Shown: positions 1 to 58,528 of the stretch, piece by piece | How the letters are laid out: every line of letters begins with the position of its first letter | Position numbering within the stretch: the stretch's first letter is position 1 | DNA from: an uncultured Thiotrichales bacterium | GTDB lineage: Bacteria > Pseudomonadota > Gammaproteobacteria > CAIRSR01 | Length of the DNA stretch: 58,528 bases | Direction of reading: 5' to 3' | NCBI GenBank assembly: GCA_903824965.1 | Contig: CAIJYR010000110.1 | Span: forward strand, 1-58,528 | Translations under genes and position numbers: made by a program | The notes under the pieces: model-generated | The model's input: the letters and a program-made list of their open reading frames with translations, nothing else | Told to the model about the DNA's origin: nothing | Databases searched by the model: none

Positions 1-2
1 CT

Positions 3-287
3 GCGGCGCATCCTTCGTCACAGCAACGCCAGAACAATGTCGGCAATGCCGAGCCTCCTACGGCGCATCCTTCGTCACAGCAACGCCAGAACAATGTCGG
101 CAATGCAGAGCCTCCTACGGCGCATCCTGCGGCTCATAACAATCCAACGACAAGCGGATCCACGTCGGCTACCAACACAGGCGCTCCTGTGGGTGCCTCC
201 CATTCCTCCACAGCGGCAGGTGCCCCTACGCCTACGGGTTCCCAACCGCACCAGCACCACCCAGCCAGCAACGAACCGCCGCAATGA
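3..287 (+). CDS. partial CDS (3' end only, enters from left edge): low-complexity Pro/Ser/Thr/Gln/His-rich C-terminal tail
   Basis: Frame 3 is open from the window edge to TGA at 285-287. It reads AAHPSSQQRQNNVGNAEPPT (twice) ...TGSQPHQHHPASNEPPQ*. It is absent from the ORF track because no start codon lies in the window. Other frames are also partly open, so the frame choice is tentative. Confidence 0.3.
   Translation, partial: AAHPSSQQRQNNVGNAEPPTAHPSSQQRQNNVGNAEPPTAHPAAHNNPTTSGSTSATNTGAPVGASHSSTAAGAPTPTGSQPHQHHPASNEPPQ
4..130. repeat. 57-bp tandem direct repeat, about 2.2 copies
   Basis: CGGCGCATCCTTCGTCACAGCAACGCCAGAACAATGTCGGCAATGC(C/A)GAGCCTCCTA occurs at 4-60 and 61-117 with a single mismatch. 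A partial third copy starts at 118. The period is divisible by 3 (19 codons). Confidence 0.9.
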
Positions 288-331
288 TCCGGCAAGCAGT
301 ACCGCCTAAAGGCATGGGATAGAAACGATTG

Positions 332-1081
332 ATGAAAACCTGGGCCATTGCCAAACAAGAGTGGCGCACCCTATTCTCTTCGCCTCTGGGTTGGTGGGTG
401 TTCGGGGTGGGGGAGGCCATGCTTGCCTGGCTGTTTCTCGGTCATCTGGACGATTTTCTGCAAGACCAAAACGATCTGGCAACCCTCGAAGACCCACCCG
501 GAGCCACCGAACTTGTCGCGGGTTCCCTGTTCGGCAACACAGCCTTGGTGCTCCTGTTGCTCGTACCGTTTTTGACCATGCGATCCGTCAGCGAGGAACT
601 GCGTAGCAAAACAATTGTGTTGTTGTTCTCGTCACCGGTTTCTATGACCTCGGTGATACTCGGCAAATACTTGGGTATCCTTGGGTTCCTCTGCCTCTGG
701 ATCGTCTCTGCATTGCTCATGATCTTGTCCATGCAGATGGGCGGCGTGCTTGACCTCGGACTTGTGGCTGCCGGTGGTGTGGGTTTGCTGCTGCTCGTTG
801 CGAGCTTCACGGCGGCGGGCCTGTTTGTCTCAACCCTAACCACACTGCCCACCCTGGCTGCTGTGGGTAGTTTCGGGCTTCTGTTGCTGTTTTGGGTCAT
901 CGATTCGCACACATCGGGACAGATGGGTGGGATACTCACGGATCTATCCCTAGTGAGTCACTATGATGACCTGATTCGGGGGGTCTTCGACAGCGCGGAT
1001 GTTGCGTATTATATCCTGTTTATTTGTACTTTCTTGGTTCTCGCCATTCGTCGTTTGGATGCCTACCAACGCCAGCAGTAA
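332..1081 (+). CDS. ABC-2 type exporter permease (GldF/NosY-like)
   Basis: 249-aa ORF with ATG at 332 (TTG at 329 in the track). It has about six hydrophobic helices. The N-terminus MKTWAIAKQEWRTLFSSPLGW is typical of ABC-2 permeases. No ATPase partner is visible in the window. Confidence 0.7.
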   Translation: MKTWAIAKQEWRTLFSSPLGWWVFGVGEAMLAWLFLGHLDDFLQDQNDLATLEDPPGATELVAGSLFGNTALVLLLLVPFLTMRSVSEELRSKTIVLLFSSPVSMTSVILGKYLGILGFLCLWIVSALLMILSMQMGGVLDLGLVAAGGVGLLLLVASFTAAGLFVSTLTTLPTLAAVGSFGLLLLFWVIDSHTSGQMGGILTDLSLVSHYDDLIRGVFDSADVAYYILFICTFLVLAIRRLDAYQRQQ

Positions 1082-1130
1082 AACCATCACGTACTGGTCT
1101 TCGGATCGAGTGCACGGATTCTAAACCTTC

Positions 1131-2132
1131 ATGAATAATCCTGACTCTCCCACAGCGGGATCTGCATCCCAAACGGCCTTCGCACGCGACGAAGCCCTCT
1201 CAAAACCGGGCCTGTTGTTGCAAAAGGCGAGAGAGGCACATTCTTTCACCCGCGCAGATGTCGCGGCTCGGTTGCGGTTGAACGTGCGTATGATAGCTGC
1301 CCTAGAAGAGGGCGATTGGTCTGCCTTGCCCGCAGTTCCTACCTTTGTGCGCGGCTATTTACGCAATTACGCAAGGCTTGTCAACGTACTCCCAGAACCG
1401 TTCCTGGCCGCCTATGAACGCCAGGGTAGTATCGTACCGCTGCCAGCGGTCGCTGCCACAGCATTGCAACGTCAGCCCTCGAACAGTGATCGACTGTGGC
1501 GGTTTTTCACCTATGTTGTCGTCTTGAGCTTGTTTGTGTTGGTAGGCCTTTGGTGGCAAAGCCGCGATGCCCTGGATCACATCGCCTCCCCCAGCATACC
1601 ACCGACCCATGCCTCCAAAGAGGCACCCAGGCCAAACACCGAACCGCCGCAAGTGCTGGCCACCGATCCGCCTCCAGAAGACAACAGTGAGGCGCATGTA
1701 TTGACTCAAACGGCCCCTCCGTCTGTGCCGACATCGGGCACTGCCAGCGTGCATACAGCCGATCTAACCAACACGCAGGGCAGTGTTTCGGGCAGTGCAG
1801 TGCACCCCGCCGACACAGCCACCAAACCTCCCACAGCATCCAACCCTACACCGCCTCCTGCAGGCCCACCCACCGTGACGGTACAAACCACTGTAGAAAC
1901 CTGGGTCAGGATCAAGGATGGTGCGGGCGATGTTTTATTCAATGCGCCCATCCCTGCGGGTACCCCGCGTTCTTTTCAGGGGCACCCACCCTTCAAAGTG
2001 CGATTGCGAAAGGCCGAAGGCGTGACCGTGACCTACAACGGGGAGGTTTTTGATTTTAGTCCTTACATCAAAGACGAAGCAGCGAGCTTTAGCCTTGGAA
2101 AACGGAACCATGCGCCCGACTCCCACCATTAA
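1131..2132 (+). CDS. rodZ: cytoskeleton protein RodZ (HTH + TM + Pro/Thr-rich linker + C-terminal beta domain)
   Basis: Xre-type HTH ([36 protein letters not shown]) and the [12 protein letters not shown] motif. A single TM helix ([18 protein letters not shown]), a long P/T/A-rich linker and a conserved C-terminal domain follow. The gene sits in classical rodZ-ispG-hisS synteny. Confidence 0.85.
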
Positions 2133-3225
2133 ACGCCGCCTCTCTCGCCAGATCCGTGTGGGAGGCGTCCTGGTCGGGGGAGACGCCCCCATCAGTGTCC
2201 AAAGCATGACCAACACCGAGACCACGGATGTCCTCGCTACGGTGTCGCAGGTGGAGGCGCTCACGCGGGTCGGCGCCGACATTGTGCGCATTTCTGTGCC
2301 TAGCCTCGAAGCGGCAGAGGCGTTCGGACAGATCAAGACCCGCGTCGAGGTGCCCCTTATTGCGGACATTCACTTTGACCACCGGATTGCCCTTCGAGTG
2401 GCAGAACTGGGGGCTGATTGTCTACGCATCAATCCAGGCAACATTGGCAACGCGAGTCGTGTACGTGCGGTGGTAGAGAGCGCACGCGAACGAGGCATTT
2501 CTATCCGCATTGGTGTCAATGCGGGATCGTTGGAAAAAGACCTGCAAAAAAAGTACGGAGAACCGACTGCCGCTGCCCTGGTCGAGTCTGCGATGCGTCA
2601 CATCGATATTCTGGAACGCCTGGATTTTCAGGAGTTCAAGGTCAGCATCAAATCTTCGGACGTTTTTGTTACCATGGAGGCCTACCGAGCACTGGCTGCA
2701 CGGATCGATCAGCCTTTGCACCTTGGCGTCACCGAGGCAGGGGCGGCCCGTGCGGGCACGGTCAAATCGGCCATTGCCATGGGGATGCTGCTCGCCGAGG
2801 GAATTGGTGATACCCTTCGGGTATCGTTGGCGGCCGATCCGGTAGAAGAAGTCAAAGTAGGGTTTGACATTCTGAAGAGCCTTCGTCTGCGTAACAAGGG
2901 CATCCATTTGATTGCTTGTCCTTCGTGCTCACGCCAGGAGTTCGATGTCATCGCGACGGTGAATGCCCTGGAGGAACGTCTTGCGGATATTCTGGAACCG
3001 TTGGACGTGTCGATCTTAGGATGTGTCGTCAACGGCCCGGGCGAAGCCCGTGAATCGCATGTGGGTCTCACGGGGGGAAGCCCCAACCTGCTCTATGTGG
3101 GCGGTGTCCCGCACCACAAGGTAGACAATGAACACCTGGTAGAGGAACTGGAGCGCACCATTCGTGCACAGATTCGTGCACAGATGGCTGCTCTGAAATC
3201 GCCAACCGACCCAATGATGGGGTAA
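2110..3225 (+). CDS. ispG: 4-hydroxy-3-methylbut-2-en-1-yl diphosphate synthase (flavodoxin) IspG
   Basis: [36 protein letters not shown]..., the CPSCSR Fe-S cysteine motif and GCVVNGPGE. The start was trimmed from track 2050 to ATG 2110 and overlaps the rodZ 3' end by 23 nt. Confidence 0.95.
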
Positions 3226-3230
3226 TCGCT

Positions 3231-4499
3231 TTGTCGAAACACATCCAGGCCATTCGCGGGATGAATGATCTCCTGCCGGAACGATCCGGTGGCTGGCAGT
3301 TCGTAGAGAACACCCTGATACGGGTGCTTGCGGGATACGGCTACGAAGAGGTGCGTACTCCCATTCTTGAGAGTACCGAACTCTTTGAGCGATCGATTGG
3401 TGCAGTCACGGACATTGTCGAAAAAGAGATGTATACCTTTGCGGATCGCAATGGGGATCGTCTCACCCTGCGCCCAGAAGGGACGGCGGGTTGTGTTCGA
3501 GCGGCCATCGAAAACGGTCTGTTGCGCAATGCGGCGCTGCGTCTGTGGTACCGTGGGCCGATGTTTCGCCACGAACGCCCCCAAAAAGGACGCTATCGGC
3601 AATTCCACCAACTCGGTGTAGAGGCTTTTGGCTTTGTGGGGCCGGACATTGATGCAGAGTTGATCCTGATGAGTGCTCGGATGCTACAGGCAGTCGGACT
3701 CACAGGGCTTCGGCTGGAAATCAACTCCCTCGGCACCCCTGAGGTTCGTGCTCGCTACCGTGCCGAGTTGGTGTCGTATCTGTCGGCGCGGGAAGCATCG
3801 CTCGATGAGGATAGTCGTCGGCGGTTGGTCTCGAATCCATTGCGCATTCTGGACAGCAAAAACCCTGAGGTACAAGCCCTGGTTGCTGACGCACCGCGTC
3901 TTCTGGACGCGCTTGATGAGACCTCACGCGCACATTTTCAGTCCCTATGCAGCGTGCTGGACAGCGCCGGATTGTCCTACGTCGTGAATCCGTGCCTGGT
4001 ACGGGGGCTTGATTATTACACCCGAACCGTTTTTGAATGGGTTACTACGGATCTGGGTGCACAGGGGGCGGTCTGCGCTGGTGGTCGTTTCGATCAGTTG
4101 GTAGAGCAGCTTGGCGGGACACCCACACCTGCAGCGGGATTTGCGTTGGGTCTGGAACGCTTGGTCGTTTTGTTGGAGGAGCGTCGCTTGCTGCCACCCC
4201 CAGAGGTTCCGCACCTGTACATTGTCCATCTTGGGGAGGAGGCGGCGCGTTCTGCGTTGGTGTTGGCAGAAACTCTGCGTGATGCACTGCCTGGTATGCG
4301 TGCTCTGGTGCACTGTGGGGGGGGTGGCCTGAAGGCGCAGTTTCGCCATGCCGACAAGAGCGGTGCCAACTTTGCCTTGGTGATCGGGGAATCAGAAATG
4401 GTCAATAACACCGTTACCATAAAAGACCTGCGCGGTGCCCTCCCCCAGCAAACCATCGCTAGAGCTGATTTGTCCGCTTTCATAAGCACCCGCCTTTAG
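3231..4499 (+). CDS. hisS: histidine--tRNA ligase
   Basis: 422 aa with a TTG start. Class II aaRS HisRS motifs are present: [35 protein letters not shown] and a C-terminal anticodon-binding domain. Confidence 0.95.
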
Positions 4500-4569
4500 G
4501 CAGGTGGGACAGCAGGGCAATCCGGCCAGCCTCGGTACAGCCGAGTGCACCTGTCGCAGGAACAGTACC

Positions 4570-5067
4570 ATGTTTGAGGTCTCACTACGACCCGTCGACA
4601 CCACTGATCGCGAGCGCCTCTGGGTCTGGTCTAACGATCCTGATGTGCGTGCACAATCCTTTAGCACAGCTTTGATTTCCCACGAAGAACACAAGCGGTG
4701 GTTTGATGCACGTTTGCTAGACCCCTTTTGGCGAGCCTGGATTGGTACGGAGGCCGGTTTGCAAGCAGTCGGTGTGGTGCGCTTTCAGATACAAGGGCTA
4801 CGTGCTGAAATCGGTGTCAATGTAGCACGGGAGGCACGCGGACGAGGGGTGGGTCGGTTGCTGATCCTCCAGGGGTGTATAGCTTTGTTCGAGACAGGTC
4901 TGATCACGGCAGTGGATGCACGCATCAAACTCGATAACACGGCTTCTGTCGCAGCCTTTCGTGGCGCAGGATTCTGGCAGACAGGCACCGACTTTTCACC
5001 CCCGTTTCCCTGTACACATTGGACGTTCTCCCCTACAGGCGACCCCGCATCGGCACAGCCCGGATGA
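4570..5067 (+). CDS. GNAT family N-acetyltransferase (PseH-like N-terminal signature)
   Basis: Trimmed to ATG 4570 (MFEVSLRPVDTTDRERLWVWSNDPDVR...ISHEEHKRWF). The acetyl-CoA motif ARGRGVGRLL is present. The stop overlaps the rsmD start (ATGA at 5064-5067). Confidence 0.75.
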   Translation: MFEVSLRPVDTTDRERLWVWSNDPDVRAQSFSTALISHEEHKRWFDARLLDPFWRAWIGTEAGLQAVGVVRFQIQGLRAEIGVNVAREARGRGVGRLLILQGCIALFETGLITAVDARIKLDNTASVAAFRGAGFWQTGTDFSPPFPCTHWTFSPTGDPASAQPG

Positions 5068-5669
5068 ACCAGAATCGACTGCGAATCATCGGGGGAGAAT
5101 GGAGAAGCCGCCTCCTCGTGTTCCCAGAGCTGGCTGGATTGCGCCCTACCCCCAATCGGGTACGCGAGACCTTGTTTAATTGGCTGCAGGGGATTGTCAC
5201 CGGAGCGCGTTGCTTGGATCTCTTTGCTGGTAGCGGTGCTTTGGGGCTGGAGGCACTCTCTCGGGGCGCTGCCGAAGTCGTGTTCGTCGAACAACACCCG
5301 GTGGCAGCAAAGGCTCTCCGTGGACATCTAACGCACCTGGATGCCCATCACCGTGCACAGGTTCTAGAAACCAATGCGGAAACCTATTTGCTCGGCACAT
5401 CTCGGTCTTTTGACATCGTTTTTCTGGATCCGCCTTTCCACCAAGGCTGGATACCACGCTGTTGTTGCCAACTACAGGATCGCAGCTGGTTGACCCAGGG
5501 TGCACGGATCTATTTGGAAACAGAAGTGGGATTTTCGCACGAGTCGTTATCGCCCACGTGGGAATGGGTGCGTACCCGACAGGCGGGACAGGTCGGTTAT
5601 CACCTGCTACGATGCCGTGCTGCATCTATCATCCGTCAACCACCCCCGCCTTTAGGCGTGGGCTTGTGA
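5064..5669 (+). CDS. rsmD: 16S rRNA (guanine966-N2)-methyltransferase RsmD
   Basis: Trimmed to ATG 5064. Sequence reads MNQNRLRIIGGEWRSRLLVFPELAGLRPTPNRVRETLFNWL, with LDLFAGSGALGLEALSRGA and DPPF motifs. Confidence 0.85.
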   Translation: MNQNRLRIIGGEWRSRLLVFPELAGLRPTPNRVRETLFNWLQGIVTGARCLDLFAGSGALGLEALSRGAAEVVFVEQHPVAAKALRGHLTHLDAHHRAQVLETNAETYLLGTSRSFDIVFLDPPFHQGWIPRCCCQLQDRSWLTQGARIYLETEVGFSHESLSPTWEWVRTRQAGQVGYHLLRCRAASIIRQPPPPLGVGL

Positions 5670-5681
5670 AAGCAAGCCTGG

Positions 5682-6114
5682 GGTTGACCAGCCTAAGCCA
5701 CAGAGCAGCATGGCTACGTTCCAACGAAGTACAAGACTTGCCCCTTGGGGCGCTTCCTCAACCCTGAGCTACTGAAAGCGGCAGATGCAGACAAGGTTCG
5801 GGTAACTACGAAACGGTCTGTTGCAAGGTTCGCAAGAACCAAAGCTGCGTTGCAACCTGGCAGCGAGGGGGGCGGGGCCGTAAGGCTCCCGTTACTAGGC
5901 CCGTAAGGGCTGACAGCCGGGAAAGACCGGCACCTTTAAGTACAGACGAAAAGACGGCTACCTAAAACCATCTCCTTGCATCCCCCCCGAAGGGCAGGGT
6001 GTCTCGGAGACATTGATCATCCATGAGGTGCACGCTGACTGATTCGTGGGCTCAACCACCCCCGCTTGAAGACGGGTGGCTCTGTGAAACGGATCCATGA
6101 GGTTGACCAGCCTA
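5682..6114 (+). ncRNA. candidate structured RNA or small inserted element (unclassified), bounded by the 14-nt direct repeat GGTTGACCAGCCTA
   Basis: Non-coding by ORF content. GNRA or GAAA-type capped hairpins lie at 5827-5840 (GGTTC-GCAA-GAACC), 5874-5890 (GGGGCC-GTAA-GGCTCC), 5898-5911 (GGCCC-GTAA-GGGCT) and 5917-5930 (CCGG-GAAAGA-CCGG). GTTGCAA/TTGCAAC form an enclosing helix at 5819-5856. Identical 14-mers occur at 5682-5695 and 6101-6114. The 3' part (5900-6011) is homologous to 35120-35222. Confidence 0.35.
5962..6022 (+). promoter_or_regulatory. leader motif copy C (CTAAAACC-pyrimidine tract-hairpin-GTGTCTCGGAGAC)
   Basis: CTAAAACCATCTCCTTGCATCCCCCCCGAAGGGCAGGGTGTCTCGGAGAC is followed 12 nt later by ATG 6023, which opens only a 25-codon ORF (6023-6100). 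It aligns with copies at 35172, 58335(-), 54066, 38423(-) and 37983(-). Confidence 0.35.
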
Positions 6115-6411
6115 GCTGCCGTTACGCCGATTGGTATGAGCAGGGGGTTTGTCCAAAAACAGATGGAAGCGTGGCACCTCCTGCGCCTGAGAGAGGACGA
6201 TGCTCTGGGAGGAAGAAGGCGTTGTGGTACCCAGGCCACCCGATGGGGTGGTTTCTAGCCGCCCACCCGCCAACATCAACACAATCGCACCTGCAAGAAT
6301 GCTAAAACCCGTACCAATGGCCATGCTGGCGAGTACCCCTATCGCCATCTCCCCCAACAATCCACGCTGCGGACGCCTACGATCTTGTATCAACATCGGT
6401 TTTTGGTTCAT
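6112..6411 (-). CDS. hypothetical small membrane protein (doubtful)
   Basis: 99-aa ORF with an ATG start and one long hydrophobic stretch (GLLGEMAIGVLASMAIGTGFSILAGAIVLMLAGG). The SD is weak and no family was recognised. Confidence 0.25.
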   Translation of the reverse strand: MNQKPMLIQDRRRPQRGLLGEMAIGVLASMAIGTGFSILAGAIVLMLAGGRLETTPSGGLGTTTPSSSQSIVLSQAQEVPRFHLFLDKPPAHTNRRNGS

Positions 6412-6658
6412 GCAACCATCCGGTTTCCAGGGACACCCGTGGTTTTCAACACGGGGCGATTGACATCCTCGCTGAGTAGTATAAATAGTACACTCTCACT
6501 CGTGGCAAGGATGTTGAGAAGGTGTGGCAATCGCATGATCAAACATGTCAGAAATCTGCACAACAGACACGGAACCGTACTCCTCCCGCTGGATCGCTGG
6601 CGTGGGTACGTTTTGATGTACTCCATTCCATTCGTTTGGTCTGACCGGGGAGTATCTT

Positions 6659-7354
6659 GTGAAACGTAAGATCGCTATCGTTGAAGACGAGCCGTCCATT
6701 CGGGAAAACTATGCCGATGTGCTGCGCCGTCAAGGGTATGAGGTGGCAACCTTCAGCGCCCGCACGGAAGCACTGGCCTCTTTTCGTGCGCGACTGCCCG
6801 ACCTTGCTATCCTAGACATTGGTCTCGAAAACGACGTGGAAGGCGGGTTCGAGTTGTGTCGGGAGTTGCGTGCCATGTCTGCAACCGTCCCCATCATCTT
6901 TCTGACCGCCCGCGACAGTGAGTTTGATACTATTTCAGGGTTACGCTTAGGGGCGGACGATTATCTTACCAAAGACATCAGCCTTCCCCACTTGGGGGCA
7001 CGCATTGCCGCGCTGTTCCGACGTATGGATGCCTTGCGTGCACCGCCCATCCGCGAAACCCTCCTGACCCGTGGAGCGTTGACACTCGACATGAACCGGA
7101 TGCAGGTGCGTTGGCGTGACCAGCCTGTGGATCTCACGCTGACCGAGTTCTGGCTAATCCACGCGATGGCCCGTTTTCCAGGACACGTTAAGAACCGCGA
7201 ACAACTGATGCACGAGGCCAACATTGTGGTGGATGACAGCACCATCACCAGCCACATCAAACGGGTGCGTCATAAATTTATCTTACTCGACAGCGATTTT
7301 TCTGCCATCGAGACGATTTACGGAATGGGGTATCGCTGGAAAACCGATGCCTAA
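6659..7354 (+). CDS. OmpR/PhoB-family response regulator (REC + winged-helix)
   Basis: GTG start preceded by GGGGAG. Receiver motifs are IAIVEDEP, DLAILDIGL (phospho-Asp) and PIIFLTARD. The C-terminal winged-helix reads LTLTEFWLIHAMARFPGHVKNREQLM...GMGYRW. Confidence 0.9.
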   Translation: MKRKIAIVEDEPSIRENYADVLRRQGYEVATFSARTEALASFRARLPDLAILDIGLENDVEGGFELCRELRAMSATVPIIFLTARDSEFDTISGLRLGADDYLTKDISLPHLGARIAALFRRMDALRAPPIRETLLTRGALTLDMNRMQVRWRDQPVDLTLTEFWLIHAMARFPGHVKNREQLMHEANIVVDDSTITSHIKRVRHKFILLDSDFSAIETIYGMGYRWKTDA

Positions 7355-7382
7355 CCCGATGCCTTCTCTGCGGACATAATCA

Positions 7383-9566
7383 GTGCGCAACCGAGCACAG
7401 AATCCCACCCTCATAGCTGGTCCGCGACGTCGGCCGTGGTTCAGTTTACGCGTCAAGGTCTTGTTCGTTTCCCTCGCGGTACTCACCATTCCGTGGACGG
7501 GATACGAGTATCTCCGGGAAATGGAGGTATTCCTCCAACACGGCCAAGAAAATGCGCTCCTGGCCACTGCACACGCGGTTGCTGCGGTACTGCATGATCG
7601 TCCTGAATTGTTTCAGCACCATGCAGACCTGTTGCGTTCTACACAATCAGAACGGGAGATGTTCATCCCTGCGCTTCGCAGCCCCATTGTACTCGATGGA
7701 CTTCTGGACGACTGGAATCCATATATCGCACAAGCCCACACCTATGCTGCCGACAATGTGCTGGAGAGTAAAGGCACATACGATCCAAAGTCTTTCTATT
7801 TTAAACAAATCATCGGAACCTACGAGCGTTATCTCTACACGGTCTTCCTGGTGCGTGATCTTAAAGTTCTCTATCGAGACCCTAACAGTTACCGATTGGA
7901 TCAATGTTCCCACTTGCAGATCGCCATCCAAGGGCCTGATGGGAAATTTTACCGCTACCGCCTGGCGACCCAAGCCCCGGGTTGGGTAAACGCTCACCTG
8001 ATGCCAGATAATCCCAACAACCCACTGCCGTTGCGTCCTGAAGTACGCATCAAAGGCGCTTGGCGCGAAACCTCCGATGGGTATGTGCTCGAACTGCGTA
8101 TTCCCATGTCGATGGTGGGTGCCCGCATTGCCTTTGCGGTTGCTGCGGTCGATCCCGCGACCCGTGAAATCCGAACGGTGATTGGCACCGCAGGTACACG
8201 GCGTGTAGAAGAATTGGGCGTCGTGATTGTTCCCTCGCCCGAGATCGAGACCATTCTGAAAGATCTGGAGCGAGGTACCACCGAACGGATGTGGGTGGTG
8301 GATCACAACAAGCGGGTACTGGCTTTGGCAGGTAGTCTGCAAGACGATATTTCCTCAGGCGAAGAACCGCGCAATCCGACCGCTGTACTGATGCATACTC
8401 TGTATCGGTTTATTCTTCCGCAACCGAGTGCGAGTGTGGATGATGATCTTTCGGGTGCTGCACGCCTAGAGGGTCAAGAGATCGAGGCGGCCCTGGCGGG
8501 TCATTCCCAGACCCGCTGGCGTCAACTCGGGGATCGGCACACTGCGATCCTTTCTGCGGCGCACCCTGTGCGTACTGGTAACGTCGTCAGCGGGGCCGTG
8601 GTGGTCGAGGAAACCAGCAATACCATTCTCAGTTTACAAAATCGGGTCATGGAAAACCTGTTCAATGTCACCTTGATTGTGTTTCTGACGGCAACCGTGA
8701 CCTTGCTCATTTTTGCCTCGCGTTTTTCGAGCCGTATTCGACGATTGCGCGATGAAGCGGAACGTGCCATTGGCCCGGATGGACGGGTGCGTGGTCGTAT
8801 CACGGGTTCTTTTGCGATGGACGAGGTGGGTGATCTTGCACGCAGTTTCTCCACCCTGTTGGATCGGATCAGCCAGTACACACGCTACCTCGAAGCCATG
8901 GCAGGTAGGCTCTCTCATGAGTTGCGTACCCCTTTGGCAGTGGTCAAGTCGTCGCTGGAAAACCTGGAGATGCAGCCTGTTTCCGACGAAGCGGCCATTT
9001 ATACCCGTCGTGCCCGAGAAGGCGTTGCGCGTTTGTCGTCTATTCTTTCTTCCATGAGTGAGGCATCCCGCCTAGAACAAATCCTGCAACGCGAAGAGGC
9101 CGAGGATTTTGGAATTGTCGAAGTCGTGACTGGTTGTGTAGAGGGATACCGCGTGATTTATCCCCAAAAGGCTTTTGCGTTAGAAGTACCCCAGGGATCT
9201 GTCTTGATCCGAGGGGTGCCCGAACTGGTTGCGCAAATGTTGGACAAACTCGTTTCCAATGCGGTCGATTTTAGTACGGGGGAGGATCCGATTGTTGTGC
9301 AACTCGACGTAACACGCACCAATGTACTCTTGTCTGTGACGAACCACGGCGCACATTTACCCGCCCAAATGGGGGAGCGGTTGTTTGAATCCATGGTTTC
9401 TATCCGATCACAGCGTGGCAATGAGCCACATTTGGGGATTGGTCTTTACATCGTCCGGTTGATTACTGAGTTCCATGGTGGCCTTGTGGAGGCGCATGAT
9501 CTGGAAGATCCGCCTGGTGCACAATTCACGGTTCACCTGCCGTTGCGCGTTGGGGCCACACCGTAA
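7383..9566 (+). CDS. sensor histidine kinase with large (about 380 aa) periplasmic domain
   Basis: TM1 is VKVLFVSLAVLTIPW and TM2 is LFNVTLIVFLTATVTLLIFASRF, followed by a HAMP-like segment. The H-box is RLSHELRTPLAVV. N, G1 and G2 boxes are KLVSNAVDF and GIGLYIV. It is translationally adjacent to the response regulator. Confidence 0.9.
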   Translation: MRNRAQNPTLIAGPRRRPWFSLRVKVLFVSLAVLTIPWTGYEYLREMEVFLQHGQENALLATAHAVAAVLHDRPELFQHHADLLRSTQSEREMFIPALRSPIVLDGLLDDWNPYIAQAHTYAADNVLESKGTYDPKSFYFKQIIGTYERYLYTVFLVRDLKVLYRDPNSYRLDQCSHLQIAIQGPDGKFYRYRLATQAPGWVNAHLMPDNPNNPLPLRPEVRIKGAWRETSDGYVLELRIPMSMVGARIAFAVAAVDPATREIRTVIGTAGTRRVEELGVVIVPSPEIETILKDLERGTTERMWVVDHNKRVLALAGSLQDDISSGEEPRNPTAVLMHTLYRFILPQPSASVDDDLSGAARLEGQEIEAALAGHSQTRWRQLGDRHTAILSAAHPVRTGNVVSGAVVVEETSNTILSLQNRVMENLFNVTLIVFLTATVTLLIFASRFSSRIRRLRDEAERAIGPDGRVRGRITGSFAMDEVGDLARSFSTLLDRISQYTRYLEAMAGRLSHELRTPLAVVKSSLENLEMQPVSDEAAIYTRRAREGVARLSSILSSMSEASRLEQILQREEAEDFGIVEVVTGCVEGYRVIYPQKAFALEVPQGSVLIRGVPELVAQMLDKLVSNAVDFSTGEDPIVVQLDVTRTNVLLSVTNHGAHLPAQMGERLFESMVSIRSQRGNEPHLGIGLYIVRLITEFHGGLVEAHDLEDPPGAQFTVHLPLRVGATP

Positions 9567-9573
9567 ACCGCAA

Positions 9574-9667
9574 GACTCTGACTTTCAGTTTGCCCCTCTT
9601 TTTAGCTTGCCCCTCTCATGGAAGGAGAGGGGGTGGGGAGAGGTGATCTGCTGGTTTTGAATGGATC
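9574..9667 (+). repeat. REP/MITE-like palindromic element R1 (subfamily GCCCCTCTCC)
   Basis: GACTCTGACTTTCAGTTTGCCCCTCT[TTTTAGCTTGCCCCTCT]CATGGAAGGAGAGGGGGTGGGGAGAGGTGATCTGCTGGTTTTGA. It contains an internal 17-nt duplication and lies immediately after the HK stop. Confidence 0.8.
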
Positions 9668-9774
9668 TTTTTTCTTGATCTTTCCTTAGCTCTACAAGTT
9701 GCTTGACAGTCCTCTTGATCAGAATGGTATAGTGAACGCACGATGCTGTTCAGCAAGACACAGGAGGGCGTTCC

Positions 9775-11985
9775 GTGGCCAAGCCGATCAAGATCAATAC
9801 TGCAAGGGAACTGGATGAACTGCTCGCACGCGCCAAAAGAGAGCGGTGGCAGAAACTGGGTCTTTTTGGGCCTGGAGCAGTCGAGTATCAGTTCGATCGA
9901 GTGGTGGGGGATGTCCCCCTTTACCAGCTTGGAGAGGTCATCAAAGACCTGCCCCAAAAGCTTGCGACCCTGACACATCTCACTGTACTTCATGTAACAG
10001 ATAACAAAATCGGCGAGGAAGGGGCGCGGGCGCTCGCCAATCTCTCCAACCTCACTTCGCTTAATCTTGATGGAAACAGCATAGGCTCTGAAGGGGCGCG
10101 GGCGCTCGCCAATCTCTCCAACCTCACTTCGCTTGATTTACAGTACAACCACATAGGCCCGGAAGGGGCGCGGGCACTGCTGAACGCTTGGTGCAAACGG
10201 TCGAATGCTGATCGTTTAGAAACACTTGATCTCCGCAACAATTCCATAGCAAAACTCCCCCTCCCTGCTGAAACCATTGCCTCCAAGGATGCACAAGCCA
10301 TTCTTGCGGCTTGGCGGACTGTCCTCGCTTCTGAGCAAAAGAGAAAACTGCGCCCCCTGAACGAAGCCAAATTGCTGGTGGTGGGTAGCGAGGCGGTGGG
10401 TAAAACCTCGCTCGTCCGGTATCTGAAGGATGGGAAGTCATGCAATCCGCAGGAAAAGAAAACGGAAGGTGCAGTGATTCATGAACGAATCGAGATCAAT
10501 GCCTGGTCGCACGATGCAAGTGGTATGAAGCTCAATATCTGGGATTTCGGAGGTCAGGAAATCATGCACGGAACGCACCGCTATTTTCTGACCCAGCGCA
10601 GTCTCTATTTGTTGGTTTTGGAAGATCGGCGGGAGGACAACTGCCCGATTCAAGATTGGCTGAACATCATTGCCAATCGTGCTGGTACTGCACCCGTCAT
10701 TGTGATCATCAATAAATCGGATAACGGAAAAGAGGCGCTCCTGCTGTCGCAGGATGCGATCAAACGTGACAATCCAAGCATTGTCGCGTTTCATCGAACC
10801 GCATGCAATGCGGATGAATGGTCAAAAAAGAGCATCGAAGCCTTGCGGGTACTGATTGCCAAGGCGCTTAAAGAACACCCATCGCTTGACGAGATTCGCA
10901 AGCCAGTTCCCGCAAGCTCGTTATGGGTAAAGAATGCGATTGCCAAGAAAGCCAGTGCACAGCAGGTTGTCTCCCTCCTTGATTTTGAATTGCTGTGCGA
11001 AAGAGTCCCCGATAGCGAACGGGCGGGCGATCAGGATCTAAGCACTCCCGACGAGCGGCGTGCCCTGCTGCGTTTGTTGCATGATCTTGGGGTGATCGTC
11101 GCCTATGGGTTCAAACCAGGCGATCGGGAAGTGAAGCGCAATACAGTCTTGCTCGATCCGAATTGGTTGACGGAAGCTATTTACACCATTTTGAACCACA
11201 AAGAATTGCGATTACAAAACGGCATTTTCCACAAGGATCAGCTCAATCAATGGTTAGATAAAACCAAATATCCCCTTGAACGCCACGAATTTATCTTGAC
11301 AATGATGCAAGAAGAGGATTTGGGTTTGTGCTTTCCGTTGTCTGGTACGTCTGATCAATTTCTCGTACCGGAGGGATTGCCCGTAGAGATCGAGGGTTTC
11401 CAGTATGACGCATTTTACCAAAAAGGTTGTTTGCGCTTTCGTTATCGCTACAACAAACTGCTACCAGTTGGGTTGATACCGCGTTTTATCGTGGAAGCAC
11501 ACAAAAAACTGACTCAAACGCGCATCTGTTGGCGAACGGGTGCTGTCTTTGAGACTGCACAGTGTCAAGTGCTGGTGAGCGCCGATCGTACTAAGCGCGT
11601 GGTGGAGATTGCTGTGAAGGGGCCGCCTACTCGTCAGCGGGACGCGCTGAACAGAATCCTGGATGATCTGGAGCAGGTTCATACCCTCAATGGCGATCTT
11701 GGCGTAGAGGCGCGTGTGCCCCTTTCGGAACAACCAGACGTTGATGCGAGGTACGATTATTTGCTGCTCTTAGAGGCCGAGGAGGGGCCTGACTGGATTC
11801 TTCGGCCTGAAGGTTCCGCTCGGAGATACACAGTGCAAGAATTACTCGAAGGCGTTCGTCGTGATACGAAGGGAGATCAGAGGAACAAACAGAATATAAA
11901 CTTTGGGAATGTCAAAGAAGTCACAATCATCCAGGTCGATGGAGACAATGCAAACGTGACAGGCAGGGATAAGAAAATCTCTTGA
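9775..11985 (+). CDS. ROCO-family protein: leucine-rich repeats + Roc (Ras-of-complex) GTPase + COR domain
   Basis: GTG start with AGGAGG 6 nt upstream. RNI-type 24-aa LRRs GxEGARALANLSNLTSLxLxxNxI lie at about 9950-10290. Roc motifs are the P-loop VVGSEAVGKTSL (10381-10416), WDFGGQE (about 10541-10560) and INKSD (about 10708-10722). The COR-like region at about 10900-11700 includes HDLGVIVAY, LLDPNWLTEAIYTIL and VPEGLP. Confidence 0.85.
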   Translation: MAKPIKINTARELDELLARAKRERWQKLGLFGPGAVEYQFDRVVGDVPLYQLGEVIKDLPQKLATLTHLTVLHVTDNKIGEEGARALANLSNLTSLNLDGNSIGSEGARALANLSNLTSLDLQYNHIGPEGARALLNAWCKRSNADRLETLDLRNNSIAKLPLPAETIASKDAQAILAAWRTVLASEQKRKLRPLNEAKLLVVGSEAVGKTSLVRYLKDGKSCNPQEKKTEGAVIHERIEINAWSHDASGMKLNIWDFGGQEIMHGTHRYFLTQRSLYLLVLEDRREDNCPIQDWLNIIANRAGTAPVIVIINKSDNGKEALLLSQDAIKRDNPSIVAFHRTACNADEWSKKSIEALRVLIAKALKEHPSLDEIRKPVPASSLWVKNAIAKKASAQQVVSLLDFELLCERVPDSERAGDQDLSTPDERRALLRLLHDLGVIVAYGFKPGDREVKRNTVLLDPNWLTEAIYTILNHKELRLQNGIFHKDQLNQWLDKTKYPLERHEFILTMMQEEDLGLCFPLSGTSDQFLVPEGLPVEIEGFQYDAFYQKGCLRFRYRYNKLLPVGLIPRFIVEAHKKLTQTRICWRTGAVFETAQCQVLVSADRTKRVVEIAVKGPPTRQRDALNRILDDLEQVHTLNGDLGVEARVPLSEQPDVDARYDYLLLLEAEEGPDWILRPEGSARRYTVQELLEGVRRDTKGDQRNKQNINFGNVKEVTIIQVDGDNANVTGRDKKIS
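10018..10178 (+). repeat. 72-bp in-frame tandem repeat (LRR units) inside the ROCO gene
   Basis: The 45-nt string GAAGGGGCGCGGGCGCTCGCCAATCTCTCCAACCTCACTTCGCTT is identical at 10018-10062 and 10090-10134. A third diverged unit starts at 10162. Confidence 0.9.
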
Positions 11986-12048
11986 TTTTCAGATTGCCCC
12001 TCTCCTGAAAGGAGAGGGGTTGGGGTGAGGTAATCTTCTGGGTTTGAC
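11984..12048 (+). repeat. REP/MITE-like element R2 (subfamily GCCCCTCTCC)
   Basis: GATTTTCAGATTGCCCCTCTCCTGAAAGGAGAGGGGTTGGGGTGAGGTAATCTTCTGGGTTTGAC. It starts on the ROCO stop codon. Confidence 0.85.
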
Positions 12049-12097
12049 ATTCCTTTTACTTTTTTCTTTGCGTCTCTTTTTTTTAATTCAAAAGAAA

Positions 12098-12192
12098 CAA
12101 AAAATCAACATCAAGAGATCAACCCCTCCCTCAACCCCTGCCCCAACCCCTCCCCGAATCATCGGGAAGGGGTTTAATACTACAGTCAAAAG
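12098..12192 (-). repeat. REP/MITE-like element R3 (inverted orientation; head-to-head partner of R2)
   Basis: ...CAACCCCTCCCTCAACCCCTGCCCCAACCCCTCCCCGAATCATCGGGAAGGGGTTTAATACTACAGTCAAAAG. It is the reverse complement of the family consensus. Confidence 0.75.
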
Positions 12193-12329
12193 AAAGCATA
12201 TTGTGATGCTGGGTGTTTCACGAACGGCACCCGTTTGTTATACTATGTGCTCTCACAAAAAACCAGCGCATCAAGTGGCACTTCGCCTGCCATCGCTAAG
12301 ATCAAACCATTACAGTAGGCCACACATTG

Positions 12330-15300
12330 ATGAGTCAACAGAAAGACAGTACACGGTATCAGGCCATTCTGTCCCGCCTACAGGCACTCATGGCAGAAGC
12401 GATGCCAGCGCAAAACTCCGGCGAGATGAACCTGGATGTCCCGTTCCTGGAGATGGGTGCCAATTCTTTGATCTTGATGGATGTGCAACGCACGGTAGAG
12501 AGTGAATATGGAATCACCATTACTATCGCCCAGTTCTTTGAGGAACTGACAACGATCGGTGCACTCGTTACCTACATCGACGAACAACAAGCACTGAAAA
12601 ACCCCGAAATGGTTGCCACTGCGGCTGCTTCGGTTGATCCGGTTGCACCTCCTCCGGTGATCACCACGCCAACGCTGGGCGAACCCGTCCACGCCGCATC
12701 GACCTATACGCCGATGACCGGGTTGCCGAGCCTGGGTGCGTTGGCCCCTGCAACCTTGCCAGTTGCAAGCGGTGCACTGGAGGCTATCTTCGCAAGCCAG
12801 ATCCGCACCACCGCACAAGCCATGAATGAGTTGGTCGCACGACAGTTGCAATTCTTGGCGCAGTCCGGTGTGTTGCCGACTTCGCCCCCTGTCACGGCCC
12901 TCCAAAAAGAATCCGCACCGATAGCCGTACAAGCACCACAGCCTCGTCCCAAAGAGCACACGCAACCAAGCGCACCCACCACCACCGACACCGTATCTCC
13001 TACCCCAAAAAAGGCCAAAGGCGCGTTGCAGCCGCAAAAGATGCTGTCCGCGCTCGAAATCCGCGCCCGTGGCCTCACCCCCACCCAACAGCAGCACCTA
13101 GAAGCACTGATCCGAGACTACAACGCTCGCACCCCAAAATCCAAAGCACACGCCGATCGCTATCGGACCGTCCTCGCAGACAGTCGCGCCGCCGTTGGTT
13201 TTCGTTTTACCACGAAAGAAATGCTGTATCTGCTGGTGGCCGGACGCTCACGCGGAAGCCGCGTTTGGGACATCGATGGCAATGAGTACATCGACATCAC
13301 GATGGGGCAGGGGGTGACACTCTTCGGACATCATCCCGAATGTGTCGAAAGCGCCTTTCAAGCCATGGGGTCGGACGGTGTCGGGTTGGGGCCGCGTCCC
13401 GAAAGCGTCGGCGAGGTCTCGGAACTGTTCTGCGAAATGACAGGCTTCGACCGAGTGACCTTCACAAACAGCGGCACCGAAGCCGTCATGGCCGCCCTAC
13501 GGTTGGCACGTGCCGCTACAGGTCGCTATAAAATCGTCATGTTCGAGGGCGCTTACCACGGCCACGCCGACAGCGTAATGGGCATGTCGGTTACTCGCGA
13601 TGGTGAAACGATTACACAGCCCGTCTCGCCAGGAACCCCGCCAGGGGCCGTAGCCGATCTGCTGGTCTTACCCTACGATGATCCTCAGACCCTAGAAGTG
13701 ATCAAAAAACACGGGGACACCATCGCAGCGGTCATCGTAGAGCCTGTCCAAAGCCGCAATCCACGGGTTCAGCCCCGCGAATTTTTGCACGCACTACGTC
13801 AACTGACCACCGACATCGGCGCATTGTTGATCTTCGACGAAATGATCACGGGTTTCCGTGCCCATTTGGGCGGCGCACAGGCTTGGTTTGGGGTACGCGC
13901 TGACATGGCCACCTACGGAAAAGTCATTGCAGGCGGAATGCCCATCGGGGTCGTTGCAGGAAAGGCAAGCCTCATGGATCCCATCGATGGCGGGCCTTGG
14001 CGCTACGGGGATGGTTCCTATCCGCAGGTCAATCGGGTGGTGTTCGGGGGTACGTTCTGTCAACACCCCCTGACCATGGCCGCGATGCTCGCAACCCTGC
14101 GATACCTCAAAGAACATTCGCCCACACTCCAAAACGATCTAAACCGCCGTACCGAAACCCTCGCCACCACCTTAAACCGCTGGTTTGCCGAAGAACAGGT
14201 ACCCATCGAGATCGTCTGGTTCGGATCTTTGTTTCGTTTTGAGTTTACTTCTAATCTGGAATTGTTGTTCTACCATATGAACTTGCGCGGCATTTTCGTA
14301 TGGGAATGGCGCAATTGTTTCTTGTCCACCGCCCACACAGATGCCGATGTCGCTGCCATCATTGCCGCTGTCAAAGACAGCGTGTTGGCCATGCGCTCCG
14401 GTGGGTTCATCCCCCCCAAAGCAGAACGCTCCGACCGCTATCCGCTCAATGCCGCACAACAGCAGTTGGCCGCGCTTGCACACATTACCCCAGAAGGCTC
14501 CAAAGCCTATCATCTGAACACGATGCTTGCGTTTCAGGGCAAAGTCGATGAGCGACGGCTCTCACAAGCGGTCGATCAGGTGGTCGCACGGCATGAAGCC
14601 CTGCACTCCGTGATCAGTGGCGATCAACAGTGCGTGTGTGCGCCCACAGGCGGACTGCTACAGTGTATCGACCTGCGCGGTGCCGCTGATGTCGAGGCCG
14701 CTTGTCGTGGTTGGTTGGCCGCCCATACCCAACAACCGTTCGATTTGACACAAGGGCCGCTCTTTGTCGCGCACCTCTTGCGCCTTGCTGATCAAGAGTA
14801 TCGATTTGTCCTGAAGGCCCATCATATTGTCATCGATGGCCTCTCGATGAACCTGATGATCCAAGAGATGGCCAATGTTTATGGCGCACTGTGTGCCGAT
14901 AAAACGCCAGCGTTGCCCGAACCGTTCCAATACCGCGATTATCTACAGTGGCAATCAGAAAACGCCTTTGCCGAATCAGAACGCTATTGGTTACAGCACC
15001 TTGGGGGCGAATTGCCGCGCCTAGAACTGCCAACGGATCGCCCACCGCCCGCCCTCAAGAGCTACCAGGGGGGACGGATTATGCGTCCGATCGATCGAAC
15101 CCTGTTTGCTGGCATACGCAAGTTGAGCAGTACGAATGGCGTGACGCCCTTCATGACCCTTTTGTCACTCTATGGATTGTGGCTGCACCGCCTTACGGGT
15201 CAGGACGACCTTATCATTGGGATGCCCGTTGCGGGACGTTCCCTCCATGGTGGGGATCGCTTGGTCGGGTATTGCACCCATTTGCTGCCGATTCGTTCTC

Positions 15301-17657
15301 GGCTTTTGTGGGATGAGCCCTTCGTTGCCTATCTGAAGCGGATGCGTGGGGTGCTTCTACAGGGGTACCAGCACCAGGATTACCCCTTTGCACGTCTCAT
15401 GGAAAAACTCGTCCTGCCCCGTGATGGTCGTCAGGCACCGCTTGTGTCGGTGATTTTTAACCTGGATCGGCCTGGGGCTGCGCCTGCGTTTGGGGATCTC
15501 GCGGTGCGTTGGTTGTCGCTCCCGATTCAGCATACCGCTTTCGATCTCGTGATGAACCTGACCGAACTCGGGGACGATCTTGCCCTAGAGTGTGACTACA
15601 ACGGTGATCGGTTCGATCTCGCCACCATCGAGCGTCTGATCGACCACTTCCAGACGATGATGGTGGGCGTCGTTGCAGACCCAAAACGTCCCTGCGCCCA
15701 ACAGCCTCTCTTGGACGAAGCGACTTGGCGGCGTTGGTTGATCGACTGGAACCAATCCGACCATCCCTACCAACCCGATCAGGGGGTTGCCGAGCGTTTT
15801 GCCACACAGGTCGAGGCAACGCCAGAAGCCATTGCGGTGCGCTGGTTTGAAGGTCGGTTGACGTACCATGCCCTGAACCGTGCGGCGAATCACCTCGCCC
15901 ATGCGCTACGGGCACAGGGGGTATCCAAGAACCGCATCGTTGCCATTGGTTTGCAGCGTTCTCCCTCGCTCATCGTGGCTATCCTTGCCACCTTGAAGGC
16001 AGGGGGTGCCTATTTGCCCCTTGATCCAGACTATCCACCGGCGCGGATCGCATTCATGCTGGAAGATGCAAAACCCTCCGTGCTGTTGACGGAAACCGCG
16101 ATCGCCGAACACCTGCCGATCATTCCGGGAACCGTGCGCTGGTTGCTGGATGCCGAGGGAGTACCACGAGATTTTCCGACGACCAATCCAGAGATCCAAA
16201 GCAACGCCGACGATCTCGCGTACGTCCTCTATACGTCTGGTTCCACCGGACAACCCAAGGGAACGATGATCACCCAGCGCGGCATGATCAATTATCTTAA
16301 CTGGGCCATAGAGTACTACCGGACGCGGGAAGGGGCCGGATCACCGCTGCATTCTTCGATTGGATTTGATGCCACGATCACGAGTCTTTTCACGCCGCTC
16401 TTGTCGGGGCGTACCCTGCACTTGTTGCCGCACACTGGCGAAGAGATCGAAAACATCCGCATTGCCCTCCAAGGCACCGATGGCAAAGGCCAAGACTGGT
16501 CTTTGGTGAAGCTCACGCCCGCCCATCTCGATCTCATGAACGTGATGATTCCAGGGCCGGAGCTTGCGGGTCTCACGCGCTATTTGGTGCTGGGTGGGGA
16601 TGCCATGTTGGGGCGCACGGTTGCACCGTGGCGTGCGTCGGCACCCGACACCCACATCATCAATGAATATGGCCCCACCGAGACCGTGGTGGGGTGTGCG
16701 ATTTACGATGATCGGCGGGTTGCGCCGTCCGAAGAAGCGGTGCCCATCGGTCGGCCCATCTGGAACACCCGCCTGTATGTGCTGGATGCACGGCGTCAGC
16801 CGGTGCCCATGGGCGTCCCTGGAGAGCTGTACATTGGGGGGGATGGCGTTGCGATTGGTTATCTGAACCGCCCTGAATTGACCGCAGAGCGATTTATTGA
16901 CGTTCACACGACGGGCCTCATGGAAGGGCCGTCTCCCGTTCCTCTCGGGAGACTCTACCGCACGGGCGATCGGGTGCGCCTACAGCCGGATGGCGAACTT
17001 GTGTACCTTGGTCGCTATGACAACCAGATTAAATTACGCGGATATCGTATCGAACTCGATGAGATTCAGGCGGCCTTGATCGCGCTCCCTGACATCCGCG
17101 AGGCCGTGGTGGTTGTGATCGGCAGCACTGACCACGATCGACGACTCGGTGCCTATCTAGTGTTGAACGAGGGCGTAGCGCCGCAGGTCAGTGCGTGGCG
17201 TGCTACACTGAGCGAACGCTTGCCGGATCACATGATCCCTTCTCATTTCGTCGTGCTTGAACAACTGCCCCTAACCGCCAATGGCAAGGTGGATCGTAAG
17301 GCGCTGCCTTCTTTGGCGAGTGTGGGTCAGGGGGTATCACCGCTGCAATCCCCCCGCAACGACACAGAACGGCGGATCGCTGCCATTTGGTGCGAATTGT
17401 TGCAACGTTCTGCGGTGGGGGTTGATGACAATTTCTTTGAGATTGGTGGACACTCGTTGATGGTGCTGCCTCTCAGAGAACGGTTGCTGTCTGAGTTTTC
17501 GCGTCCTTTGTCGCCGGTGGATCTGTTTCGCTATCCGACGGTTGCGAGCCTTGCGCAGTTCCTGTCGGCATCGAGCGATGTGCAGAATAACAGCGCGGTC
17601 GCGAGTGGCCGTAAGCGACGCGACAGTGCTGCACGACGCCAGGCGTTGGGCTTTTGA
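12330..17657 (+). CDS. hybrid NRPS: carrier - class III (GSA-type) aminotransferase - condensation - adenylation - PCP
   Basis: 1775 aa from ATG 12330 (TTG 12327 in the track). Motifs are the carrier [34 protein letters not shown] and [12 protein letters not shown] (PLP Lys), and C-domain [9 protein letters not shown]. A-domain cores are [37 protein letters not shown], YRTGD and [10 protein letters not shown]. The PCP motif is [11 protein letters not shown]. Confidence 0.95.
   Translation: [1775 protein letters not shown]
12348..12581 (+). other. N-terminal carrier (ACP/PCP) domain of the NRPS (approximate)
   Basis: The [13 protein letters not shown] motif has its phosphopantetheine Ser codon at 12465-12467. 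A Pro/Ala/Thr-rich linker of about 160 aa follows (about 12590-13060). Confidence 0.8.
13070..14410 (+). other. in-line PLP-dependent aminotransferase (AMT) domain (approximate)
   Basis: Class III aminotransferase signatures: [21 protein letters not shown], [26 protein letters not shown] and [12 protein letters not shown] (Lys codon about 13919-13921). Confidence 0.85.
14430..15720 (+). other. condensation (C) domain (approximate)
   Basis: HHxxxDG is present as HHIVIDG at 14820-14840, flanked by C1-like [10 protein letters not shown] and downstream C-domain cores. Confidence 0.85.
15790..17310 (+). other. adenylation (A) domain (approximate)
   Basis: A3 [11 protein letters not shown] lies at about 16230-16262, with A4 FDATITS, A5 NEYGPTE, A7 YRTGD, A8 [16 protein letters not shown] and A10 NGKVDRKAL (17281-17310). 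Substrate code not determined. Confidence 0.9.
17355..17570 (+). other. PCP domain (approximate)
   Basis: [13 protein letters not shown], with the Ser codon at about 17453-17455. Confidence 0.85.
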
Positions 17658-17705
17658 TTGTAGGGTTAAAGCCCTTCCATTGGGTTTTTATTGGGCTTTT
17701 ATTGG

Positions 17706-17782
17706 GATTCTGACTTTAGGAGTAAACCCCTTCCCCTCCAGGGGGAAGGAGCTGGGGGAGGCAGGGTGATTTGGTCTTGATC
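17706..17782 (+). repeat. REP/MITE-like element R4 (subfamily CCCCTTCCCC)
   Basis: GATTCTGACTTTAGGAGTAAACCCCTTCCCCTCCAGGGGGAAGGAGCTGGGGGAGGCAGGGTGATTTGGTCTTGATC. It lies in the NRPS-PKS intergenic region. Confidence 0.85.
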
Positions 17783-17854
17783 TTTAAGAATTTTGATCTT
17801 TAAAGAGTCTTGGAGCTTGGTAATGTCTAAGATAAAAGATGTTATCAAGCCATC

Positions 17855-17933
17855 CAAGACAAATCAGAACAAGCCCCCACCCATCCCCAACCCCTCCACG
17901 GAGGGGCTATGCCTAGAGTCAAAAACTCAAATC
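17855..17933 (-). repeat. REP/MITE-like element R5 (inverted; head-to-head partner of R4)
   Basis: CAAGACAAATCAGAACAAGCCCCCACCCATCCCCAACCCCTCCACGGAGGGGCTATGCCTAGAGTCAAAAACTCAAATC. Confidence 0.75.
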
Positions 17934-17982
17934 TTTTTGACTAGCACAGGAAACGCAACATGTTGTACACAATGGTGTAAAA

Positions 17983-20900
17983 ATGCCTACAACGAACGAT
18001 GACTGCGCTGCAACGGCTGGAATTGCCATTGTTGGTATGCATGTACGAGTTCCTGGTGCTACGAGTCTTGCACAATTCTGGTCGAATCTGCGCGACGGGG
18101 TCGAATCGATTACCTTTTTTAGCGATGAAGAATTGCGTACTGCCGGAGTCGATGAAGCTACCCTGGCCAATCCCGATTACGTCAAGGCTCTCGGTCGCTT
18201 GACGGGCATTGACCTGTTCGATGCTGCGTTTTTCAACCTAACACCCCGCGAAGCAGAGATCCTCGATCCACAACACCGTCTGTTGTTAGAAGGCGTTTGG
18301 CGTGCATTGGAACACGCTGCCATTGATCCAGAGCGTTATCCAGGACGGATCGGCTTGTTCGGTGGTGTCGGTCTGAACGGGTATTTGTTGCACAATCTCA
18401 TAAGCCACCCCGAATTGCTCGAAAGCGTCGGTGGCTGGCACTTGACCCTCAGCAACGACAAAGATTTTGCGACCACCCGCGTTGCCTACAAGCTCAACCT
18501 GCAAGGCCCAGCGATCACGATGAACACGGCGTGCTCGACGTCGCTCGTCGCAACCGTGATGGCGGCCCAAAGTCTGCTGAGCCACCAGTGTGATGTCGTA
18601 GTCGCTGGAGGTTGTTCCCTTCATTTGCCCCAAGATCAAGGCTATTTTTATACCCAAGGTGGAACACTGTCACCAGATGGTCATTGTCGCCCCTTCGACA
18701 GCCACGCCGCAGGAACCATCGATGGCAACGGCTGTGCCTTGGTGGTACTGAAGCGTTTGCAGGACGCCATCGAAGAAGGCGATACCATCCATGGTGTGAT
18801 TCGCGGTTTCGCCATCAACAACGATGGGTCGTTGAAGGTCGGATACAGTGCGCCAAGCGTTGCGGGACAAGCTGAGGTCATTCTGGAGGCGATGGAGATC
18901 GCGGGCATCACCGCCGACGCCATCGACTACGTAGAGACCCACGGTACCGCAACCGATCTCGGCGATTCCGTGGAGATCGCAGCCCTGACCGAAGCCTTTC
19001 GCACGAGCAGCCAGCGTGTGGGCCACTGTGCCATCGGGTCTCTCAAGAGCAACGTCGGACACCTCGACACGGCCGCCGGTGTTGCAAGCCTCATCAAGAC
19101 CGTCTTGGCGATGAACGCAGGAGAAATTCCGCCGACGTGTCATTTTCAGGCACCCAATCCAAAACTCGGACTTCCAGAAAGTCCCTTTTTCGTCAACGCG
19201 ACACGGATCCCCTGGCCGAAGCGTACCGGATCACTGCGTCGTGCGGGGGTCAGTTCGTTTGGCATCGGTGGCACCAATGCCCACGTCATTGTCGAAGAAG
19301 CCCCCCCTGCGAAAGCGTCTCGCATGGGGCGGCCGTGGGTGTTGCTGCCTCTGGCGGCCAAAACCCGAGAAGCCTTGGCACAGATGGGCACCGAACTCGC
19401 CGATCACCTCGATGCCCACCCTGCACAATCGCTTACCGACATTGCCCACACACTACAAGTGGGTCGACGTCATTTTCCGTGGCGGCGAATCCTGGTGGTG
19501 GCCGCCGATGATCACGCAAGTGCGAGTGCACAGCTTCGCGATCGGGATGTGGGTGTGCAGGGACAGACACCGACAGGCAGCGTTGCCCCGATTTTCTTGT
19601 TGCCAGGCCAAGATGCCCACTGCGCTAACATGGCGCTTGCACTCTACCGCGATGAGCCGCGCTTCCGCGCCACCCTAGAAGAGTGCCAAGCATGGTTATC
19701 GACCCATCATGGGATCGATCTGCGATCGCTTTTGTATGCCGAGTCGCCAAGCCACCTATCGGGCTTGGATCCCCTGCCGTTGTACGTCGTGAATGTTGCG
19801 CTTGCACAGCTTTGGTTGTCTTGGGGGGTGGTGCCACGCGCATTGGTCGGGTATAGCCTGGGCGAGTATGTTGCAGCAACCTTGGCAGGTGTCGTGACGT
19901 TGCACGAGGGTCTTGCGATCGCGGTTGCGGCCCGCCAGTTATTACAAACGCTCAAACCAGGACGCATGATCGCAGTGTGGTGCTCAGCCTCTGAATTGCA
20001 ACCACGCCTCCCCCCAAATACTTACCTAGCCATGGTGATCGGCCCTCAGCAGGTGGTTGCCGCCGGCACCGAAGAGGCGATCGCAACCCTGATCGAACAA
20101 CTCAAAGCGGTCGCACTACAGTGGCAACCTGTACCGTTGACGTTACCGTTCCACACGCCGCTGATGGAACCGTTTTTGGCACCGTTTGCCAAAGTGTTGC
20201 GTGAAATCCGTTTTCAGGAACCCAAGATTCCCTACCTTTGTTCCGTGACGGGCCACTGGATCACAGCGTCAGAAGCGACGGATCCAAGCCATTACCTGCG
20301 ATTGGCCACCACCACGGTACGCTTGGATCGCATGTTGGAGCGCCTGTTTGCGGATCTCGGTGCCGCCAACGATGGGGTATTGTTGGAGGTCGGACCGAGT
20401 CAGGTGTTGACCGCGCTGGTCTCGCGGCATCCGCAACGTCCTGCTGATTTGGCGGTGTTCTCTTCGCTGCCTGATCCACGCCATGCGGTGGTGGGGGGCG
20501 ATCAGGCGCACCTGTTGGGTACTGCAGGGCGTTTGTGGATTGCTGGGGTTGCCTTAGATTGGTCGGCGCTTGCGGATTCAGAGCGTTGTGTCGCGATCCC
20601 AGGGCACCCTCTGACGCCACAACGCTTCTGGATCGATCCCGTGCCTGTGCGTGTTGCCGACACCGAGGAAGTCTCAGACACCGCACCCGTACACAAAGAA
20701 CCAGACATCGGGCGTTGGTTTTATGTGCCTGGCTTTCGACGATTGCCACCCGCACGGGCGGTTCTGACCCCAGGCAGCCGTTGGTTGATCATTTATGATG
20801 CTGCAGGGTTGGCGAAGCGTTTGACCGTGGCTCTCCAAGCCGCGAATACAGAGGTGGTAGCGGTCTTTCCTTCCACAGGGCCACTGCAGGGATCGATGGC

Positions 20901-22524
20901 AGCGGGGTATTGCCTAGATTGTGCCGATCCAAACGCTGTACAGGCACTCTTCACGGCCCTTGGGGACTGGCGGCCCCAGCAGATCGTTCATCTTGCGCTT
21001 TACCAATCCACTCTATTCCCAGGCTCTCCAGGCACTCCAGGCGCTCTCGCGTTTGATGCCATGGTGGCGTTGGCATCTGCCATGGGTAAACACTATTTTA
21101 GTGATGAAATAACGCTGACCCTGGTGGCCGATCGACTGTGCGCGGTCGATAGCGCAAACACGCCCGATGCGGCCAAGGCAACCGCCCTTGGGCCTCTACG
21201 GGTGATGGCGCAAGAATACCCGAACCTTGCAACGCGGATGATTGACCTCGATGGCGCACCCCGTCTCTCTGTGCTGGTTGCAGAACTCGCGGAAGAGGCT
21301 GCACCGCGCACGGTGGCCTTGCGAGGCACCATCCGCTTGCGTGAATCGTTTGAACCGTCCCCCCTGCCAGTGGTGAGCGGGATTCCGGCGCGGTTGCGTC
21401 AGGACGGCGTTTATCTGATCACGGGGGGATTGGGCAACATTGGCCTTGCGTTGGCGCACTACTTCGCCAAGACGCTTGCGGCCAAACTGGTGTTGGTGTC
21501 GCGTACCCCCCTGCCAGCGCGATCGACCTGGTTGGAGCATCTGGCCAATCCCACGACCCCTCTGCGTTTGTCTAATCAGTTGCGCCGCTTGTTGTCCATC
21601 GAGGCGGCGGGTGGTGAGTTGCTGATCTGCAGCGCAGATGTTGCGGAAGAATCTGCGATGGGTGGCGTGTTGGTGGAGGCTGAGCAACGGTTTGGCACCT
21701 TGCATGGGGTGATCCATGCTGCGGGATTGGTGGGCGAGGATTCGTTTGTGACCCTGGGCGATGCGTGCAACGAAGTGGGTCTATTGGCCAATCGGCGGCA
21801 ATTTCCATCCAAAGTCAATGGTATTGAAGTGTTGGCCTCCCTTCTTGCGGGGCGTGCGTTTGATTTTTGTTTGGTGTGTTCGTCGCTTTCGCCGATGCTC
21901 GGAGGACTTGGTTTCGCGGCATATGCGGCCACGAACCTCTACGTGGATGCGCGTATCGAACAACTCAATCTTGCGCAGCCAGGACAGTGGCTTGCGGTCA
22001 ACTGGGAAGGGTGGATGTTTGAAGCACCCGATCAACCTCCGGATCAACCCAAGGGTATGGCGAGTGCGCTGGAGCTTGGGATGACCGCCACCGAGGGTTG
22101 CGAGGCATTCGCTCGTTTGATGGAATGGCCTTCGTTGGAACGGATCATCCTTTCAAGCGGGGATTTGCAGAGGCGTCTTGCGCAATGGGTGGAGCGCAAA
22201 CCCAAAACAACGTCCACCAAGAGCGGTCATGCACGCTCAGAACTGCTCGGCGAGTGTGTCGCCCCCCGCAACGCCACAGAACGCGAGCTTACAACCCTCT
22301 GGGAGCAACTCCTTGGGATTGATGGCATTGGTGTAGAGGATAGTTTTTTTGAACTAGGGGGCAATTCACTGCTCTTAACGCAATTGGTGGCCATGATGCG
22401 CAGAACGTTCCGCGTCGAGTTGGCGCTGGGTGCGTTGTTTGGACAACCGACGGTAGCCGCCATTGCCGCTTTGATTGATCGGGCGACCAATGGGGAGGAA
22501 GAGCGAGACGAGGGGTTTTTGTAA
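17983..22524 (+). CDS. type I polyketide synthase module: KS - AT - (structural/psi-KR region) - KR - carrier
   Basis: 1513 aa. KS motifs are MNTACSTSLVA, VETHGTATDLGD and NVGHLDTAAG. AT motifs are LLPGQDAHCANM, VGYSLGEYVAA and LPFHTPLM. KR motifs are the Rossmann stretch GVYLITGGLGNIGLALA and ...AAYAATNLYVDA. The carrier motif is FFELGGNSLLLTQL. No DH (HxxxGxxxxP), ER or TE was recognised. Confidence 0.95.
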   Translation: MPTTNDDCAATAGIAIVGMHVRVPGATSLAQFWSNLRDGVESITFFSDEELRTAGVDEATLANPDYVKALGRLTGIDLFDAAFFNLTPREAEILDPQHRLLLEGVWRALEHAAIDPERYPGRIGLFGGVGLNGYLLHNLISHPELLESVGGWHLTLSNDKDFATTRVAYKLNLQGPAITMNTACSTSLVATVMAAQSLLSHQCDVVVAGGCSLHLPQDQGYFYTQGGTLSPDGHCRPFDSHAAGTIDGNGCALVVLKRLQDAIEEGDTIHGVIRGFAINNDGSLKVGYSAPSVAGQAEVILEAMEIAGITADAIDYVETHGTATDLGDSVEIAALTEAFRTSSQRVGHCAIGSLKSNVGHLDTAAGVASLIKTVLAMNAGEIPPTCHFQAPNPKLGLPESPFFVNATRIPWPKRTGSLRRAGVSSFGIGGTNAHVIVEEAPPAKASRMGRPWVLLPLAAKTREALAQMGTELADHLDAHPAQSLTDIAHTLQVGRRHFPWRRILVVAADDHASASAQLRDRDVGVQGQTPTGSVAPIFLLPGQDAHCANMALALYRDEPRFRATLEECQAWLSTHHGIDLRSLLYAESPSHLSGLDPLPLYVVNVALAQLWLSWGVVPRALVGYSLGEYVAATLAGVVTLHEGLAIAVAARQLLQTLKPGRMIAVWCSASELQPRLPPNTYLAMVIGPQQVVAAGTEEAIATLIEQLKAVALQWQPVPLTLPFHTPLMEPFLAPFAKVLREIRFQEPKIPYLCSVTGHWITASEATDPSHYLRLATTTVRLDRMLERLFADLGAANDGVLLEVGPSQVLTALVSRHPQRPADLAVFSSLPDPRHAVVGGDQAHLLGTAGRLWIAGVALDWSALADSERCVAIPGHPLTPQRFWIDPVPVRVADTEEVSDTAPVHKEPDIGRWFYVPGFRRLPPARAVLTPGSRWLIIYDAAGLAKRLTVALQAANTEVVAVFPSTGPLQGSMAAGYCLDCADPNAVQALFTALGDWRPQQIVHLALYQSTLFPGSPGTPGALAFDAMVALASAMGKHYFSDEITLTLVADRLCAVDSANTPDAAKATALGPLRVMAQEYPNLATRMIDLDGAPRLSVLVAELAEEAAPRTVALRGTIRLRESFEPSPLPVVSGIPARLRQDGVYLITGGLGNIGLALAHYFAKTLAAKLVLVSRTPLPARSTWLEHLANPTTPLRLSNQLRRLLSIEAAGGELLICSADVAEESAMGGVLVEAEQRFGTLHGVIHAAGLVGEDSFVTLGDACNEVGLLANRRQFPSKVNGIEVLASLLAGRAFDFCLVCSSLSPMLGGLGFAAYAATNLYVDARIEQLNLAQPGQWLAVNWEGWMFEAPDQPPDQPKGMASALELGMTATEGCEAFARLMEWPSLERIILSSGDLQRRLAQWVERKPKTTSTKSGHARSELLGECVAPRNATERELTTLWEQLLGIDGIGVEDSFFELGGNSLLLTQLVAMMRRTFRVELALGALFGQPTVAAIAALIDRATNGEEERDEGFL
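18020..19300 (+). other. ketosynthase domain (approximate)
   Basis: The active-site Cys is in TACSTS (about 18531-18533). His residues lie in HGTAT (about 18939-18953) and NVGH (about 19050). The domain ends at GGTNAHVIVEEAP. Confidence 0.9.
19585..20520 (+). other. acyltransferase domain with non-canonical motifs (approximate)
   Basis: The active-site pentapeptide is GYSLG (19849-19863, Ser 19855-19857) instead of GHSxG. GQDAH replaces GQGSQ. LPFH occupies the HAFH/YASH specificity position. Confidence 0.8.
21400..21990 (+). other. ketoreductase domain (approximate)
   Basis: The NADPH-binding motif is TGGLGNIG. A catalytic-region Tyr lies in AAYAATNLY (about 21920-21945). Confidence 0.8.
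22255..22470 (+). other. C-terminal carrier domain, PCP-like sequence (approximate)
   Basis: EDSFFELGGNSLLLTQLV, with the Ser codon at about 22365-22367. The protein ends 18 aa after the domain, so no release domain is present. Confidence 0.85.
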
Positions 22525-22686
22525 TCTATTATTCACACGCTTGCTGTACGTTATACCAGTCGTGTTTTGTGTGATTGTGGACATGGACAAACGGGACTGC
22601 TTTGTTGTATTCTGTCTAATGTATTTGTGTGATCACAGCCTGGTGTTCGTTGCGTGTACTACTACAGTTTTATAGGGGTATGAAGA

Positions 22687-23208
22687 ATGACTGAAGTTCA
22701 AAACCAAGATTCAAAGCGCCAAGAAGCCGATACCATTGTTCGCAACTATGCGATTGGTTCGATGGTTCCTAGCCTGTTGCCCGTGCCCATGCTGGATCTG
22801 GCCGTGGTGACCGGAGTTCAGTTGAAAATGCTGCACAGCCTGACCCAGATCTACGGAGTTCCTTTCAAAAAGGATCTGGCCCGTTCTGCGATGGCATCGC
22901 TCTTGGGCGGTACGGTGGCGTTGTCTTTGGCTCGTGTGACCTCTAGTGCCATCAAGGCGGTGCCGGTCGTTGGTTCGCTGATCGGTGCCTTCAGTATGCC
23001 TGTGGTCAACGGTGCGTCTACCTATGCCATTGGTAAAGTATTTGAACAGCATTTTGAGACGGGTGGCACGCTTCTGACTTTTGATCCAGTTCAGATGCGC
23101 GAGTATTTCAAGCAGCAGTTTGAAGAAGGCAAGAAGATTGTCTCGGCTGCGCAGGAAGCAAGTAAGGCGCCTGCTGCTGAACCCGCGAAAGCCGCCGTCA
23201 AGATGTAA
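22687..23208 (+). CDS. DUF697 (YcjF-like) domain membrane-associated protein
   Basis: ADTIVRNYAIGSMVPSLLPVPMLDLAVVTGVQLKMLHSLTQIYGVPF...AVPVVGSLIGAFSMPVVNGASTYAIGKVFEQHF matches the DUF697 pattern. The C-terminal tail is charged and Ala-rich. Confidence 0.65.
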   Translation: MTEVQNQDSKRQEADTIVRNYAIGSMVPSLLPVPMLDLAVVTGVQLKMLHSLTQIYGVPFKKDLARSAMASLLGGTVALSLARVTSSAIKAVPVVGSLIGAFSMPVVNGASTYAIGKVFEQHFETGGTLLTFDPVQMREYFKQQFEEGKKIVSAAQEASKAPAAEPAKAAVKM

Positions 23209-23230
23209 TATTGTTAGGCGATTGTTCGAC

Positions 23231-23278
23231 AGGGCCTTCCCAATAGGGGAAGACCCTGTACGGGTCGTTATTTTTGCT
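23231..23278 (+). terminator. possible rho-independent terminator
   Basis: An imperfect hairpin GGGCCTTCCC-AATA-GGGGAAGACCC is followed within about 15 nt by TTATTTTTG. Confidence 0.4.
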
Positions 23279-23309
23279 TTGAATCATCGCCTGTTGCAAC
23301 AATAATCGC

Positions 23310-24983
23310 ATGAAGAAACTAATCGATTTTTATATCAATGAGTCCGATGCCCCAAAGGGTAAAATATGGTTGATGGCGTCGATTTCTGGTACTGCGAACG
23401 CCATTTTGCTTGCGATTATCAATGTTGCTGCTTCTCAAATCTCGAACCGTGCATTAGAGGATAGATTTTTTGTCATGTATTTGGTGGGGCTCTTGCTGTT
23501 TATTTATGCGCAACGTTATGCCTTGACCGAGACCATGGTAGCCGTAGAGGATCTTATTCGAAAGATCCGCCTTCGCCTTGTGAATAAAATCCGGAATGCT
23601 GAATTGCGCTTTGTGGAGTCGCACGATCCCGCTACGTTCTACCGACCCATCACTGAAGACAGTAATGCTATATCGTTTGCTGCGTTGGTGCTGGTGATTG
23701 GATCACAGTCGGTGATCATGTTGATTGCGGTCATTATTTATCTGAGCTTTCTTTCTATCATCAGTCTGTTTGTCTGTGTTGGTTTTACGATGGTTGCATT
23801 GACGATTTATGCAAGTCATCAGCAGAAAGTACGAATGAAACTTGAATCTGCCTACAAAAATGAAACGGAAGTGTTTAGTGCTATATCGTCTGTGCTGAAC
23901 GGTTTTAAAGAACTAAAAGTCAATCGTCGCAAAAGCGATAAGCTGTTTCAATACATCAGCAATGCTTCTGATGAGTATCGAAAGCTCAAGGTTGATGCCA
24001 ATATGCGGCTTATTTTCGACTCCATGTTTTCGCAAATATCGTTTTACAGTCTACTCGTGGTTCTGGTTTTTATTGTTCCCATTTTTGACGAGGGACAAGC
24101 GGGGAATGTATTTAAAATCTGCGCAACCATCTTTTTCATTATGGGGCCGATCAACGGTCTTGTGAATGCGTTTCCCATGCTTGCGAAGGTCAACGTCACG
24201 ATTCAACAGATCTACGCATTGGAAGCGCAGTTGGATGAAATGGAAAAACGCCATCACGAGACCATGCAACGAGGTGTTGTGCAGCCGCTACCGTTTGTTG
24301 GCGAGATTGCATTTCAGGATGTGTCTTTCTCCTATCTGGATGACGGTGGTCGGCCGCTGTTCAGTGTTGGCCCATTGAATCTGGCGCTGCGTAAGGGCGA
24401 GATTGTATTCATCATTGGTGGGAATGGAAGCGGTAAATCGACTTTCCTAAAACTGTTGTGCGGTCTTTATGCCCAGGATGGCGGGGATATTACCGTGGAC
24501 AATCAGCGTATCGATGAATTGAATCGTCAACGGTATCGTGAGTTATTTTCTATTATTTTTACTGATTTTTATTTGTTTGATCGGTTGTACGGATTAGAAA
24601 ATGTAGACGAAAAGAGACTCCATGAGTTGTTGCGGTTGATGGAACTCGACAAGAAAACAAAATATGTCAATGGGCGTTTCACTACTCGTGATCTGTCCAC
24701 AGGACAACGCAAACGGCTTGCTTTTATTGTGTCGGTTCTCGAAAACAGACCTGTGTGTGTCTTTGACGAACTGGCAGCAGATCAAGACCCTCAGTTCAGA
24801 CAAAACTTCTACCAGAATATTTTGCCACAATTACGGCAGGAAGGGCGTGTGATTATTGCAGCCACCCACGACGACAAGTATTTTTACTGTGCGAATCGTG
24901 TACTAAAAATGGACGCTGGCCAATTATTGCCCTACCATAATCCTGATGCAACACCCTCTTGCAATACCACAACGCTTCTGTAA
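23310..24983 (+). CDS. cyclic-peptide/siderophore-type export ABC transporter (SyrD/PvdE/YojI-like, fused TMD-NBD)
   Basis: 557 aa with an N-terminal 6-TM domain. Walker A is GGNGSGKST, the signature is LSTGQRKRLAF and Walker B is VCVFDELAADQD. GC is visibly lower than in the neighbours. Confidence 0.9.
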   Translation: MKKLIDFYINESDAPKGKIWLMASISGTANAILLAIINVAASQISNRALEDRFFVMYLVGLLLFIYAQRYALTETMVAVEDLIRKIRLRLVNKIRNAELRFVESHDPATFYRPITEDSNAISFAALVLVIGSQSVIMLIAVIIYLSFLSIISLFVCVGFTMVALTIYASHQQKVRMKLESAYKNETEVFSAISSVLNGFKELKVNRRKSDKLFQYISNASDEYRKLKVDANMRLIFDSMFSQISFYSLLVVLVFIVPIFDEGQAGNVFKICATIFFIMGPINGLVNAFPMLAKVNVTIQQIYALEAQLDEMEKRHHETMQRGVVQPLPFVGEIAFQDVSFSYLDDGGRPLFSVGPLNLALRKGEIVFIIGGNGSGKSTFLKLLCGLYAQDGGDITVDNQRIDELNRQRYRELFSIIFTDFYLFDRLYGLENVDEKRLHELLRLMELDKKTKYVNGRFTTRDLSTGQRKRLAFIVSVLENRPVCVFDELAADQDPQFRQNFYQNILPQLRQEGRVIIAATHDDKYFYCANRVLKMDAGQLLPYHNPDATPSCNTTTLL

Positions 24984-25015
24984 CGCTGCCTTTTGCACTG
25001 TGATCTAAAAACGCC

Positions 25016-25720
25016 ATGAACCTCTATGCGCTTCCCTATGCGGGTGGTCACTCACTGGTCTATCGGAATCTACAACCGTTGTTGAAACCAGCGGTCAACC
25101 TGCAAGCGATCGATCCCCCTGGTCGTGGTCGTCGAAGTCATGAACCGTTGATTACCGACATGGAACACATGGCCGACGATGTCTTCCATCGTATTCAGCA
25201 TGAATTGACCGATCACCCCTATGCGATCTTTGGTCATAGTATGGGGTCTTTGCTGGCTTATTTGTTGGCAAGGCGTATTGCAGAAGCTGCGTTGCCCTTG
25301 CCAAAACATCTGTTTTGCAGTGGTCGTGCGTCTCCTTCGGTGCCAGCTGCGGAAATCCTGATGCCACCCCCTAAGCATACGTTACCCTCTCCTGCGTTTT
25401 GGGCCTATATTGAGGGTCTCGGTGGTGTGCCCCCTGAGGTAAAATTGCATCGTGAGCTTATGGAGTATTTTGAGCCTGTGCTGCGGGCCGATATCAAGGC
25501 ATTGGAGTGTTATCAATACCGTGCACCCCAGAAGCCGCTTGGGGTTCCGATCACCGTGTTCTACGGTATCGAGGATAGGGAGATTACTACTGAGTCGTTG
25601 ATGCCGTGGCAGCAGGAGAGTACGGAGGGAGTGACTTTGTGCCCTTTGCATGGAGGTCACTTTGGGATCTTCGAACAATGGCCATTGCTTGCGCGGCACC
25701 TTTTGAAGGCATGTGCATGA
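25016..25720 (+). CDS. type II thioesterase (GrsT/TycF-like, alpha/beta hydrolase)
   Basis: 234 aa, with N-terminal LPYAGGHS, the nucleophile elbow GHSMGSLLAY and a C-terminal GGHF motif. Confidence 0.9.
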   Translation: MNLYALPYAGGHSLVYRNLQPLLKPAVNLQAIDPPGRGRRSHEPLITDMEHMADDVFHRIQHELTDHPYAIFGHSMGSLLAYLLARRIAEAALPLPKHLFCSGRASPSVPAAEILMPPPKHTLPSPAFWAYIEGLGGVPPEVKLHRELMEYFEPVLRADIKALECYQYRAPQKPLGVPITVFYGIEDREITTESLMPWQQESTEGVTLCPLHGGHFGIFEQWPLLARHLLKACA

Positions 25721-25736
25721 TTGGACACAATCTTTC

Positions 25737-25804
25737 GACTTTTAGTGCGCCCCTCTCCTGAAAGGAGAAGGGTTGGGGAGAGGTAGGGTGCTGGTTTTGA
25801 TTTG
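25737..25804 (+). repeat. REP/MITE-like element R6 (subfamily GCCCCTCTCC)
   Basis: GACTTTTAGTGCGCCCCTCTCCTGAAAGGAGAAGGGTTGGGGAGAGGTAGGGTGCTGGTTTTGATTTG. Confidence 0.85.
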
Positions 25805-25830
25805 TTTTTAGATCAAGATTCTTGAAGATA

Positions 25831-25910
25831 TCAAAACCAAGATCAAACCACCCTGTCTCCCCCAGCCCATTCCCCCCAGAGGGGAAGGGGCTTAATCCTA
25901 AAGTCAAAAG
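25831..25910 (-). repeat. REP/MITE-like element R7 (inverted; subfamily CCCCTTCCCC; partner of R6)
   Basis: TCAAAACCAAGATCAAACCACCCTGTCTCCCCCAGCCCATTCCCCCCAGAGGGGAAGGGGCTTAATCCTAAAGTCAAAAG. Its reverse complement is highly similar to R4. Confidence 0.85.
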
Positions 25911-25956
25911 TGTTTTTATTTCTGCTACATCTTATTCTCCGGCAACAGGAGTTGTG

Positions 25957-26814
25957 ATGAATAACAAGACCGTTGGCGTCGTTGGTGCGGGTGTGATGGG
26001 TAGCGGTGTGGCCCAAAACCTTGCGCAGAGCGGCTTTACCGTGGTACTGATTGACATTAGCGAAGAGGCGTTGAAACGAACGGAAGCGGAAATTCGCAAG
26101 AATGTCCGCTTCTCTGCGTTTTATGCCAAGGACAAAACAAAAGTAGAGCCACTAGATACGGTCATGAATCGTATCGAATTTACCACCGATTACAGCAATC
26201 TCTCAGACGCTTATTTTGTCGTCGAGAACGCCTCCGAAAAATGGGAAGTCAAACAGGCCGTATATCCGTTGATCGACCAATATGCCCCCCCTGAAGCGCG
26301 AGTGGCTGCCGATACTTCCTGTTTCTCTATCACGCGCTTGGCATCCCTGACCAAACGTCCAGACAAAATCATTGGCATGCACTTTATGAATCCCGTGCCG
26401 ATGAAAACCACGGTCGAGGTCATCAAAGGCTACCACACCAGCCCCGAAACCATTACCATCGGCCTCGATTTTCTGGCGGCGATGGGCAAAGATGGCATTG
26501 TCGTCAACGATGCCCCCGGGTTTGTCTCCAACCGTGTGCTGATGTTGACGGTGAATGAGGCGATTTTTGTTGTCCACGATGGCGTGGCGACCGCTGCACA
26601 GGTCGATGATATACACAAAAAGTGTTTTGGACATAAAATGGGACCCTTAGAGACGGCCGATCTCATCGGTCTCGATACCATTCTTTATTCCGTGGAAGTG
26701 CTCTGGGAGAGTTATAACGATAGCAAATATCGTCCGTGCCCGTTGCTGAAAAAAATGGTTGCCGCCGGTTTATTGGGGCGTAAAAGTGGCGAAGGTTTCT
26801 ACAAATACAAGTGA
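25957..26814 (+). CDS. 3-hydroxyacyl-CoA/ACP dehydrogenase (FkbK/ZmaG-like)
   Basis: Trimmed to ATG 25957, because the track extension translates repeat R7. Sequence reads MNNKTVGVVGAGVMGSGVAQNLAQSG (Rossmann fold), IIGMHFMNP and GRKSGEGFY. Confidence 0.9.
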   Translation: MNNKTVGVVGAGVMGSGVAQNLAQSGFTVVLIDISEEALKRTEAEIRKNVRFSAFYAKDKTKVEPLDTVMNRIEFTTDYSNLSDAYFVVENASEKWEVKQAVYPLIDQYAPPEARVAADTSCFSITRLASLTKRPDKIIGMHFMNPVPMKTTVEVIKGYHTSPETITIGLDFLAAMGKDGIVVNDAPGFVSNRVLMLTVNEAIFVVHDGVATAAQVDDIHKKCFGHKMGPLETADLIGLDTILYSVEVLWESYNDSKYRPCPLLKKMVAAGLLGRKSGEGFYKYK

Positions 26815-26825
26815 ACGAGTGCACA

Positions 26826-27059
26826 ATGGGTACCATCGAAGAGGCAGTGCGCGGTTTTCTCTGGCAATTCATCAGTGACCAAGAGGTAGAGGGCGACCAT
26901 GATCTTTTTGGATCCGGAATGGTCAATTCACTGTTTGCCATGCAGTTGGTGTTGTTCGTCGAGAAGCAATATGGCATCACGGTAGCCAACGAAGACCTTG
27001 ATTACGAAAACTTTAAGTCGGTCAATGCGATCGTTGCCTTTATACAGTCCAAGCAGTAG
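26826..27059 (+). CDS. free-standing acyl carrier protein (FkbJ/ZmaD-like)
   Basis: About 77 aa with a GMVNSLFAMQLV phosphopantetheine-Ser motif. Possible starts are ATG 26826 or GTG 26811 (GTGA overlap with the upstream stop). Confidence 0.85.
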   Translation: MGTIEEAVRGFLWQFISDQEVEGDHDLFGSGMVNSLFAMQLVLFVEKQYGITVANEDLDYENFKSVNAIVAFIQSKQ

Positions 27060-27064
27060 AAGTA

Positions 27065-28270
27065 ATGGGAGTGGCTGTGATGGATTTTGACTTAACCGCA
27101 GAACAGCGTACCGCGCAAGCCGGATTCCGCCAGTGGGTTGAACAGCATGTAGTGCCGGTTGCCGATGCCAATGACAACCGCGAACAAACACCACCCGATC
27201 TCATTGCAAAATTAGCAGCACCCGGGTATCTCGGTGCCTTGGTCGCCAAAGAATACGGCGGCGAGGGCATGGATGCGTTGACGTGGGGTTTGCTGTGTGA
27301 GGAAGTGGGACGCGGCAGTGCATCCTTGCTGAGCTTGCTCACGGTGCATGGCATGGTGATCCAATCCATCGCAAAATGGGGTACTGCAGCACAGCGTGCA
27401 CGATGGTTGCCCGTATTGGCAACAGGTGAGACCATCGGTGCGTTTGGCCTTACCGAGCCGAATGTGGGCAGTGACGCAAAGAGCATTCAGAGCATCGCGG
27501 TGGCACAACCCGATGGCAGTTATGTGCTGAATGCAGAAAAGCGTTGGATATCCTTTGGCGCATCCGCCAACCTCATTTTGGTGATTGCCAAGGTCAATGA
27601 AAAACCCACGGGTTTTCTCGTCGAACGAAACATGCCTGGTTTCTCGTCAGAGCCGATTTATGGCATGCTCGGTTTTCGTTCCGCAAACATCGCCCGCCTG
27701 ATCATGCGTGATGTGATCATTCCACCAGAAAATCTGGTCGGAAAGGTTGGTTTTGGTTTCTCACACATTGCGGGCACCGCGCTCGATCATGGTCGTTACT
27801 GTGTCGGCTGGGGGTGTGTCGGACTCGCCCAAGCCGCGCTGGATGCTTCGCTCTCTTATTCAGGCGAACGCTATCAGTTCGACGTCACGCTGAATAAACA
27901 CCAGCTCATCCAAGAAATGTTGGCAGAGATGATTGTCAATGTGAAAGCTGCGCGGATGCTCAATTACCATTCGGCTTTCTTGAAGGATCGTGGCGATCCG
28001 TCATTGATCATGGAAACCTCGATGGCAAAATATTTTGCGTCACGGGTCGCCGCACAAGTGACCAATGCGGCTGTACAGATTCATGGGGCCAATGGTTGCT
28101 CAAGCGATTATCCGGTACAACGTTATTATCGAGACGCAAAAATTATGGAGATTATCGAGGGAAGCAACCAGATGCAGCAGATTATCATTGCAAAATCGGG
28201 CTATCAGCAGCATCTTGTGGCAAAACGTGCAGCGCGTCGATCCTCTGCAATAGAGGGGGAGGGGAAGTAA
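27065..28270 (+). CDS. acyl-CoA/ACP dehydrogenase, FAD-dependent (FkbI/ZmaE-like)
   Basis: 401 aa. ACAD signatures are MDFDLTAEQ, GAFGLTEPNVGSDA and QIHGANGCSSDYPVQRYYRDAKIMEIIEGSNQMQ. An alternative start is ATG 27080. Confidence 0.9.
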   Translation: MGVAVMDFDLTAEQRTAQAGFRQWVEQHVVPVADANDNREQTPPDLIAKLAAPGYLGALVAKEYGGEGMDALTWGLLCEEVGRGSASLLSLLTVHGMVIQSIAKWGTAAQRARWLPVLATGETIGAFGLTEPNVGSDAKSIQSIAVAQPDGSYVLNAEKRWISFGASANLILVIAKVNEKPTGFLVERNMPGFSSEPIYGMLGFRSANIARLIMRDVIIPPENLVGKVGFGFSHIAGTALDHGRYCVGWGCVGLAQAALDASLSYSGERYQFDVTLNKHQLIQEMLAEMIVNVKAARMLNYHSAFLKDRGDPSLIMETSMAKYFASRVAAQVTNAAVQIHGANGCSSDYPVQRYYRDAKIMEIIEGSNQMQQIIIAKSGYQQHLVAKRAARRSSAIEGEGK

Positions 28271-29313
28271 TGGCCAGTGGAAAAGGCAAAGATCACAAAA
28301 TCAAGTGTCTCGTCTGGGATCTCGACAATACCTTATGGCGTGGTACCCTGTTGGAAGATCAGGAAGTCACCCCCCATCCAGACGCACGGGCATTGATCAG
28401 AACGCTGGATGATCGCGGTATTTTGCAATCCATCGCTAGCAAAAACGATCACGCATTGGCAGAGAAAAAATTGCGTCAACTGGGATTGTTTGATTACTTT
28501 CTTTATCCGCAGATCAACTGGAGTGCAAAATCAGAGTCGATCCAGAACATCGCAACGCTCATCAACATCGGTATAGATACCCTTGCCTTTATCGATGATC
28601 AAGCCTTTGAGCGCGAAGAAGTGGCCTTCAGTCACCCCAAGGTGCTGACCATCGATGCTACAGAAATCGCACAGGTAGCGAATCTCGCGGTCATGCAGCC
28701 GCATTTTATTACAGAGGATTCTCGGCGGCGGCGGGAGATGTACCAGAGTGACCTTCGTCGGAAAGATGTCGAAGATCGCTTTGAAGGGCCGAAAGATGCG
28801 TTTCTAGAAACGCTCAATATGGTGCTAACGATTCAACGTGCCAAACAGGACGATTTGAAACGTGCGGAAGAACTGACACAACGTACCAACCAGCTGAATA
28901 CTACAGCGTATACCTATGATTACGATGAATTGAGCGCCTTCAGTCAGTCACCGGATTATTTGCTGTTGGTTGCCGGACTGGAGGACAAATACGGTACCTA
29001 CGGGAAAATCGGCCTAGTGTTGGTAGAAAAGCGTGAGAAAACGTGGTTGATCAAATTATTTCTCATGTCCTGTCGTGTCATGTCGCGTGGTGTTGGCACG
29101 GTCATGATCAACTATCTGCGGAACATGGCGCGGGCTGATGGGGTGGCCTTGGAAGCAGAGTTTGTCCAGAATGATAGAAACCGCATGATGTACATGACCT
29201 ATAAATTCAACCATTTCCGCGAGAAAGAAAAACGCGAAAACTGGATATTGCTTGAAAATGATCTGAGTCGTGAACAGGCATATCCGCAATATATGCGGAT
29301 GATCACAGAGTGA
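28270..29313 (+). CDS. FkbH-like HAD-IIIC phosphatase/glyceryl-ACP-forming enzyme
   Basis: Trimmed to ATG 28270 (TAATG overlap with the upstream stop). The HAD motif I is KCLVWDLDNTLWRGTL, followed by SIASKND and FIDDQAFERE. The C-terminal FkbH-type domain (CRVMSRGVG) is present. Confidence 0.85.
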   Translation: MASGKGKDHKIKCLVWDLDNTLWRGTLLEDQEVTPHPDARALIRTLDDRGILQSIASKNDHALAEKKLRQLGLFDYFLYPQINWSAKSESIQNIATLINIGIDTLAFIDDQAFEREEVAFSHPKVLTIDATEIAQVANLAVMQPHFITEDSRRRREMYQSDLRRKDVEDRFEGPKDAFLETLNMVLTIQRAKQDDLKRAEELTQRTNQLNTTAYTYDYDELSAFSQSPDYLLLVAGLEDKYGTYGKIGLVLVEKREKTWLIKLFLMSCRVMSRGVGTVMINYLRNMARADGVALEAEFVQNDRNRMMYMTYKFNHFREKEKRENWILLENDLSREQAYPQYMRMITE

Positions 29314-29334
29314 AAGAGTGAAAGAGTGAAAGGT

Positions 29335-31515
<2,181 letters not shown>

Positions 31516-31582
31516 GGTGTGACACCCCTATATATTATATATATTCATTATATATATTGAGAATGAACGAACTGCACCAGCA

Positions 31583-31909
31583 CTAGTCCGATGCAGTGGC
31601 AGGAAAGATGTCCGTGATTTTGATCTCTGTGTAATTCTGTCGATGACCGGTCACTTTTTGAAAATGCTTGCGGCGCCTGAATTTGAGGATGTGCACCTTG
31701 TCCTCCCGCCCATGTTTGAGCACCGTAGCCATCACCTTGCCGCCTTCGACGTACGGCGTACCGATGGTGAGCTGAGCGCCATCGGCGATCAACAGCACTT
31801 TATCGAGGGTAACGGTCTCCCCTTCGTTTGTAGGCAGCGTCTCAACGTGCAATTGATCGCCTGGACTCACTCGGTACTGCTTGCCACCCGTCATGACCAC
31901 CGCATACAT
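31583..31909 (-). CDS. rplU: 50S ribosomal protein L21
   Basis: Trimmed to MYAVVMTGGKQYRVSPGDQL...KFRRRKHFQKVTGHRQNYTEIKI; 108 aa. Confidence 0.95.
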   Translation of the reverse strand: MYAVVMTGGKQYRVSPGDQLHVETLPTNEGETVTLDKVLLIADGAQLTIGTPYVEGGKVMATVLKHGREDKVHILKFRRRKHFQKVTGHRQNYTEIKITDIFPATASD

Positions 31910-32101
31910 GACCCAATCTCCCACCGTTTGCAGAACAGAAACAGGAATACAACACTGATGATCCGGAAAGTATACACCTCTACCACCCACAGCTACAAGT
32001 CCAATGCAGTTCCAGGTACCATTCTTTTCTTTGTTTGACAGTCAGTAGGGAAAGCGACGAGGATCACGCGAAGCATTGATCCCCTTTCCTTCTCTCACCG
32101 T

Positions 32102-33544
32102 TTGAGGCCGCCAATGAATCACATGCAATCCGATCGGGATCCAACAGAAGTCGAACCCGAACCTGTGCGGGGGCCGTCTTCGACCTACCCCTCGACCCTG
32201 CGAACTGAACCCCCCTCTCTGCCTGCACGGGAACTGGCGCTTGGTTGGTTGCTGCTCGGTATTGCAGCCTTGGGAATCGCGGGACTCTTTGCCATCCTCT
32301 TGGCGTTAGCACGCACCCCGGGGGTGTCGGATTGGTTCCCAACACTGGACTTTTTCCGCACCACCCTAATCATCCACGTCAATCAGTCGGTGCTCGTCTG
32401 GTTTCTTGCTTTTGGCGGTGTACTCTGGAGTTTGGGAGAACGCACTGTCTCTTTCCCGCACCGCATTGCGTTGGCGTTGGCCACCATGGGCTGCCTTGGG
32501 ATCGCACTCAGTCCTTTTGCCGGGCACAGTGAACCCTTTTTGAACAACTATGTTCCCATTTTACGCAATCCGTTGTTTTTCGGGGGTCTGGCTGTGTTCG
32601 CGTTGGGGGTGGTGCTCCATGCAGTGTTGACTTTGCGGCAAATTACCACCCACACCGAATGGACACGTCCCGATCGATTGGCCGCGATCACCGCTGCGAT
32701 GGCCGCGATTGCGGCACTTCTGGCCCTCGGCTGGACGTGGTGGCACCTCACGGGGTGGACAGGGCAGGCTTATTTTGAGCTGCTGTTCTGGGGCGGGGGT
32801 CACACCGTGCAGTTCGCCTATACCCAGATCATGGTAGCGGCTTGGCTCGGTCTTGCGGCTGGATTGGGGGTCACGCTGCGCGTATCGGTGCGTGTGCTAC
32901 AGGGGCTGCTGGTCCTTGGGGTACTGCCCATCCTCATCGTTCCTGCGATCTATGGGCTCTATGCGGTGGATTCCCCTGAGGCACACAGCGCCTTCGCTGC
33001 GCTGATGCGAGTGGGGGGTGGTCTCGCTGCCCTCCCCATGGGTCTCATCGTTGCCTATGGGTTGTTACAACGACGCGGTGAACTGTCTCCCGATGAAAAA
33101 CCGCTGTACGCAGCACTGACAGCATCGCTCCTGCTGTTTGCTGTAGGGGGGGTGCTGGGGTGGGTGATCTCTGGGGTCAATACCATTATCCCTGCACACT
33201 ATCACGGTGCCATTGTCGGCGTTACCCTGGCGCTGATGGGGCTCACCTACCACCTGCTGCCCTTGTTGGGTTTTTCGCCACCGCCCCCTCGCATCGCCAC
33301 CCTACAACCCTGGGTGTATGCCATAGGACAATTTTTGCATGTGAGTGGGCTTGCAGCTTCTGGTGCCATGGGCATTCAACGCAAGGTTGCCGGATCGGCA
33401 CAAGGACTGGATACACTGGGTGCCAAAATCGCCATGGGGGTAATGGGATTTGGGGGTCTTTTGGCGGTGATTGGCGGCATTTTATTCGTCGCGGCTGCGG
33501 TCTATTCTCTGTGCCACCCGCAGACACCTCGATCCCGCTGGTAA
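32102..33544 (+). CDS. polytopic membrane protein, distant heme-copper-oxidase subunit I-like (orphan)
   Basis: About 12 or more hydrophobic helices. His-containing motifs recall HCO subunit I: IIHVNQSVLVWF, LLFWGGGHTVQF, PAHYHGAIVGV and FLHVSGLAASGAMGIQRK. The start is uncertain (TTG 32102 or ATG 32114). No subunit II/III or cytochrome c genes are adjacent. Confidence 0.5.
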   Translation: MRPPMNHMQSDRDPTEVEPEPVRGPSSTYPSTLRTEPPSLPARELALGWLLLGIAALGIAGLFAILLALARTPGVSDWFPTLDFFRTTLIIHVNQSVLVWFLAFGGVLWSLGERTVSFPHRIALALATMGCLGIALSPFAGHSEPFLNNYVPILRNPLFFGGLAVFALGVVLHAVLTLRQITTHTEWTRPDRLAAITAAMAAIAALLALGWTWWHLTGWTGQAYFELLFWGGGHTVQFAYTQIMVAAWLGLAAGLGVTLRVSVRVLQGLLVLGVLPILIVPAIYGLYAVDSPEAHSAFAALMRVGGGLAALPMGLIVAYGLLQRRGELSPDEKPLYAALTASLLLFAVGGVLGWVISGVNTIIPAHYHGAIVGVTLALMGLTYHLLPLLGFSPPPPRIATLQPWVYAIGQFLHVSGLAASGAMGIQRKVAGSAQGLDTLGAKIAMGVMGFGGLLAVIGGILFVAAAVYSLCHPQTPRSRW

Positions 33545-33556
33545 TCTACTTGCAGA

Positions 33557-34624
33557 CTACTTGCAGATCGGCAGCGTGTGGTTGGACACGACGCTTGGGT
33601 ATAGGGTTCTTAGGCCACCACCCTCTCCAATCACCACGCTGTTGAAGGTGATACCCGATCCTGGATCTTTGATGAGATAGCGACAAGCCTGTTTGGTGCT
33701 GGGAGCACCAAGCAGGGTGATAGCGCGGGTTCCGTGTACCAACAGTTGTGGGCCATCCAGGGTGTAGAAATAGCCCGACGTATGCGGTGTTTGCACCCGT
33801 CGACCGCGCCATTCGTGTTCGATGCCTACGCTGTAGAGGATTCCAGGGAGGATTTCTTTCTGTCCCCGGTACGGTGCCATCAGCCCACCCCAGCCGCGAC
33901 GTTGCAGTTGCAGAAAGGCTCCACGGTAGTGTGGCCCGTCGATGCGTGTTGCGCTTGGCTCGCCGCAGAACACACGACGGAAACCATCCACCAAAAACCA
34001 GAGATCCGTAACCCGATCGAGCACAGCACGATGACCACAGTCGGTGCCTTTTTCGGGGCAGCCCAAGGCAGCGGTGAGATCCGCAAAGAGCGCATCTTCT
34101 GACTCGATGAGGGTTCGGAAGGCCCCTGGCTCTGGATAGTCTCCAGGATAGCCGCAGAGGGCAAGCAGACGCTCTTCCAGGGGAGTCACGGGGGGGGGCG
34201 ACGGCGTGATGTCGACGAGTTTATGGCGTGGATAGTCGACATACACCGGATTGTCGATTTGATCGAAAAAATGGTTAAACCGGAGTGTCCCTGAGTCCGC
34301 ACGGTATTCCCCGCAGTCTAGATCGGCCCAGCGCACCCGTGGCCGTGCATCTGGCACAATGATGCGTATCCAGCCACCCCCTCGCAGATCCAAAGTCAGC
34401 GCACGGTACGCCTTGCCAGGTTCTAGCTGGACATTGCCGGGGTTCAAGCCCTGCAGGGTGAGGGTCGCCGAACACTGATCGGAGGCAACGAACTCCCCAT
34501 GGGTCGCGACCACAGCAGCACCGGACTGCTCTGCCACCAGCCACAGGATAAGCCCAACGATCAAGAAGCCAATGTATTTGCTGGAGAGCACGAAACAGTC
34601 CTGTCGCAATACCGTTACAAGCAC
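33557..34624 (-). CDS. hypothetical secreted/membrane-anchored protein; weak XendoU-like resemblance
   Basis: 355-aa ORF with a GTG start. An N-terminal hydrophobic signal or anchor is present (IGFLIVGLILWLVAEQSGAAVVA). The segment LWFLVDGFRRVFCGEPSATRIDGPHYRGAFLQL loosely resembles the WF..SGFEHVFVGE..GFHNW core of EndoU nucleases, but the first catalytic His is replaced. Confidence 0.5.
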   Translation of the reverse strand: MLVTVLRQDCFVLSSKYIGFLIVGLILWLVAEQSGAAVVATHGEFVASDQCSATLTLQGLNPGNVQLEPGKAYRALTLDLRGGGWIRIIVPDARPRVRWADLDCGEYRADSGTLRFNHFFDQIDNPVYVDYPRHKLVDITPSPPPVTPLEERLLALCGYPGDYPEPGAFRTLIESEDALFADLTAALGCPEKGTDCGHRAVLDRVTDLWFLVDGFRRVFCGEPSATRIDGPHYRGAFLQLQRRGWGGLMAPYRGQKEILPGILYSVGIEHEWRGRRVQTPHTSGYFYTLDGPQLLVHGTRAITLLGAPSTKQACRYLIKDPGSGITFNSVVIGEGGGLRTLYPSVVSNHTLPICK

Positions 34625-35059
34625 TCAGCGCTGTGGGAATGGGTTCACAACACGGATGGGAATTCACACAAAGAGCACGCACACCCCGACCATAGTCCAC
34701 GAAGGAATGGGTCGAACAAGGACAGTGCCATGGTACGCTATATTGCGCATCCCTATCAACGGATAGATACTATCATTCCTTGCGCATTCTCGGTGGAAAA
34801 ATCGCAGGACTGGAAATTTTCCCACAAAATCATACTAAAAACAACGCTCTCAAAGCACACTACATCCTAGGGATATTGCTAAAACCCGTTATCAGAAAGA
34901 GGTTGGGTGCTGTCCGACTGACCACGGGAATGATACACTGTGCTGGACATGGCACTTTTTCTGCCTCACGCACTGTATTCCGATCAATCATCCACGTCTT
35001 GTTGAGTCGCTGGCTGTCACCATCCAACCTGGCGGAATCTGTTCTGCTGGCGGGATGAT

Positions 35060-35227
35060 CTGAGAGGCAACCAGTCCGCCGAAGGGCAGACGACAAGCAG
35101 TGAAGCGAAAGCTACGTTGCCCTTACGGGCTGACCAGCTAGGAAATATCGGCCTCTTTGACTGACGGTTCTCTAAAACCGCCTCCTTTCCTCCACGCGCC
35201 TACGGCGGGGTTTCTCGGAGACTACTG
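35060..35227 (+). promoter_or_regulatory. structured 5' leader (copy A), homologous to the 3' part of the 5682-6114 element
   Basis: 35120-35222 aligns with 5900-6011 through shared blocks: CCCnTAnGGGCTGAC(C)AGCnnGGAAAnAnCGGC, CTAAAACC, a pyrimidine tract with CCTCC, a hairpin (CGCC-TAC-GGCG) and GGGGTTTCTCGGAGAC. The ATG lies 5 nt downstream. Confidence 0.4.
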
Positions 35228-36112
35228 ATGACAGACCATTCCCATATGCTCGCGATTATGTTTGCTGACATTAGTGGCAGCACAGCACTCTTTGAGAAAC
35301 TGGGGGATGTGGCGGCTCGCCGGATCGTGGCGGGCTGTCTCACCAAGCTGACCGACGCCACACTTGCCCAGGCGGGTACAGTCATCAAATCCGATGGAGA
35401 TGACATTTTGTGTACCTTTCCCACTGCACAGGCGGCCGTAAAAGCCAGTGTAGCCATGCATGAAGCCCTGGAAAGGGTGGATGCCGGACAGACCCGCATG
35501 GGTGCCAGGATTGGTATCAACTACGGCCCTGTCCTCCTGGAAGGCGGAGATATCTACGGCGATACGGTGAACGTAGCGGCGCGTGTGGCTGCTCTCACCA
35601 AAGTGAACCAGACCCTGTGCACGGTGCAAGTGATGGAATCGCTTGGCATATCGTCTTTCGATACGCGCTACCTGGGGCGTATGCAGGTGAAAGGGAAGCA
35701 GGAAGAGATCGAGATCCATGAGATTATCTGGAAGCACGAGGATGTAACTTCTATGGGTGGTTTTGCGCCCAAACCAGTTGTGGCGGTGCGGCGATTGTTG
35801 CGTTTGGTGTTAGACGATCAGCGTGTCGAGATTGGCCCCCAGCGTCCGAGTGTAACCCTAGGGCGTAAGAACGCCGATCTGGTCACAGCCGAGCCATTGG
35901 CTTCTCGGATGCACGCTAAGATCGAGTATCGAAGCGGGAAGTTTATGATCAAAGATCAGAGCACCAACGGAACTTTTGTGCGCACCAAAGACGGGCGTGA
36001 GGTTGTCCTTCACCTGGAGGAGTTTCCTTTGCAGGGAAGCGGTTCTATTGGCCTGGGTTGTTCCCCCGATCCAGAGAGTCCCCACGTCCTGCATTTTGAC
36101 GCGGACGACTAG
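35228..36112 (+). CDS. class III adenylate/guanylate cyclase domain fused to a C-terminal FHA domain
   Basis: Cyclase motifs are LAIMFADISGSTALFEKLGD, GDDILCTF and IGINYGPVLLEGGDIYGDTVNVAARV. The FHA domain reads VTLGRKNADLVTAEPLASRMHAKIEYRSGKFMIKDQSTNGTFV. Confidence 0.85.
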   Translation: MTDHSHMLAIMFADISGSTALFEKLGDVAARRIVAGCLTKLTDATLAQAGTVIKSDGDDILCTFPTAQAAVKASVAMHEALERVDAGQTRMGARIGINYGPVLLEGGDIYGDTVNVAARVAALTKVNQTLCTVQVMESLGISSFDTRYLGRMQVKGKQEEIEIHEIIWKHEDVTSMGGFAPKPVVAVRRLLRLVLDDQRVEIGPQRPSVTLGRKNADLVTAEPLASRMHAKIEYRSGKFMIKDQSTNGTFVRTKDGREVVLHLEEFPLQGSGSIGLGCSPDPESPHVLHFDADD

Positions 36113-36161
36113 ACTGTTTACAAACGAACAGCTACCCCCCTGCTGGAGAAACAGAAAAACC

Positions 36162-36884
36162 ATGCACAGCAGACCATTCTCTCCCTACTTGCTGCTGGCG
36201 CTGTTCTTGACCAGCCAGTGTGTATTGCCCTCGTTTGCGGAGTCCACACAGGAGATCCAGAGTCTGGATTCTGTCGCAGCGTCTGTTCAGCATTTCCTCC
36301 TCGGATTACAGGAGGGGGGGGCGGGACAAGCCTCCGTTGTGGTGGATACGCTGGATTCTCGCTTGCGCCTTAGCGCGTGCACTGCGCCGCTGGAGGTGTC
36401 GCTGGCCCCAGGGAGTCGTTCCAGTGGTCGAACGTTGGTGGCTGTGCATTGCACGGCTCCCCATGCCTGGTCGCTGTACGTCCCTGCGAAGGTCTCGGTG
36501 CCTGTGTTCGTGGTGATTGCTGCGCACCCTCTGTTTCGCGATCAGGTCATCCGCGCTGCGGATATCAGCGTCGAAAAACGGGACGGAGGAGATATCTCCG
36601 GGAGCTACGTAAGCGATCCCAATCAAATGATCGGCAAAATAGCTACACGCGTCCTCAGCGCAGGCATGATCTTGACCCCTGATGCAGTCCAATCGGTTCG
36701 ACTGATTCATCGAGGCGATCGAGTGAGTCTCGTGGCAGAAGGCAGCGGATTGTCGGTACGGAGTGTTGGTATTGCGCTTGCCGATGCGGGTGTCGGAGAA
36801 CATGTCTCCGTGCGCAACGAAAGTTCTCAGCGCGTCGTAGAAGGCACTGTGAACCAAGACGGTGCCGTGGTGATTCACTGGTGA
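36162..36884 (+). CDS. flgA: flagellar basal-body P-ring formation chaperone FlgA (SAF domain)
   Basis: Trimmed to ATG 36162 (signal peptide MHSRPFSPYLLLALFLTSQCVLPSFAES). The C-terminus ...IHRGDRVSLVAEGSGLSVRSVGIALADAGVGEHVSVRNESSQRVVEGTV is typical of FlgA. Confidence 0.75.
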   Translation: MHSRPFSPYLLLALFLTSQCVLPSFAESTQEIQSLDSVAASVQHFLLGLQEGGAGQASVVVDTLDSRLRLSACTAPLEVSLAPGSRSSGRTLVAVHCTAPHAWSLYVPAKVSVPVFVVIAAHPLFRDQVIRAADISVEKRDGGDISGSYVSDPNQMIGKIATRVLSAGMILTPDAVQSVRLIHRGDRVSLVAEGSGLSVRSVGIALADAGVGEHVSVRNESSQRVVEGTVNQDGAVVIHW

Positions 36885-37233
36885 GGTTTCGGATCACACG
36901 ATTACTGGACTAATGAACGCGAATTTGCAACAATTGGAGATACTCTAGATCGATCTCTGTGATGCGACGGCAATCACAGAGGAATGGATCGCTGGCCTTG
37001 ATCTGTACGATGGATATACTTTGATGCGTTGAGGCGCACCATCTGCTCCTGGCCCGCGAGTTCCACGGGATCTCAAGTCTGTGGAGAGGTCGTGAGACCT
37101 GGGGAGTAGTCGGCTGCGGCGCAAACCGCGTAAGACTCCTCCTGTGAAGCAGAAATCAGGCACACAAACCGTACGATAAGGTTTGGATAAGTCCTGAAGA
37201 ACGGTGGTTTGGTCTAACATTTGGAGAAATCTC

Positions 37234-37599
37234 ATGATTCGTTGGCTTGTCGGGGTGCTTGTTCTGATGTGTACTTTATTGACTTCCACGGCCACGTTTG
37301 CCGCAGGAGCCATCGCGGTTGTCGATGCTGAGGGCACCAAAGCATCGGAAGTCGGCTATGGCGTCGGCCGTGGCGATACTCGTGAGGCAGCCGCCGCTGA
37401 CGCTCTCAAGGATTGCAGGAAGGTTGGAAACACAGGCTGCGAGGTGGTTGTCCGTTACGATGTCTGTGGTGCCTACGCAGCGACCAAGAAATATGCGGGC
37501 AAAGGCTGGGGCAGTACAGAAGCCATTGCGAAGCAGAAAGCTATGGAGGAGTGCGGCGATCCTAAGTGCCGTGTGGTCGTGTCCGACTGCTCTGAGTAA
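37234..37599 (+). CDS. DUF4189-like secreted Cys-containing protein
   Basis: Trimmed to ATG 37234 (GGAGA SD; signal peptide MIRWLVGVLVLMCTLLTSTATFA). The GAIAV..GYGVGRG..AAAADALKDCRK.GNTGCEVVV..CGAYA pattern is duplicated with conserved Cys. Confidence 0.65.
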   Translation: MIRWLVGVLVLMCTLLTSTATFAAGAIAVVDAEGTKASEVGYGVGRGDTREAAAADALKDCRKVGNTGCEVVVRYDVCGAYAATKKYAGKGWGSTEAIAKQKAMEECGDPKCRVVVSDCSE

Positions 37600-37646
37600 T
37601 CTCTGTCACCCACGTTGCCACCGATCCGGCAACGCATCCACATAAT

Positions 37647-37683
37647 GAAAAGCTACGCATAACTAAATGCGTAGCTTTTTTCT
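37647..37683. terminator. bidirectional rho-independent terminator
   Basis: AAAA-AGCTACGCAT-AACTAA-ATGCGTAGCT-TTTTTTT forms a perfect 10-bp stem flanked by A- and T-runs. It lies between convergent genes. Confidence 0.8.
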
Positions 37684-37685
37684 TG

Positions 37686-37949
37686 TTACTTATCCCAACC
37701 AGACGCCTTATCACATTCTTTCTCTTCGACAGGGTGCGTCTTTTCCCACTTAGTGATGCTTTGTGCATCATTCTCACTCATCTTATTATTCATACATTCG
37801 CAATATTTCTTCACTACCTCGGCGGAGACTTTTGCGTCCGCATTATCCACTACGCACTGGTTGATCCATTTTGTATCATCGGCATTCGCGTATACAACAC
37901 CACTTGTCAGGACAGAACCGACAATGAGTAGAGCGGTAGTCAATTTCAT
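37686..37949 (-). CDS. small secreted Cys-containing protein, unknown function
   Basis: Trimmed to MKLTTALLIVGSVLTSGVVYA (signal peptide); 87 aa with 4 Cys. The region is AT-rich. Leader motif F lies immediately upstream. Confidence 0.55.
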   Translation of the reverse strand: MKLTTALLIVGSVLTSGVVYANADDTKWINQCVVDNADAKVSAEVVKKYCECMNNKMSENDAQSITKWEKTHPVEEKECDKASGWDK

Positions 37950-37983
37950 GAGTGTTCTCCGAAAAACCCTGATCTTCAGGGTT
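37950..37983 (-). promoter_or_regulatory. leader motif copy F
   Basis: The minus strand reads AACCCTGA-AGA-TCAGGGTT (hairpin) TTTCGGAGAACACTC-ATG. Confidence 0.35.
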
Positions 37984-38132
37984 AGGATAAAAGGATACGA
38001 TTTCGTGGTTACCCGCACCCCCGTCTATGCCCACCGCTTGATGGACATCAGACCCATCCTATACATCCATGATCCAAAATGCAATGAACAACAAAATCCA
38101 CGGCTGGCTGTTCGTGGCTATGCCACACTTTT

Positions 38133-38381
38133 TTACTTTGCCATTATTTTGCCTACCTCCTCTTCAAGCGCCTTGACCTTTTCGGGCTGGTGATTGGCTT
38201 TGTAGAGGTTTGCAAGATTCCTCAGAGTCTGCGCCAGTTTCGGCCCATATGCGGCGGGATTTTTCTCTGCCAGTTCGCGGCGAATCTTGAGCGCCTCCTG
38301 ATAGGCATTCTCCGCCTCCGAGAGGCGCTGGGTATCCTTGACGACCAACACAACGCCAACCAAGACAAGGGGATACTTCAT
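38133..38381 (-). CDS. small protein with N-terminal hydrophobic segment and single TPR-like helix pair
   Basis: 82 aa: MKYPLVLVGVVLVV..., then SEAENAYQEALKIRRELAEKNPAAYGPKLAQTLRNLANLY (TPR_12-like). Confidence 0.5.
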   Translation of the reverse strand: MKYPLVLVGVVLVVKDTQRLSEAENAYQEALKIRRELAEKNPAAYGPKLAQTLRNLANLYKANHQPEKVKALEEEVGKIMAK

Positions 38382-38423
38382 CGTAAAGTCTCCGAGAACA
38401 ACCGCCCTTTAAGGTCGGAGAGG
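38382..38423 (-). promoter_or_regulatory. leader motif copy E
   Basis: The minus strand reads CCTCTCCGACCTTAAAGGGCGGTTGTTCTCGGAGACTTTACG-ATG. Confidence 0.35.
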
Positions 38424-38473
38424 TAAAGGGGGGGAGCTTGTCGAACCACCCCATGGCTCTACGCCCTAGGGTT

Positions 38474-39064
38474 TCAAGGTTGACCAGTACGGCTGATGCC
38501 GTAGCTCTTCTCCACGAGGAGAGCCACTGTCCCATCACAGAATGGCAGTGTCTTGCCAACGGTAATCTGTTTTAGGTTCCACAGTTGTCTGATTTCCGAC
38601 TCCATGGCCGCCACCTCGTCAACACGCCCCTCATCTTTTAGTCGTTGCCCCTCATTTTCCAGGTATCGTTCCAAACCGTCTGGACGAAACAGCGCTGCTT
38701 CCCACGCTTCCGGTTCCCCTTCTACCAACACCCAACCGGCATTCCACTCGTCATCGGGTAGGGTAAACCAGACCAATTTTCGCAACAGCCTACCATCCTG
38801 TGCATGTTCATAGACAAACCAATCTGCGGAAGTATCCCCATAGACAAAAAAGATTTCTCCCAATTCTCTTGATTTGGCTTCGGTCAGGGAAACTTCACCG
38901 GAGAGTATTTCCTCATTCGGCAGCTCGTCGTCGGGTTCAAAACCGCAGAGTACCCACGAAGAATTGGGAAGTATCTCAACCTTCTTTCCAAAGAATTCCG
39001 TGGCCTTCTTGATCGAAGAGTAACGCACAAAATAGGCAGAGTAGGATTGCACACGACACCTCAA
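38474..39064 (-). CDS. hypothetical cytoplasmic protein
   Basis: 196-aa ORF with a TTG start (uncertain). It is acidic and no family was recognised. Confidence 0.45.
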   Translation of the reverse strand: MRCRVQSYSAYFVRYSSIKKATEFFGKKVEILPNSSWVLCGFEPDDELPNEEILSGEVSLTEAKSRELGEIFFVYGDTSADWFVYEHAQDGRLLRKLVWFTLPDDEWNAGWVLVEGEPEAWEAALFRPDGLERYLENEGQRLKDEGRVDEVAAMESEIRQLWNLKQITVGKTLPFCDGTVALLVEKSYGISRTGQP

Positions 39065-39141
39065 GACGCATGGTCAGATAGGGAAGGAACCAGGTATTCG
39101 ATATCAAACCCTTGTGCAGCGAGTGAAACGATCATAGCATA

Positions 39142-39999
39142 TCAGCGCCGCTCGGCTTCTCCGACTTCCCAGAGGATGCGATCCAGCGCACGCCCAGGTA
39201 AAAAACGCCGTAGGAAATCGAACAGATACGCCGGTATCGTGACCGGATAGCGAGCGTGTGGATGAGGGTTCTCTAGGGCGTGAACCACCTTGGCACGCAC
39301 GGTGCCCACGCCTCTGGTGAAGATCGAAACCGATCCTTTGGTTTTGAAGCGTCGTTCCATCGTCGCGTACTGCGCGGCGTGGAGACTTCTAACGGGATCA
39401 ATGTTGCGTTGAAATGCGAGATACGCATTGGCCCGAAAGCGGCTACGGATAGGCCCAGGTTCAATGAGACTGACCGAAATGCCTGTGCCACGCAATTCTA
39501 GACGCAACGTATCGGCCAATCCTTCTAGGGCGTATTTGCTGGCGTTGTAAGCCCCTCGGTAGGGGAGCGCCACGTAGCCGAGCAGCGAACTGATGAACAC
39601 GATACGCCCCTGTCGTTGGCGACGCATGACGGGCAATACCAGGGAGGTAAGTTCGTGGGTACCGAATACATTGGTTTCAAACTGTTCGCGCAGTGCTTCA
39701 CGGGAGAGGTCTTCGACGGCACCAGGTTGGCCGTAGCCTGCGTTATTGCACAAGGCGTCGAGTGTGCCGTTGGTGCGATCTAGGACTTCTGCAACGGCGG
39801 CGCGGATCGAACGAGAATCGCACACATCGAGCAATAATCCGTTCAGTCCCATCGCGTTGAGTTTTTCTACATCCTCTGGCTGCCGCGCACTCGCAAAGGT
39901 TTGCCAGCCACGGGCTGATAGACCTTCTGCCACCGCAAGACCAATGCCCGAAGAACAACCCGTGATCAGAACACTCTTTGTCACGTTGCCTTCTATCAT
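39142..39999 (-). CDS. SDR-family oxidoreductase
   Basis: Trimmed to ATG 39999, because the track extension translates repeat R8. Motifs are VLITGCSSGIGLAVA (TGxxxGIG), NNAG and YNASKYAL (YxxxK). Confidence 0.85.
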   Translation of the reverse strand: MIEGNVTKSVLITGCSSGIGLAVAEGLSARGWQTFASARQPEDVEKLNAMGLNGLLLDVCDSRSIRAAVAEVLDRTNGTLDALCNNAGYGQPGAVEDLSREALREQFETNVFGTHELTSLVLPVMRRQRQGRIVFISSLLGYVALPYRGAYNASKYALEGLADTLRLELRGTGISVSLIEPGPIRSRFRANAYLAFQRNIDPVRSLHAAQYATMERRFKTKGSVSIFTRGVGTVRAKVVHALENPHPHARYPVTIPAYLFDFLRRFLPGRALDRILWEVGEAERR

Positions 40000-40040
40000 C
40001 AGTGCCTCCCATTGATTTTTTGAAGCAGATAGAGAAATGA

Positions 40041-40110
40041 GATTCTGATTTTCAGCTCGCCCCTCCCCGAAGGGGAGGGTTGGGGAGGGGAGTGTGCTGG
40101 TTTTGACTTG
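40041..40110 (+). repeat. REP/MITE-like element R8
   Basis: GATTCTGATTTTCAGCTCGCCCCTCCCCGAAGGGGAGGGTTGGGGAGGGGAGTGTGCTGGTTTTGACTTG. Confidence 0.85.
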
Positions 40111-40206
40111 TTTTTGACTTATTTTCGATGCTGCTGAGCAGTCGCCCTTTATTATCATTTCATTTTATTATCATAATTTTATTATTATCTTACTGCTTTT
40201 GTCGTT

Positions 40207-40268
40207 CTAAAACAACACAATCTGCCACCCCTCTCCTGAAAGGATAGGGGTATGCTAAAAGTCAAAAG
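40207..40268 (-). repeat. REP/MITE-like element R9 (inverted, degenerate; partner of R8)
   Basis: CTAAAACAACACAATCTGCCACCCCTCTCCTGAAAGGATAGGGGTATGCTAAAAGTCAAAAG. The spacer to R8 is AT-rich (TTATTATCA repeats). Confidence 0.7.
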
Positions 40269-40936
40269 ATAATAAACCGATGCAGGAATTCGACGATGCT
40301 CGGCATGAACAATACAAAACCACCTACCAACAGAATACCAACTACAAGAATCATAATAATCCTCCAGATCCGACGGGTAATCTTTTTCGGTTTCTTATAG
40401 GTTGTACGGAGGATGACTGTATTGGATAATTTATCATGCCACCCTTGTTTTCTTGCGTCGAATATAATCCAAAAGAAACCCAGCATTAGTGGCATGAAAG
40501 AGGCGGTATAATACAGGTGGCGTTTGATGAACTGTGCGGTCGTTGGTTTGCCCATGGAGGTTGCATCCAGAATGCAGATAGAAAAGATTGCTCTCCCAGG
40601 GGTTGTCATGGTTTTTTCAAAGTACAGTGTCAATATAAACAGATAAAAGAGAGCACTGATTAAGAACAGAGCAATCTGAATGCTTGGCGTCTGTTCAAAC
40701 ACAGTGTCCGCCAGCCAATCGGACAAATGCAAATAGACCATCCCAGAGAACAGAACAAAGAAGAGCAAGTCCGTGAAGGCGGCAACTGTTCTTATCCAAA
40801 GGCCAGCAAAGGCTCGCCTTTGAAGAAGGGTTGGATATTTCTTAGAGGAGGCCCAGCGACCATCGACAGGATCTATCGGAGAGTGATCAGGGGATGGTTC
40901 GGTTTGTTCTTCTGTTTGTTCTAACGAGGCATTCAC
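40262..40936 (-). CDS. RDD-family membrane protein
   Basis: The proposed start is GTG 40936 (GTGA overlap with the bioC stop). The RDD region is QRRAFAGLWIRTVAAFTDLLFFVLF, with 3-4 TM helices and a basic C-terminal tail. Confidence 0.7.
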   Translation of the reverse strand: MNASLEQTEEQTEPSPDHSPIDPVDGRWASSKKYPTLLQRRAFAGLWIRTVAAFTDLLFFVLFSGMVYLHLSDWLADTVFEQTPSIQIALFLISALFYLFILTLYFEKTMTTPGRAIFSICILDATSMGKPTTAQFIKRHLYYTASFMPLMLGFFWIIFDARKQGWHDKLSNTVILRTTYKKPKKITRRIWRIIMILVVGILLVGGFVLFMPSIVEFLHRFIIF

Positions 40937-41871
40937 GGCACATCCCCTGGACGCCGGATCTGTCCCACGGGTATGGTGACTGCCTGGGGAGATCGTAGGG
41001 AACGGGTGGCAGGAAACCAAGCGTGGCCATAGATAATCTCATAGGTGGCAGGCAGGCGACCCTCCTGCCGGAATTTCTCGTAAGCGTTCGTGAGTTGATG
41101 GAGCCGCCCCCGTCCCGTCAACCCACGCAGGCGACCCTGGGTGACATTGTGGGCACCGATACCTTTCAGGTCACGCATCAGTCCCGCCAAGTCTCCGTAG
41201 GTTAGGGTCATGTGCTCCACATCCATTACAATGCCACAAAAACCAGCACGGGTAAGCGTATCGCCTATATCGTGCATATCCAAGAAAGCATTCACATGGC
41301 TGTAATCGTCCACCGTGCGCCAGGCGTTACGCAATTCGCGAAGCGTATCCGGCCCAAACGTTGTGAAGACCAGCAAGCCATCGGAACGTAGAATCCGCCC
41401 CCATTCCTGAAAGGTGCGATCCAGATCCGGACACCATTGCAACGTCAGGTTTGAGTGGATCAGATCGATGCTGTCAGGTGCAAAAGGTAACGCATCGACA
41501 TCCGCACAAACAAAACCCTCTCTCGGATTCCGCCGAATCAGACGCAGAAGGCGTTCTACCCCCGATCGCCATCCCTGCCATCCAACAGCACGTCGACGCG
41601 CTTGTCGCAACATCGACGGCGCACTGTCTACAGCAATCACTCGTGCCTGCGGATAGCGTTCCGCCAACGCCACGGTGCCGCGTCCTGTTCCTGCGCCTGC
41701 ATCCAACACCCGATCCGGCGCCAGACGTACTTCTGAGAGGCGATCTAAAAGGCGTGCTCCCACCACCTGTTGTAGAACCGCACCCTCATCATAGCGCGTC
41801 GCCACCCGGTCGAAGGACTGCCTCACCTGGTGTTTGTTCGGGAGAAACGGTTCTAGCGATTGACTGATCAT
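40933..41871 (-). CDS. bioC: malonyl-ACP O-methyltransferase BioC-like SAM-dependent methyltransferase
   Basis: VRQSFDRVATRYDEGAVLQQVV, the SAM motif VLDAGAGTGRG, SNLTLQWCPDL and a C-terminal LKGIGAHNV...RLPATYEIIYGHAW typical of BioC. The start overlaps the rhodanese stop (ATGA). Confidence 0.8.
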   Translation of the reverse strand: MISQSLEPFLPNKHQVRQSFDRVATRYDEGAVLQQVVGARLLDRLSEVRLAPDRVLDAGAGTGRGTVALAERYPQARVIAVDSAPSMLRQARRRAVGWQGWRSGVERLLRLIRRNPREGFVCADVDALPFAPDSIDLIHSNLTLQWCPDLDRTFQEWGRILRSDGLLVFTTFGPDTLRELRNAWRTVDDYSHVNAFLDMHDIGDTLTRAGFCGIVMDVEHMTLTYGDLAGLMRDLKGIGAHNVTQGRLRGLTGRGRLHQLTNAYEKFRQEGRLPATYEIIYGHAWFPATRSLRSPQAVTIPVGQIRRPGDVP

Positions 41872-42338
41872 GAACGCAACGGGGCATCCCCGACGTTTGG
41901 TTGGCGAGGGTTAAAATAGCGATCCGCCTCATCCGTATCGATCACTTGACCTTGGGCGTCCAAGAGCGGCAACTCAAAATCATTCCAACCGCGCAATCCT
42001 AACCGCAGCGATCGAACGTGACGAAAACCCATCAACTGTAATACATGCGCTGTCAAGACACTGCGGTGTCCCGAACGACAGATCAGGATCACCTGATCAT
42101 CGCGTGCTTTCGCCAGGCGTTCCACCGTCTCCTCGTAGCCCATCTCGGAGGCCTGCTCTACAATGCCACGGGGCACGTTGAGCGAATCAGGGACGTGAAC
42201 AACATCAAACTCGTAGGGTTCACGAATGTCGACCAGCAGGATCGGCTGACCCGACCTCAGCTCAGGTGCCAGATCCCAGGGCAATATTTCTTGTACCAAG
42301 GGCCGCACCTCTTCTACCAATTCCATGAAGCGTTTCAC
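41868..42338 (-). CDS. rhodanese-like sulfurtransferase domain protein
   Basis: 156 aa with LLVDIREPYEF and the active-site loop CRSGHRS. Confidence 0.85.
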   Translation of the reverse strand: MKRFMELVEEVRPLVQEILPWDLAPELRSGQPILLVDIREPYEFDVVHVPDSLNVPRGIVEQASEMGYEETVERLAKARDDQVILICRSGHRSVLTAHVLQLMGFRHVRSLRLGLRGWNDFELPLLDAQGQVIDTDEADRYFNPRQPNVGDAPLRS

Positions 42339-42460
42339 TACACTCTCACCTTCAACATTTTGCTAGGACAGCGACAGTCTACCAATTTACCGAACACGGC
42401 GCGACCAGGGCATACTATCGTCACAGGGGCGTCCACAGGGACGTCAACAGGAGAACCTAG

Positions 42461-45400
42461 ATGCGCAACATCCACCGTGCCCGTGACCAAGAAGACGAAC
42501 GACGATTCCAAAAAGCTTTTCAGCGCCACGAGCAAGGCGATCTGGCCGGTGCAGAGGTACTCTATCGGCAGATTTTGGCATCCCGCCCGAAACATTCTCA
42601 AGTGTTGTACCTACTCGGCACCCTAGAAAGCCAGCGTGGTCACTACGCAGAGGCAGAACAGTACCTCACCAAAGCACTGACGTTACGTCCTGACTGGCCA
42701 GAAGCCTTGAACAACCTAGGCTTGGCACTGTTCAGTCAAAACCGATTAGATGAAGCGGAAGCCATCCTCCGCCGCGCCCTGACCACGGAGCCTGATTATG
42801 CAGACGCGCTCAACAACCTCGCAGGCGTACTAGAGAAAAAAGGCCAGCTCGAAGATGCAATGGCGCTCTATCAGCGCACCGTGGCACTCAAACCAAGGGA
42901 CGTCAAGGTTCACTACAACCTGGGTCTCCTGTTGCGCCGATTAACACGCATGGAAGAAGCAGCACTCTGTTTTGAACACGCGCTCAGCATTGAACCCAAC
43001 CATGTAGAGGCCGCCAACACCCTCGCAACCATTCTGAAGATCCTTGATCGGCTGAACGATGCCGAACGCTGGTTACGACATGCTTTGCAACAGCAACCGA
43101 ACCACTACCAGGCCCACAACAATCTTGCCGCCGTCCTCCAAGACCAGGATCGCCTCTCGGAAGCGATGGAGGAATATGGTCGCGCCTTGTCGTTACGCCC
43201 TGACGAACCGCTGATGCAATGGAACCGCGCCTTCATTCTCCTCGCACTTGGGCAACTGCAAGAGGGGTGGAGCGCCTATGAATGGCGACGTTCCGTGTTC
43301 CAATGGCAACCGTTACCGTTCCCTGAGTGGGACGGAAGCAGCCTCACGGACAAGACCCTGCTGGTTTTTGCGGAACAGGGTCTGGGGGACGAATTGTTGT
43401 TTGCTTCCTGCTTTCCGGATCTCCTACAACGGGCCAGACACTGCTTGTTCGAGTGCGATCCACGCTTAGCCCCGTTGTACCGACGATCCTTTCAGAACGC
43501 TACCGTTATCGGGGTACGACGCTCCAACCGTGCTTGGATAGAACATCTCCCCCCCCTGGATGTACAAATCCCGGCGGGTAGTTTGGCACGTTACCTACGT
43601 CCCACTGTGAGCGATTTTCCCACCAGTGCAGGGTATTTGGTGGCGGATCCCGTCGCCGCCATCCATTGGCGCGAACAGATCCAAGCGTTGGGGCCGGGTC
43701 TCAAAGTGGGCATCACATGGCGCAGTGGATTGACACGAGAAGGACGACACCGCCATTACAGCCGTTTGACGGAATGGGGGGCTTGTTTCAACGTTCCGTA
43801 CGTGCATTTTATCAATCTTCAGTACGACAACTGTGCTGAAGAACTGGCTGTGGCAGAACGTCTTTTCGGCGTGACGATTCACGTTTTCCCAGGTTTGGAT
43901 CTGTTCAATGACCTTGATGGTACGGCGGCGTTGGTTGTGGGGTTGGATCTCGTCATCGCTGCCGGAAACGCTACCGGAGAAATCGCAGCGGCCCTCGGCG
44001 TACCGGTATGGCGCTTAGAGTCCCATGGGCGTGCTTGGACTTCCCTTGGTACGGATGCGTTCCCTTGGCACCCGATGGTACAGGTGTTTCGCCAAACCAC
44101 ACGCGGTGATTGGCAAACCCTTTTGGATCGTGTAGCCCATGCGTTGGCTGCTTTGGCCAACCCTTTGGCCAACCAACCAGAAGATTCGTCTGCCTTTTTG
44201 GAACCCTGTGTGGCGGATGCTCACGAAGGCGTCGAGCTGGATACCCTGGAGACGCTGGCCAGTGCACGAGAACACCTACAGGCAGGTCGGTTGGCAGAAG
44301 CACGCCTAGGGTGCGATACCCACCTGGCACGACATCCTGCGGATCCGGTCGCGCTCGATCTGTTCGCTGCGGTGGTCAATGCCGCAGGCGACCCAGAAAG
44401 CGCCATCCATGTCTTACAACAGGCCATCGCCATCAGCCCCCATGTTGCCATCTACCGTGGACACTTGGCGGGCATTCTTGCGGCCATGGGGCGGATCGGG
44501 GAGGCAGAAGCGGCCTACCGTGCAGCACTCCGTCTACTCCCCAATTGGGCACACGCCCACAACGATCTCGGCAACTTGCTCCGCGCCGAAAAACGCATTG
44601 CAGAAGCAGAGCGTTGTTATCTCAGTGCGTTGCGCTACAAACCCGATTTGGTAGAAGCGCACAACAACCTAGGCACCGTCCTAGAACTGCAAGGACGCAT
44701 CCACGAAGCAGAAGCCGCCTATCGAGGTGCACTGCGGTTGCGGCCTCATTTCCCTGAGGGTTGGTACAACTTGGGCAACTGCCTAGGGGATCTCGGTCGT
44801 CTCTCGGAGGCTGTCGCAGCCTATCGGGAGGCGCTCACCCTGCGTCCTGAATACGCACAGGCACAATTTTACTTGGGCGTGGCCCTACAGCGCGATGGTC
44901 AGATTGCATCCGCTGAAGCCGCTTACCGCGAGGCGTTGGCCCTCTACGCGCACCCTTGGCCCGATGTACAGAACCAGTTGGCCAATCTATTGATGGATCA
45001 AAAGCGTTGGAGCGAAGCAGAAACCCTGTACCGAGAAGCCTTGGCGGTGACACCGAGAAGCCCTGAGTTGCACAGCAATCTTGGCAACTGTTTGCAGCTT
45101 CAAGGGCATTTTGCCGAAGCAGAAACACTCTGCCGAGAGGCCATTCATCTTGCGCCTGATCATGCGCCTGCTTGGAACAACCTCGGCAATACATTGCAAA
45201 GTTTGGATCGTCCTCTGGAAGCACAGGCCGCTTTTCGTGCCGCGATCACGCACGACCCAGACATGGCCTTTGCCCACAGTAACCTCGGGAATGCCTTGCG
45301 TGAAGCGGGTCTGCTCCAAGAAGCTTCCCTCCACGATCGACGTGCCGTTGCGTTACGTCCGGATTTGGGCGGAACCTGGCTTAACTTGGGCAATACGTTG

Positions 45401-48400
45401 CAAGCGGCTGGCAACCTCCTGGAAGCGGAAAGTTGTTTCCAGCGTGCATTGGATTTGGGGATAGAAGTCGCAGCCTTAAGTGTTGGCAAAATACTGTATG
45501 AGCAGGGTCGCCCGGGTGCAGCGGTCGAGTGCATGAGCGAGTGGGTGCAACGTCGCCCAGACGATCCAGAGATGCGCTGGAACCTGGCCATGCCTTTGCT
45601 GGCGCTCGGTGATCTCACGGAGGGTTGGGAAGCCTACGAAGCCGGACGCCATTTGCCCAAACAGCAGGGGAGGCGACAAGACTTTCACCATTTTACGGAA
45701 TGGGATGGCAGTTCGCTTGTGGGGCAAACCATCTTGGTATACGCCGAGCAGGGGCTAGGGGACGAGATCCTGTTCGCGTCTTGTCTGCCTGATCTACTGG
45801 AACAAGTGGGGCATTGCATCGTAGAGTGTGATCGACGGTTGGCACCCCTCTACCGCCGCTCTTTTCCGAACGCGACCATCGCGGGCATCGAACGGGACAG
45901 GCAAGAGTGGGTGAAGGGACTCGTAGAAGTCGATGCGGTGGATCGAGAGGTGCCGATTGGGAGCTTACCGCGCTTTCTCCGCCGGAAGCTGAGCGACTTT
46001 CCCGATCGTACTGCCTACCTCGTGGCCGATCCAGCACGGGTCACGGTGTGGCGCAAGCGACTGGAAGGCCCTGAGATCAAAGTAGGCATTACCTGGCGCA
46101 GCCGTCTTGGGAATGCGTTGCGCAGCCGACATTACAGCCGACTGGAAGACTGGGGGGGGGTCTTTGCGGTTTCTGGTGTGCGCTTTGTCAACCTGCAATA
46201 CGATGATTGTGCCGAAGAACTAGCCGCTGTACGGGCATCCCTCGGCATAGACATCCTGTCCTTCCCAGAAGTCGATTTGATGAATGATTTGGAGGAAGCG
46301 GCCGCCCTGTCTGCCAGTTTGGATTTGGTGATTGCAGCGGGGAATGCAGCCGGAGAAATAGCGGCTGCGCTGGGGATACCGGTCTGGCGTCTGGAGGCTT
46401 TTGGGCGTCACTGGACGTCCCTTGGGACAGAAACCTTTCCCTGGCATCCACGGGTTCAGATCTTTCGCCAACCACAGCTTGGGAACTGGGGCGATGTCTT
46501 GAGGCGGGTCGCAGAAGCACTGAAAACATTTGTGTCCTCACCACCGAGCACCGCTCGTCCCGTGGATCTCTACCACCAGGGGCTGGAACGGCAAGAAAAC
46601 GACGAACTCGATGCCGCCATCGCCTGCTACGAGGAAGCGTTGCACCATGACCCTGGACAAGCAGAGACGCACAACAACCTTGGGAATGTGCATCTGAAAC
46701 GGGGCGAGTGGGCTGCTGCAGAGGATTGTTATCAACACGCACTGCGGATACGCCCTGATTACGCAGAGGCATGGAACAACTTGGGGGTTTTGTTTGGCAA
46801 GCGTAGACAGATTCAAGAGGCTACGGTGTGTTACCAAACGGCCTTAGGACTGCGTTCGGAGCTGTTTGAGGCCCGTTATAACCTGGCCAATATGCTCCAA
46901 GAAGAAGGGGATCCCATCACTGCTGAAGAACACTTTAGGACAGCCTTACAACAGGGGGTAGACACAGCCTTGTTGTGGAATGGATTGGGTCTTGCGGTGC
47001 GTGATCAAGGGAACACAAAAGAGGCGCTTGCTTGTTTTGAAAAGGCACAAGAACGTGCACCGGAGGATGTGCGGGTACGCTGGAACATTGGTTTGACGCA
47101 TTTGATACAAGGCGAGTTGCTGCTTGGTTGGGAGGGGTATGAGTGGGGTCATGACAGAATGCGTCGTACCCTGCGGGGATTTTCCTTTCCGCGCTGGGAC
47201 GGTTCTTATGCACCCGAATCGACTTTGTTGGTGTACGCTGAGCAGGGTATAGGGGACGAAATCCTATTTGCGTCTTGTTTGCCTGATCTACTGCCCTGGG
47301 TGGGACGATGTATCGTAGAATGCGAACCCAGGTTAGCAAGCCTCCTCCGTCGATCTTTTCCCTCGGTAGAAGTGTACGGAGCCACGCGAGAGAATCAAGA
47401 CTGGCTTGTGAATGCAGGACACGTTGATTTTCAGTGTCCGATTGGGAGTTTGGGTTCGTATTTACGCCGTCATTTGCTAAATTTTCCACGCACGCCAGGG
47501 TATCTTCTCCCTGACCAAACACAGCGCACTCAATGGCGAAAGCGCCTTTCTGCCTTGGCGGGTGCAAAAAGAACGGTCGGTATTTCTTGGCGTAGTCGTT
47601 TGGTGGGTGGCGGACGGGCACGTTTCTATTCACGCCTGGCAGACTGGGGGAGGGTGTTCGCTGTCTCTGGGGTGGTGTTCGTGAATCTCCAATACGATGA
47701 TTGTACCGAGGAACTCGCCGAGGTACGATCGGTCTTTGGAAGAGATGTGGTACAGTTCTCCGATCTAGATTTGTTAAACGATATAGAGGGTGTGGCTGCT
47801 TTGGCCAGTGCTTTGGATCTGGTCATTGCACCACCGAACAGTGTGGCGGAGATTGCTGCGGCGGTTGGCGCAGAGGTGTGGCGGTTGGATGCAGCGTTAC
47901 CGAATTGGCCCACCTTAGGAACGGAAGGAATGCCGTGGCATCCTACCATGCGTCTCTTTCGTCAGACGCATTTGGGAGACTGGGCAGGGGTACTCAAAAC
48001 CGTGGCAGAGGCACTTACCCTACGTGTTGCAGGATCGGCCTTAAGCCCCTGGATAGAGAGCCGCCTATCCTGTCAAGAACACCACGAAACGGGAGAACGA
48101 ACGGCGCAATTCTTTGCCCAGTTGGTGCAACCAGGATCCCGTGTAGTACAGGTGGGTACCCAGGGAAGTGTATTGACATTGGTATTGGCTCGATCCGTCG
48201 GGGAAACAGGATCTTTGATTGTCTGTGAGGAACGACCAGAGCCATTGCACAGTATCCAGGCTAGTGTGCTACAACATGGATTCCGCCAGGTGTACTGTCG
48301 ATCGCAGCGAATCGGGGATCAATCGGGAGAATGCCCTGCGTGGCGTGCCTATCCTTGGGATCTGCCTAGGAGCGATGACCCTGATGTTGATATGGCCCAT

Positions 48401-48670
48401 GCGAATCAACCAATATCCTGTTGTACCCTGGATGACCTCGCTTTGTCTGCGTGCGATCTCTTGATCATCCATGCGGAAGGCCGTGAGGCAGAAATACTGG
48501 CAGGTGTTTGGCAGACCTTGGCACGCCACCGTCCACTCCTCGGACTGGGTCGGTATCGATATGAAGTTTCCATGAGCCTGATTGCCTTGCTCGGTACGAA
48601 GGGCTACCAAACCCTTGCCCAAGGCATTGGACAGGAAGACGCACTGCTCATCGCCTACCCAATGGCATAA
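42461..48670 (+). CDS. giant multidomain protein: 3 x [TPR array + GT9 (heptosyltransferase-like) glycosyltransferase domain] + C-terminal FkbM-family methyltransferase
   Basis: 2069 aa. ATG 42461 has a CAGGAGA SD. Many 34-aa TPR units follow the ...A...Y..AL...P....A..NLG... pattern. The block WDGSxL..xTxLVxAEQG(L/I)GDE(L/I)LFASC(F/L)PDLL...ECxxRLAxLxRRSF is repeated three times, as is ...VGI(T/S)WRS...NLQYDxCxEEL...DLVIAxxNxxxEIAAAxG. The C-terminus is Methyltransf_21-like (VVQVGTQGSVLTLVLARSVGETGSLIVCE...LLIIHAEGREAEIL). Confidence 0.85.
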   Translation: MRNIHRARDQEDERRFQKAFQRHEQGDLAGAEVLYRQILASRPKHSQVLYLLGTLESQRGHYAEAEQYLTKALTLRPDWPEALNNLGLALFSQNRLDEAEAILRRALTTEPDYADALNNLAGVLEKKGQLEDAMALYQRTVALKPRDVKVHYNLGLLLRRLTRMEEAALCFEHALSIEPNHVEAANTLATILKILDRLNDAERWLRHALQQQPNHYQAHNNLAAVLQDQDRLSEAMEEYGRALSLRPDEPLMQWNRAFILLALGQLQEGWSAYEWRRSVFQWQPLPFPEWDGSSLTDKTLLVFAEQGLGDELLFASCFPDLLQRARHCLFECDPRLAPLYRRSFQNATVIGVRRSNRAWIEHLPPLDVQIPAGSLARYLRPTVSDFPTSAGYLVADPVAAIHWREQIQALGPGLKVGITWRSGLTREGRHRHYSRLTEWGACFNVPYVHFINLQYDNCAEELAVAERLFGVTIHVFPGLDLFNDLDGTAALVVGLDLVIAAGNATGEIAAALGVPVWRLESHGRAWTSLGTDAFPWHPMVQVFRQTTRGDWQTLLDRVAHALAALANPLANQPEDSSAFLEPCVADAHEGVELDTLETLASAREHLQAGRLAEARLGCDTHLARHPADPVALDLFAAVVNAAGDPESAIHVLQQAIAISPHVAIYRGHLAGILAAMGRIGEAEAAYRAALRLLPNWAHAHNDLGNLLRAEKRIAEAERCYLSALRYKPDLVEAHNNLGTVLELQGRIHEAEAAYRGALRLRPHFPEGWYNLGNCLGDLGRLSEAVAAYREALTLRPEYAQAQFYLGVALQRDGQIASAEAAYREALALYAHPWPDVQNQLANLLMDQKRWSEAETLYREALAVTPRSPELHSNLGNCLQLQGHFAEAETLCREAIHLAPDHAPAWNNLGNTLQSLDRPLEAQAAFRAAITHDPDMAFAHSNLGNALREAGLLQEASLHDRRAVALRPDLGGTWLNLGNTLQAAGNLLEAESCFQRALDLGIEVAALSVGKILYEQGRPGAAVECMSEWVQRRPDDPEMRWNLAMPLLALGDLTEGWEAYEAGRHLPKQQGRRQDFHHFTEWDGSSLVGQTILVYAEQGLGDEILFASCLPDLLEQVGHCIVECDRRLAPLYRRSFPNATIAGIERDRQEWVKGLVEVDAVDREVPIGSLPRFLRRKLSDFPDRTAYLVADPARVTVWRKRLEGPEIKVGITWRSRLGNALRSRHYSRLEDWGGVFAVSGVRFVNLQYDDCAEELAAVRASLGIDILSFPEVDLMNDLEEAAALSASLDLVIAAGNAAGEIAAALGIPVWRLEAFGRHWTSLGTETFPWHPRVQIFRQPQLGNWGDVLRRVAEALKTFVSSPPSTARPVDLYHQGLERQENDELDAAIACYEEALHHDPGQAETHNNLGNVHLKRGEWAAAEDCYQHALRIRPDYAEAWNNLGVLFGKRRQIQEATVCYQTALGLRSELFEARYNLANMLQEEGDPITAEEHFRTALQQGVDTALLWNGLGLAVRDQGNTKEALACFEKAQERAPEDVRVRWNIGLTHLIQGELLLGWEGYEWGHDRMRRTLRGFSFPRWDGSYAPESTLLVYAEQGIGDEILFASCLPDLLPWVGRCIVECEPRLASLLRRSFPSVEVYGATRENQDWLVNAGHVDFQCPIGSLGSYLRRHLLNFPRTPGYLLPDQTQRTQWRKRLSALAGAKRTVGISWRSRLVGGGRARFYSRLADWGRVFAVSGVVFVNLQYDDCTEELAEVRSVFGRDVVQFSDLDLLNDIEGVAALASALDLVIAPPNSVAEIAAAVGAEVWRLDAALPNWPTLGTEGMPWHPTMRLFRQTHLGDWAGVLKTVAEALTLRVAGSALSPWIESRLSCQEHHETGERTAQFFAQLVQPGSRVVQVGTQGSVLTLVLARSVGETGSLIVCEERPEPLHSIQASVLQHGFRQVYCRSQRIGDQSGECPAWRAYPWDLPRSDDPDVDMAHANQPISCCTLDDLALSACDLLIIHAEGREAEILAGVWQTLARHRPLLGLGRYRYEVSMSLIALLGTKGYQTLAQGIGQEDALLIAYPMA
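42500..44150 (+). other. module 1: TPR array (about 42500-43240) + GT9-like domain (about 43250-44150)
   Basis: The EWDGSSL motif lies at about 43325 and GLGDELLFASCFPDLL at about 43380-43430. Confidence 0.7.
44230..46540 (+). other. module 2: long TPR array (about 44230-45560) + GT9-like domain (about 45570-46540)
   Basis: The EWDGSSL motif lies at about 45700 and GLGDEILFASCLPDLL at about 45755-45805. Confidence 0.7.
46560..48030 (+). other. module 3: TPR array (about 46560-47090) + GT9-like domain (about 47100-48030)
   Basis: The RWDGSYA motif lies at about 47192 and GIGDEILFASCLPDLL at about 47245-47295. Confidence 0.7.
48090..48667 (+). other. FkbM-family methyltransferase domain (approximate)
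   Basis: FAQLVQPGSRVVQVGTQGSVLTLVLAR...CCTLDDLALSACDLLIIHAEGREAEILAG. Confidence 0.65.
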
Positions 48671-48699
48671 CTGTATTCTGCATATAGATGAGATAAACG

Positions 48700-49245
48700 A
48701 TGAACGAGATTGATTCTTTTGTGGCCACCTACGGCTACTTTGCCGTCTTTGCGGGTACCCTCCTAGAGGGAGAAACCATTTTGGTCGCTGCTGGCTTTGC
48801 TGCCCATCATGGCCTGCTGGCTTTGCCATGGGTGATTGTAGTCGCGATTGTGGGCGCAACATTGGGCGATCAGTTGGCTTTTCTGATAGGTCGGTGGAAA
48901 GGAGAGGCGTTGATCAATCGTTTCGCACTCCTCTCCGAATATCGGCCACGGGTTCATGCCCTTTTAGAGCGGTATGATGCGATGTTTATTATTGTCATTC
49001 GCTTTGTGTATGGATTCAGAATTGCAGGCCCTGTGATCCTGGGTACGAGTCATATACCGATGTTCCGATTTGCCATTTTTAACAGTCTTGGTGCACTTCT
49101 TTGGGCACCCATTGTTGCAGGTGCAGGATACAGTTTCGGTCTTGCGATCAATACTGCACTGGCTCATTTACAATTGGCAGAAGAAATACTCTTGGGAATC
49201 GCAGTGACCGCACTGGTTCTCTGGTGGTGGCGGGCAAAACGTTGA
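48700..49245 (+). CDS. DedA-family (SNARE-associated) inner-membrane protein
   Basis: YGYFAVFAGTLLEGETILVAAGFAAHHG and FVYGFRIAGPVILG motifs; 181 aa. Confidence 0.9.
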   Translation: MNEIDSFVATYGYFAVFAGTLLEGETILVAAGFAAHHGLLALPWVIVVAIVGATLGDQLAFLIGRWKGEALINRFALLSEYRPRVHALLERYDAMFIIVIRFVYGFRIAGPVILGTSHIPMFRFAIFNSLGALLWAPIVAGAGYSFGLAINTALAHLQLAEEILLGIAVTALVLWWWRAKR

Positions 49246-49262
49246 CTTTTTCTTGGCCCAGT

Positions 49263-52200
49263 ATGATGCGTCTGTTGCGTGCTTTATGGCTTTTGTGTTG
49301 GTCAGTGTTCGCAACCAGTGTCATTGTTGCCGCTGTGGCGTTGAGCCTGATTCGGCTGCTGCTGCCCATGGCGCAAAATTATCGAGAAGACATTGCTGCT
49401 TGGATCAGCAGTGCAGTCGGACACGAGGTACATATTGCTGGTCTGGATGCACGATGGTCTGGTGTTCGGCCTGTATTGCAATTGCGGGGGGTGACGATTG
49501 CCAGTATGCAAACTGGCCTCATCGAAATCGACACCGTCGATGTGAGCCTGGGGATTGCTGCTTCGCAGCACACATGGCGTCTAGTGCCGAGCAGATTGTC
49601 CATTGTGCATCCACGCATCACCTTGTTTGCCCATTCTGCCTCTCAACCCTTCGAGCATCCATTCGCGGGATTCGCGGGATTCGCAGGATGGCCCCTCGGT
49701 GCCAGTCGTGTGCGTGTCGAGGATGCACGGGTCTGTGTAGACACCCGCGAACTGCGTGGATGCTTCACGGGGAACGCTTCCCTACGCAGTGATGGCAACC
49801 GATTGATGGGAGAGGCCGATCTGCGTCTTTCTGCTCCCTGGGGTAAGACGGTTCATTTCGCATTGGATGCCTATACCAACGACAATGTGTGGGCGGGAGC
49901 ATGGTACCTGGAGACCAAAGGTCTACACCTTGCACCCTGGATACACCGATGGTACCCAACCGTGGTCGTGGATGGATTCCTGAATCTGCGGGTCTGGGGA
50001 AACCTGGCGCTGACCCAATGCGAAGGTGTGATCGATCGGCTGCTGATACAGGCTGATGACACAAGTGAGGGGTCTCGAACCCTTGCAGAGATGGTGGACG
50101 GTTTTTCCTGGAAAAAAGAAACAGCTGGTTGGCAAGTGGATATAGCGGGGCTGCGTCCCCTCGGCACACCTGGTGGGGCGACGGTGCAGGTGCAACGGGA
50201 TGTACAAAATCTGTGGGTGCGTGCGGGGAACATTTCCTTAAAGGAAGTGGCTTTCCTTGCCAGCCTAGACGGTGTCCTGGAGGGAAAAACGGCGACCCTT
50301 ATGAGGGCATTGTCTCCCCAAGGACAGTTGGCAGAATTGCGATTGCATCTACCCCTTGCCGAAAGCTCCGTCGAACATCCTGCCGATAATCCCAGCGAAA
50401 ACCCCACAGCAGGATTGAGCCTTTCTACCTGGAAAAACGTCGATCTGCAAACCCGTTTCACGGACGTCTCGGTGCGTCCTTGGCAGGGGATTCCTGGGAT
50501 AGAAGCACTGTCAGGCTCGTTGCGTATTGTGAACGGAACAGGGAGCCTGGATTTTGAGGATCTTCATGGGACACTGTATCTGGCGAGTTTGTTCGCTACC
50601 CCCTGGGCCATCGATCGACTGACGGGAAGCCTCACGGTGCAACAGGACTCACTAGGTTGGCACCTCACAGCCCCGAACCTCGTCCTCGCCAACCCTGACC
50701 TTGCACTCAAGGCGGGGGGTAGGTTGTTCTTGCCGAGCACAGGATTGAGCCCGGGGTTATTAGGCATAGGGTTGTCACCGCGCTTGGACATAGAGGCCAG
50801 TTTTTCACGCGGGGATGGCAGTCGGCTGTCCACGTATCTACCACGCCGCATCATGCCCTACCGTGCGGCCGCTTGGCTCGATCGTTCGATTTTGGCAGGA
50901 AAAATCCGAGAGGGCACTGTCCATTTTCATGGCCATGTTGCCGATTTCCCTTTTGATCACAATGAAGGCACCTTCGTGGTCAATGCGCAGATCACAGGGG
51001 GTGAAGTGAGTTATGCACCCGACTGGCCAGCCCTGCACGCGCTTGACGTGACCCTTGGCTTCCATGGCCGTGCGATGGAGATTCAAGCAGAGGGGGGCCG
51101 TATCTTAGACAGTGCCTTGGATCCAACCAGCGTAGTCATTTCTGATCTGGATCACGAACCACCGTTGCTACAGATACGAGGTCGTGTGCATGGCCCTCTG
51201 GCCGATGTACCCCGATTGCTCAAGGAAACGCCCCTGGTACACCGCTATGGCCCCTATGTTGCCACCTTGGAAGGCAAGGGGAAGATGTCCCTCACCTTAG
51301 GGGTGGACATGTACACGAAAAAACCGATTGAGATGAGTCGGTTGGAGGGCCATTTGGATCTGCAGAAAAATGACCTGCGCTGGCATGATCCTGACGTTGC
51401 GTTGGAAGGCACTTCGGGAAGCCTCGCTTTTTCCACAGAGGGGATACACGGCCAGCAGATTGAGACGCACCTTTTTGGCTTGCCTGTGCAGTTGAGTGTG
51501 CAATCGCAACGTGCGGCAGGAGGCCATTCAACGACGGTGATGGAGGTACGGGGCACCCTCGAACCGAACACGCTCAAAACATACCTCCCCCCCGCTCTCC
51601 TAAAACGCTGTCGTGGACAAACCAGCTGGCAAGCGACGATTACACTGCCTGAGATACCCCCAGGGGGCAAGGCAATGCCCGTTGTACAAGTGGCATCCGA
51701 CCTGCGTGGATTGGCACTAGATTTGCCCGAACCCCTTGCAAAATCGGCTGAACAGCCACAACCCCTGCAACTACAAACGGCGCTGGGGGGGAACCAGCAC
51801 AAAATACAGATAAGCTACGGAACGCTTGCAAGCGCCACGCTGGAATTGGACAAAGACAGCACTTTTCTTCAAGGGGATGTCCGTTTGGGGAAAGCGACCA
51901 CAACACCCCCCAAAATCTCGATGCCTCGACCAGCGGGTTTGTACCTTGCTGCGGATCTGACGAAAACCCGCCTAGAAGATTGGTTGGATCTGGCCTCAGG
52001 TCTTGGGGGGACAACCGACAGCCACAGGACTGCACTGGGCTTTGGGATGGATGCGAAGATCGGAGACTTGCGTGTGGGGAGTTACGATTTCCATGGGGTT
52101 GCGCTTTCTGCGGGTTCGCAAGGTGAAGGATGGGAGGCACACTTTAACGCACAGGAAACCACAGGTCGTCTCCATGGATCGGGTGCGGGTGGGATGGGCC

Positions 52201-53264
52201 TGACCTTGGAGCTGGATCGGCTCACCCTCGTGGACAATGTGGAAAAACACACCAAAAAAGACACCCCCGAAGAGACCTCCACCGACCCCCGGCATCTGCC
52301 TCCCTTCCAGATCCGTTGTGCCGATCTACACCTCGCTTCGGTGATCCAACAGGAACAGGGCAAAGAGAAAACAACCAAAACGGAGGACATGCCCCTAGGA
52401 CGCTTGGAAATCACTACACGCCCCGACCCAGAGGGTATGACCATCACAGGTCTGCACCTACACGCGCCCACCTTTCAGATCGATGGTACGGGATCTTGGC
52501 ATACGCAACGGTCTGATCACCTGCATGAGGGTGGGCAGCACTCTTCTTTTGATCTCACTTCTTTCGATCTCAGTCTGGATACGCCAAACCTCGGAAATGC
52601 ACTCAATACCCTTGGATACGCAGGGACGCTAGAGGGCGGCGTAGGAAAAGCGAGCCTTCATACCGAGTGGCCTGGCGCTCCGAGTGCCTTTGCGGTCGAA
52701 CCTATGATGGGTACCCTCGCGATTACATTGGACAAAGGACGGTTGGTGCATGTGAATCCAGGGAGTACCGGTCGAATCTTTGGTCTCCTGAGTCTGCAAG
52801 CCTTGCCAAGACGCCTGGCCTTCGATTTCAGCGATGTGTTCCGCAAAGGACTGAGCTTCGATCGGATGCACGGCGACTTTCGGATTGATCACGGCAACGC
52901 ATACAGCGACAACCTTGAACTTCGTGGGCCAGCGGCGAACATTGCGGTAGAGGGACGTACCGGATTGATCGCACGAGACTACGACCAAGTGGTGACGGTC
53001 ACACCGAATGTCGGTGGAACCTTGCCCCTTGCGGGTGCTTTGGCAGCAGGCAGTGTTGGTTTGGGATTCGGGGTGGGGGCGGCGATTGTCCTGGCGCAAC
53101 AACTCTTCCAATCCCAACCCCTCCAGCCCCTCCGACACCTGATTCCCTTCGGACTCGATCAAATCACCAACATCCGCTATACCTTGCGCGGATCGTGGTA
53201 CCATCCCGTGATGGAGCCATTGCGCGTAGAAGCTTCTGAGAAAAAAAACCACACTAATCCCTAA
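49263..53264 (+). CDS. yhdP: YhdP/AsmA2-family large envelope protein (DUF3971 + AsmA_2 C-terminus)
   Basis: Trimmed to ATG 49263 (N-terminal anchor MMRLLRALWLLCWSVFATSVIVAAVALSLIRLLLP). The C-terminus is GRIFGLLSLQALPRRLAFDFSDVFRKGLSFDRMHGDFRIDHGNAYSDNLELRGPAANI. Length is 1333 aa. Confidence 0.85.
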   Translation: MMRLLRALWLLCWSVFATSVIVAAVALSLIRLLLPMAQNYREDIAAWISSAVGHEVHIAGLDARWSGVRPVLQLRGVTIASMQTGLIEIDTVDVSLGIAASQHTWRLVPSRLSIVHPRITLFAHSASQPFEHPFAGFAGFAGWPLGASRVRVEDARVCVDTRELRGCFTGNASLRSDGNRLMGEADLRLSAPWGKTVHFALDAYTNDNVWAGAWYLETKGLHLAPWIHRWYPTVVVDGFLNLRVWGNLALTQCEGVIDRLLIQADDTSEGSRTLAEMVDGFSWKKETAGWQVDIAGLRPLGTPGGATVQVQRDVQNLWVRAGNISLKEVAFLASLDGVLEGKTATLMRALSPQGQLAELRLHLPLAESSVEHPADNPSENPTAGLSLSTWKNVDLQTRFTDVSVRPWQGIPGIEALSGSLRIVNGTGSLDFEDLHGTLYLASLFATPWAIDRLTGSLTVQQDSLGWHLTAPNLVLANPDLALKAGGRLFLPSTGLSPGLLGIGLSPRLDIEASFSRGDGSRLSTYLPRRIMPYRAAAWLDRSILAGKIREGTVHFHGHVADFPFDHNEGTFVVNAQITGGEVSYAPDWPALHALDVTLGFHGRAMEIQAEGGRILDSALDPTSVVISDLDHEPPLLQIRGRVHGPLADVPRLLKETPLVHRYGPYVATLEGKGKMSLTLGVDMYTKKPIEMSRLEGHLDLQKNDLRWHDPDVALEGTSGSLAFSTEGIHGQQIETHLFGLPVQLSVQSQRAAGGHSTTVMEVRGTLEPNTLKTYLPPALLKRCRGQTSWQATITLPEIPPGGKAMPVVQVASDLRGLALDLPEPLAKSAEQPQPLQLQTALGGNQHKIQISYGTLASATLELDKDSTFLQGDVRLGKATTTPPKISMPRPAGLYLAADLTKTRLEDWLDLASGLGGTTDSHRTALGFGMDAKIGDLRVGSYDFHGVALSAGSQGEGWEAHFNAQETTGRLHGSGAGGMGLTLELDRLTLVDNVEKHTKKDTPEETSTDPRHLPPFQIRCADLHLASVIQQEQGKEKTTKTEDMPLGRLEITTRPDPEGMTITGLHLHAPTFQIDGTGSWHTQRSDHLHEGGQHSSFDLTSFDLSLDTPNLGNALNTLGYAGTLEGGVGKASLHTEWPGAPSAFAVEPMMGTLAITLDKGRLVHVNPGSTGRIFGLLSLQALPRRLAFDFSDVFRKGLSFDRMHGDFRIDHGNAYSDNLELRGPAANIAVEGRTGLIARDYDQVVTVTPNVGGTLPLAGALAAGSVGLGFGVGAAIVLAQQLFQSQPLQPLRHLIPFGLDQITNIRYTLRGSWYHPVMEPLRVEASEKKNHTNP

Positions 53265-53403
53265 TCAAAACAACCCAAAGGATCACCCTTCTTCGCACTT
53301 CCTCACACAAGAGTGCGGCATCTTGACAGGGATCAGGCGTACACTGGATTGCAGTGGGGGAGCAAAGAGCAGCCGTTCTATCAACACATTCTAAGGGTTA
53401 ATC

Positions 53404-53895
53404 ATGAGAAGCAGACGACCTTTTTTTACCGCAGTGACCTTGGGTATTTTGCTCGCTACGGGTACGGGAGACAGTGCGGTTGCCTGTAGTATGCACGATG
53501 GGATGCACGATGGGATGCAGGGTGGGATGCACCAAGAAGGCAGAATGGGCGCTGGCTTTCTGGAACGCGTTTATGAACTGAAAGACTTGACCCAAGAGCA
53601 GCGCAAAAAAGTGGATGCGTTGCGTGATAAGATCCGTGCTCAAATGGATGAGGGACGTCTGAATCGCCGTGCTTTGCAAGATGCACTGCGCGACAAAGTA
53701 CCCCTTGAACAACTCAAGCCACTGGCAGAAAAGCAGGGGCAGAATCTAGCAGCCATGATCGTACTGCATGCAGAGACCCGTGCAGCGTTGGAGCAGATCC
53801 TCACCAAAGCACAACAGGAGGAGATCGCAGAAGGCGGGCACGAAGGACATAGGCACGGGCATCATACTCACGGAGAGAACGCCTCCAGTGAGTAG
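53404..53895 (+). CDS. CpxP/Spy/ZraP-family periplasmic protein (LTxxQ motif) with His/Met-rich termini
   Basis: A signal peptide and an LTQEQRKKVDALRDKIRAQM (LTxxQ) helical core are present. The N-terminus is MHDGMHDGMQGGMHQEGRMG and the C-terminus is GGHEGHRHGHHTHGEN. Confidence 0.7.
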   Translation: MRSRRPFFTAVTLGILLATGTGDSAVACSMHDGMHDGMQGGMHQEGRMGAGFLERVYELKDLTQEQRKKVDALRDKIRAQMDEGRLNRRALQDALRDKVPLEQLKPLAEKQGQNLAAMIVLHAETRAALEQILTKAQQEEIAEGGHEGHRHGHHTHGENASSE

Positions 53896-54065
53896 GGCGG
53901 CGAGTAGGGTCGGTGGTAGGTAGGGAGACAGGATCGATCGCCTGCCTCTCCCTTGGACAGGGAACTGTTTTTCGGTTATCGTGTCGTCAGGTGGGTGTCG
54001 CAGGTTTTTTGGTGTGCATGCTGGGTTATCACCCCCACCGAGCGTGTCCCAGAGAACCAGGTTAC

Positions 54066-54105
54066 ACCTACCTGACGACGTGATGCCCGTTTCTCGGAGA
54101 CTCCG
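54066..54105 (+). promoter_or_regulatory. leader motif copy D
   Basis: ...GCCCGTTTCTCGGAGACTCCG-ATG. The upstream arm 54065-54080 pairs with 53983-53997 as a 15-bp long-range helix. Confidence 0.35.
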
Positions 54106-54450
54106 ATGAATCGTGAAAAATCAACTCTTTTGTGTACTGTGATTGCAGCCCTGATGACCCTGATGGTCTTGGTTGCTGCACCTGCGGTTGCCGGTGAGGG
54201 TCGGCATCATCATGGGTATTATCATGGTTGGTGGTGGGTACCCGCCGCTGCATGGCCGCTCTATGCCTATCCGTATGCCTACCGTACCTCGCCGGTCGTG
54301 GTAGTGGAGTCGGGTGTACCGACAGAATCCATGGTGGCGGCACAACCTGTACAGTATTGGTATTATTGCGATCCTGCGAGAGGCTATTATCCCTACGTAC
54401 CGACATGCCCGACTGCTTGGCGGCCGGTGCCTGCGACCCCACCACAGTGA
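54106..54450 (+). CDS. small secreted Trp/Tyr/Pro-rich protein with C-terminal YWYYC...YYPYV..CP..W motif
   Basis: 114 aa with a signal peptide (LLCTVIAALMTLMVLVAAPAVAG), HHHGYYHGWWW, and a C-terminal QYWYYCDPARGYYPYVPTCPTAWRPV. Confidence 0.6.
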   Translation: MNREKSTLLCTVIAALMTLMVLVAAPAVAGEGRHHHGYYHGWWWVPAAAWPLYAYPYAYRTSPVVVVESGVPTESMVAAQPVQYWYYCDPARGYYPYVPTCPTAWRPVPATPPQ

Positions 54451-54487
54451 GAAACCAGTGCTCAAAACGGGAGGCAGCGTGTACAAA

Positions 54488-54994
54488 ATGGGTTTGTTTT
54501 TGCTGGTTGTGACGCTTCTTGGCGGCTGTGTGGTTGCGCCCCAAGCGCCACGAACGACGGCGGTGATGCCTGCGCCGGGAAAGTCTTTTGAGCAATTCAC
54601 CGCAGAGGATCGTGAGTGTCGCGATTGGGCAGGGCAATCGACTGGCAACCACACGGAGAATGGACAGCAAGCTTTTGTAAACTCTGCTGTGTTAGGTACT
54701 GCGGTAGGTGCGGTGGCTGGTGCGCTGATAGGGGGTAACAGCGGTGCTGCAGCTGGTGCTGGTGGTGGGCTTCTCTTTGGCAGCATGATGGGTGCTGACC
54801 AGGCAGAGCGCACGGAGCACGATGCCCAACGCCGCTACGACATTGCCTACCAACAGTGTATGTACTCGAAGGGCAACCAAGTCAAGGGCTATGCCCGTCC
54901 GTCTGCCGCAATACCGCCACCCCCACCCCGAGATGGGTATGCACCACCCATGGACGAGTATCCACCCGCTTCTTGGCCGCCACCGAATCGGTAG
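54488..54994 (+). CDS. glycine-zipper lipoprotein
   Basis: Trimmed to ATG 54488 (lipobox LLGGC). The glycine zipper is AVLGTAVGAVAGALIGGNSGAAAGAGGGLLFGSMMG, and the C-terminus is Pro-rich. Confidence 0.7.
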   Translation: MGLFLLVVTLLGGCVVAPQAPRTTAVMPAPGKSFEQFTAEDRECRDWAGQSTGNHTENGQQAFVNSAVLGTAVGAVAGALIGGNSGAAAGAGGGLLFGSMMGADQAERTEHDAQRRYDIAYQQCMYSKGNQVKGYARPSAAIPPPPPRDGYAPPMDEYPPASWPPPNR

Positions 54995-55006
54995 CCCCTC
55001 GTAACC

Positions 55007-55041
55007 CGTGCCCGATGTTTTGATCGGGCACGCCTTTTTTT
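55007..55041 (+). terminator. rho-independent terminator
   Basis: GTGCCCGAT-GTTTTG-ATCGGGCAC followed by GCCTTTTTTT. Confidence 0.8.
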
Positions 55042-55068
55042 GTCCCTGTCGATTGGTCGCAGTCACAT

Positions 55069-56400
55069 ATGAAGATTACGGTTTTTGGCGCTGGATACGT
55101 CGGGCTGGTGACGGGTGCTTGCCTCGCAGAGGTGGGCAACCAGGTGTTGGGTGTGGACGTCGATGAACGAAAAATCGCGCTGCTGCAGAGGGGCGAGACG
55201 CCTATCTACGAGCCTGGTCTACATGGATTGTTGCGTAGCAACCTGGAGACGGGTCGCTTGTCCTTTACGACGGATGCTGCTGCGGGCGTTGCTCACGGTA
55301 TTTTCCAATTTATTGCGGTGGGCACCCCCCCGGACGAGGATGGATCCGCTGACTTGCAGTATGTGCTGGCGGTGGCCAAGACCCTCGGCGAGCAAATGGC
55401 GGACTATCGGGTAATTGTCGATAAATCCACGGTTCCCGTAGGCACCGCAGACAAAGTGCGTCAAACCGTGAAAGATGCCTTGGCCATACGTGGTGTCGAG
55501 ATCCCGTTTGATGTCGTTTCTAACCCTGAGTTCCTCAAAGAAGGCGCTGCTATCGAGGATTTCATGAAGCCCGATCGCATTGTCATCGGCACGGACAATC
55601 CACGTACCACGGAATTGCTACGTGCCCTATATGCACCGTTTAACCGCAATCGAGATCGGTTGGTTGCCATGGACATTCGTTCTGCAGAACTGACGAAATA
55701 CGCTGCCAATGCCATGTTGGCCACAAAAATCAGCTTTATGAACGAATTATCCCATCTGGCGGAACGGTTGGGTGCAGACATTGAAAAGGTTCGCATCGGC
55801 ATTGGATCGGATACCCGCATTGGGTATCACTTTATCTATCCGGGTTGTGGGTATGGTGGTTCTTGCTTTCCAAAAGATGTCCAGGCATTGGAACGCACGG
55901 CACGCGAGGTAGGGTATACGGCGGAGTTGTTGCGTGCTGTCGAATCGGTCAACCTCCGTCAAAAGGCGGTGTTGTTTCATAAAATACAGGAATACTTCCA
56001 GAACGATCTTGCCGGACGAACCATTGCCCTCTGGGGATTGGCTTTTAAGCCCAATACGGACGACATGCGCGAGGCACCAAGCCGTACCTTGATGGAGGCG
56101 CTCTGGGAACACGGCGCGAACGTTCGGGCATACGATCCGGAAGCTCACCACGAAGCACGGCGAATCTACGGCACACATCCCAAATTGGTTTTATGCGAAA
56201 CGCTGTATACAGCCCTAGAAGGGGCTGATGTTTTGGCTGTCGTCACCGAGTGGAATGTCTTTCGTAGTCCTGATTTTCATCGGATACGTGGCTTGCTGAC
56301 CTTTCCTGTGATTTTCGATGGCCGTAATCTCTATGATCGGCATGTGTTGGCCAAAGAAGGAATCGCCCACTATCCCATCGGATGTGCACCGACCCGCTGA
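55069..56400 (+). CDS. ugd: UDP-glucose 6-dehydrogenase
   Basis: [40 protein letters not shown] (catalytic Cys) and [13 protein letters not shown]; 443 aa. Confidence 0.95.
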
Positions 56401-57135
56401 TTACTGCTGCCGCTGCCCCAGATTGGCGTGAATAATGGCATCGTTCAAAACAGGTTGGGTGGCTGCAAAATAAATCGTCTGTGCAATTTCCTTTGGATCG
56501 ACCAAACGATGATGGCCGTTTCCGCTTTTGATCTGTTCGAGCACAGACTCGTCGTGGTTCAATTGTGAACGTAACATGGGAGTGTCCGTAAAACCAGGAC
56601 ACACACAAGCGGTATGAATCCCTGTATCCAATAGATCTTGACAGGTTGCACGCATCATACCGATGGTGGCATGTTTGGAGGTTACATAACTGAATGCGCG
56701 GGGAACCGCCTTTTCAGACAAAGTTGAACCTACATACAGGATGGAAGAACCAGGTTTCATGAGTGGAATTAGCATCTGATTCAAGATGGCTGGGGCCACC
56801 ACATTGATCTCCAGTATTTTTCTGAAAGGATCGGGCTGGATTTGAGAGACGCTGTCCTTTTCTAAAGTCGCCGCATTGTGAACTAGAACAATCCGATCCG
56901 CCTTTTCTAGGTACGGCATCAAGCGAGGTTTTAAAATATGCTCGAAGCCGTTTTGTGCGAGATCGGTGGTGAGGGTAAGTACGCCTTTGTGCGTTGATAC
57001 CCTTCTTGACAGGTTCACAACCGTGAAATGGTGCTGCAAGAATATCTCTGCAGTCGCAGCACCAATGCCGCTGCTAGCACCGGTGATTACCAGGAAATCC
57101 TTTTTAGAGTATTGAGTCACGTTTCTTTTCTCCAA
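56401..57135 (-). CDS. SDR-family reductase (sepiapterin-reductase-like by context)
   Basis: LVITGASSGIGAATA and YVTSKHA (YxxxK); 244 aa. It overlaps the PTPS gene by 19 nt. Its stop abuts the ugd stop with no spacer. Confidence 0.8.
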   Translation of the reverse strand: MEKRNVTQYSKKDFLVITGASSGIGAATAEIFLQHHFTVVNLSRRVSTHKGVLTLTTDLAQNGFEHILKPRLMPYLEKADRIVLVHNAATLEKDSVSQIQPDPFRKILEINVVAPAILNQMLIPLMKPGSSILYVGSTLSEKAVPRAFSYVTSKHATIGMMRATCQDLLDTGIHTACVCPGFTDTPMLRSQLNHDESVLEQIKSGNGHHRLVDPKEIAQTIYFAATQPVLNDAIIHANLGQRQQ

Positions 57136-57620
57136 ATGCTTGCGCCGGATTGTCCTGGGCCAGAGAAGATTTTTACTTCTATTAGGCCGATGATTTCCTT
57201 ATGACCTGGAGGCACATCTAGCAGCAGTTTTTGTAAGAACCAATAGGACAACTCTTCCACCGTAATGTTCCGCAGAGGAAGCAACTTGACGTCCCTTTTT
57301 AAGAAACAGAGTTTTTCCTTGTCGGCATTAAAATAAGCATAGACATATTCGCTGCCTTCTGCGACTCTCAAATAAGGACTGTTGGTTGGCAGTAATACTA
57401 CTTCATCGAGTGATTTGCAAATATTTCTTATAAAGTTCTTATACAAACTATAATTAAAAGAAAGACCACTTTCCGGTACTTCGGCCTCTAGGATGACGTT
57501 GAGGAAATAATTATGACCATGCAGATTCTCTCTTTCCTCTCTGGAAAAGATGCAGAAATGGCCCGCAGAGAACTTCATATCCTGTTTGCATATCTCGATT
57601 CTTGTCAATCGCTTGCTCAT
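57117..57620 (-). CDS. 6-pyruvoyl-tetrahydropterin / 6-carboxy-tetrahydropterin synthase family protein (PTPS/QueD-like)
   Basis: FSAGHFCIFSREERENLHGHNYFLNV (zinc-binding His triad pattern HxxxxxxxxxxxHGHNY); 167 aa; AT-rich. Confidence 0.8.
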   Translation of the reverse strand: MSKRLTRIEICKQDMKFSAGHFCIFSREERENLHGHNYFLNVILEAEVPESGLSFNYSLYKNFIRNICKSLDEVVLLPTNSPYLRVAEGSEYVYAYFNADKEKLCFLKRDVKLLPLRNITVEELSYWFLQKLLLDVPPGHKEIIGLIEVKIFSGPGQSGASIWRKET

Positions 57621-57782
57621 TGCAAAACACTCAATGGCCCTTGTATTAAACCCATAACTCTGAGAAAGGCTTGGTATGGGTTGATTGTGTCAAAACGACA
57701 GTACATTCCAGAAAGATGACAGGGAATCATCACGTTGAAAACATAGGTGTATATGGGCAACAGAATCTTTGGGAGGGAGGGG

Positions 57783-58283
57783 CTACACGTAGACATTCGG
57801 AATTGGTTTCTTGTTCCAGCTTTTCAATCTTTCTAATGAAACATATTTGCGGTGGTATGCGTTCTTTCCTTGTGCTTCGTCTAAGTAACTTTTGCGAACT
57901 TCTACGAGGTCTGTTTCCCGATCAAGGCTAGCGATAAACCAATCGTCTTCCTCGACTCCATTGGATCGAACTACCCTAACGCGCAGGCTTCCTTCTTGTT
58001 GTTCTCGGATGGCACGAAGGATGTTTCTTGCTTCCCATCGATTCAGAAAGGAATCGTCAACCCTGCATTTATTGCGTTCTTTGAAGGCGAGTTCCATTTC
58101 TGCTTTTGCAGCATCCATCTGGTTTTCCGTCACCTCCAGCCGTGCACCGCCTTCCATGAGTTCGATGGAAGAGAGTGCTCGAATGGCCTCCATTTCTAAG
58201 ACCGTCGTGCCTGAGGGCAGTGCTGTGGTCTCAGGAGCAGGTGTTGGCTTCCTGCGAGGAAATAAATGTTCGAAGGGTCTCAT
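57783..58283 (-). CDS. hypothetical protein (helical/charged), unknown function
   Basis: Trimmed to ATG 58283 (MRPFEHLF...) because leader motif B with its GGAG SD lies immediately upstream. 166 aa; no family recognised. Confidence 0.5.
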   Translation of the reverse strand: MRPFEHLFPRRKPTPAPETTALPSGTTVLEMEAIRALSSIELMEGGARLEVTENQMDAAKAEMELAFKERNKCRVDDSFLNRWEARNILRAIREQQEGSLRVRVVRSNGVEEDDWFIASLDRETDLVEVRKSYLDEAQGKNAYHRKYVSLERLKSWNKKPIPNVYV

Positions 58284-58335
58284 CACTGTCTCCGAGAAAC
58301 CCCACACTTCAGGGCGGGGAGGACATGGAGGCGGC
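58284..58335 (-). promoter_or_regulatory. leader motif copy B
   Basis: The minus strand reads GCCGCCTCCATGTCCTCCCCGCCCTGAAGTGTGGGGTTTCTCGGAGACAGTG-ATG. The GGGGTTTCTCGGAGAC 16-mer is identical to copy A. Confidence 0.4.
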
Positions 58336-58528
58336 ACCACAAAAAGAAAGGCCCACGCTATCACGAATGGGCCTTGGAGACAAGATTGAGCCTTGTCCAA
58401 TGTGAGATGAGCCTGAACGAGAGGGTGTGTTTCCAGCGTGAGGTGAGCCTGGAGGTGCGAGAGTTGGGATCATGGAGACATGATCGTGACCCTACATACC
58501 CAAAGACTACAGACGCTGACACAGGTAC

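Follow-up and report, generated by a model that had tools for sequence, protein, structure and literature searches.

The window considered here, the whole 58.5 kb stretch of genome that was analysed, carries nine co-directional genes at positions 12330-29313, with domains called by Pfam and NCBIfam. The original prediction had counted ten genes; all of its gene and domain assignments, including those of the aminotransferase and of FkbH, agree with the profiles and with the catalytic motifs. The first gene (12330..17657, plus strand, as are all that follow) encodes an NRPS of 1775 aa composed of a carrier (ACP1; PP-binding, aa 31-92), a class-III aminotransferase of the MycA type (Aminotran_3, 301-658, 190 bits), a C domain (Condensation, 703-1132, 300 bits), an A domain with an Asn-type code (AMP-binding and AMP-binding_C, 1158-1654) and a PCP (PP-binding, 1683-1746). 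Beyond an intergenic gap (17658..17982) lies the gene for a type I PKS of 1513 aa (17983..22524), which has KS, atypical AT, KR and ACP domains by Pfam and a C-terminal docking tail ending in EEERDEGFL. It is followed by genes for a DUF697 protein with no function assigned and zero NCBIfam matches (22687..23208; PF05128, 51 bits), for an ABC exporter of the cyclic-peptide exporter family with fused permease and ATPase (23310..24983; TIGR01194, 309.9 bits, cut-off 286.2), and for a type II thioesterase (25016..25720; PF00975, 125.5 bits) whose translation contains both GHSMG and the C-terminal His and which, at 234 aa, is too short to leave room for a docking domain. A second gap (25721..25956) precedes the last four genes, which encode a 3-hydroxyacyl-CoA dehydrogenase (3HCDH) family protein in the FkbK/ZmaG role (25957..26814, the likely start being the ATG at 25957; PF02737, 3HCDH_N, and PF00725, 3HCDH), a free-standing ACP in the FkbJ/ZmaD role (26811..27059; PF00550, 28.6 bits), an acyl-CoA dehydrogenase (ACAD) family protein in the FkbI/ZmaE role (27065..28270; Pfam ACAD N, M and C domains), and a predicted FkbH-type HAD-IIIC glyceryl-ACP-forming enzyme (28270..29313; TIGR01686, 277.5 bits, cut-off 146.65). 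None of the nine genes is broken and some overlap, the ACAD and FkbH genes through TAATG and the 3HCDH and ACP genes through GTGA, both as originally described.

Pfam and NCBIfam gave no O-methyltransferase, TE-I, reductase, FAAL, MbtH, PPTase or beta-hairpin docking domain at the locus, and a six-frame scan of the window found motifs for none of them, in keeping with the predicted absence of loading and release domains, MbtH and PPTase. The methyltransferase closest to the locus is of the Methyltransf_11/UbiE type (40933-41871, minus strand), 11.6 kb off with unrelated genes around it. The locus had also been described as an acquired island punctuated by repeats. Repeat elements are indeed present in its intergenic gaps, with element A at 11976-12047 upstream of the NRPS gene and a partial copy of element B at 12164-12191, element B at 17708-17784 between the NRPS and PKS genes, and element A at 25729-25800 together with an inverted copy of B at 25833-25909 ahead of the 3HCDH gene; copies also occur beyond the locus, at 9589-9660 and about 40228. 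The GC3 of the cluster genes (0.53-0.64) is in the same range as that of the flanks, the ABC gene alone being lower (0.475), and a check for tRNA as an island marker found none. GC3 shows no island signature, and acquisition as an island is not supported.

The aminotransferase of the NRPS is placed between carrier and C domain, as in the iturin-type MycA/ItuA, and its best PDB match, by a wide margin, is the MycA domain structure 6kfm at E = 7.8e-150; the next family, the GSA aminomutases, follows at about 1e-61. The in-line aminotransferase of iturin/mycosubtilin type proposed from the DNA alone is thus upheld. Its PLP lysine lies within TYGKVIAGG, the C domain has the motif HHIVIDG, and the carrier serine motifs of the locus read GANSL, GGHSL and GGNSL in the translations. 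Checking the A-domain code, as had been suggested, gave an Asn-like Stachelhaus code, DATKVGEVGK, which is unchanged in nine orthologues and agrees at nine of ten positions with the canonical Asn code, DATKLGEVGK. It fits the same pattern, D-x-T-K-(V/I)-G-E-V-G-K, as the code DLTKIGEVGK of an iturin-family module (P0091), and iturin-family modules with this pattern activate Asn. The A domain of the window is accordingly predicted, from its code, to activate Asn. Dozens of full-length homologues of this NRPS, at 45-76% identity, keep the five-domain architecture, so that it is not unique, and the earlier reading of the locus as unassignable has only partial support; the closest of them (76% identity) is a solitary gene.

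In the putative extender cassette, FkbH carries DLDNT, conforming to the DxDxT phosphatase motif, and MSCRV with the conserved Cys, and its relatives, at 60-86% identity, are spread over many phyla. ACP, 3HCDH-family and ACAD-family genes are encoded together with it, all with Pfam scores above cut-offs. The ACAD matches FkbI (1r2j) at E = 3.8e-45, yet this is only the 58th among its PDB matches. Nearly all of about 40 inspected metagenome loci of at least 9 kb show the order 3HCDH-ACP-ACAD-FkbH. The same four enzyme families make up zwittermicin ZmaN/ZmaD/ZmaG/ZmaE and FK520 FkbH/J/K/I minus FkbG, with the O-methyltransferase absent as in the window; none of the nine locus proteins has a methyltransferase domain by Pfam, which fits hydroxymalonyl rather than methoxymalonyl. 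By analogy to these systems, the first proposal, of a cassette for hydroxymalonyl-ACP that has no FkbG-type O-methyltransferase, is supported.

The PKS retains the catalytic Cys-His-His of its KS and the Lys/Ser/Tyr/Asn of its KR, as read from the translation. Its AT has GYSLG in place of GHSxG and LPFH in place of HAFH/YASH, within QWQ-x5-LPFH; the Ser and His are kept and the carboxylate-binding Arg is off its canonical position by one residue. The Tyr for the His of GHSxG and the non-basic QWQ in place of a basic RXR motif agree with the ACP-extender ATs ZmaA (GYSFG) and ZmaF (GYSLG/GPFH; PMC4207774), but in the window the counterpart of ZmaA R217 is shifted out of register, and most orthologues lack it. 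Among orthologous ATs the canonical Arg is displaced or missing and the residue after Gly is Y, S, C or I, and the whole AT has been deleted from the PKS in three relatives (L008, L009 and L011), whereas stand-alone KS-AT proteins of relatives retain GYS, Arg and HAFH. Together these features point to probable loading of the extender in trans. The window AT may still be active, since it keeps Ser and His and its Arg is shifted by only one residue, a point against the split assembly line proposed below. At the other end of the protein, the final RDEGFL resembles the orthologue ends REEGVL, REEGYL, REEGFL, RDVGFL and WEEGFL, and the orthologues that share this tail stand before an NRPS with a TubC_N docking domain. 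Short C-terminal motifs of this sort bind N-terminal beta-hairpin docking domains (PMC9113145), and no such partner is found within the window. Retention of the tail is indirect evidence for a terminal NRPS partner; its conservation could also be inherited rather than functional.

Full-length orthologues of the window NRPS and PKS (45-58% identity) are encoded by neighbouring genes of a large, conserved orphan cluster that occurs in Delftia, Thalassomonas, Algibacillus, Magnetococcales, Sulfuricellaceae and numerous metagenomes; the PKS aligns end to end with those downstream of the NRPS in large clusters at 45-54% identity. As read from Delftia PS-11, Thalassomonas actiniarum, Algibacillus and three metagenome contigs, the large cluster runs PKS (KS-AT-DH-MT...), KS-AT, 3HCDH-ACP-ACAD-FkbH, a Kelch-like protein of about 395 aa, NRPS, PKS, and a terminal TubC_N/sulfotransferase NRPS (C-A-PCP-sulfotransferase-C-A-PCP-TE behind an N-terminal dock). 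The NRPS-then-PKS order is kept in L001-L003 and L008-L012, and the two genes abut, overlap or stand no more than about 100 nt apart in relatives, the gap in the window containing repeat B. All four cassette genes are orthologous as well and in identical internal order, and A-domain code and PKS tail are common to window and family. The window differs in that the FAAL/PKS, the stand-alone KS-AT, the Kelch-like gene and the terminal NRPS-sulfotransferase-TE are missing, with neither copies nor remnants detected in it by tblastn; in that its cassette lies downstream of the PKS rather than upstream of the NRPS; and in that DUF697, ABC exporter and type II thioesterase genes are interposed. Its exact gene order was found in none of the roughly 40 FkbH-bearing metagenome loci of at least 9 kb and in none of the relatives inspected; an order unique among inspected loci could be a new, self-sufficient solution.

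Close relatives spread the blocks of this cluster over separate loci. In the complete chromosome of BW-2 (Ectothiorhodospiraceae) they apparently occupy three loci. One consists of NRPS-M50B-PKS; at a distance of 1.4 Mb from it come ACP-ACAD-FkbH and the Kelch-like gene, the cassette ACP being 82% identical to that of the window; and the terminal NRPS-TE (P0275) is encoded on the same chromosome, though not beside the NRPS-PKS pair. The closest FkbH (86% identity) stands beside PKS, KS-AT, cassette and Kelch-like genes, with window-type NRPS and PKS absent there; the Delftia PS-11 locus has no window-type NRPS beside its PKS, and Magnetococcales HHB-1 has a permuted version of the cluster with a FAAL-PKS. 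The description of the locus as self-contained, with only two modules, is not supported, since its NRPS and PKS are orthologous to the middle genes of a line that is loaded by a FAAL-PKS, includes a stand-alone KS-AT and ends in an NRPS-TE, relatives split the blocks, and the partner of the docking tail is absent from the window.

The closest known logic is that of MycA (iturin), PuwB/PuwE (puwainaphycin) and ZmaA/ZmaNDGE (zwittermicin). MycA/ItuA is built as FAAL-ACP-KS-AT-ACP-aminotransferase-C-A(Asn)-PCP, and the window NRPS corresponds to its C-terminal half (ACP-aminotransferase-C-A-PCP), with a shared A-code pattern. In contrast to MycA/ItuA, the window has no FAAL, its NRPS begins at the carrier, its sole KS-AT belongs to the PKS downstream, the module leads into a KS-AT-KR-ACP PKS and not into more NRPS modules, a hydroxymalonyl-ACP cassette is present, and the host is proteobacterial. 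Puwainaphycin employs PuwC/D (FAAL, ACP), PuwB (KS-AT-DH-MT-ER-KR-ACP) and PuwE (KS-AT-Ox-ACP-AmT-C-A-PCP), which the large orphan family resembles in its opening FAAL-PKS with C-methyltransferase, its KS-AT and its ACP-aminotransferase-C-A-PCP. The family has no monooxygenase domain, however, and the hydroxymalonyl-ACP cassette may supply the alpha-hydroxyl instead; KS-AT and ACP-aminotransferase are separate proteins in the family, and the window is without FAAL-PKS and stand-alone KS-AT. Extension of an amino acid with hydroxymalonate and then ketoreduction would yield the amino-diol motif of zwittermicin and amicoumacin-type products. The window differs from the zwittermicin system in lacking aminomalonyl genes and in gene order and assembly-line context, and Pfam found none of the zwittermicin/amicoumacin/colibactin prodrug features (starter C, E domain, N-acyl-D-Asn cap, ClbP-type peptidase) at the locus.

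We consider it reasonably probable that this is one rearranged sub-cluster of a hybrid assembly line whose genes are split over the genome. It would hold two middle modules, the extender cassette, an editing thioesterase and an exporter, and the line would belong to a widespread orphan family of the beta-amino-fatty-acid lipopeptide type. The enzymes for loading and release most likely have their genes at other places in the genome, and the proposed partners would lie beyond the 58.5 kb analysed here. Alongside the domains, catalytic residues, orthology, gene contexts and tail conservation that are observed, we infer the chemical steps, partners in trans and export as follows. By analogy to the known cassettes, FkbH would charge the free ACP with a C3 unit from glycolysis, and the 3HCDH-type and ACAD-type enzymes would oxidise it to hydroxymalonyl-ACP. 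ACP1 of the NRPS would receive a beta-keto acyl chain, probably alpha-hydroxylated, from a KS-AT acting in trans, which relatives encode as a stand-alone protein beside the cassette and which is absent from the window. The MycA-type aminotransferase would turn this chain into a beta-amino acyl thioester, the C domain would couple it to Asn activated by the A domain, and the PKS would add one C2 unit that its KR reduces, giving a 4-amino-3-hydroxy acid unit, or a 2,3-dihydroxy unit instead if hydroxymalonate is used. The C-terminal tail of the PKS would then dock on a beta-hairpin-docking NRPS (C-A-PCP-sulfotransferase-C-A-PCP-TE) encoded elsewhere, by which the product would be finished and released; the type II thioesterase would edit mis-primed carriers and the ABC transporter would export the product.

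Possession of its own cassette, thioesterase and exporter makes the locus look like a working unit, which counts against a split line. A self-sufficient minimal line, to which we give a low probability, would release a small polar amino-polyol acid through hydrolysis by the type II thioesterase, followed by ABC export. Either the single KS-AT of the PKS would serve both ACP1, in trans, and its own ACP, in cis, or an FkbH-derived 2-hydroxy-3-oxopropanoyl thioester would be transaminated on a carrier to an isoserine-type starter, 2-hydroxy-3-oxopropanoyl-ACP being a beta-oxo thioester and so presumably of the substrate class of MycA-type aminotransferases; the chain would subsequently be joined to Asn, extended with hydroxymalonate and reduced. 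Nine intact, co-directional and partly overlapping genes would suit such a line, as would the bringing of cassette, exporter and thioesterase beside the NRPS-PKS pair in an order unseen in the relatives inspected, and an AT with Ser, His, a nearby Arg and the GYSLG of ZmaF. Yet the window offers the conserved docking tail no partner, the AT is degenerate in orthologues or missing from them, a separate KS-AT protein serves ACP1 in the large clusters that hold the pair, BW-2, with the same isolated pair, encodes its terminal NRPS-TE elsewhere, and the open-access literature searched offers no precedent.

An evolutionary remnant, a piece of the large cluster that rearrangement and deletion would have spared, its product lost and decay yet to set in, also seems unlikely. 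The loader, stand-alone KS-AT, Kelch-like gene and terminal NRPS are absent from the window without pseudogene traces, repeats have been inserted between NRPS and PKS genes that abut in relatives, the AT is atypical and the closest NRPS relative is solitary, all as a remnant might show. Against this, open reading frames of 1775 and 1513 aa are free of frameshifts and stops with all catalytic residues checked intact, the A-domain code is unchanged among orthologues at just 45-76% identity, the docking tail is conserved, and the complete BW-2 genome is equally dispersed with all parts present. It is less likely still that the locus belongs to a characterised pathway missed by the literature searching, for although the basis was open-access literature only, without MIBiG, antiSMASH or BiG-FAM comparison, and the culturable hosts Thalassomonas actiniarum, Delftia sp. 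PS-11 and Algibacillus agarilyticus may have been studied, open-access full text gave nothing relevant on FkbH/hydroxymalonyl with in-line aminotransferase, sulfotransferase, FAAL or the host strains, and source names on all homologues are generic.

The claim that no characterised pathway has this gene order thus stands as far as the open literature goes, and to our knowledge no product is known for the orphan clusters of Delftia sp. PS-11, Thalassomonas actiniarum, Algibacillus agarilyticus and the others. As a probable part of a split line, the locus would belong to an assembly-line family that is widespread and still uncharacterised.

The nine plus-strand genes at 12330-29313 constitute an orphan hybrid NRPS-PKS locus, which is a rearranged fragment of a widespread and uncharacterized cluster family. 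The locus opens with an NRPS of 1775 amino acids (12330-17657; carrier, class-III aminotransferase, C, A and PCP) and a type I PKS of 1513 amino acids (17983-22524; KS, AT, KR and ACP), followed by genes for a DUF697 protein, a fused ABC exporter (23310-24983) scoring above the TIGR01194 cyclic-peptide-exporter cut-off, a type II thioesterase (25016-25720) with the motif GHSMG, and a cassette of 3-hydroxyacyl-CoA dehydrogenase (3HCDH), ACP, acyl-CoA dehydrogenase (ACAD) and FkbH (25957-29313), the last matching TIGR01686 at 277.5 bits against a cut-off of 146.65. The original prediction had counted ten genes, but its gene and domain assignments were all upheld by Pfam and NCBIfam, and both the TAATG and the GTGA stop/start overlaps that it described are real; as an observation it is confirmed as a whole, and its interpretation is supported in part. 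Readable in the translations are three carrier serines, the PLP lysine of the aminotransferase, HHxxxDG in the C domain, Cys-His-His in the KS, Lys/Ser/Tyr/Asn in the KR, and DxDxT with the SCRV cysteine in FkbH. Neither the locus nor a six-frame motif scan of the window yielded a methyltransferase, TE-I, reductase, FAAL, MbtH, PPTase or docking domain. The KR lacks both the LDD motif and the diagnostic Trp, so that its stereochemistry is not assignable, the PDB ranking did not bear out ACAD as an FkbI ortholog, and an informative solved structure was not found for FkbH. Rfam gave zero matches in the window, and promoter and terminator scans returned counts not above those of shuffled sequence.

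The aminotransferase-NRPS architecture is common, with dozens of full-length homologs at 45-76% identity in Proteobacteria and metagenomes, and reading the gene contexts of eleven NRPS/FkbH homolog loci, some reached via FkbH, revealed a gene order shared by Delftia sp. PS-11, Thalassomonas actiniarum, Algibacillus agarilyticus and three metagenome contigs. These large clusters comprise, in sequence, a PKS (KS-AT-DH-MT...ACP), a stand-alone KS-AT of 1260-1440 amino acids, the 3HCDH-ACP-ACAD-FkbH cassette, a Kelch-like protein of about 395 amino acids, the aminotransferase-NRPS, a KS-(AT)-KR-ACP PKS and, in five of six loci, an NRPS of about 2800 amino acids with an N-terminal TubC_N docking domain, an internal sulfotransferase and a C-terminal TE; unrelated genes occupy this last position in Delftia PS-11. 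Magnetococcales HHB-1 has a permuted version, whose PKS starts with a FAAL. Over its full length the window PKS is 45-54% identical to the downstream PKS of the large clusters, and only about 33% identical to the stand-alone KS-AT. Scanning contigs with 8-residue exact patterns of the PKS recovered three loci, including a single close relative, a 2.8-kb Thiotrichales contig with 62% identity over the PKS C-terminus, which offered no gene context. In the terminal NRPS (19957-25307 in relative locus L003; P0241-P0275) the sulfotransferase domain (PF13469/PF00685) separates a PCP from the C domain that follows, the order in P0241/P0275 being TubC_N-C-A-PCP-sulfotransferase-C-A-PCP-TE, and could serve hydroxyl sulfation or a CurM-like elimination. 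The Kelch-like protein (8781-10019 in L002, 8681-9868 in L011, 8765-9952 in L012 and 13916-15127 in L013) gives only a faint Kelch-repeat match; in the large clusters its gene always stands between FkbH and the aminotransferase-NRPS, and it is not in the window. The cassette order is held in nearly all of those among 80 metagenome loci (L014-L093) that show all four genes, and FkbH identity is 54-66% across very different NRPS/PKS contexts in these loci and, between phyla in the protein database, 60-86%. The cassette has the behavior of an extender-unit module that is mobile and highly conserved.

The family genes are often dispersed. On the complete chromosome of Ectothiorhodospiraceae BW-2 the NRPS and PKS (58% and 54% identical to those of the window) form an isolated pair, the ACP-ACAD-FkbH genes and the retained Kelch-like gene lie 1.4 Mb away, and the terminal NRPS-TE P0275, which shares 52% identity with the Thalassomonas protein, is encoded on the same chromosome, not adjoining the pair. 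A 223-amino acid Peptidase_M50B-like gene (L001 15187-15858) separates the BW-2 NRPS and PKS, and lipid A acyltransferase-like and GT2 glycosyltransferase genes follow on the opposite strand. The closest relative of the window NRPS (76% identity), in the gammaproteobacterial MAG locus L004, is a solitary gene with no PKS remnant downstream; an Sfp-type PPTase gene (PF01648; 7659-8357), of a kind that the window lacks, is located 1.6 kb upstream of it. The closest FkbH relative, at 86% identity, is accompanied by a PKS, KS-AT, cassette and Kelch-like gene and then by unrelated genes. In the window the cassette is downstream of the PKS, with the DUF697, exporter and thioesterase genes in between, an order seen in no relative inspected and in none of about 40 FkbH-bearing metagenome loci of at least 9 kb (from 80 retrieved). 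Remnants of the missing family genes were not found in the window.

The top solved relative of the aminotransferase is the corresponding domain of the mycosubtilin synthase MycA (6kfm, E = 7.8e-150), the next-best PDB family being glutamate-semialdehyde aminomutases at 1e-61. The A-domain specificity code, a gap-free reading from the NxYGPTE motif, is DATKVGEVGK, and it is unchanged in the window and nine orthologs of only 45-76% identity; the iturin-family synthetase P0091 shows the same pattern, DLTKIGEVGK, in the module that follows its aminotransferase. Nine of ten positions agree with the canonical Asn code. The window NRPS is therefore the counterpart of the C-terminal half of MycA/ItuA, and its predicted role is to couple Asn to a beta-amino acyl chain.

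The AT of the window PKS is atypical, with GYSLG replacing the usual GHSxG and QWQ-x5-LPFH standing against the basic RXR-x5-(H/Y)A(F/S)H of CoA-using ATs; its best PDB matches are CurL and ZmaA. ZmaA, which uses hydroxymalonyl-ACP, has GYSFG/GAAH, ZmaF, which uses aminomalonyl-ACP, has GYSLG/GPFH, CoA-dependent ATs have GHSxG, and ACP-borne extenders have been linked to non-basic residues at the RXR site (PMC4207774). These features fit the adjoining cassette. However, the Arg equivalent to FabD R117/ZmaA R217 is one residue off register in the window AT and absent or displaced in every ortholog, and the first Gly of the active-site motif is followed by a residue that varies among orthologs (Y/S/C/I), both of which count against reading this AT as a hydroxymalonyl-ACP-type enzyme. 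The AT is cleanly deleted from the orthologous PKS of three relatives (L008 15452-19372, L009 15438-19208 and L011 15353-19027), leaving KS-KR-ACP proteins of 1224-1306 amino acids. The stand-alone KS-AT proteins beside the cassette retain GYSIGE, the arginine and HAFH, and as an internal control the AT of the FAAL-PKS in L012 is canonical (GHSVGE, KRA, HAFH). The simplest reading is that the AT within the downstream PKS is dispensable or vestigial family-wide and that the extender would be loaded in trans; the deletions and degenerate motifs look like a cis-AT module en route to trans service.

The C-terminus of the PKS reads ...EEERDEGFL, a pattern common to all orthologs (REEGVL, REEGYL, REEGFL, RDVGFL, RDEGLL, WEEGFL), and in the large clusters this tail is followed by the NRPS whose docking domain is TubC_N (beta-hairpin). 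Beta-hairpin docking domains are known to bind short acidic motifs at the C-terminus of carrier domains, with contact through the last five residues (PMC9113145). The window offers no such domain, and its thioesterase is too short to include one. Because the tail is conserved at 45-62% overall identity, it points to a partner encoded outside the window. The description of the locus as self-contained is therefore not supported, given its full-length orthology to the middle genes of the large clusters, the split relatives and the partnerless tail.

The suggestion of an acquired island fares no better: GC3 is 0.53-0.64 in the cluster genes and their flanks, and the lower total GC over 22-29 kb has no counterpart in GC3, the ABC exporter gene excepted. 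That gene (GC 0.438, GC3 0.475) falls below every other gene examined in the window and may differ in origin from its neighbors in the locus. The window contains no tRNA gene. Its intergenic repeats, about 72-77 nt long, belong to two families that each carry a GC-rich hairpin; they lie ahead of the NRPS, in the NRPS-PKS gap, and in the gap that separates the thioesterase from the cassette. Repeat A (about 72 nt; hairpin CCCCTCTCC-TGAAA-GGAGAGGGG) is found at 9589-9660, 11976-12047, 25729-25800 and about 40228-40251, all on the plus strand, and its core has five matches against zero expected by chance. Repeat B (about 77 nt, copies 84-87% identical) is at 17708-17784, inverted at 25833-25909 and partial at 12164-12191, copies that fall respectively in the NRPS-PKS gap, ahead of the cassette and ahead of the NRPS; because NRPS and PKS abut or overlap in relatives, the copy between them looks like an insertion. 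Copies outside the locus (9589-9660 and about 40228) indicate genome-wide elements and not island borders. Synteny with relatives is interrupted at two junctions that carry repeats, and recombination at these elements may, speculatively, have produced the window arrangement. Directly upstream of the NRPS is a bacterial ROCO protein of 736 amino acids (9775-11985; LRR, Roc GTPase, COR-A, COR-B), preceded by a response regulator and histidine kinase pair (6659-9566); a ROCO gene beside the cluster was not found in relatives. At the other end the FkbH stop codon lies within a short tandem repeat, AGAGTGAA x3 (29308-29333), and the FkbH and TatD genes are convergent with stop codons only about 21 nt apart. 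Beyond are a toxin-like protein with a C-terminal bacterial EndoU nuclease domain (33557-34624, minus strand), an adenylate/guanylate cyclase-FHA fusion (35228-36112), a 2069-amino acid protein made nearly entirely of TPR repeats (42461-48670) and a YhdP-family protein of 1387 amino acids (49101-53264).

From the domain content, orthology, contexts and motif states established by the analysis we infer a chemistry in which the locus is, on balance, probably part of a split assembly line with putative partners encoded at other loci. By analogy with ZmaN/D/G/E and FkbH/J/K/I the cassette would form hydroxymalonyl-ACP, which would stay unmethylated because an FkbG-type methyltransferase is absent; a trans-acting KS-AT, not in the window, would assemble a beta-keto chain, probably 2-hydroxylated, on ACP1, the MycA-type aminotransferase would convert it to a beta-amine, and the C domain would couple the beta-amino chain to Asn. 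The window PKS would then add and reduce one C2 unit, and its docking tail would hand the chain to the terminal NRPS-TE, with the type II thioesterase editing mis-primed carriers and the ABC transporter exporting the product. The nine genes might instead be a complete, minimal pathway without dedicated loading or release domains: an FkbH-derived 2-hydroxy-3-oxo thioester, or a chain made by using the single KS-AT twice, would undergo in-line transamination, coupling to Asn and extension by hydroxymalonate, and the free-standing type II thioesterase would release it as a small amino-polyol peptide for export. The partnerless tail, the degenerate orthologous ATs and the BW-2 precedent make this unlikely. 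A relic that has lost its function is equally improbable, in view of the long intact ORFs, the invariant A-domain code and the conserved tail. Least likely is an overlooked characterized pathway, for which nothing was found in the open literature.

By itself the window locus is an ordinary orphan biosynthetic locus, and its importance resides mainly in family-level features and in the lesson of split clusters, not in a truly loader-less and release-less pathway. For genome mining, a "compact" cluster without loader or release may be a piece of a multi-locus assembly line, to which a conserved C-terminal docking tail and a degenerate AT are sequence clues. No family product was found in the open literature, which also offered nothing relevant on FkbH/hydroxymalonyl together with an aminotransferase domain, sulfotransferase, FAAL or 3-amino-2-hydroxy units; literature on clusters of magnetotactic and multicellular bacteria makes no mention of these genes, and that on Thalassomonas actiniarum concerns lanthipeptides. 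The puwainaphycin system (FAAL; PuwB KS-AT-DH-MT-ER-KR-ACP; PuwE KS-AT-Ox-ACP-AmT-C-A-PCP) parallels the opening modules of the family. In cyanobacteria an aminotransferase-monooxygenase pair has been described as the conserved route to 3-amino-2-hydroxy units (PMC13252402), whereas the orphan family has no monooxygenase and carries the hydroxymalonyl cassette in its place. The family may make 3-amino-2-hydroxy acyl units from hydroxymalonyl-ACP and an in-line aminotransferase, which would be a novelty both broader and more likely than a minimal line. The family is widespread in sulfur-oxidizing, magnetotactic and marine Proteobacteria, and its culturable members (Thalassomonas actiniarum, Delftia sp. 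PS-11 and Algibacillus agarilyticus) make it testable. The joint presence of a hydroxymalonyl-ACP cassette, a MycA-type aminotransferase and a sulfotransferase embedded in an NRPS suggests that the family reaches 3-amino-2-hydroxy fatty-acid lipopeptides without an oxygenase.

Follow-up and report, generated by a model that had tools for sequence, protein, structure and literature searches.

The window analysed here is a contig of 58,528 nucleotides from an uncultured Thiotrichales bacterium. Its plus strand carries an NRPS, P0001, followed by a PKS, P0002, and by a set of smaller genes that ends with FkbH:

12327-17657, plus strand: NRPS P0001, ACP-linker-AMT-C-A(Asn)-PCP, 1776 aa (ORF and Pfam)
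12348-12581, plus strand: N-terminal ACP of P0001, with Ser47 in the family-invariant PFLEMGANSL; 40% identity to the MicA ACP
12588-13061, plus strand: ACP-AMT linker, 158 aa (residues 88-245), in a layout common to MicA and the Jahnella NRPS
13062-14417, plus strand: MycA-type AMT domain (PDB 6KFM/6KFR/6KFU, E 4.9e-151, 507 bits)
14433-15722, plus strand: condensation domain of elongation type, HHIVIDG (Pfam, motif and PDB comparison)
15798-17288, plus strand: adenylation domain, code DATKVGEVGK, predicted Asn (Pfam and specificity code)
17373-17564, plus strand: PCP of P0001 (Pfam)
17983-22524, plus strand: PKS P0002, KS-AT-KR-ACP, predicted to act after the Asn module (domain search)
22687-23208, plus strand: DUF697 protein
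23310-24983, plus strand: ABC exporter, fused TMD-NBD
25016-25720, plus strand: free-standing thioesterase (PF00975)
25957-26814, plus strand: 3-hydroxyacyl-CoA-dehydrogenase-like (3HCDH-like) enzyme, FkbK/ZmaG-like (ORF open from 25822)
26811-27059, plus strand: free-standing cassette ACP, FkbJ/ZmaD-like
27065-28270, plus strand: acyl-CoA-dehydrogenase-like (ACAD-like) enzyme, FkbI/ZmaE-like
28282-29313, plus strand: FkbH (TIGR01686; ORF open from 28096, homology from 28282)

Translation of P0001 starts either with TTG at 12327 (1776 aa) or with ATG at 12330 (1775 aa), and a database entry of 1775 aa is 100% identical to it. Pfam matches in this protein comprise two PP-binding stretches, Aminotran_3 (PF00202, residues 301-658, E 8.7e-56), Condensation (703-1132), AMP-binding (1158-1513, with its C-terminal part at 1579-1654) and PP-binding (1683-1746); no in-line release domain is detected by Pfam on the megasynthase. 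A sequence-only reading of this DNA had placed a carrier at the start of the NRPS, then a low-complexity linker of about 160 aa and an aminotransferase, and this layout holds. The phosphopantetheine serine of the carrier, Ser47, is encoded by TCT at 12465-12467, and the linker consists of 43% Pro+Ala+Thr, versus 24% in the whole protein, though it also includes a central helix (about 12768-12869, or about residues 148-181) that is kept across the family and in MicA, with Q158, Q173, L174 and L177 invariant. The AMT is a class-III (fold type I) PLP aminotransferase, whose Schiff-base lysine K532 (codon 13920-13922) lies in the sequence ATYGKVIAGG and is invariant in 13 sequences.

Also as stated in that reading, neither a KS nor an A domain is encoded 5' of P0001 within the window, and we find no AT there either; the genes on this side code for a response regulator, a histidine kinase and an LRR-Roc-COR protein. 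P0002 is the sole KS-bearing protein in the window. Two long ORFs (42461-48670 and 49101-53264), considered as candidates for missing modules, were rejected, being a TPR protein and YhdP. REP-like palindromes were likewise rejected as markers of break points in the biosynthetic cluster: about 130 such sites are found on 71 contigs, genome-wide, and their presence at gene junctions is therefore not specific.

FkbH (278 bits against TIGR01686, with a cut-off of 146.65) sits in the same operon-like block as P0001 and forms a cassette with a dedicated free-standing ACP, the 3HCDH-like enzyme (67-72% identity to its in-cluster orthologues) and the ACAD-like enzyme. The same four genes are found in Delftia, in Thalassomonas and at two further related loci (L044 and L046). 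No O-methyltransferase is encoded among the cluster genes at 12327-29313, and the only methyltransferase domain of the pathway is the C-methyltransferase of a PKS on another contig, C52. By its gene content, the cassette is the canonical four-gene set for hydroxymalonyl-ACP, as opposed to methoxymalonyl-ACP. FkbH-primed glyceryl or lactyl starter modules are recognised by an FkbH fused or obligatorily next to the assembly-line carrier that it loads, with no other ACP, whereas this FkbH is free-standing and paired with an ACP of its own.

Residues 250-697 of P0001 score 507 bits against the solved AMT domain of MycA (6KFM), and 212 bits against the best HemL-type enzyme, glutamate-1-semialdehyde aminomutase. 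The class was assigned from this gap in PDB scores and from a census of domain positions among the matches; the score gap shows close homology to the MycA domain and puts the AMT nearer to characterised AMT domains than to the aminomutase/HemL group. Residues 1-700 match KS-AT-ACP-AMT proteins (MicA, NpnB and Burkholderia hybrids) with 97-100% coverage and 45-50% identity. MicA and the Jahnella microsclerodermin NRPS can be aligned with P0001 over the entire stretch from the ACP through the linker to the AMT, which indicates that the long linker is the standard junction; ACP-AMT stands at the protein start in 99 of the 239 matches listed. The N-terminal carrier has only a 44-residue local match, at 34%, to the cassette ACP, and these comparisons identify it as an orthologue of the ACP in KS-AT-ACP-AMT modules. 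The whole module has the architecture of the MycA/ItuA/MicA/microsclerodermin type, with the ACP directly upstream of the AMT via a long helix-bearing linker and with C-A-PCP downstream.

Among solved structures, the C domain scores 215-218 bits with Txo1/Txo2 and 194 bits with TycC, which are of elongation type, versus 67 bits with CDA-C1 and 81-83 bits with SrfA, which represent lipo-initiation starter C domains. The subtype check called for by the earlier reading is answered by the elongation type as the nearest one, in a rough placement by solved structures. The code of the A domain, DATKVGEVGK, corresponds to Asn (PMC3547906 Table 2), and every orthologue keeps DATK[VI]GEVGK, as does the Jahnella NRPS (there DATKIGEVGK), so that the domain is, by its code, specific for Asn. 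LgrA was rejected as a guide to Gly specificity, as its 610-bit PDB score adds together two A-domain matches (about 305 bits apiece) and carries no information on specificity.

A KS for the ACP of the AMT module is found neither in the window nor on the same polypeptide. The candidate is P0243, a protein of 1390 aa encoded on the minus strand of contig C52 of the same genome (20909-25081), which is adjacent to the NRPS in relatives and co-occurs with it. P0243 consists of a KS with intact Cys-His-His, a vestigial AT (AT0), a Pro/Ala/Thr linker and a ZmaA-like AT, and has no ACP. Three other PKS proteins, which would act upstream of it, are FAAL-ACP-KS-AT-DH-KR-ACP on contig C199, KS-AT-DH-KR-ACP on contig C126 and KS-AT-DH-cMT-KR-ACP on C52. 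The six megasynthases of the genome thus lie on four contigs, and are reciprocal best hits, at full length and with 44-52% identity, of six contiguous genes in Delftia sp. PS-11; the Kelch-like gene of the Delftia cluster has its orthologue on C52 (45% identity, E 5e-124). The Delftia order is FAAL-PKS, PKS, PKS, KS-AT0-AT without an ACP, FkbH cassette, Kelch-like gene, ACP-AMT-C-A-PCP and KS-AT-KR-ACP. It is strictly colinear, contrary to the non-colinear order proposed earlier.

KS-AT0-AT, 3HCDH-ACP-ACAD-FkbH, the Kelch-like gene, ACP-AMT-C-A-PCP and KS-AT-KR-ACP are shared by Delftia, Thalassomonas, a Sulfuricellaceae MAG and a deltaproteobacterial MAG. In a Thiotrichaceae MAG (L047) and a Desulfobacterales MAG (L049), KS-AT0-AT directly adjoins the ACP gene with no cassette between them. 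Among about 80-83 related loci, a KS(-AT) directly precedes the ACP in almost every case with upstream DNA, fused to it in most loci and, in approximately 16, on an ORF of its own that stops shortly before it. There are exceptions to this rule: in two loci, from Scytonema (L109) and Streptomyces (L104), ACP-AMT stands at the N-terminus of the protein and no KS in the same direction lies next to it. The family occurs in Delftia, Thalassomonas, Ectothiorhodospiraceae, Sulfuricellaceae, Thiotrichaceae and Magnetococcales.

Our genome is a 265-contig assembly, in which the flanks show that the four loci are not adjacent: housekeeping genes lie 5' of the NRPS, while the PKS genes of C52 have polyamine genes and an AsmA gene around them. 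The scattering is real, as the same is seen in the complete chromosome of Ectothiorhodospiraceae BW-2: KS-AT0-AT maps to 1.505 Mb, the NRPS with the PKS to 2.29 Mb and a pair of PKS genes to 2.98 Mb, while FkbH is found at 3.70 Mb, some 1.4 Mb away from the NRPS, and the FAAL-PKS gene at 3.76 Mb. In a set of 31 relatives, the NRPS is present in four genomes (this one, G004, G006 and G007) and KS-AT0-AT in three (this one, G004 and G007), always on another contig than the NRPS. In G006, 90% complete and in 410 contigs, KS-AT0-AT was not found with this query, and the other 27 relatives have neither protein in full. No recognisable docking domains are seen in P0243 or P0001.

The ATs of P0002 and P0243 both have ZmaA-AT (4QBU) as the best match and both contain GYSxGE, a motif that sets the ACP-dependent ZmaA-AT and ZmaF apart from CoA-dependent ATs (PMC4207774 Table 2), whereas the ATs of the three upstream PKS proteins have GHSVGE with HAFH or HPFH. 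The P0002 AT (19591-20550) combines GYSLGE with LPFH and has no canonical carboxylate-binding Arg in any of the orthologues. The RxR/MxM site reads QWQ in P0002 and PCR in P0243; the YASH site is LPFH in P0002 and malonyl-type HAFH in P0243, versus GAAH in ZmaA and GPFH in ZmaF. Most likely, the cassette supplies hydroxymalonyl-ACP to one or both of these ATs, and the motifs are ambiguous as to which, as P0243 has the malonyl-type HAFH and P0002 has no Arg.

Taken at the level of domains, the N-terminal carrier and the AMT are the back half of an iturin/microsclerodermin-type polyketide module, whose KS and AT half is encoded elsewhere in the genome, which makes FkbH a very improbable loader of this carrier. 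We consider it quite probable that a type I PKS module is split here, with this carrier as its acceptor ACP and P0243 as the catalytic half, and infer their pairing in trans from adjacency in relatives and from co-occurrence. The polyketide chain would be built by the three upstream PKS proteins; the AT of P0243 would load a malonyl-type unit onto Ser47, and P0243 would condense the chain with it, giving a β-ketoacyl-S-ACP. The in-line AMT would then convert the β-keto group to a β-amino group, C-A(Asn)-PCP would couple the β-aminoacyl chain to asparagine, and P0002 would add one further C2 unit and reduce it. Release may be effected by the free-standing thioesterase or by cyclisation. Meanwhile, the cassette would make hydroxymalonyl on its own ACP, an extender that one or both GYSxGE ATs would use. 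On this scheme the predicted product is an unsaturated, methyl-branched β-amino acid with a long chain, possibly also 2-hydroxylated, that acylates the nitrogen of Asn and is followed by a (di)hydroxy C2 extension.

It could be argued that after the break-up of the cluster the ACP-AMT didomain, or even the whole line, is a decaying remnant, no longer functional in this bacterium; the spread of genes over at least four contigs, the interspersed REP-like elements and the missing in-line release domain would fit this. All six megasynthase ORFs, however, are intact and of full length, catalytic residues are in place (Ser47, K532, HHxxxDG and the Cys-His-His of the KS), and the scattered but intact arrangement is kept in the same genus and family (74-82% identity) and in complete BW-2. 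Such persistence is evidence of purifying selection, and we regard decay as improbable.

Slightly less probable still is the pathway favoured by the sequence-only reading, in which FkbH, taken as the only possible loader, glycerylates the NRPS carrier, the 3HCDH-like enzyme oxidises the product to 2-hydroxy-3-oxopropionyl-S-carrier, and the AMT turns this into isoseryl-S-carrier, a C3 starter for the C domain. Within the window the idea is natural, with no KS, A or AT before the carrier and the cassette in the same block. In FkbH/ZmaN pathways, an aldehyde intermediate precedes hydroxymalonyl-ACP, and FkbH with the first dehydrogenase would give such an aldehyde here. The comparative evidence contradicts it: the cassette has a dedicated ACP, kept in every orthologous cluster, while the NRPS carrier resembles this ACP only weakly and is orthologous to PKS-module ACPs that stand behind a KS. 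The AMT is close to the β-ketoacyl-ACP transaminase domain of MycA, FkbH of BW-2 is distant from the NRPS, and the ACP-less KS-AT0-AT co-occurs with the NRPS and in two loci adjoins it with no cassette between. Were the glyceryl pathway to operate, P0243 and the three upstream PKS proteins would be left without an acceptor. A separate loading enzyme encoded elsewhere, which that reading had itself listed as evidence against it, would be P0243 on the other contig.

Least probable is a non-colinear use of P0002, the sole KS of the window, to make a β-keto thioester that is passed to the N-terminal carrier or transaminated on it, an iturin-like logic that requires a KS: P0002 needs no foreign carrier, being equipped with an ACP and with a KR that looks intact, it follows the NRPS in every colinear relative, we know of no mechanism for ACP-to-ACP transfer without a KS, and the ACP-less KS-AT0-AT would be orphaned. 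What stands of the iturin-like logic is, in principle, transamination of a β-keto thioester; its KS would be that of the trans-encoded KS-AT0-AT and not that of the downstream KS-AT-KR-ACP.

With the split module of P0243 and P0001 as the preferred reading, the 3-amino-2-hydroxy unit proposed earlier is not supported as an isoserine starter, but may be partly right in another form. If the ZmaA-like AT of P0243 is the user of hydroxymalonyl-ACP, the product of the AMT would be a 3-amino-2-hydroxyacyl unit, formed by KS condensation. A broader scenario, which we put forward tentatively and consider rather unlikely in its entirety, is that the module was divided between distant loci, with an ACP-less KS-AT0-AT that lost its original AT, gained a ZmaA-like AT on a flexible linker and acts in trans on the NRPS ACP with hydroxymalonyl-ACP. 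Condensation and transamination would then give 2-hydroxy-3-amino acids without the monooxygenase domain of microginin- and microsclerodermin-type modules, in a six-protein line working over four or five loci in Gammaproteobacteria of the sulfur-oxidiser type.

More generally, reading a megasynthase from its locus only can mislead, since the "missing" loading chemistry may be encoded elsewhere in the genome. The pair would be a natural example of a PKS module with KS-AT and ACP halves acting in trans across loci, useful for the study of carrier recognition without docking domains, and P0243 appears to be a case of natural AT replacement (vestigial AT plus ZmaA-like AT) beside an AMT domain. 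A monooxygenase-independent route to 3-amino-2-hydroxy acids would also be of interest, as these acids are the pharmacophore of the protease inhibitors bestatin and microginin. The family is widespread and without an assigned product: none was found in the literature on Thalassomonas actiniarum polyketides, on hydroxymalonyl and aminotransferase domains, or on FkbH and 3-amino-2-hydroxy units. The contiguous version in Delftia PS-11 is a practical entry point to the product.

Among known systems, zwittermicin biosynthesis (ZmaA-AT with ZmaN/D/G/E) has the same four-gene cassette without an O-methyltransferase, and P0002 resembles it in the KS-AT-KR-ACP content downstream of an amino-acid module. 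Here, however, there is no aminomalonyl branch, the AT specificity motifs differ, and one of the ATs belongs to an ACP-less protein, where a vestigial AT precedes it.

MycA and ItuA of Bacillus (mycosubtilin and iturin) share with P0001 the order of ACP, in-line class-III aminotransferase and C-A-PCP, and Asn is the first amino acid in both, as predicted for P0001. Their FAAL-initiated lipid chain is β-aminated, as proposed here. MycA differs in that one polypeptide holds the entire series FAAL-ACP-KS-ACP-AMT-C-A-PCP and is served by a trans AT. In the present system the FAAL, the three complete PKS modules and KS-AT0-AT are distributed over individual proteins encoded at different loci, and the KS and ACP of the aminated module are on different polypeptides.

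The microsclerodermin NRPS of Jahnella sp. MSr9139 (V5UWX5) likewise has ACP-linker-AMT at its start, followed by C-A(Asn)-PCP, with 48% identity to P0001 over ACP-AMT and 39% over C-A-PCP; this protein and the PKS that follows it are presumably MscF and MscG. The microsclerodermin pathway is reported to use hydroxymalonate extenders, with Asn after the β-aminated polyketide and then PKS extension (PMC6163206). In V5UWX5, unlike in P0001, C is separated from the AMT by an additional monooxygenase domain (about 400 aa), and the msc cluster, which is contiguous, goes on to encode a hexapeptide line that includes an in-line TE.

MicA (microginin, Planktothrix), NpnB (nostophycin) and puwainaphycin-type proteins have the same ACP, helix-bearing linker of about 150 aa and AMT, with 47-48% identity over residues 1-700, and differ in that KS-AT is fused in cis. 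These modules make β-amino (2-hydroxy) fatty acids, and the 2-hydroxyl of the microginin type is attributed to a luciferase-like monooxygenase domain. In place of that domain, which is absent here, this system has an FkbH cassette and ZmaA-like ATs.

The window is a segment of a proteobacterial chromosome; the cluster is flanked by RodZ, IspG, HisS, Obg, YhdP and FlgA genes. The biosynthetic block (12327-29313) consists of co-directional genes:

12327-17657, forward strand: NRPS P0001 (1776 aa), ACP-linker-AMT-C-A-PCP, first gene of the block
17983-22524, forward strand: PKS P0002, KS-AT-KR-ACP
after P0002: DUF697 protein
within the block: ABC exporter
25016-25720: free-standing thioesterase
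end of block: four-gene cassette of 3-hydroxyacyl-CoA-dehydrogenase-like protein (3HCDH), ACP, acyl-CoA-dehydrogenase-like protein (ACAD) and FkbH (278 bits against TIGR01686, cut-off 147)

The longest ORFs of FkbH and of the 3HCDH-like gene overrun the starts supported by homology (extra 28096-28281, with homology from 28282, and extra 25822-25956, the orthologues being 284 aa long); translation probably begins near 28282 and 25957. REP-like G+C-rich palindromic elements occur in nine copies at 9574-40268, including the intergenic gaps of the cluster (11984-12192, 17706-17933, 25737-25910), and another lies at C199:11916, immediately past the stop of the FAAL-PKS gene. These elements are not cluster-specific, since about 130 sites are found on 71 contigs of the genome.

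The domain order given for P0001 in the sequence-only reading is accurate: an N-terminal PP-binding domain (Ser47, codon TCT, 12465-12467), a Pro/Ala/Thr linker (43% of residues 88-245, as against 24% in the whole protein), Aminotran_3, and finally C, A and PCP. Residues 250-697, the AMT domain, match crystal structures of the aminotransferase domain of MycA, the mycosubtilin synthase (6KFM, 6KFR and 6KFU), with E 4.9e-151 and 507 bits, and the best glutamate-1-semialdehyde aminomutase match scores only 212 bits. Proteins of the KS-AT-ACP-AMT-(Ox)-C-A-PCP type, among them MicA of Planktothrix (microginin), NpnB (nostophycin) and Burkholderia hybrids, share 45-50% identity with residues 1-700 in alignments that cover 97-100% of this stretch. 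In a 13-sequence alignment, all sequences share the PLP lysine K532. The carrier motif PFLEMGANSL does not vary within the P0001 family (PFLEIGADSI in MicA), and the ACP-AMT linker has two conserved stretches, a helix (about residues 150-180) and, before the AMT, the segment LEIRARGLTxxQQxHLExLI. The long linker is a normal ACP-AMT junction and no peculiarity of P0001, because the layout between the ACP and AMT of MicA is identical. The ACP-linker-AMT unit belongs to the MycA/ItuA/MicA-type family of AMT modules. Neither is a start at the ACP exceptional: 99 of the 239 homologues listed begin with ACP-AMT, among them the microsclerodermin NRPS of Jahnella sp. MSr9139 (48% identity to P0001 over ACP-AMT).

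Within the window, no enzyme able to extend a chain onto this carrier is encoded; upstream lie a response regulator and histidine kinase pair (6659-9566) and, adjoining the NRPS, an LRR-Roc-COR (ROCO-type GTPase) protein (9775-11985, forward strand). We scanned for the tridomain, one genome per species, and recorded which genes adjoin it at 83 loci. In nearly all those with upstream DNA, KS(-AT) directly precedes the ACP, mostly fused to it and in about 16 loci as a separate ORF ending just before the ACP gene; an adjoining upstream KS is lacking in the window, in BW-2, and in one locus each of Scytonema and Streptomyces. In the closest relatives (Delftia sp. PS-11, Thalassomonas actiniarum, a Sulfuricellaceae MAG and a deltaproteobacterial MAG) a KS+AT protein of 1364-1390 aa without ACP is followed by 3HCDH-ACP-ACAD-FkbH, a Kelch-like gene, ACP-AMT-C-A-PCP and KS-AT-KR-ACP. 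The KS-AT0-AT gene (AT0, vestigial AT) abuts the ACP gene in a Thiotrichaceae MAG and a Desulfobacterales MAG.

The counterpart of the ACP-less protein in the window's genome is encoded on contig C52, together with the Kelch-like protein:

C52:20909-25081 (L031:6910-11082), minus strand: P0243; KS, truncated AT, Pro/Ala/Thr linker, ZmaA-like AT
C52:35477-36823 (L032:1478-2824), plus strand: Kelch-like beta-propeller protein with internal repeats, 45% identity (E 5e-124) to the in-cluster gene

P0243 is 45% identical to its Thalassomonas orthologue over the full length. Its KS has an intact Cys-His-His triad; the AT remnant, followed by the usual post-AT linker, is truncated and has no active-site serine ('GVAGGRSAA'); the complete ZmaA-like AT carries GYSIGE; and there is no ACP. 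The Pro/Ala/Thr linker holds a helix ('LAQLMEQQLRLVAEAIG..QQLAVLQ') similar to that in the ACP-AMT linker of P0001; this helix could serve the docking or dimerisation of the two proteins. Among 31 relatives, the NRPS occurs in four genomes, three of which encode KS-AT0-AT, on contigs other than that of the NRPS; among the remaining 27, KS-AT0-AT was not found in full.

Delftia PS-11 has an unbroken, colinear run of six megasynthase genes:

gene 1: FAAL-ACP-KS-AT-DH-KR-ACP
gene 2: KS-AT-DH-KR-ACP
gene 3: KS-AT-DH-cMT-KR-ACP
gene 4: KS-AT0-AT
gene 5: ACP-AMT-C-A-PCP
gene 6: KS-AT-KR-ACP

Every one of the six has one protein of the window's genome as its reciprocal best match (44-52% identity, full length); these proteins are encoded on C199, C126, C52 (two) and the window contig C110. 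The Kelch-like protein is a conserved member of the pathway; in the clusters of Delftia and Thalassomonas, the gene for its orthologue lies after FkbH and before the NRPS. The Thalassomonas line goes on into more NRPS modules, including a sulfotransferase domain. Scattering of the pathway genes is not due to assembly, because 12 kb of unrelated genes precede the NRPS in the window, the C52 genes are bounded by AsmA and polyamine genes, and the orthologues are dispersed in the complete chromosome of Ectothiorhodospiraceae bacterium BW-2, at five loci (1.505, 2.29, 2.98, 3.70 and 3.76 Mb). The dispersal pattern in BW-2 is unlike that in the window's genome.

Synteny, orthology and co-occurrence make it probable that P0243 and the carrier of P0001 form a single split module, the parsimonious reading. 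The AT of P0243 would load an extender onto Ser47, P0243 would condense the upstream polyketide with it, and the AMT domain would convert the beta-keto into a beta-amino group. The C domain (motif HHIVIDG; its nearest solved structures are of elongation type, starter C domains scoring far lower) would then couple the chain to Asn, the residue assigned to the A-domain code DATKVGEVGK (PMC3547906, Table 2), which is kept in all orthologues and reads DATKIGEVGK in the Jahnella NRPS. P0002 would add and reduce one further unit; it ends (22524) in its ACP, without in-line TE or reductase, so release must depend on the free-standing thioesterase or on cyclisation. Non-colinear use of P0002, proposed earlier as a source of the beta-keto substrate, is unnecessary under a split module; wherever the line is contiguous, it is also colinear. 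The other earlier proposal, that FkbH places a glyceryl unit on the N-terminal carrier to yield an isoserine-like starter, is very unlikely, as the FkbH cassette comes with an ACP of its own in each cluster and the ACP-less P0243 is encoded on C52.

The four genes of the cassette make up the canonical hydroxymalonyl-ACP set, and the cluster includes no O-methyltransferase. The user of this extender may be the AT of P0243, that of P0002 or both. ZmaA-AT is the best match of both (220 and 147 bits, respectively), and both have GYSxGE in place of GHSxGE, the change that sets the ACP-dependent ZmaA-AT and ZmaF apart from CoA-dependent ATs (PMC4207774, Table 2); the ATs of the three upstream PKSs are ordinary (GHSVGE with HAFH or HPFH). 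The P0243 AT keeps the carboxylate-binding Arg, adjoins the cassette in colinear clusters and stands in for a decayed AT; its HAFH motif speaks against it. The P0002 AT resembles ZmaF (GYSLG/GPFH) in its GYSLG and xPFH motifs and bears no charge where the carrier would be recognised (QWQ), but the canonical Arg is absent in all orthologues:

19591-20550: P0002 AT; Arg site AVAARQ, AMAGSA, AISCAE, AVDGAA or AVSGAK across P0002 and its orthologues in L028, L029, L030 and L046

P0002 and these orthologues keep GYSLGE or GSSLGE plus LPFH or YAFH, and their AT may be an unusual ACP-dependent enzyme or inactive. If the P0243 AT is a user, the AMT product would be a 3-amino-2-hydroxyacyl unit; the chemical intuition of the sequence-only reading would then be partly right, by another route, because such a unit is a substituted isoserine.

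No characterised product of the P0001 family was found in the literature. The closest likeness is the microsclerodermin ACP-AMT-(Ox)-C-A(Asn)-PCP protein with a PKS after it, of a pathway that incorporates Asn and is reported to use hydroxymalonate extenders (PMC6163206); P0001, unlike that protein, is without a monooxygenase domain. The domain arrangement of P0001 is ordinary. What is unusual is the probable split of a module in trans, the exchange of its AT and the dispersal of the line: unlike in known systems, the KS-AT half appears as a protein of its own that lacks an ACP and carries a vestigial AT plus a ZmaA-like AT, and the pathway in the window's lineage is spread over several loci.

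Follow-up and report, generated by a model that had tools for sequence, protein, structure and literature searches.

Results

The stretch of DNA analyzed here (58,528 nucleotides from an uncultured Thiotrichales bacterium; hereafter the window) carries on its forward strand a complete open reading frame at 42461..48670, which runs from ATG to stop, encodes 2069 amino acids followed by the stop codon, and has a GGAG sequence 8 nt 5' of its ATG. The protein consists of three successive units, each a TPR array followed by a GT-B module, and ends in an FkbM-like domain. ORF, HMM, and repeat analyses all confirmed this layout, which had been proposed from the letters alone (the sequence-only reading), and the giant three-module form with a methyltransferase domain is previously undescribed. 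Because neither a signal peptide nor a transmembrane segment was found in the protein, whose highest Kyte-Doolittle hydropathy (1.62, 19-residue window) falls inside the methyltransferase core, it is predicted to be cytoplasmic and soluble.

Unfused tandem arrays of the same components occur elsewhere (loci L008 and L005), which would fit a reading frame produced artificially, by assembly or sequencing errors that merged a methyltransferase gene with three paralogous genes standing in tandem. However, the longest DNA repeat inside the ORF spans 134 nt at 66-77% identity, the identical 2069-aa protein is recorded on other assembled contigs (e.g. ENA ERZ27313345 k141_714846), and uninterrupted full-length orthologues with the same order are present in a further two genomes, the orthologue in one of which has four modules. 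Mis-assembly, which the sequence-only reading had named as a way in which its proposal could fail, is therefore unlikely, and with 2-6 matched module stretches in every one of the best 150 library representatives, we regard an artificial fusion as extremely improbable.

Every module has a TPR array of its own on its N-terminal side, recognized by a 34-aa register and Pfam TPR matches. Array 1 comprises 7 repeats of 34 aa (aa 13-250; 42497..43210, forward strand), array 2 is the longest, as had been claimed, with 13 repeats (aa 596-1037; 44246..45571, forward strand), and array 3 has 5 repeats (aa 1368-1537; 46562..47071, forward strand). The three GT-B modules, also on the forward strand, cover aa 247-567 (43199..44161; module HMM E 1.4e-132), aa 1033-1359 (45557..46537; E 1.1e-131), and aa 1534-1856 (47060..48028; E 2.2e-125). 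They are indeed paralogous, the module HMM giving three domains and the motifs EQG[LI]GDE (aa 305, 1096, and 1594) and DLVIA (aa 496, 1288, and 1786) each occurring three times, but the earlier estimate of 60-70% identity was too high, the computed pairwise values being 47-58% over modules of ~325-330 aa. The aspartates predicted to be catalytic are Asp310 in module 1 (nt 43388-43390), Asp1101 in module 2 (nt 45761-45763), and Asp1599 in module 3 (nt 47255-47257), all on the forward strand. The C-motif reads DLVIAAGNATGEIAAALG in module 1 (nt 43946-44005, forward strand) and DLVIAAGNAAGEIAAALG in module 2 (nt 46322-46381, forward strand) and is divergent in module 3, DLVIAPPNSVAEIAAAVG (nt 47816-47875, forward strand); within it, the donor-pocket motifs are AAGN...GEI in units 1 and 2 and APPN...AEI in unit 3. 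Of the 56 family-conserved positions, module 1 keeps 49, module 2 keeps 50, and module 3 keeps 51, the last with a Pro-to-Glu change at one conserved position.

The isolated modules had no hits in Pfam or NCBIfam, PF01075 among the models searched, at a threshold as loose as E<=10, so that the label "GT9-like" given by the sequence-only reading rests on fold and remote profile. Structural and profile comparisons supported it: an AlphaFold2 model of module 2 (pLDDT 92.5, pTM 0.91) had the GT9 enzymes WaaF, 3tov, WaaC, and TibC as its best Foldseek PDB matches, and hhalign against E. coli WaaC/WaaF/WaaU gave a probability of 92% (E 6e-7), with the G-D of the modules falling on WaaC G12-D13, D13 being the catalytic Asp of WaaC. 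On the other hand, the residues with which WaaC binds the donor sugar (D261, T262, and H266) are not kept: modules 1 and 2 have G/N/E at these places, and module 3 has P/N/E. ADP-heptose is an unlikely donor.

Sequence comparison also showed direct homology between the modules and the GT-B domain of FlmG, which O-glycosylates flagellin in Caulobacter and is 596 aa long, residues 309-596 forming its GT domain (PMC7591256). As reference we used a 596-codon flmG orthologue in L060, which was found via the published C. crescentus flmG primers; these matched 18/19, 21/23, 16/19, and 17/18 bases, exactly on the start codon, codon 309, and the stop, and the gene reads MSRKSA at its start, SGQDLKGK at codon 309, and ALRDFATP at its end. 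Identity to this orthologue was 39.5% over 339 aa for module 1 (E 2e-69), 39.7% over ~335 aa for module 2 (E 3e-70), and 35% over 333 aa for module 3 (E 4e-54). Among the classes of TPR protein glycosyltransferases that had been invoked for the protein, the FlmG type is thus the one that holds, whereas OGT/GT41 was rejected, PF13844 having no match in the 2069-aa protein.

The C-terminal ~200 aa (aa 1866-2069; 48056..48667, forward strand) form a class I methyltransferase-fold domain. Its predicted structure (AlphaFold2 pLDDT 89.9) has FkbM 2py6 as top Foldseek match (E 1e-7), in agreement with the FkbM-like assignment made earlier, although its scores lie under the model cut-offs, at 19.5 bits (E 1e-3) against 22.7 for PF05050 and 31.3 bits (E 2.5e-7) against 37.7 for TIGR01444; PF05050 matches 7 of 9 homologous C-terminal domains (best E 9e-16). 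The SAM-binding loop is degenerate throughout the window clade: motif I is VVQVGTQGS in the window and QVGTQGS, QIGTHGD, QIGSGDE, or QIGVEQS across the clade, where the acidic residue and the G-x-G-x-G pattern are absent, as opposed to (D/E)-I-G-(A/S)-G-x-G in relatives, and the FkbM signature, D-x-E-G-x-E in relatives, reads HAEGRE in the window. The FkbM-like domain may therefore bind without catalyzing. A broader possibility is that this domain or at least one GT module is dead and serves only in docking or regulation, to which the altered loop and signature, together with the divergent C-motif and Pro-to-Glu change of module 3, could point. However, the EQGxGDE loop and most conserved positions persist in all three GT modules, each module remains close in sequence to its positional orthologues, the conserved Glu after strand 2 of the methyltransferase fold is kept, and that fold is predicted with confidence, so that we consider a partial pseudo-enzyme unlikely.

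Orthologues with three and four modules were found in other Gammaproteobacteria. The three-module protein of a Thiotrichales MAG is 73% identical to the window protein and a four-module one 57%. The modules are orthologous by position (72-78% identity for module 1, 65-76% for module 2, and 69-75% for module 3), and the gene is under selection. Downstream of the ORF lie, on the forward strand and by Pfam match, a DedA/VTT-domain gene (48700-49245) and a YhdP gene (about 49266-53264, also from gene calls on an identical contig), with which it is possibly co-transcribed. The conserved neighbours are genes for a rhodanese, a methyltransferase, an RDD protein, DedA, and YhdP, with no flagellar gene among them. 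Neither the window nor the surroundings of the orthologues in L001 (Thiotrichales) and L002 contain genes for flagellin, Pse/Leg, or other parts of the flagellar filament, and the scanned parts of the window contain no pilin gene. The organism is presumably flagellated, since flgA lies in the window (35976-36884).

Proteins with 2-6 modules are common in the family. A two-module protein that ends in a methyltransferase is encoded in a Dechloromonas MAG, flanked by a PseB/PseC/PseF/PseG-H/PseI operon on one side and by flagellin, fliD, and fliK on the other. The best single-module match (50% identity) lies at a locus with flgK, flagellin, csrA, fliW, and flaG; the same locus has a stand-alone TPR+FkbM gene and four TPR-GT genes in tandem, which together amount to the window protein in unfused form. 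Across 80 metagenomic loci of relatives, flagellar genes (flagellin and flbT/flaF among them) occurred in 27, pseudaminic-acid (Pse) genes only in 5, and pilin genes in 11; among the loci of at least 18 kb (n = 18), the markers were flagellar in 10, Pse only in 2, and type IV pilin in 6, and no locus was without a marker (0/18). For each of the three window modules, the closest relatives that are not orthologues (45-51% identity) stem exclusively from flagellar or Pse loci.

Discussion

Our analyses suggest, with a probability of roughly 0.6, that the 2069-aa protein belongs to the FlmG class and acts in the cytoplasm as a multi-module O-glycosyltransferase of flagellin. Because the window has no flagellin gene, the acceptor in this organism is something we infer, and it is most probably flagellin; the sequence-only reading saw no clear clue to the substrate in the neighbouring genes, and the genomic context of relatives supplies one, which points to flagellin. 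In the proposed mechanism, each TPR array, as in FlmG, would dock an unfolded or chaperone-free acceptor before export, the GT-B domain, descended from the GT9 heptosyltransferase fold, would move a nucleotide-activated sugar onto Ser/Thr with the Asp of the invariant EQG-L/I-G-D-E loop as general base, and the glycan, once transferred, would be methylated by the fused FkbM-like domain. Since the TPR domain of FlmG binds flagellin (PMC7591256), array 1 is presumed, by analogy, to be the acceptor-binding domain of unit 1. The three paralogous units are of old origin and conserved by position, and their differing TPR lengths and donor-pocket motifs suggest that they are not redundant and most likely differ in sugar, site, or flagellin paralogue. 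It is plausible, as first put forward, that the protein glycosylates its target in sequence or at several sites with a methylated sugar, with putative donor sugars and a putative methyltransferase activity.

The same enzyme class might act instead on a type IV pilin or on some other protein that is exported or part of a filament. Family members adjoin a pilin gene (PF07963/PF00114) not only in the metagenomic loci counted above but also in three of the gene neighbourhoods examined, TPR-GT41 and FkbM genes are often found in pilin loci too, and the window lacks flagellin linkage; with a sizeable sister clade tied to type IV pilin genes, flagellin is not the sole possible acceptor for the family. 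The pilin-linked modules, however, form separate clades with a distinct C-motif, SV(C/Q/D)T..HLxGALG, in which the His is kept, whereas the window modules have Glu, matching the flagellar-linked classes. Together with the flagellar and Pse origin of the closest relatives and the lack of a pilin gene in the scanned parts of the window, this leaves such an acceptor with a small share of the probability.

A further alternative is an envelope glycolipid enzyme of GT9 type, acting on LPS core or a lipid-linked acceptor with the TPRs as scaffolds. LPS heptosyltransferases are the best structural matches, the downstream DedA and YhdP act on envelope lipids, ugd lies 6 kb off, and a DedA-sized ORF of 182 aa is likewise kept downstream of the orthologue in L001. 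However, the DedA/YhdP neighbourhood is absent at the L002 orthologue, the ADP-heptose-binding residues and any PF01075 match are lacking, the protein has no membrane segment, and the family is directly homologous to a protein glycosyltransferase, its strong genomic ties being with flagellin, pilin, and Pse genes and not with LPS genes, which makes this alternative very unlikely.

Among known systems, the GT9 heptosyltransferases (WaaC and WaaF, whose substrate is LPS, and TibC/BAHT, which modify autotransporter proteins) share with the modules the G-D catalytic loop after strand 1 and the C-terminal helix motif DxV(I/V)S..(T/N)....(L/I)A.A(L)G.P, and TibC illustrates that a GT9 fold can glycosylate proteins in the cytoplasm. 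The modules differ from GT9 in leaving PF01075 unmatched and in the loss of WaaC D261 and H266, and the window protein carries TPR arrays and is not membrane-associated. Flagellin glycosylation islands commonly contain GT41-methyltransferase fusions and FkbM genes (PMC4875605, PMC5109656), and the enterobacterial and Geobacillus islands likewise pair a glycosyltransferase with a methyltransferase, fused or neighbouring, although their enzymes are single catalytic units of GT41, whereas the window protein is FlmG/GT9-like. Shewanella Maf-1, in which a TPR domain picks out flagellin for a linked catalytic domain that transfers a nonulosonic acid (bioRxiv 10.1101/2023.12.03.569772), follows the same TPR-plus-catalytic logic, but in Maf the GT-A-like domain is MAF_flag10 and the TPR is C-terminal, and Maf is unrelated by homology to the window modules. 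The closest counterpart is FlmG of Caulobacter crescentus and Brevundimonas subvibrioides (PMC7591256, bioRxiv 10.1101/2022.03.25.485807), which is likewise cytoplasmic, with an N-terminal TPR followed by a GT-B domain of ~290-325 aa that, in the flmG orthologue, is 35-40% identical to the window modules, and relatives of the window protein occur in flagellin, flbT-flaF, and Pse loci. FlmG is a single unit, whereas the window protein has three plus a fused methyltransferase; its C-motif reads GFSN...N-I/L-A as opposed to AAGN/APPN...E-I-A, the three Cys kept in the window protein are absent from the FlmG subfamily, and the window gene, unlike flmG, has no adjoining flagellar genes. FlmG has been reported as confined to Caulobacterales, whereas the window protein belongs to a gammaproteobacterial lineage, and the FlmG-type enzyme family is far more widespread than published.

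Architecture and integrity of the multi-module protein

The gene is an uninterrupted + strand ORF that starts with an ATG at 42461, ends with its stop codon at 48670, and has a predicted product of 2069 aa, with a GGAG 8 nt 5' of the ATG; visual inspection of the 122 nt upstream revealed no obvious sigma-28-type promoter. Within the protein, the motif EQG(L/I)GDE recurs at aa 305, 1096, and 1594 and DLVIA at aa 496, 1288, and 1786, and a profile built from the window blocks and their database relatives recognized exactly three module domains, M1, M2, and M3 (aa 247-567, 1033-1359, and 1534-1856, each at E ~1e-125 to 1e-132). Laying the sequence in 34-residue rows gave TPR arrays of 7, 13, and 5 clean repeats, and the TPRs were confirmed by Pfam; scans of the whole protein against Pfam and NCBIfam returned only TPR families. 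The sequence-only reading had described three paralogous blocks, each preceded by its own TPR array with that of module 2 the longest, and this description holds, its estimate of 60-70% identity between the modules being too high (47-58% for the pairwise comparisons of M1, M2, and M3). The N terminus is hydrophilic and the protein has neither a signal peptide nor a membrane segment (maximal 19-residue hydropathy 1.62); it would therefore act in the cytoplasm. Mis-assembly of the ORF was rejected and is exceedingly improbable, because an identical protein is recorded on other assembled contigs, orthologues exist, and the internal DNA repeats are of low identity (the longest is 134 nt, at 66-77%).

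Orthologues and extent of the family

A Thiotrichales MAG (L001) encodes a 2067-aa orthologue of 73% identity with an identical three-module layout, and the two loci also share the divergent upstream ORFs and a DedA-sized ORF on the 3' side (L001 10658-11206). A second orthologue, from Gammaproteobacteria bacterium CCP3-SC15AN1 (L002 51-8105; 2684 aa, 57% identity), has four modules and has kept the C-terminal domain, the extra module being a more divergent insertion in second place, so that module number varies inside the clade of the window protein. Modules are orthologous by position across these proteins (M1-M1 72-78%, M2-M2 65-76%, M3-M3 69-75%), which indicates that the triplication is older than the lineages of the window, L001, and L002, and that every unit has probably been held under selection. 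When 1.84 billion cluster representatives were searched exhaustively with M3 plus the C-terminal domain as the query, 34,530 representatives matched at E<=1e-3 (a count that may take in matches to the methyltransferase domain alone), 23,636 at E<=1e-10, and 5,026 at E<=1e-30, and by this last count the TPR + GT-B unit is widespread. The best 150 of the 34,530 representatives all contained 2-6 matched stretches in proteins of 810-3140 aa, suggesting that multi-module members of the family are common. Most database relatives of the individual modules are 470-525 aa long and combine a single TPR array with a single module.

Fold, general base, and donor pocket of the modules

Taken in isolation, M1-M3 gave no match to any Pfam or NCBIfam model, PF01075 included, even at E<=10, and none of the three reached the PF01075 gathering score; across the family, this model was weakly matched by 23 of 41 members (best E 1.6e-5). 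The AlphaFold2 model of M2 (pLDDT 92.5, pTM 0.91) has a GT-B fold, and its top Foldseek matches were 1psw, 3tov, 2h1h, 2gt1, 6dfe, 4rap, and 4rb4 (E 5e-8 to 1e-4, TM-scores 0.45-0.59), the best solved structures being the GT9 enzymes WaaF (1psw), a Veillonella GT9 protein (3tov), WaaC, and TibC, the last of which heptosylates proteins. A sequence search of PDB chains yielded only weak WaaC/WaaF matches (E ~0.3), and hhalign of the module profile against Escherichia coli WaaC, WaaF, and WaaU gave a probability of 92% and an E of 6e-7 over 247 columns. By profile alignment, which is not a structural superposition, the G-D of the EQGLGDE loop falls on WaaC G12-D13 (the catalytic base), with D310, D1101, and D1599 of the window protein aligned to D13, and 38 of 40 family members have the equivalent Asp. 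The C-terminal motif of the modules aligns with the WaaC segment VVSVDTGLSHLTAAL, in which the positions of D261, T262, and H266, residues of the ADP-heptose pocket, are occupied by G/N/E in M1 and M2 and by P/N/E in M3. This replacement argues for a donor pocket unlike that of the ADP-heptose enzymes, in modules whose fold and general base appear GT9-like; the earlier assignment as GT9-like modules is thus borne out for fold and base, and fails for the PF01075 match and the ADP-heptose pocket residues. A role in LPS or glycolipid like that of the canonical GT9 enzymes, to which only the fold and the DedA and YhdP genes nearby point, is in our view very improbable. Of the 56 positions whose conservation across the family reaches 85% or more, 49-51 are retained in each of M1, M2, and M3, none of which looks degenerate.

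Three cysteines (FASC...C..EC; aa 1108, 1119, and 1123, with equivalents in M1 and M3) are conserved in most family members and are jointly swapped for T/L/V in the FlmG-proper (GFSN) subfamily. Four cysteines were considered as a metal site, three of which co-vary across subfamilies and the fourth of which does not; this joint change of the three may point to a common role, structural or in metal binding.

Relationship to FlmG

FlmG of Caulobacter crescentus is a 596-residue cytoplasmic flagellin O-glycosyltransferase, in which flagellin is bound by a TPR domain at the N terminus and the C-terminal GT-B domain corresponds to residues 309-596 (PMC7591256). The GT-B domain decides between pseudaminic and legionaminic acid transfer (PMC7591256; bioRxiv 10.1101/2022.03.25.485807). 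FlmG has been described as restricted to Caulobacterales, and the Pse genes of C. crescentus are scattered over the chromosome. Among the metagenomic loci found with the module profile, L060 carries a 596-codon gene adjoining flbT, flaF, and a flagellin gene; it starts with MSRKSA, reads SGQDLKGK from codon 309, and ends with ALRDFATP. Its identity was fixed through published C. crescentus primer sequences, gene length, and the codon-309 position: primers FlmG_N, FlmG_int_N, FlmG_E, and flmG_ko3 match it at 18/19, 21/23, 16/19, and 17/18 bases, respectively, at the expected positions, which together with the 596 codons and codon 309 marks it, on sequence grounds, as the flmG orthologue of a close relative of C. 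crescentus. With this orthologue, rather than the C. crescentus protein itself, as the reference, M1, M2, and M3 gave identities of 39.5, 39.7, and 35% (BLASTP over ~335 residues; E 2e-69, 3e-70, and 4e-54). The two-domain unit of FlmG, TPR followed by GT-B, occurs three times in the window protein, with modules of ~325 aa, and the repeated unit can be classed as FlmG-type by this homology. When an alphaproteobacterial flbT-adjacent homologue was used as the query, no match was named FlmG and only "tetratricopeptide repeat protein" names were returned. Membership of the OGT/SPINDLY class (GT41) was rejected because neither the whole protein nor the isolated modules matched PF13844. An initial placement as OGT/SPY-type or FlmG-type is thereby narrowed to the second of its two terms, given 35-39.7% identity to the flmG gene of L060.

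The C-terminal domain

The C-terminal segment (aa 1866-2069) falls below both FkbM cut-offs (PF05050, 19.5-19.8 versus 22.7 bits; TIGR01444, 31.3 versus 37.7), and PF05050 was matched by seven of nine homologous C-terminal domains, with relatives clearing the cut-off (best E 9e-16); a word-indexed protein search with this domain alone returned no match. Its AlphaFold2 model (pLDDT 89.9) has a class I methyltransferase fold, with FkbM 2py6 as the top PDB match (E 1.1e-7, TMq 0.60). The SAM-binding motif I reads QVGTQGS in the window and QIGTHGD, QIGSGDE, or QIGVEQS in orthologues, departing from an intact (D/E)-x-G-x-G-x-G, and is of the canonical (D/E)IG(A/S)GxG form in distant relatives (EIGAGEG, EVGSGLG, DIGSGAG); the FkbM D-x-E-G motif is HAEG in the window. 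These changes suggest that SAM binding may be weakened or lost; of the FkbM-like domain proposed from sequence, the fold is confirmed, and the family cut-offs and motif I are not. A partial pseudo-enzyme, which would concern chiefly this methyltransferase domain, is an unlikely description of the protein. Flagellin glycosylation islands often hold FkbM genes and methyltransferase-GT41 fusions (PMC4875605, PMC5109656).

Genomic context of the gene and its relatives

The divergent upstream neighbours of the gene encode a rhodanese, a class I methyltransferase, an RDD protein, and an SDR, and the downstream same-strand neighbours DedA, YhdP, an LTXXQ protein, and Ugd; flgA (35976-36884) is the sole flagellar gene found in the window. 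As already judged from the sequence, these neighbours provide no direct clue to the substrate. DedA (VTT domain) begins 30 nt past the stop codon of the glycosyltransferase gene, with YhdP next (48700-53264 for the two), and the genes may be co-transcribed.

Relatives are more informative. A Dechloromonas MAG (L003) encodes a two-module protein of 1408 aa that ends in a methyltransferase, its gene being flanked by a PseB/PseC/PseF/PseG-H/PseI operon on one side and by flagellin, fliD, and fliK on the other. The best single-module database match (L008; 50% identity to M2) lies with flgK, a 701-aa flagellin, csrA, fliW, and flaG, beside a stand-alone TPR+FkbM gene and a tandem array of four TPR-module genes, and represents an unfused version of the component set of the window protein. 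Other relatives (L012, L014) have flbT-flaF or fliF/flgE/flgD/fliK as neighbours, further loci have type IV pilin neighbours, and the contexts of L002, L005, and L016 contained no informative neighbours. Scanning metagenome contigs with the family profile gave 80 loci, which were screened with marker proteins from annotated loci: 27 were flagellar, 11 pilin, and 5 Pse only, and 37 (mostly short contigs) had none of these. Among the 18 loci of at least 18 kb, the corresponding numbers were 10, 6, 2, and 0. The closest non-orthologous relatives of M1, M2, and M3 (45-51% identity) lie in flagellar or Pse loci only. The C-motif reads SV(C/Q/D)T..HLxGALG in pilin-linked modules and GFSN..NIAAACG (FlmG proper) or xAPT/SPAT..ELAGALG in flagellar-linked ones, and the window motifs AAGN..GEIAAALG and APPN..AEIAAAVG group with the latter, Glu-containing flagellar type. 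An acceptor that is a pilin or another exported protein, a reading supported by the existence of a pilin-linked clade in the family, is disfavoured by both module phylogeny and motif class, and we think it improbable.

The pilin-linked sister clade of TPR + GT9-like (FlmG-family) genes comprises loci L010, L011, L015, L027, L029, L047, L049, L056, L057, L066, L074, L078, L082, and L083, where these genes often occur as two to four copies in tandem, accompanied by a TPR-GT41 and an FkbM gene. It suggests a cytoplasmic pilin-modifying system, an unrecognized route that we did not find described in the literature searched. In betaproteobacterial L005 (3297-14666), a TPR-GT41 gene (845 aa) is followed by three separate TPR + FlmG-type genes, with flagellin and pilin genes absent within 10 kb. 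True TPR-GT41 genes are separate neighbours in L005 and L011.

Other features of the window

A hybrid NRPS-PKS cluster occupies 12327-29313 and encodes an aminotransferase-C-A-T protein of 1776 aa, a KS-AT-KR-ACP protein of 1513 aa, a DUF697 protein, an ABC exporter, a type II thioesterase, a 3-hydroxyacyl-CoA dehydrogenase, an acyl-CoA dehydrogenase, and a HAD hydrolase; GC content is lower at 22-30 kb (0.48-0.51) than in the flanks (~0.56). A bacterial Roco-type protein (LRR - Roc GTPase - COR-A/COR-B; 736 aa) is encoded at 9775-11985 and adjoined by a two-component system at 6659-9566. Just upstream of the isolated flgA lie genes for a protein whose C-terminal bacterial EndoU nuclease domain is toxin-like (33557-34624, - strand) and an adenylate/guanylate cyclase-FHA protein (35228-36112, + strand); neither flgM nor flgN was recognized among the small ORFs after flgA.

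Discussion

Together, these data favor the window protein being a cytoplasmic multi-module O-glycosyltransferase of the FlmG class with flagellin as its most likely acceptor, a reading to which we assign a probability of roughly 0.6, class membership being held with much more confidence than the acceptor. Architecture, fold, FlmG homology, and the surroundings of the relatives are established here; which acceptor this organism uses, which donors, in what order the units act, and whether the terminal domain methylates are inferred. By homology with FlmG, each TPR array would dock the acceptor protein before export, and the adjoining GT-B domain would transfer a nucleotide-activated sugar to Ser/Thr, with Asp310, Asp1101, or Asp1599 as the predicted general base; the terminal domain, if still active, would methylate the glycan. 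Because the units are unlike in TPR length and donor-pocket motif, yet positionally conserved, they probably differ in sugar, site, or flagellin paralogue. A wider and decidedly more tentative reading would join two ideas, namely that one polypeptide serves as an "assembly line" for a flagellin glycan and that FlmG is one minor branch of a very extensive family of filament-protein glycosyltransferases derived from GT9. The three units, each with its own docking TPR array and donor pocket, might then add different sugars or extend each other's product, with the FkbM-like domain capping the glycan, and the family might consist of cytoplasmic enzymes that include the 2-6-module forms and the type IV pilin-linked clade.

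The unit itself belongs to the known FlmG class; multi-module FlmG-type proteins, an FlmG-FkbM fusion, and a relationship between FlmG and GT9 were not found described in the literature searched. The Caulobacterales-only statement on FlmG is contradicted at the family level by the present data. The TPR + GT-B unit appears to have descended from the heptosyltransferase fold and to have been joined repeatedly into very large proteins of 2-6 modules, some of which also include a methyltransferase. If the modules each have their own sugar or site specificity, such proteins would represent a natural form of modular, programmable protein O-glycosylation and a source of parts for glyco-engineering. 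To our knowledge, FlmG is the only cytoplasmic flagellin glycosyltransferase whose acceptor-binding and donor-selecting domains have been shown to be separable and swappable. Genetic linkage to flagellin or nonulosonic-acid genes is seen in relatives (L003, L008, L012, L014, and 27 of the 80 metagenomic loci) and was not found in the window, L001, or L002; what the window protein shares with FlmG is the order of TPR and then GT-B (~290 aa in FlmG), homology of the catalytic domain, and a predicted cytoplasmic location.
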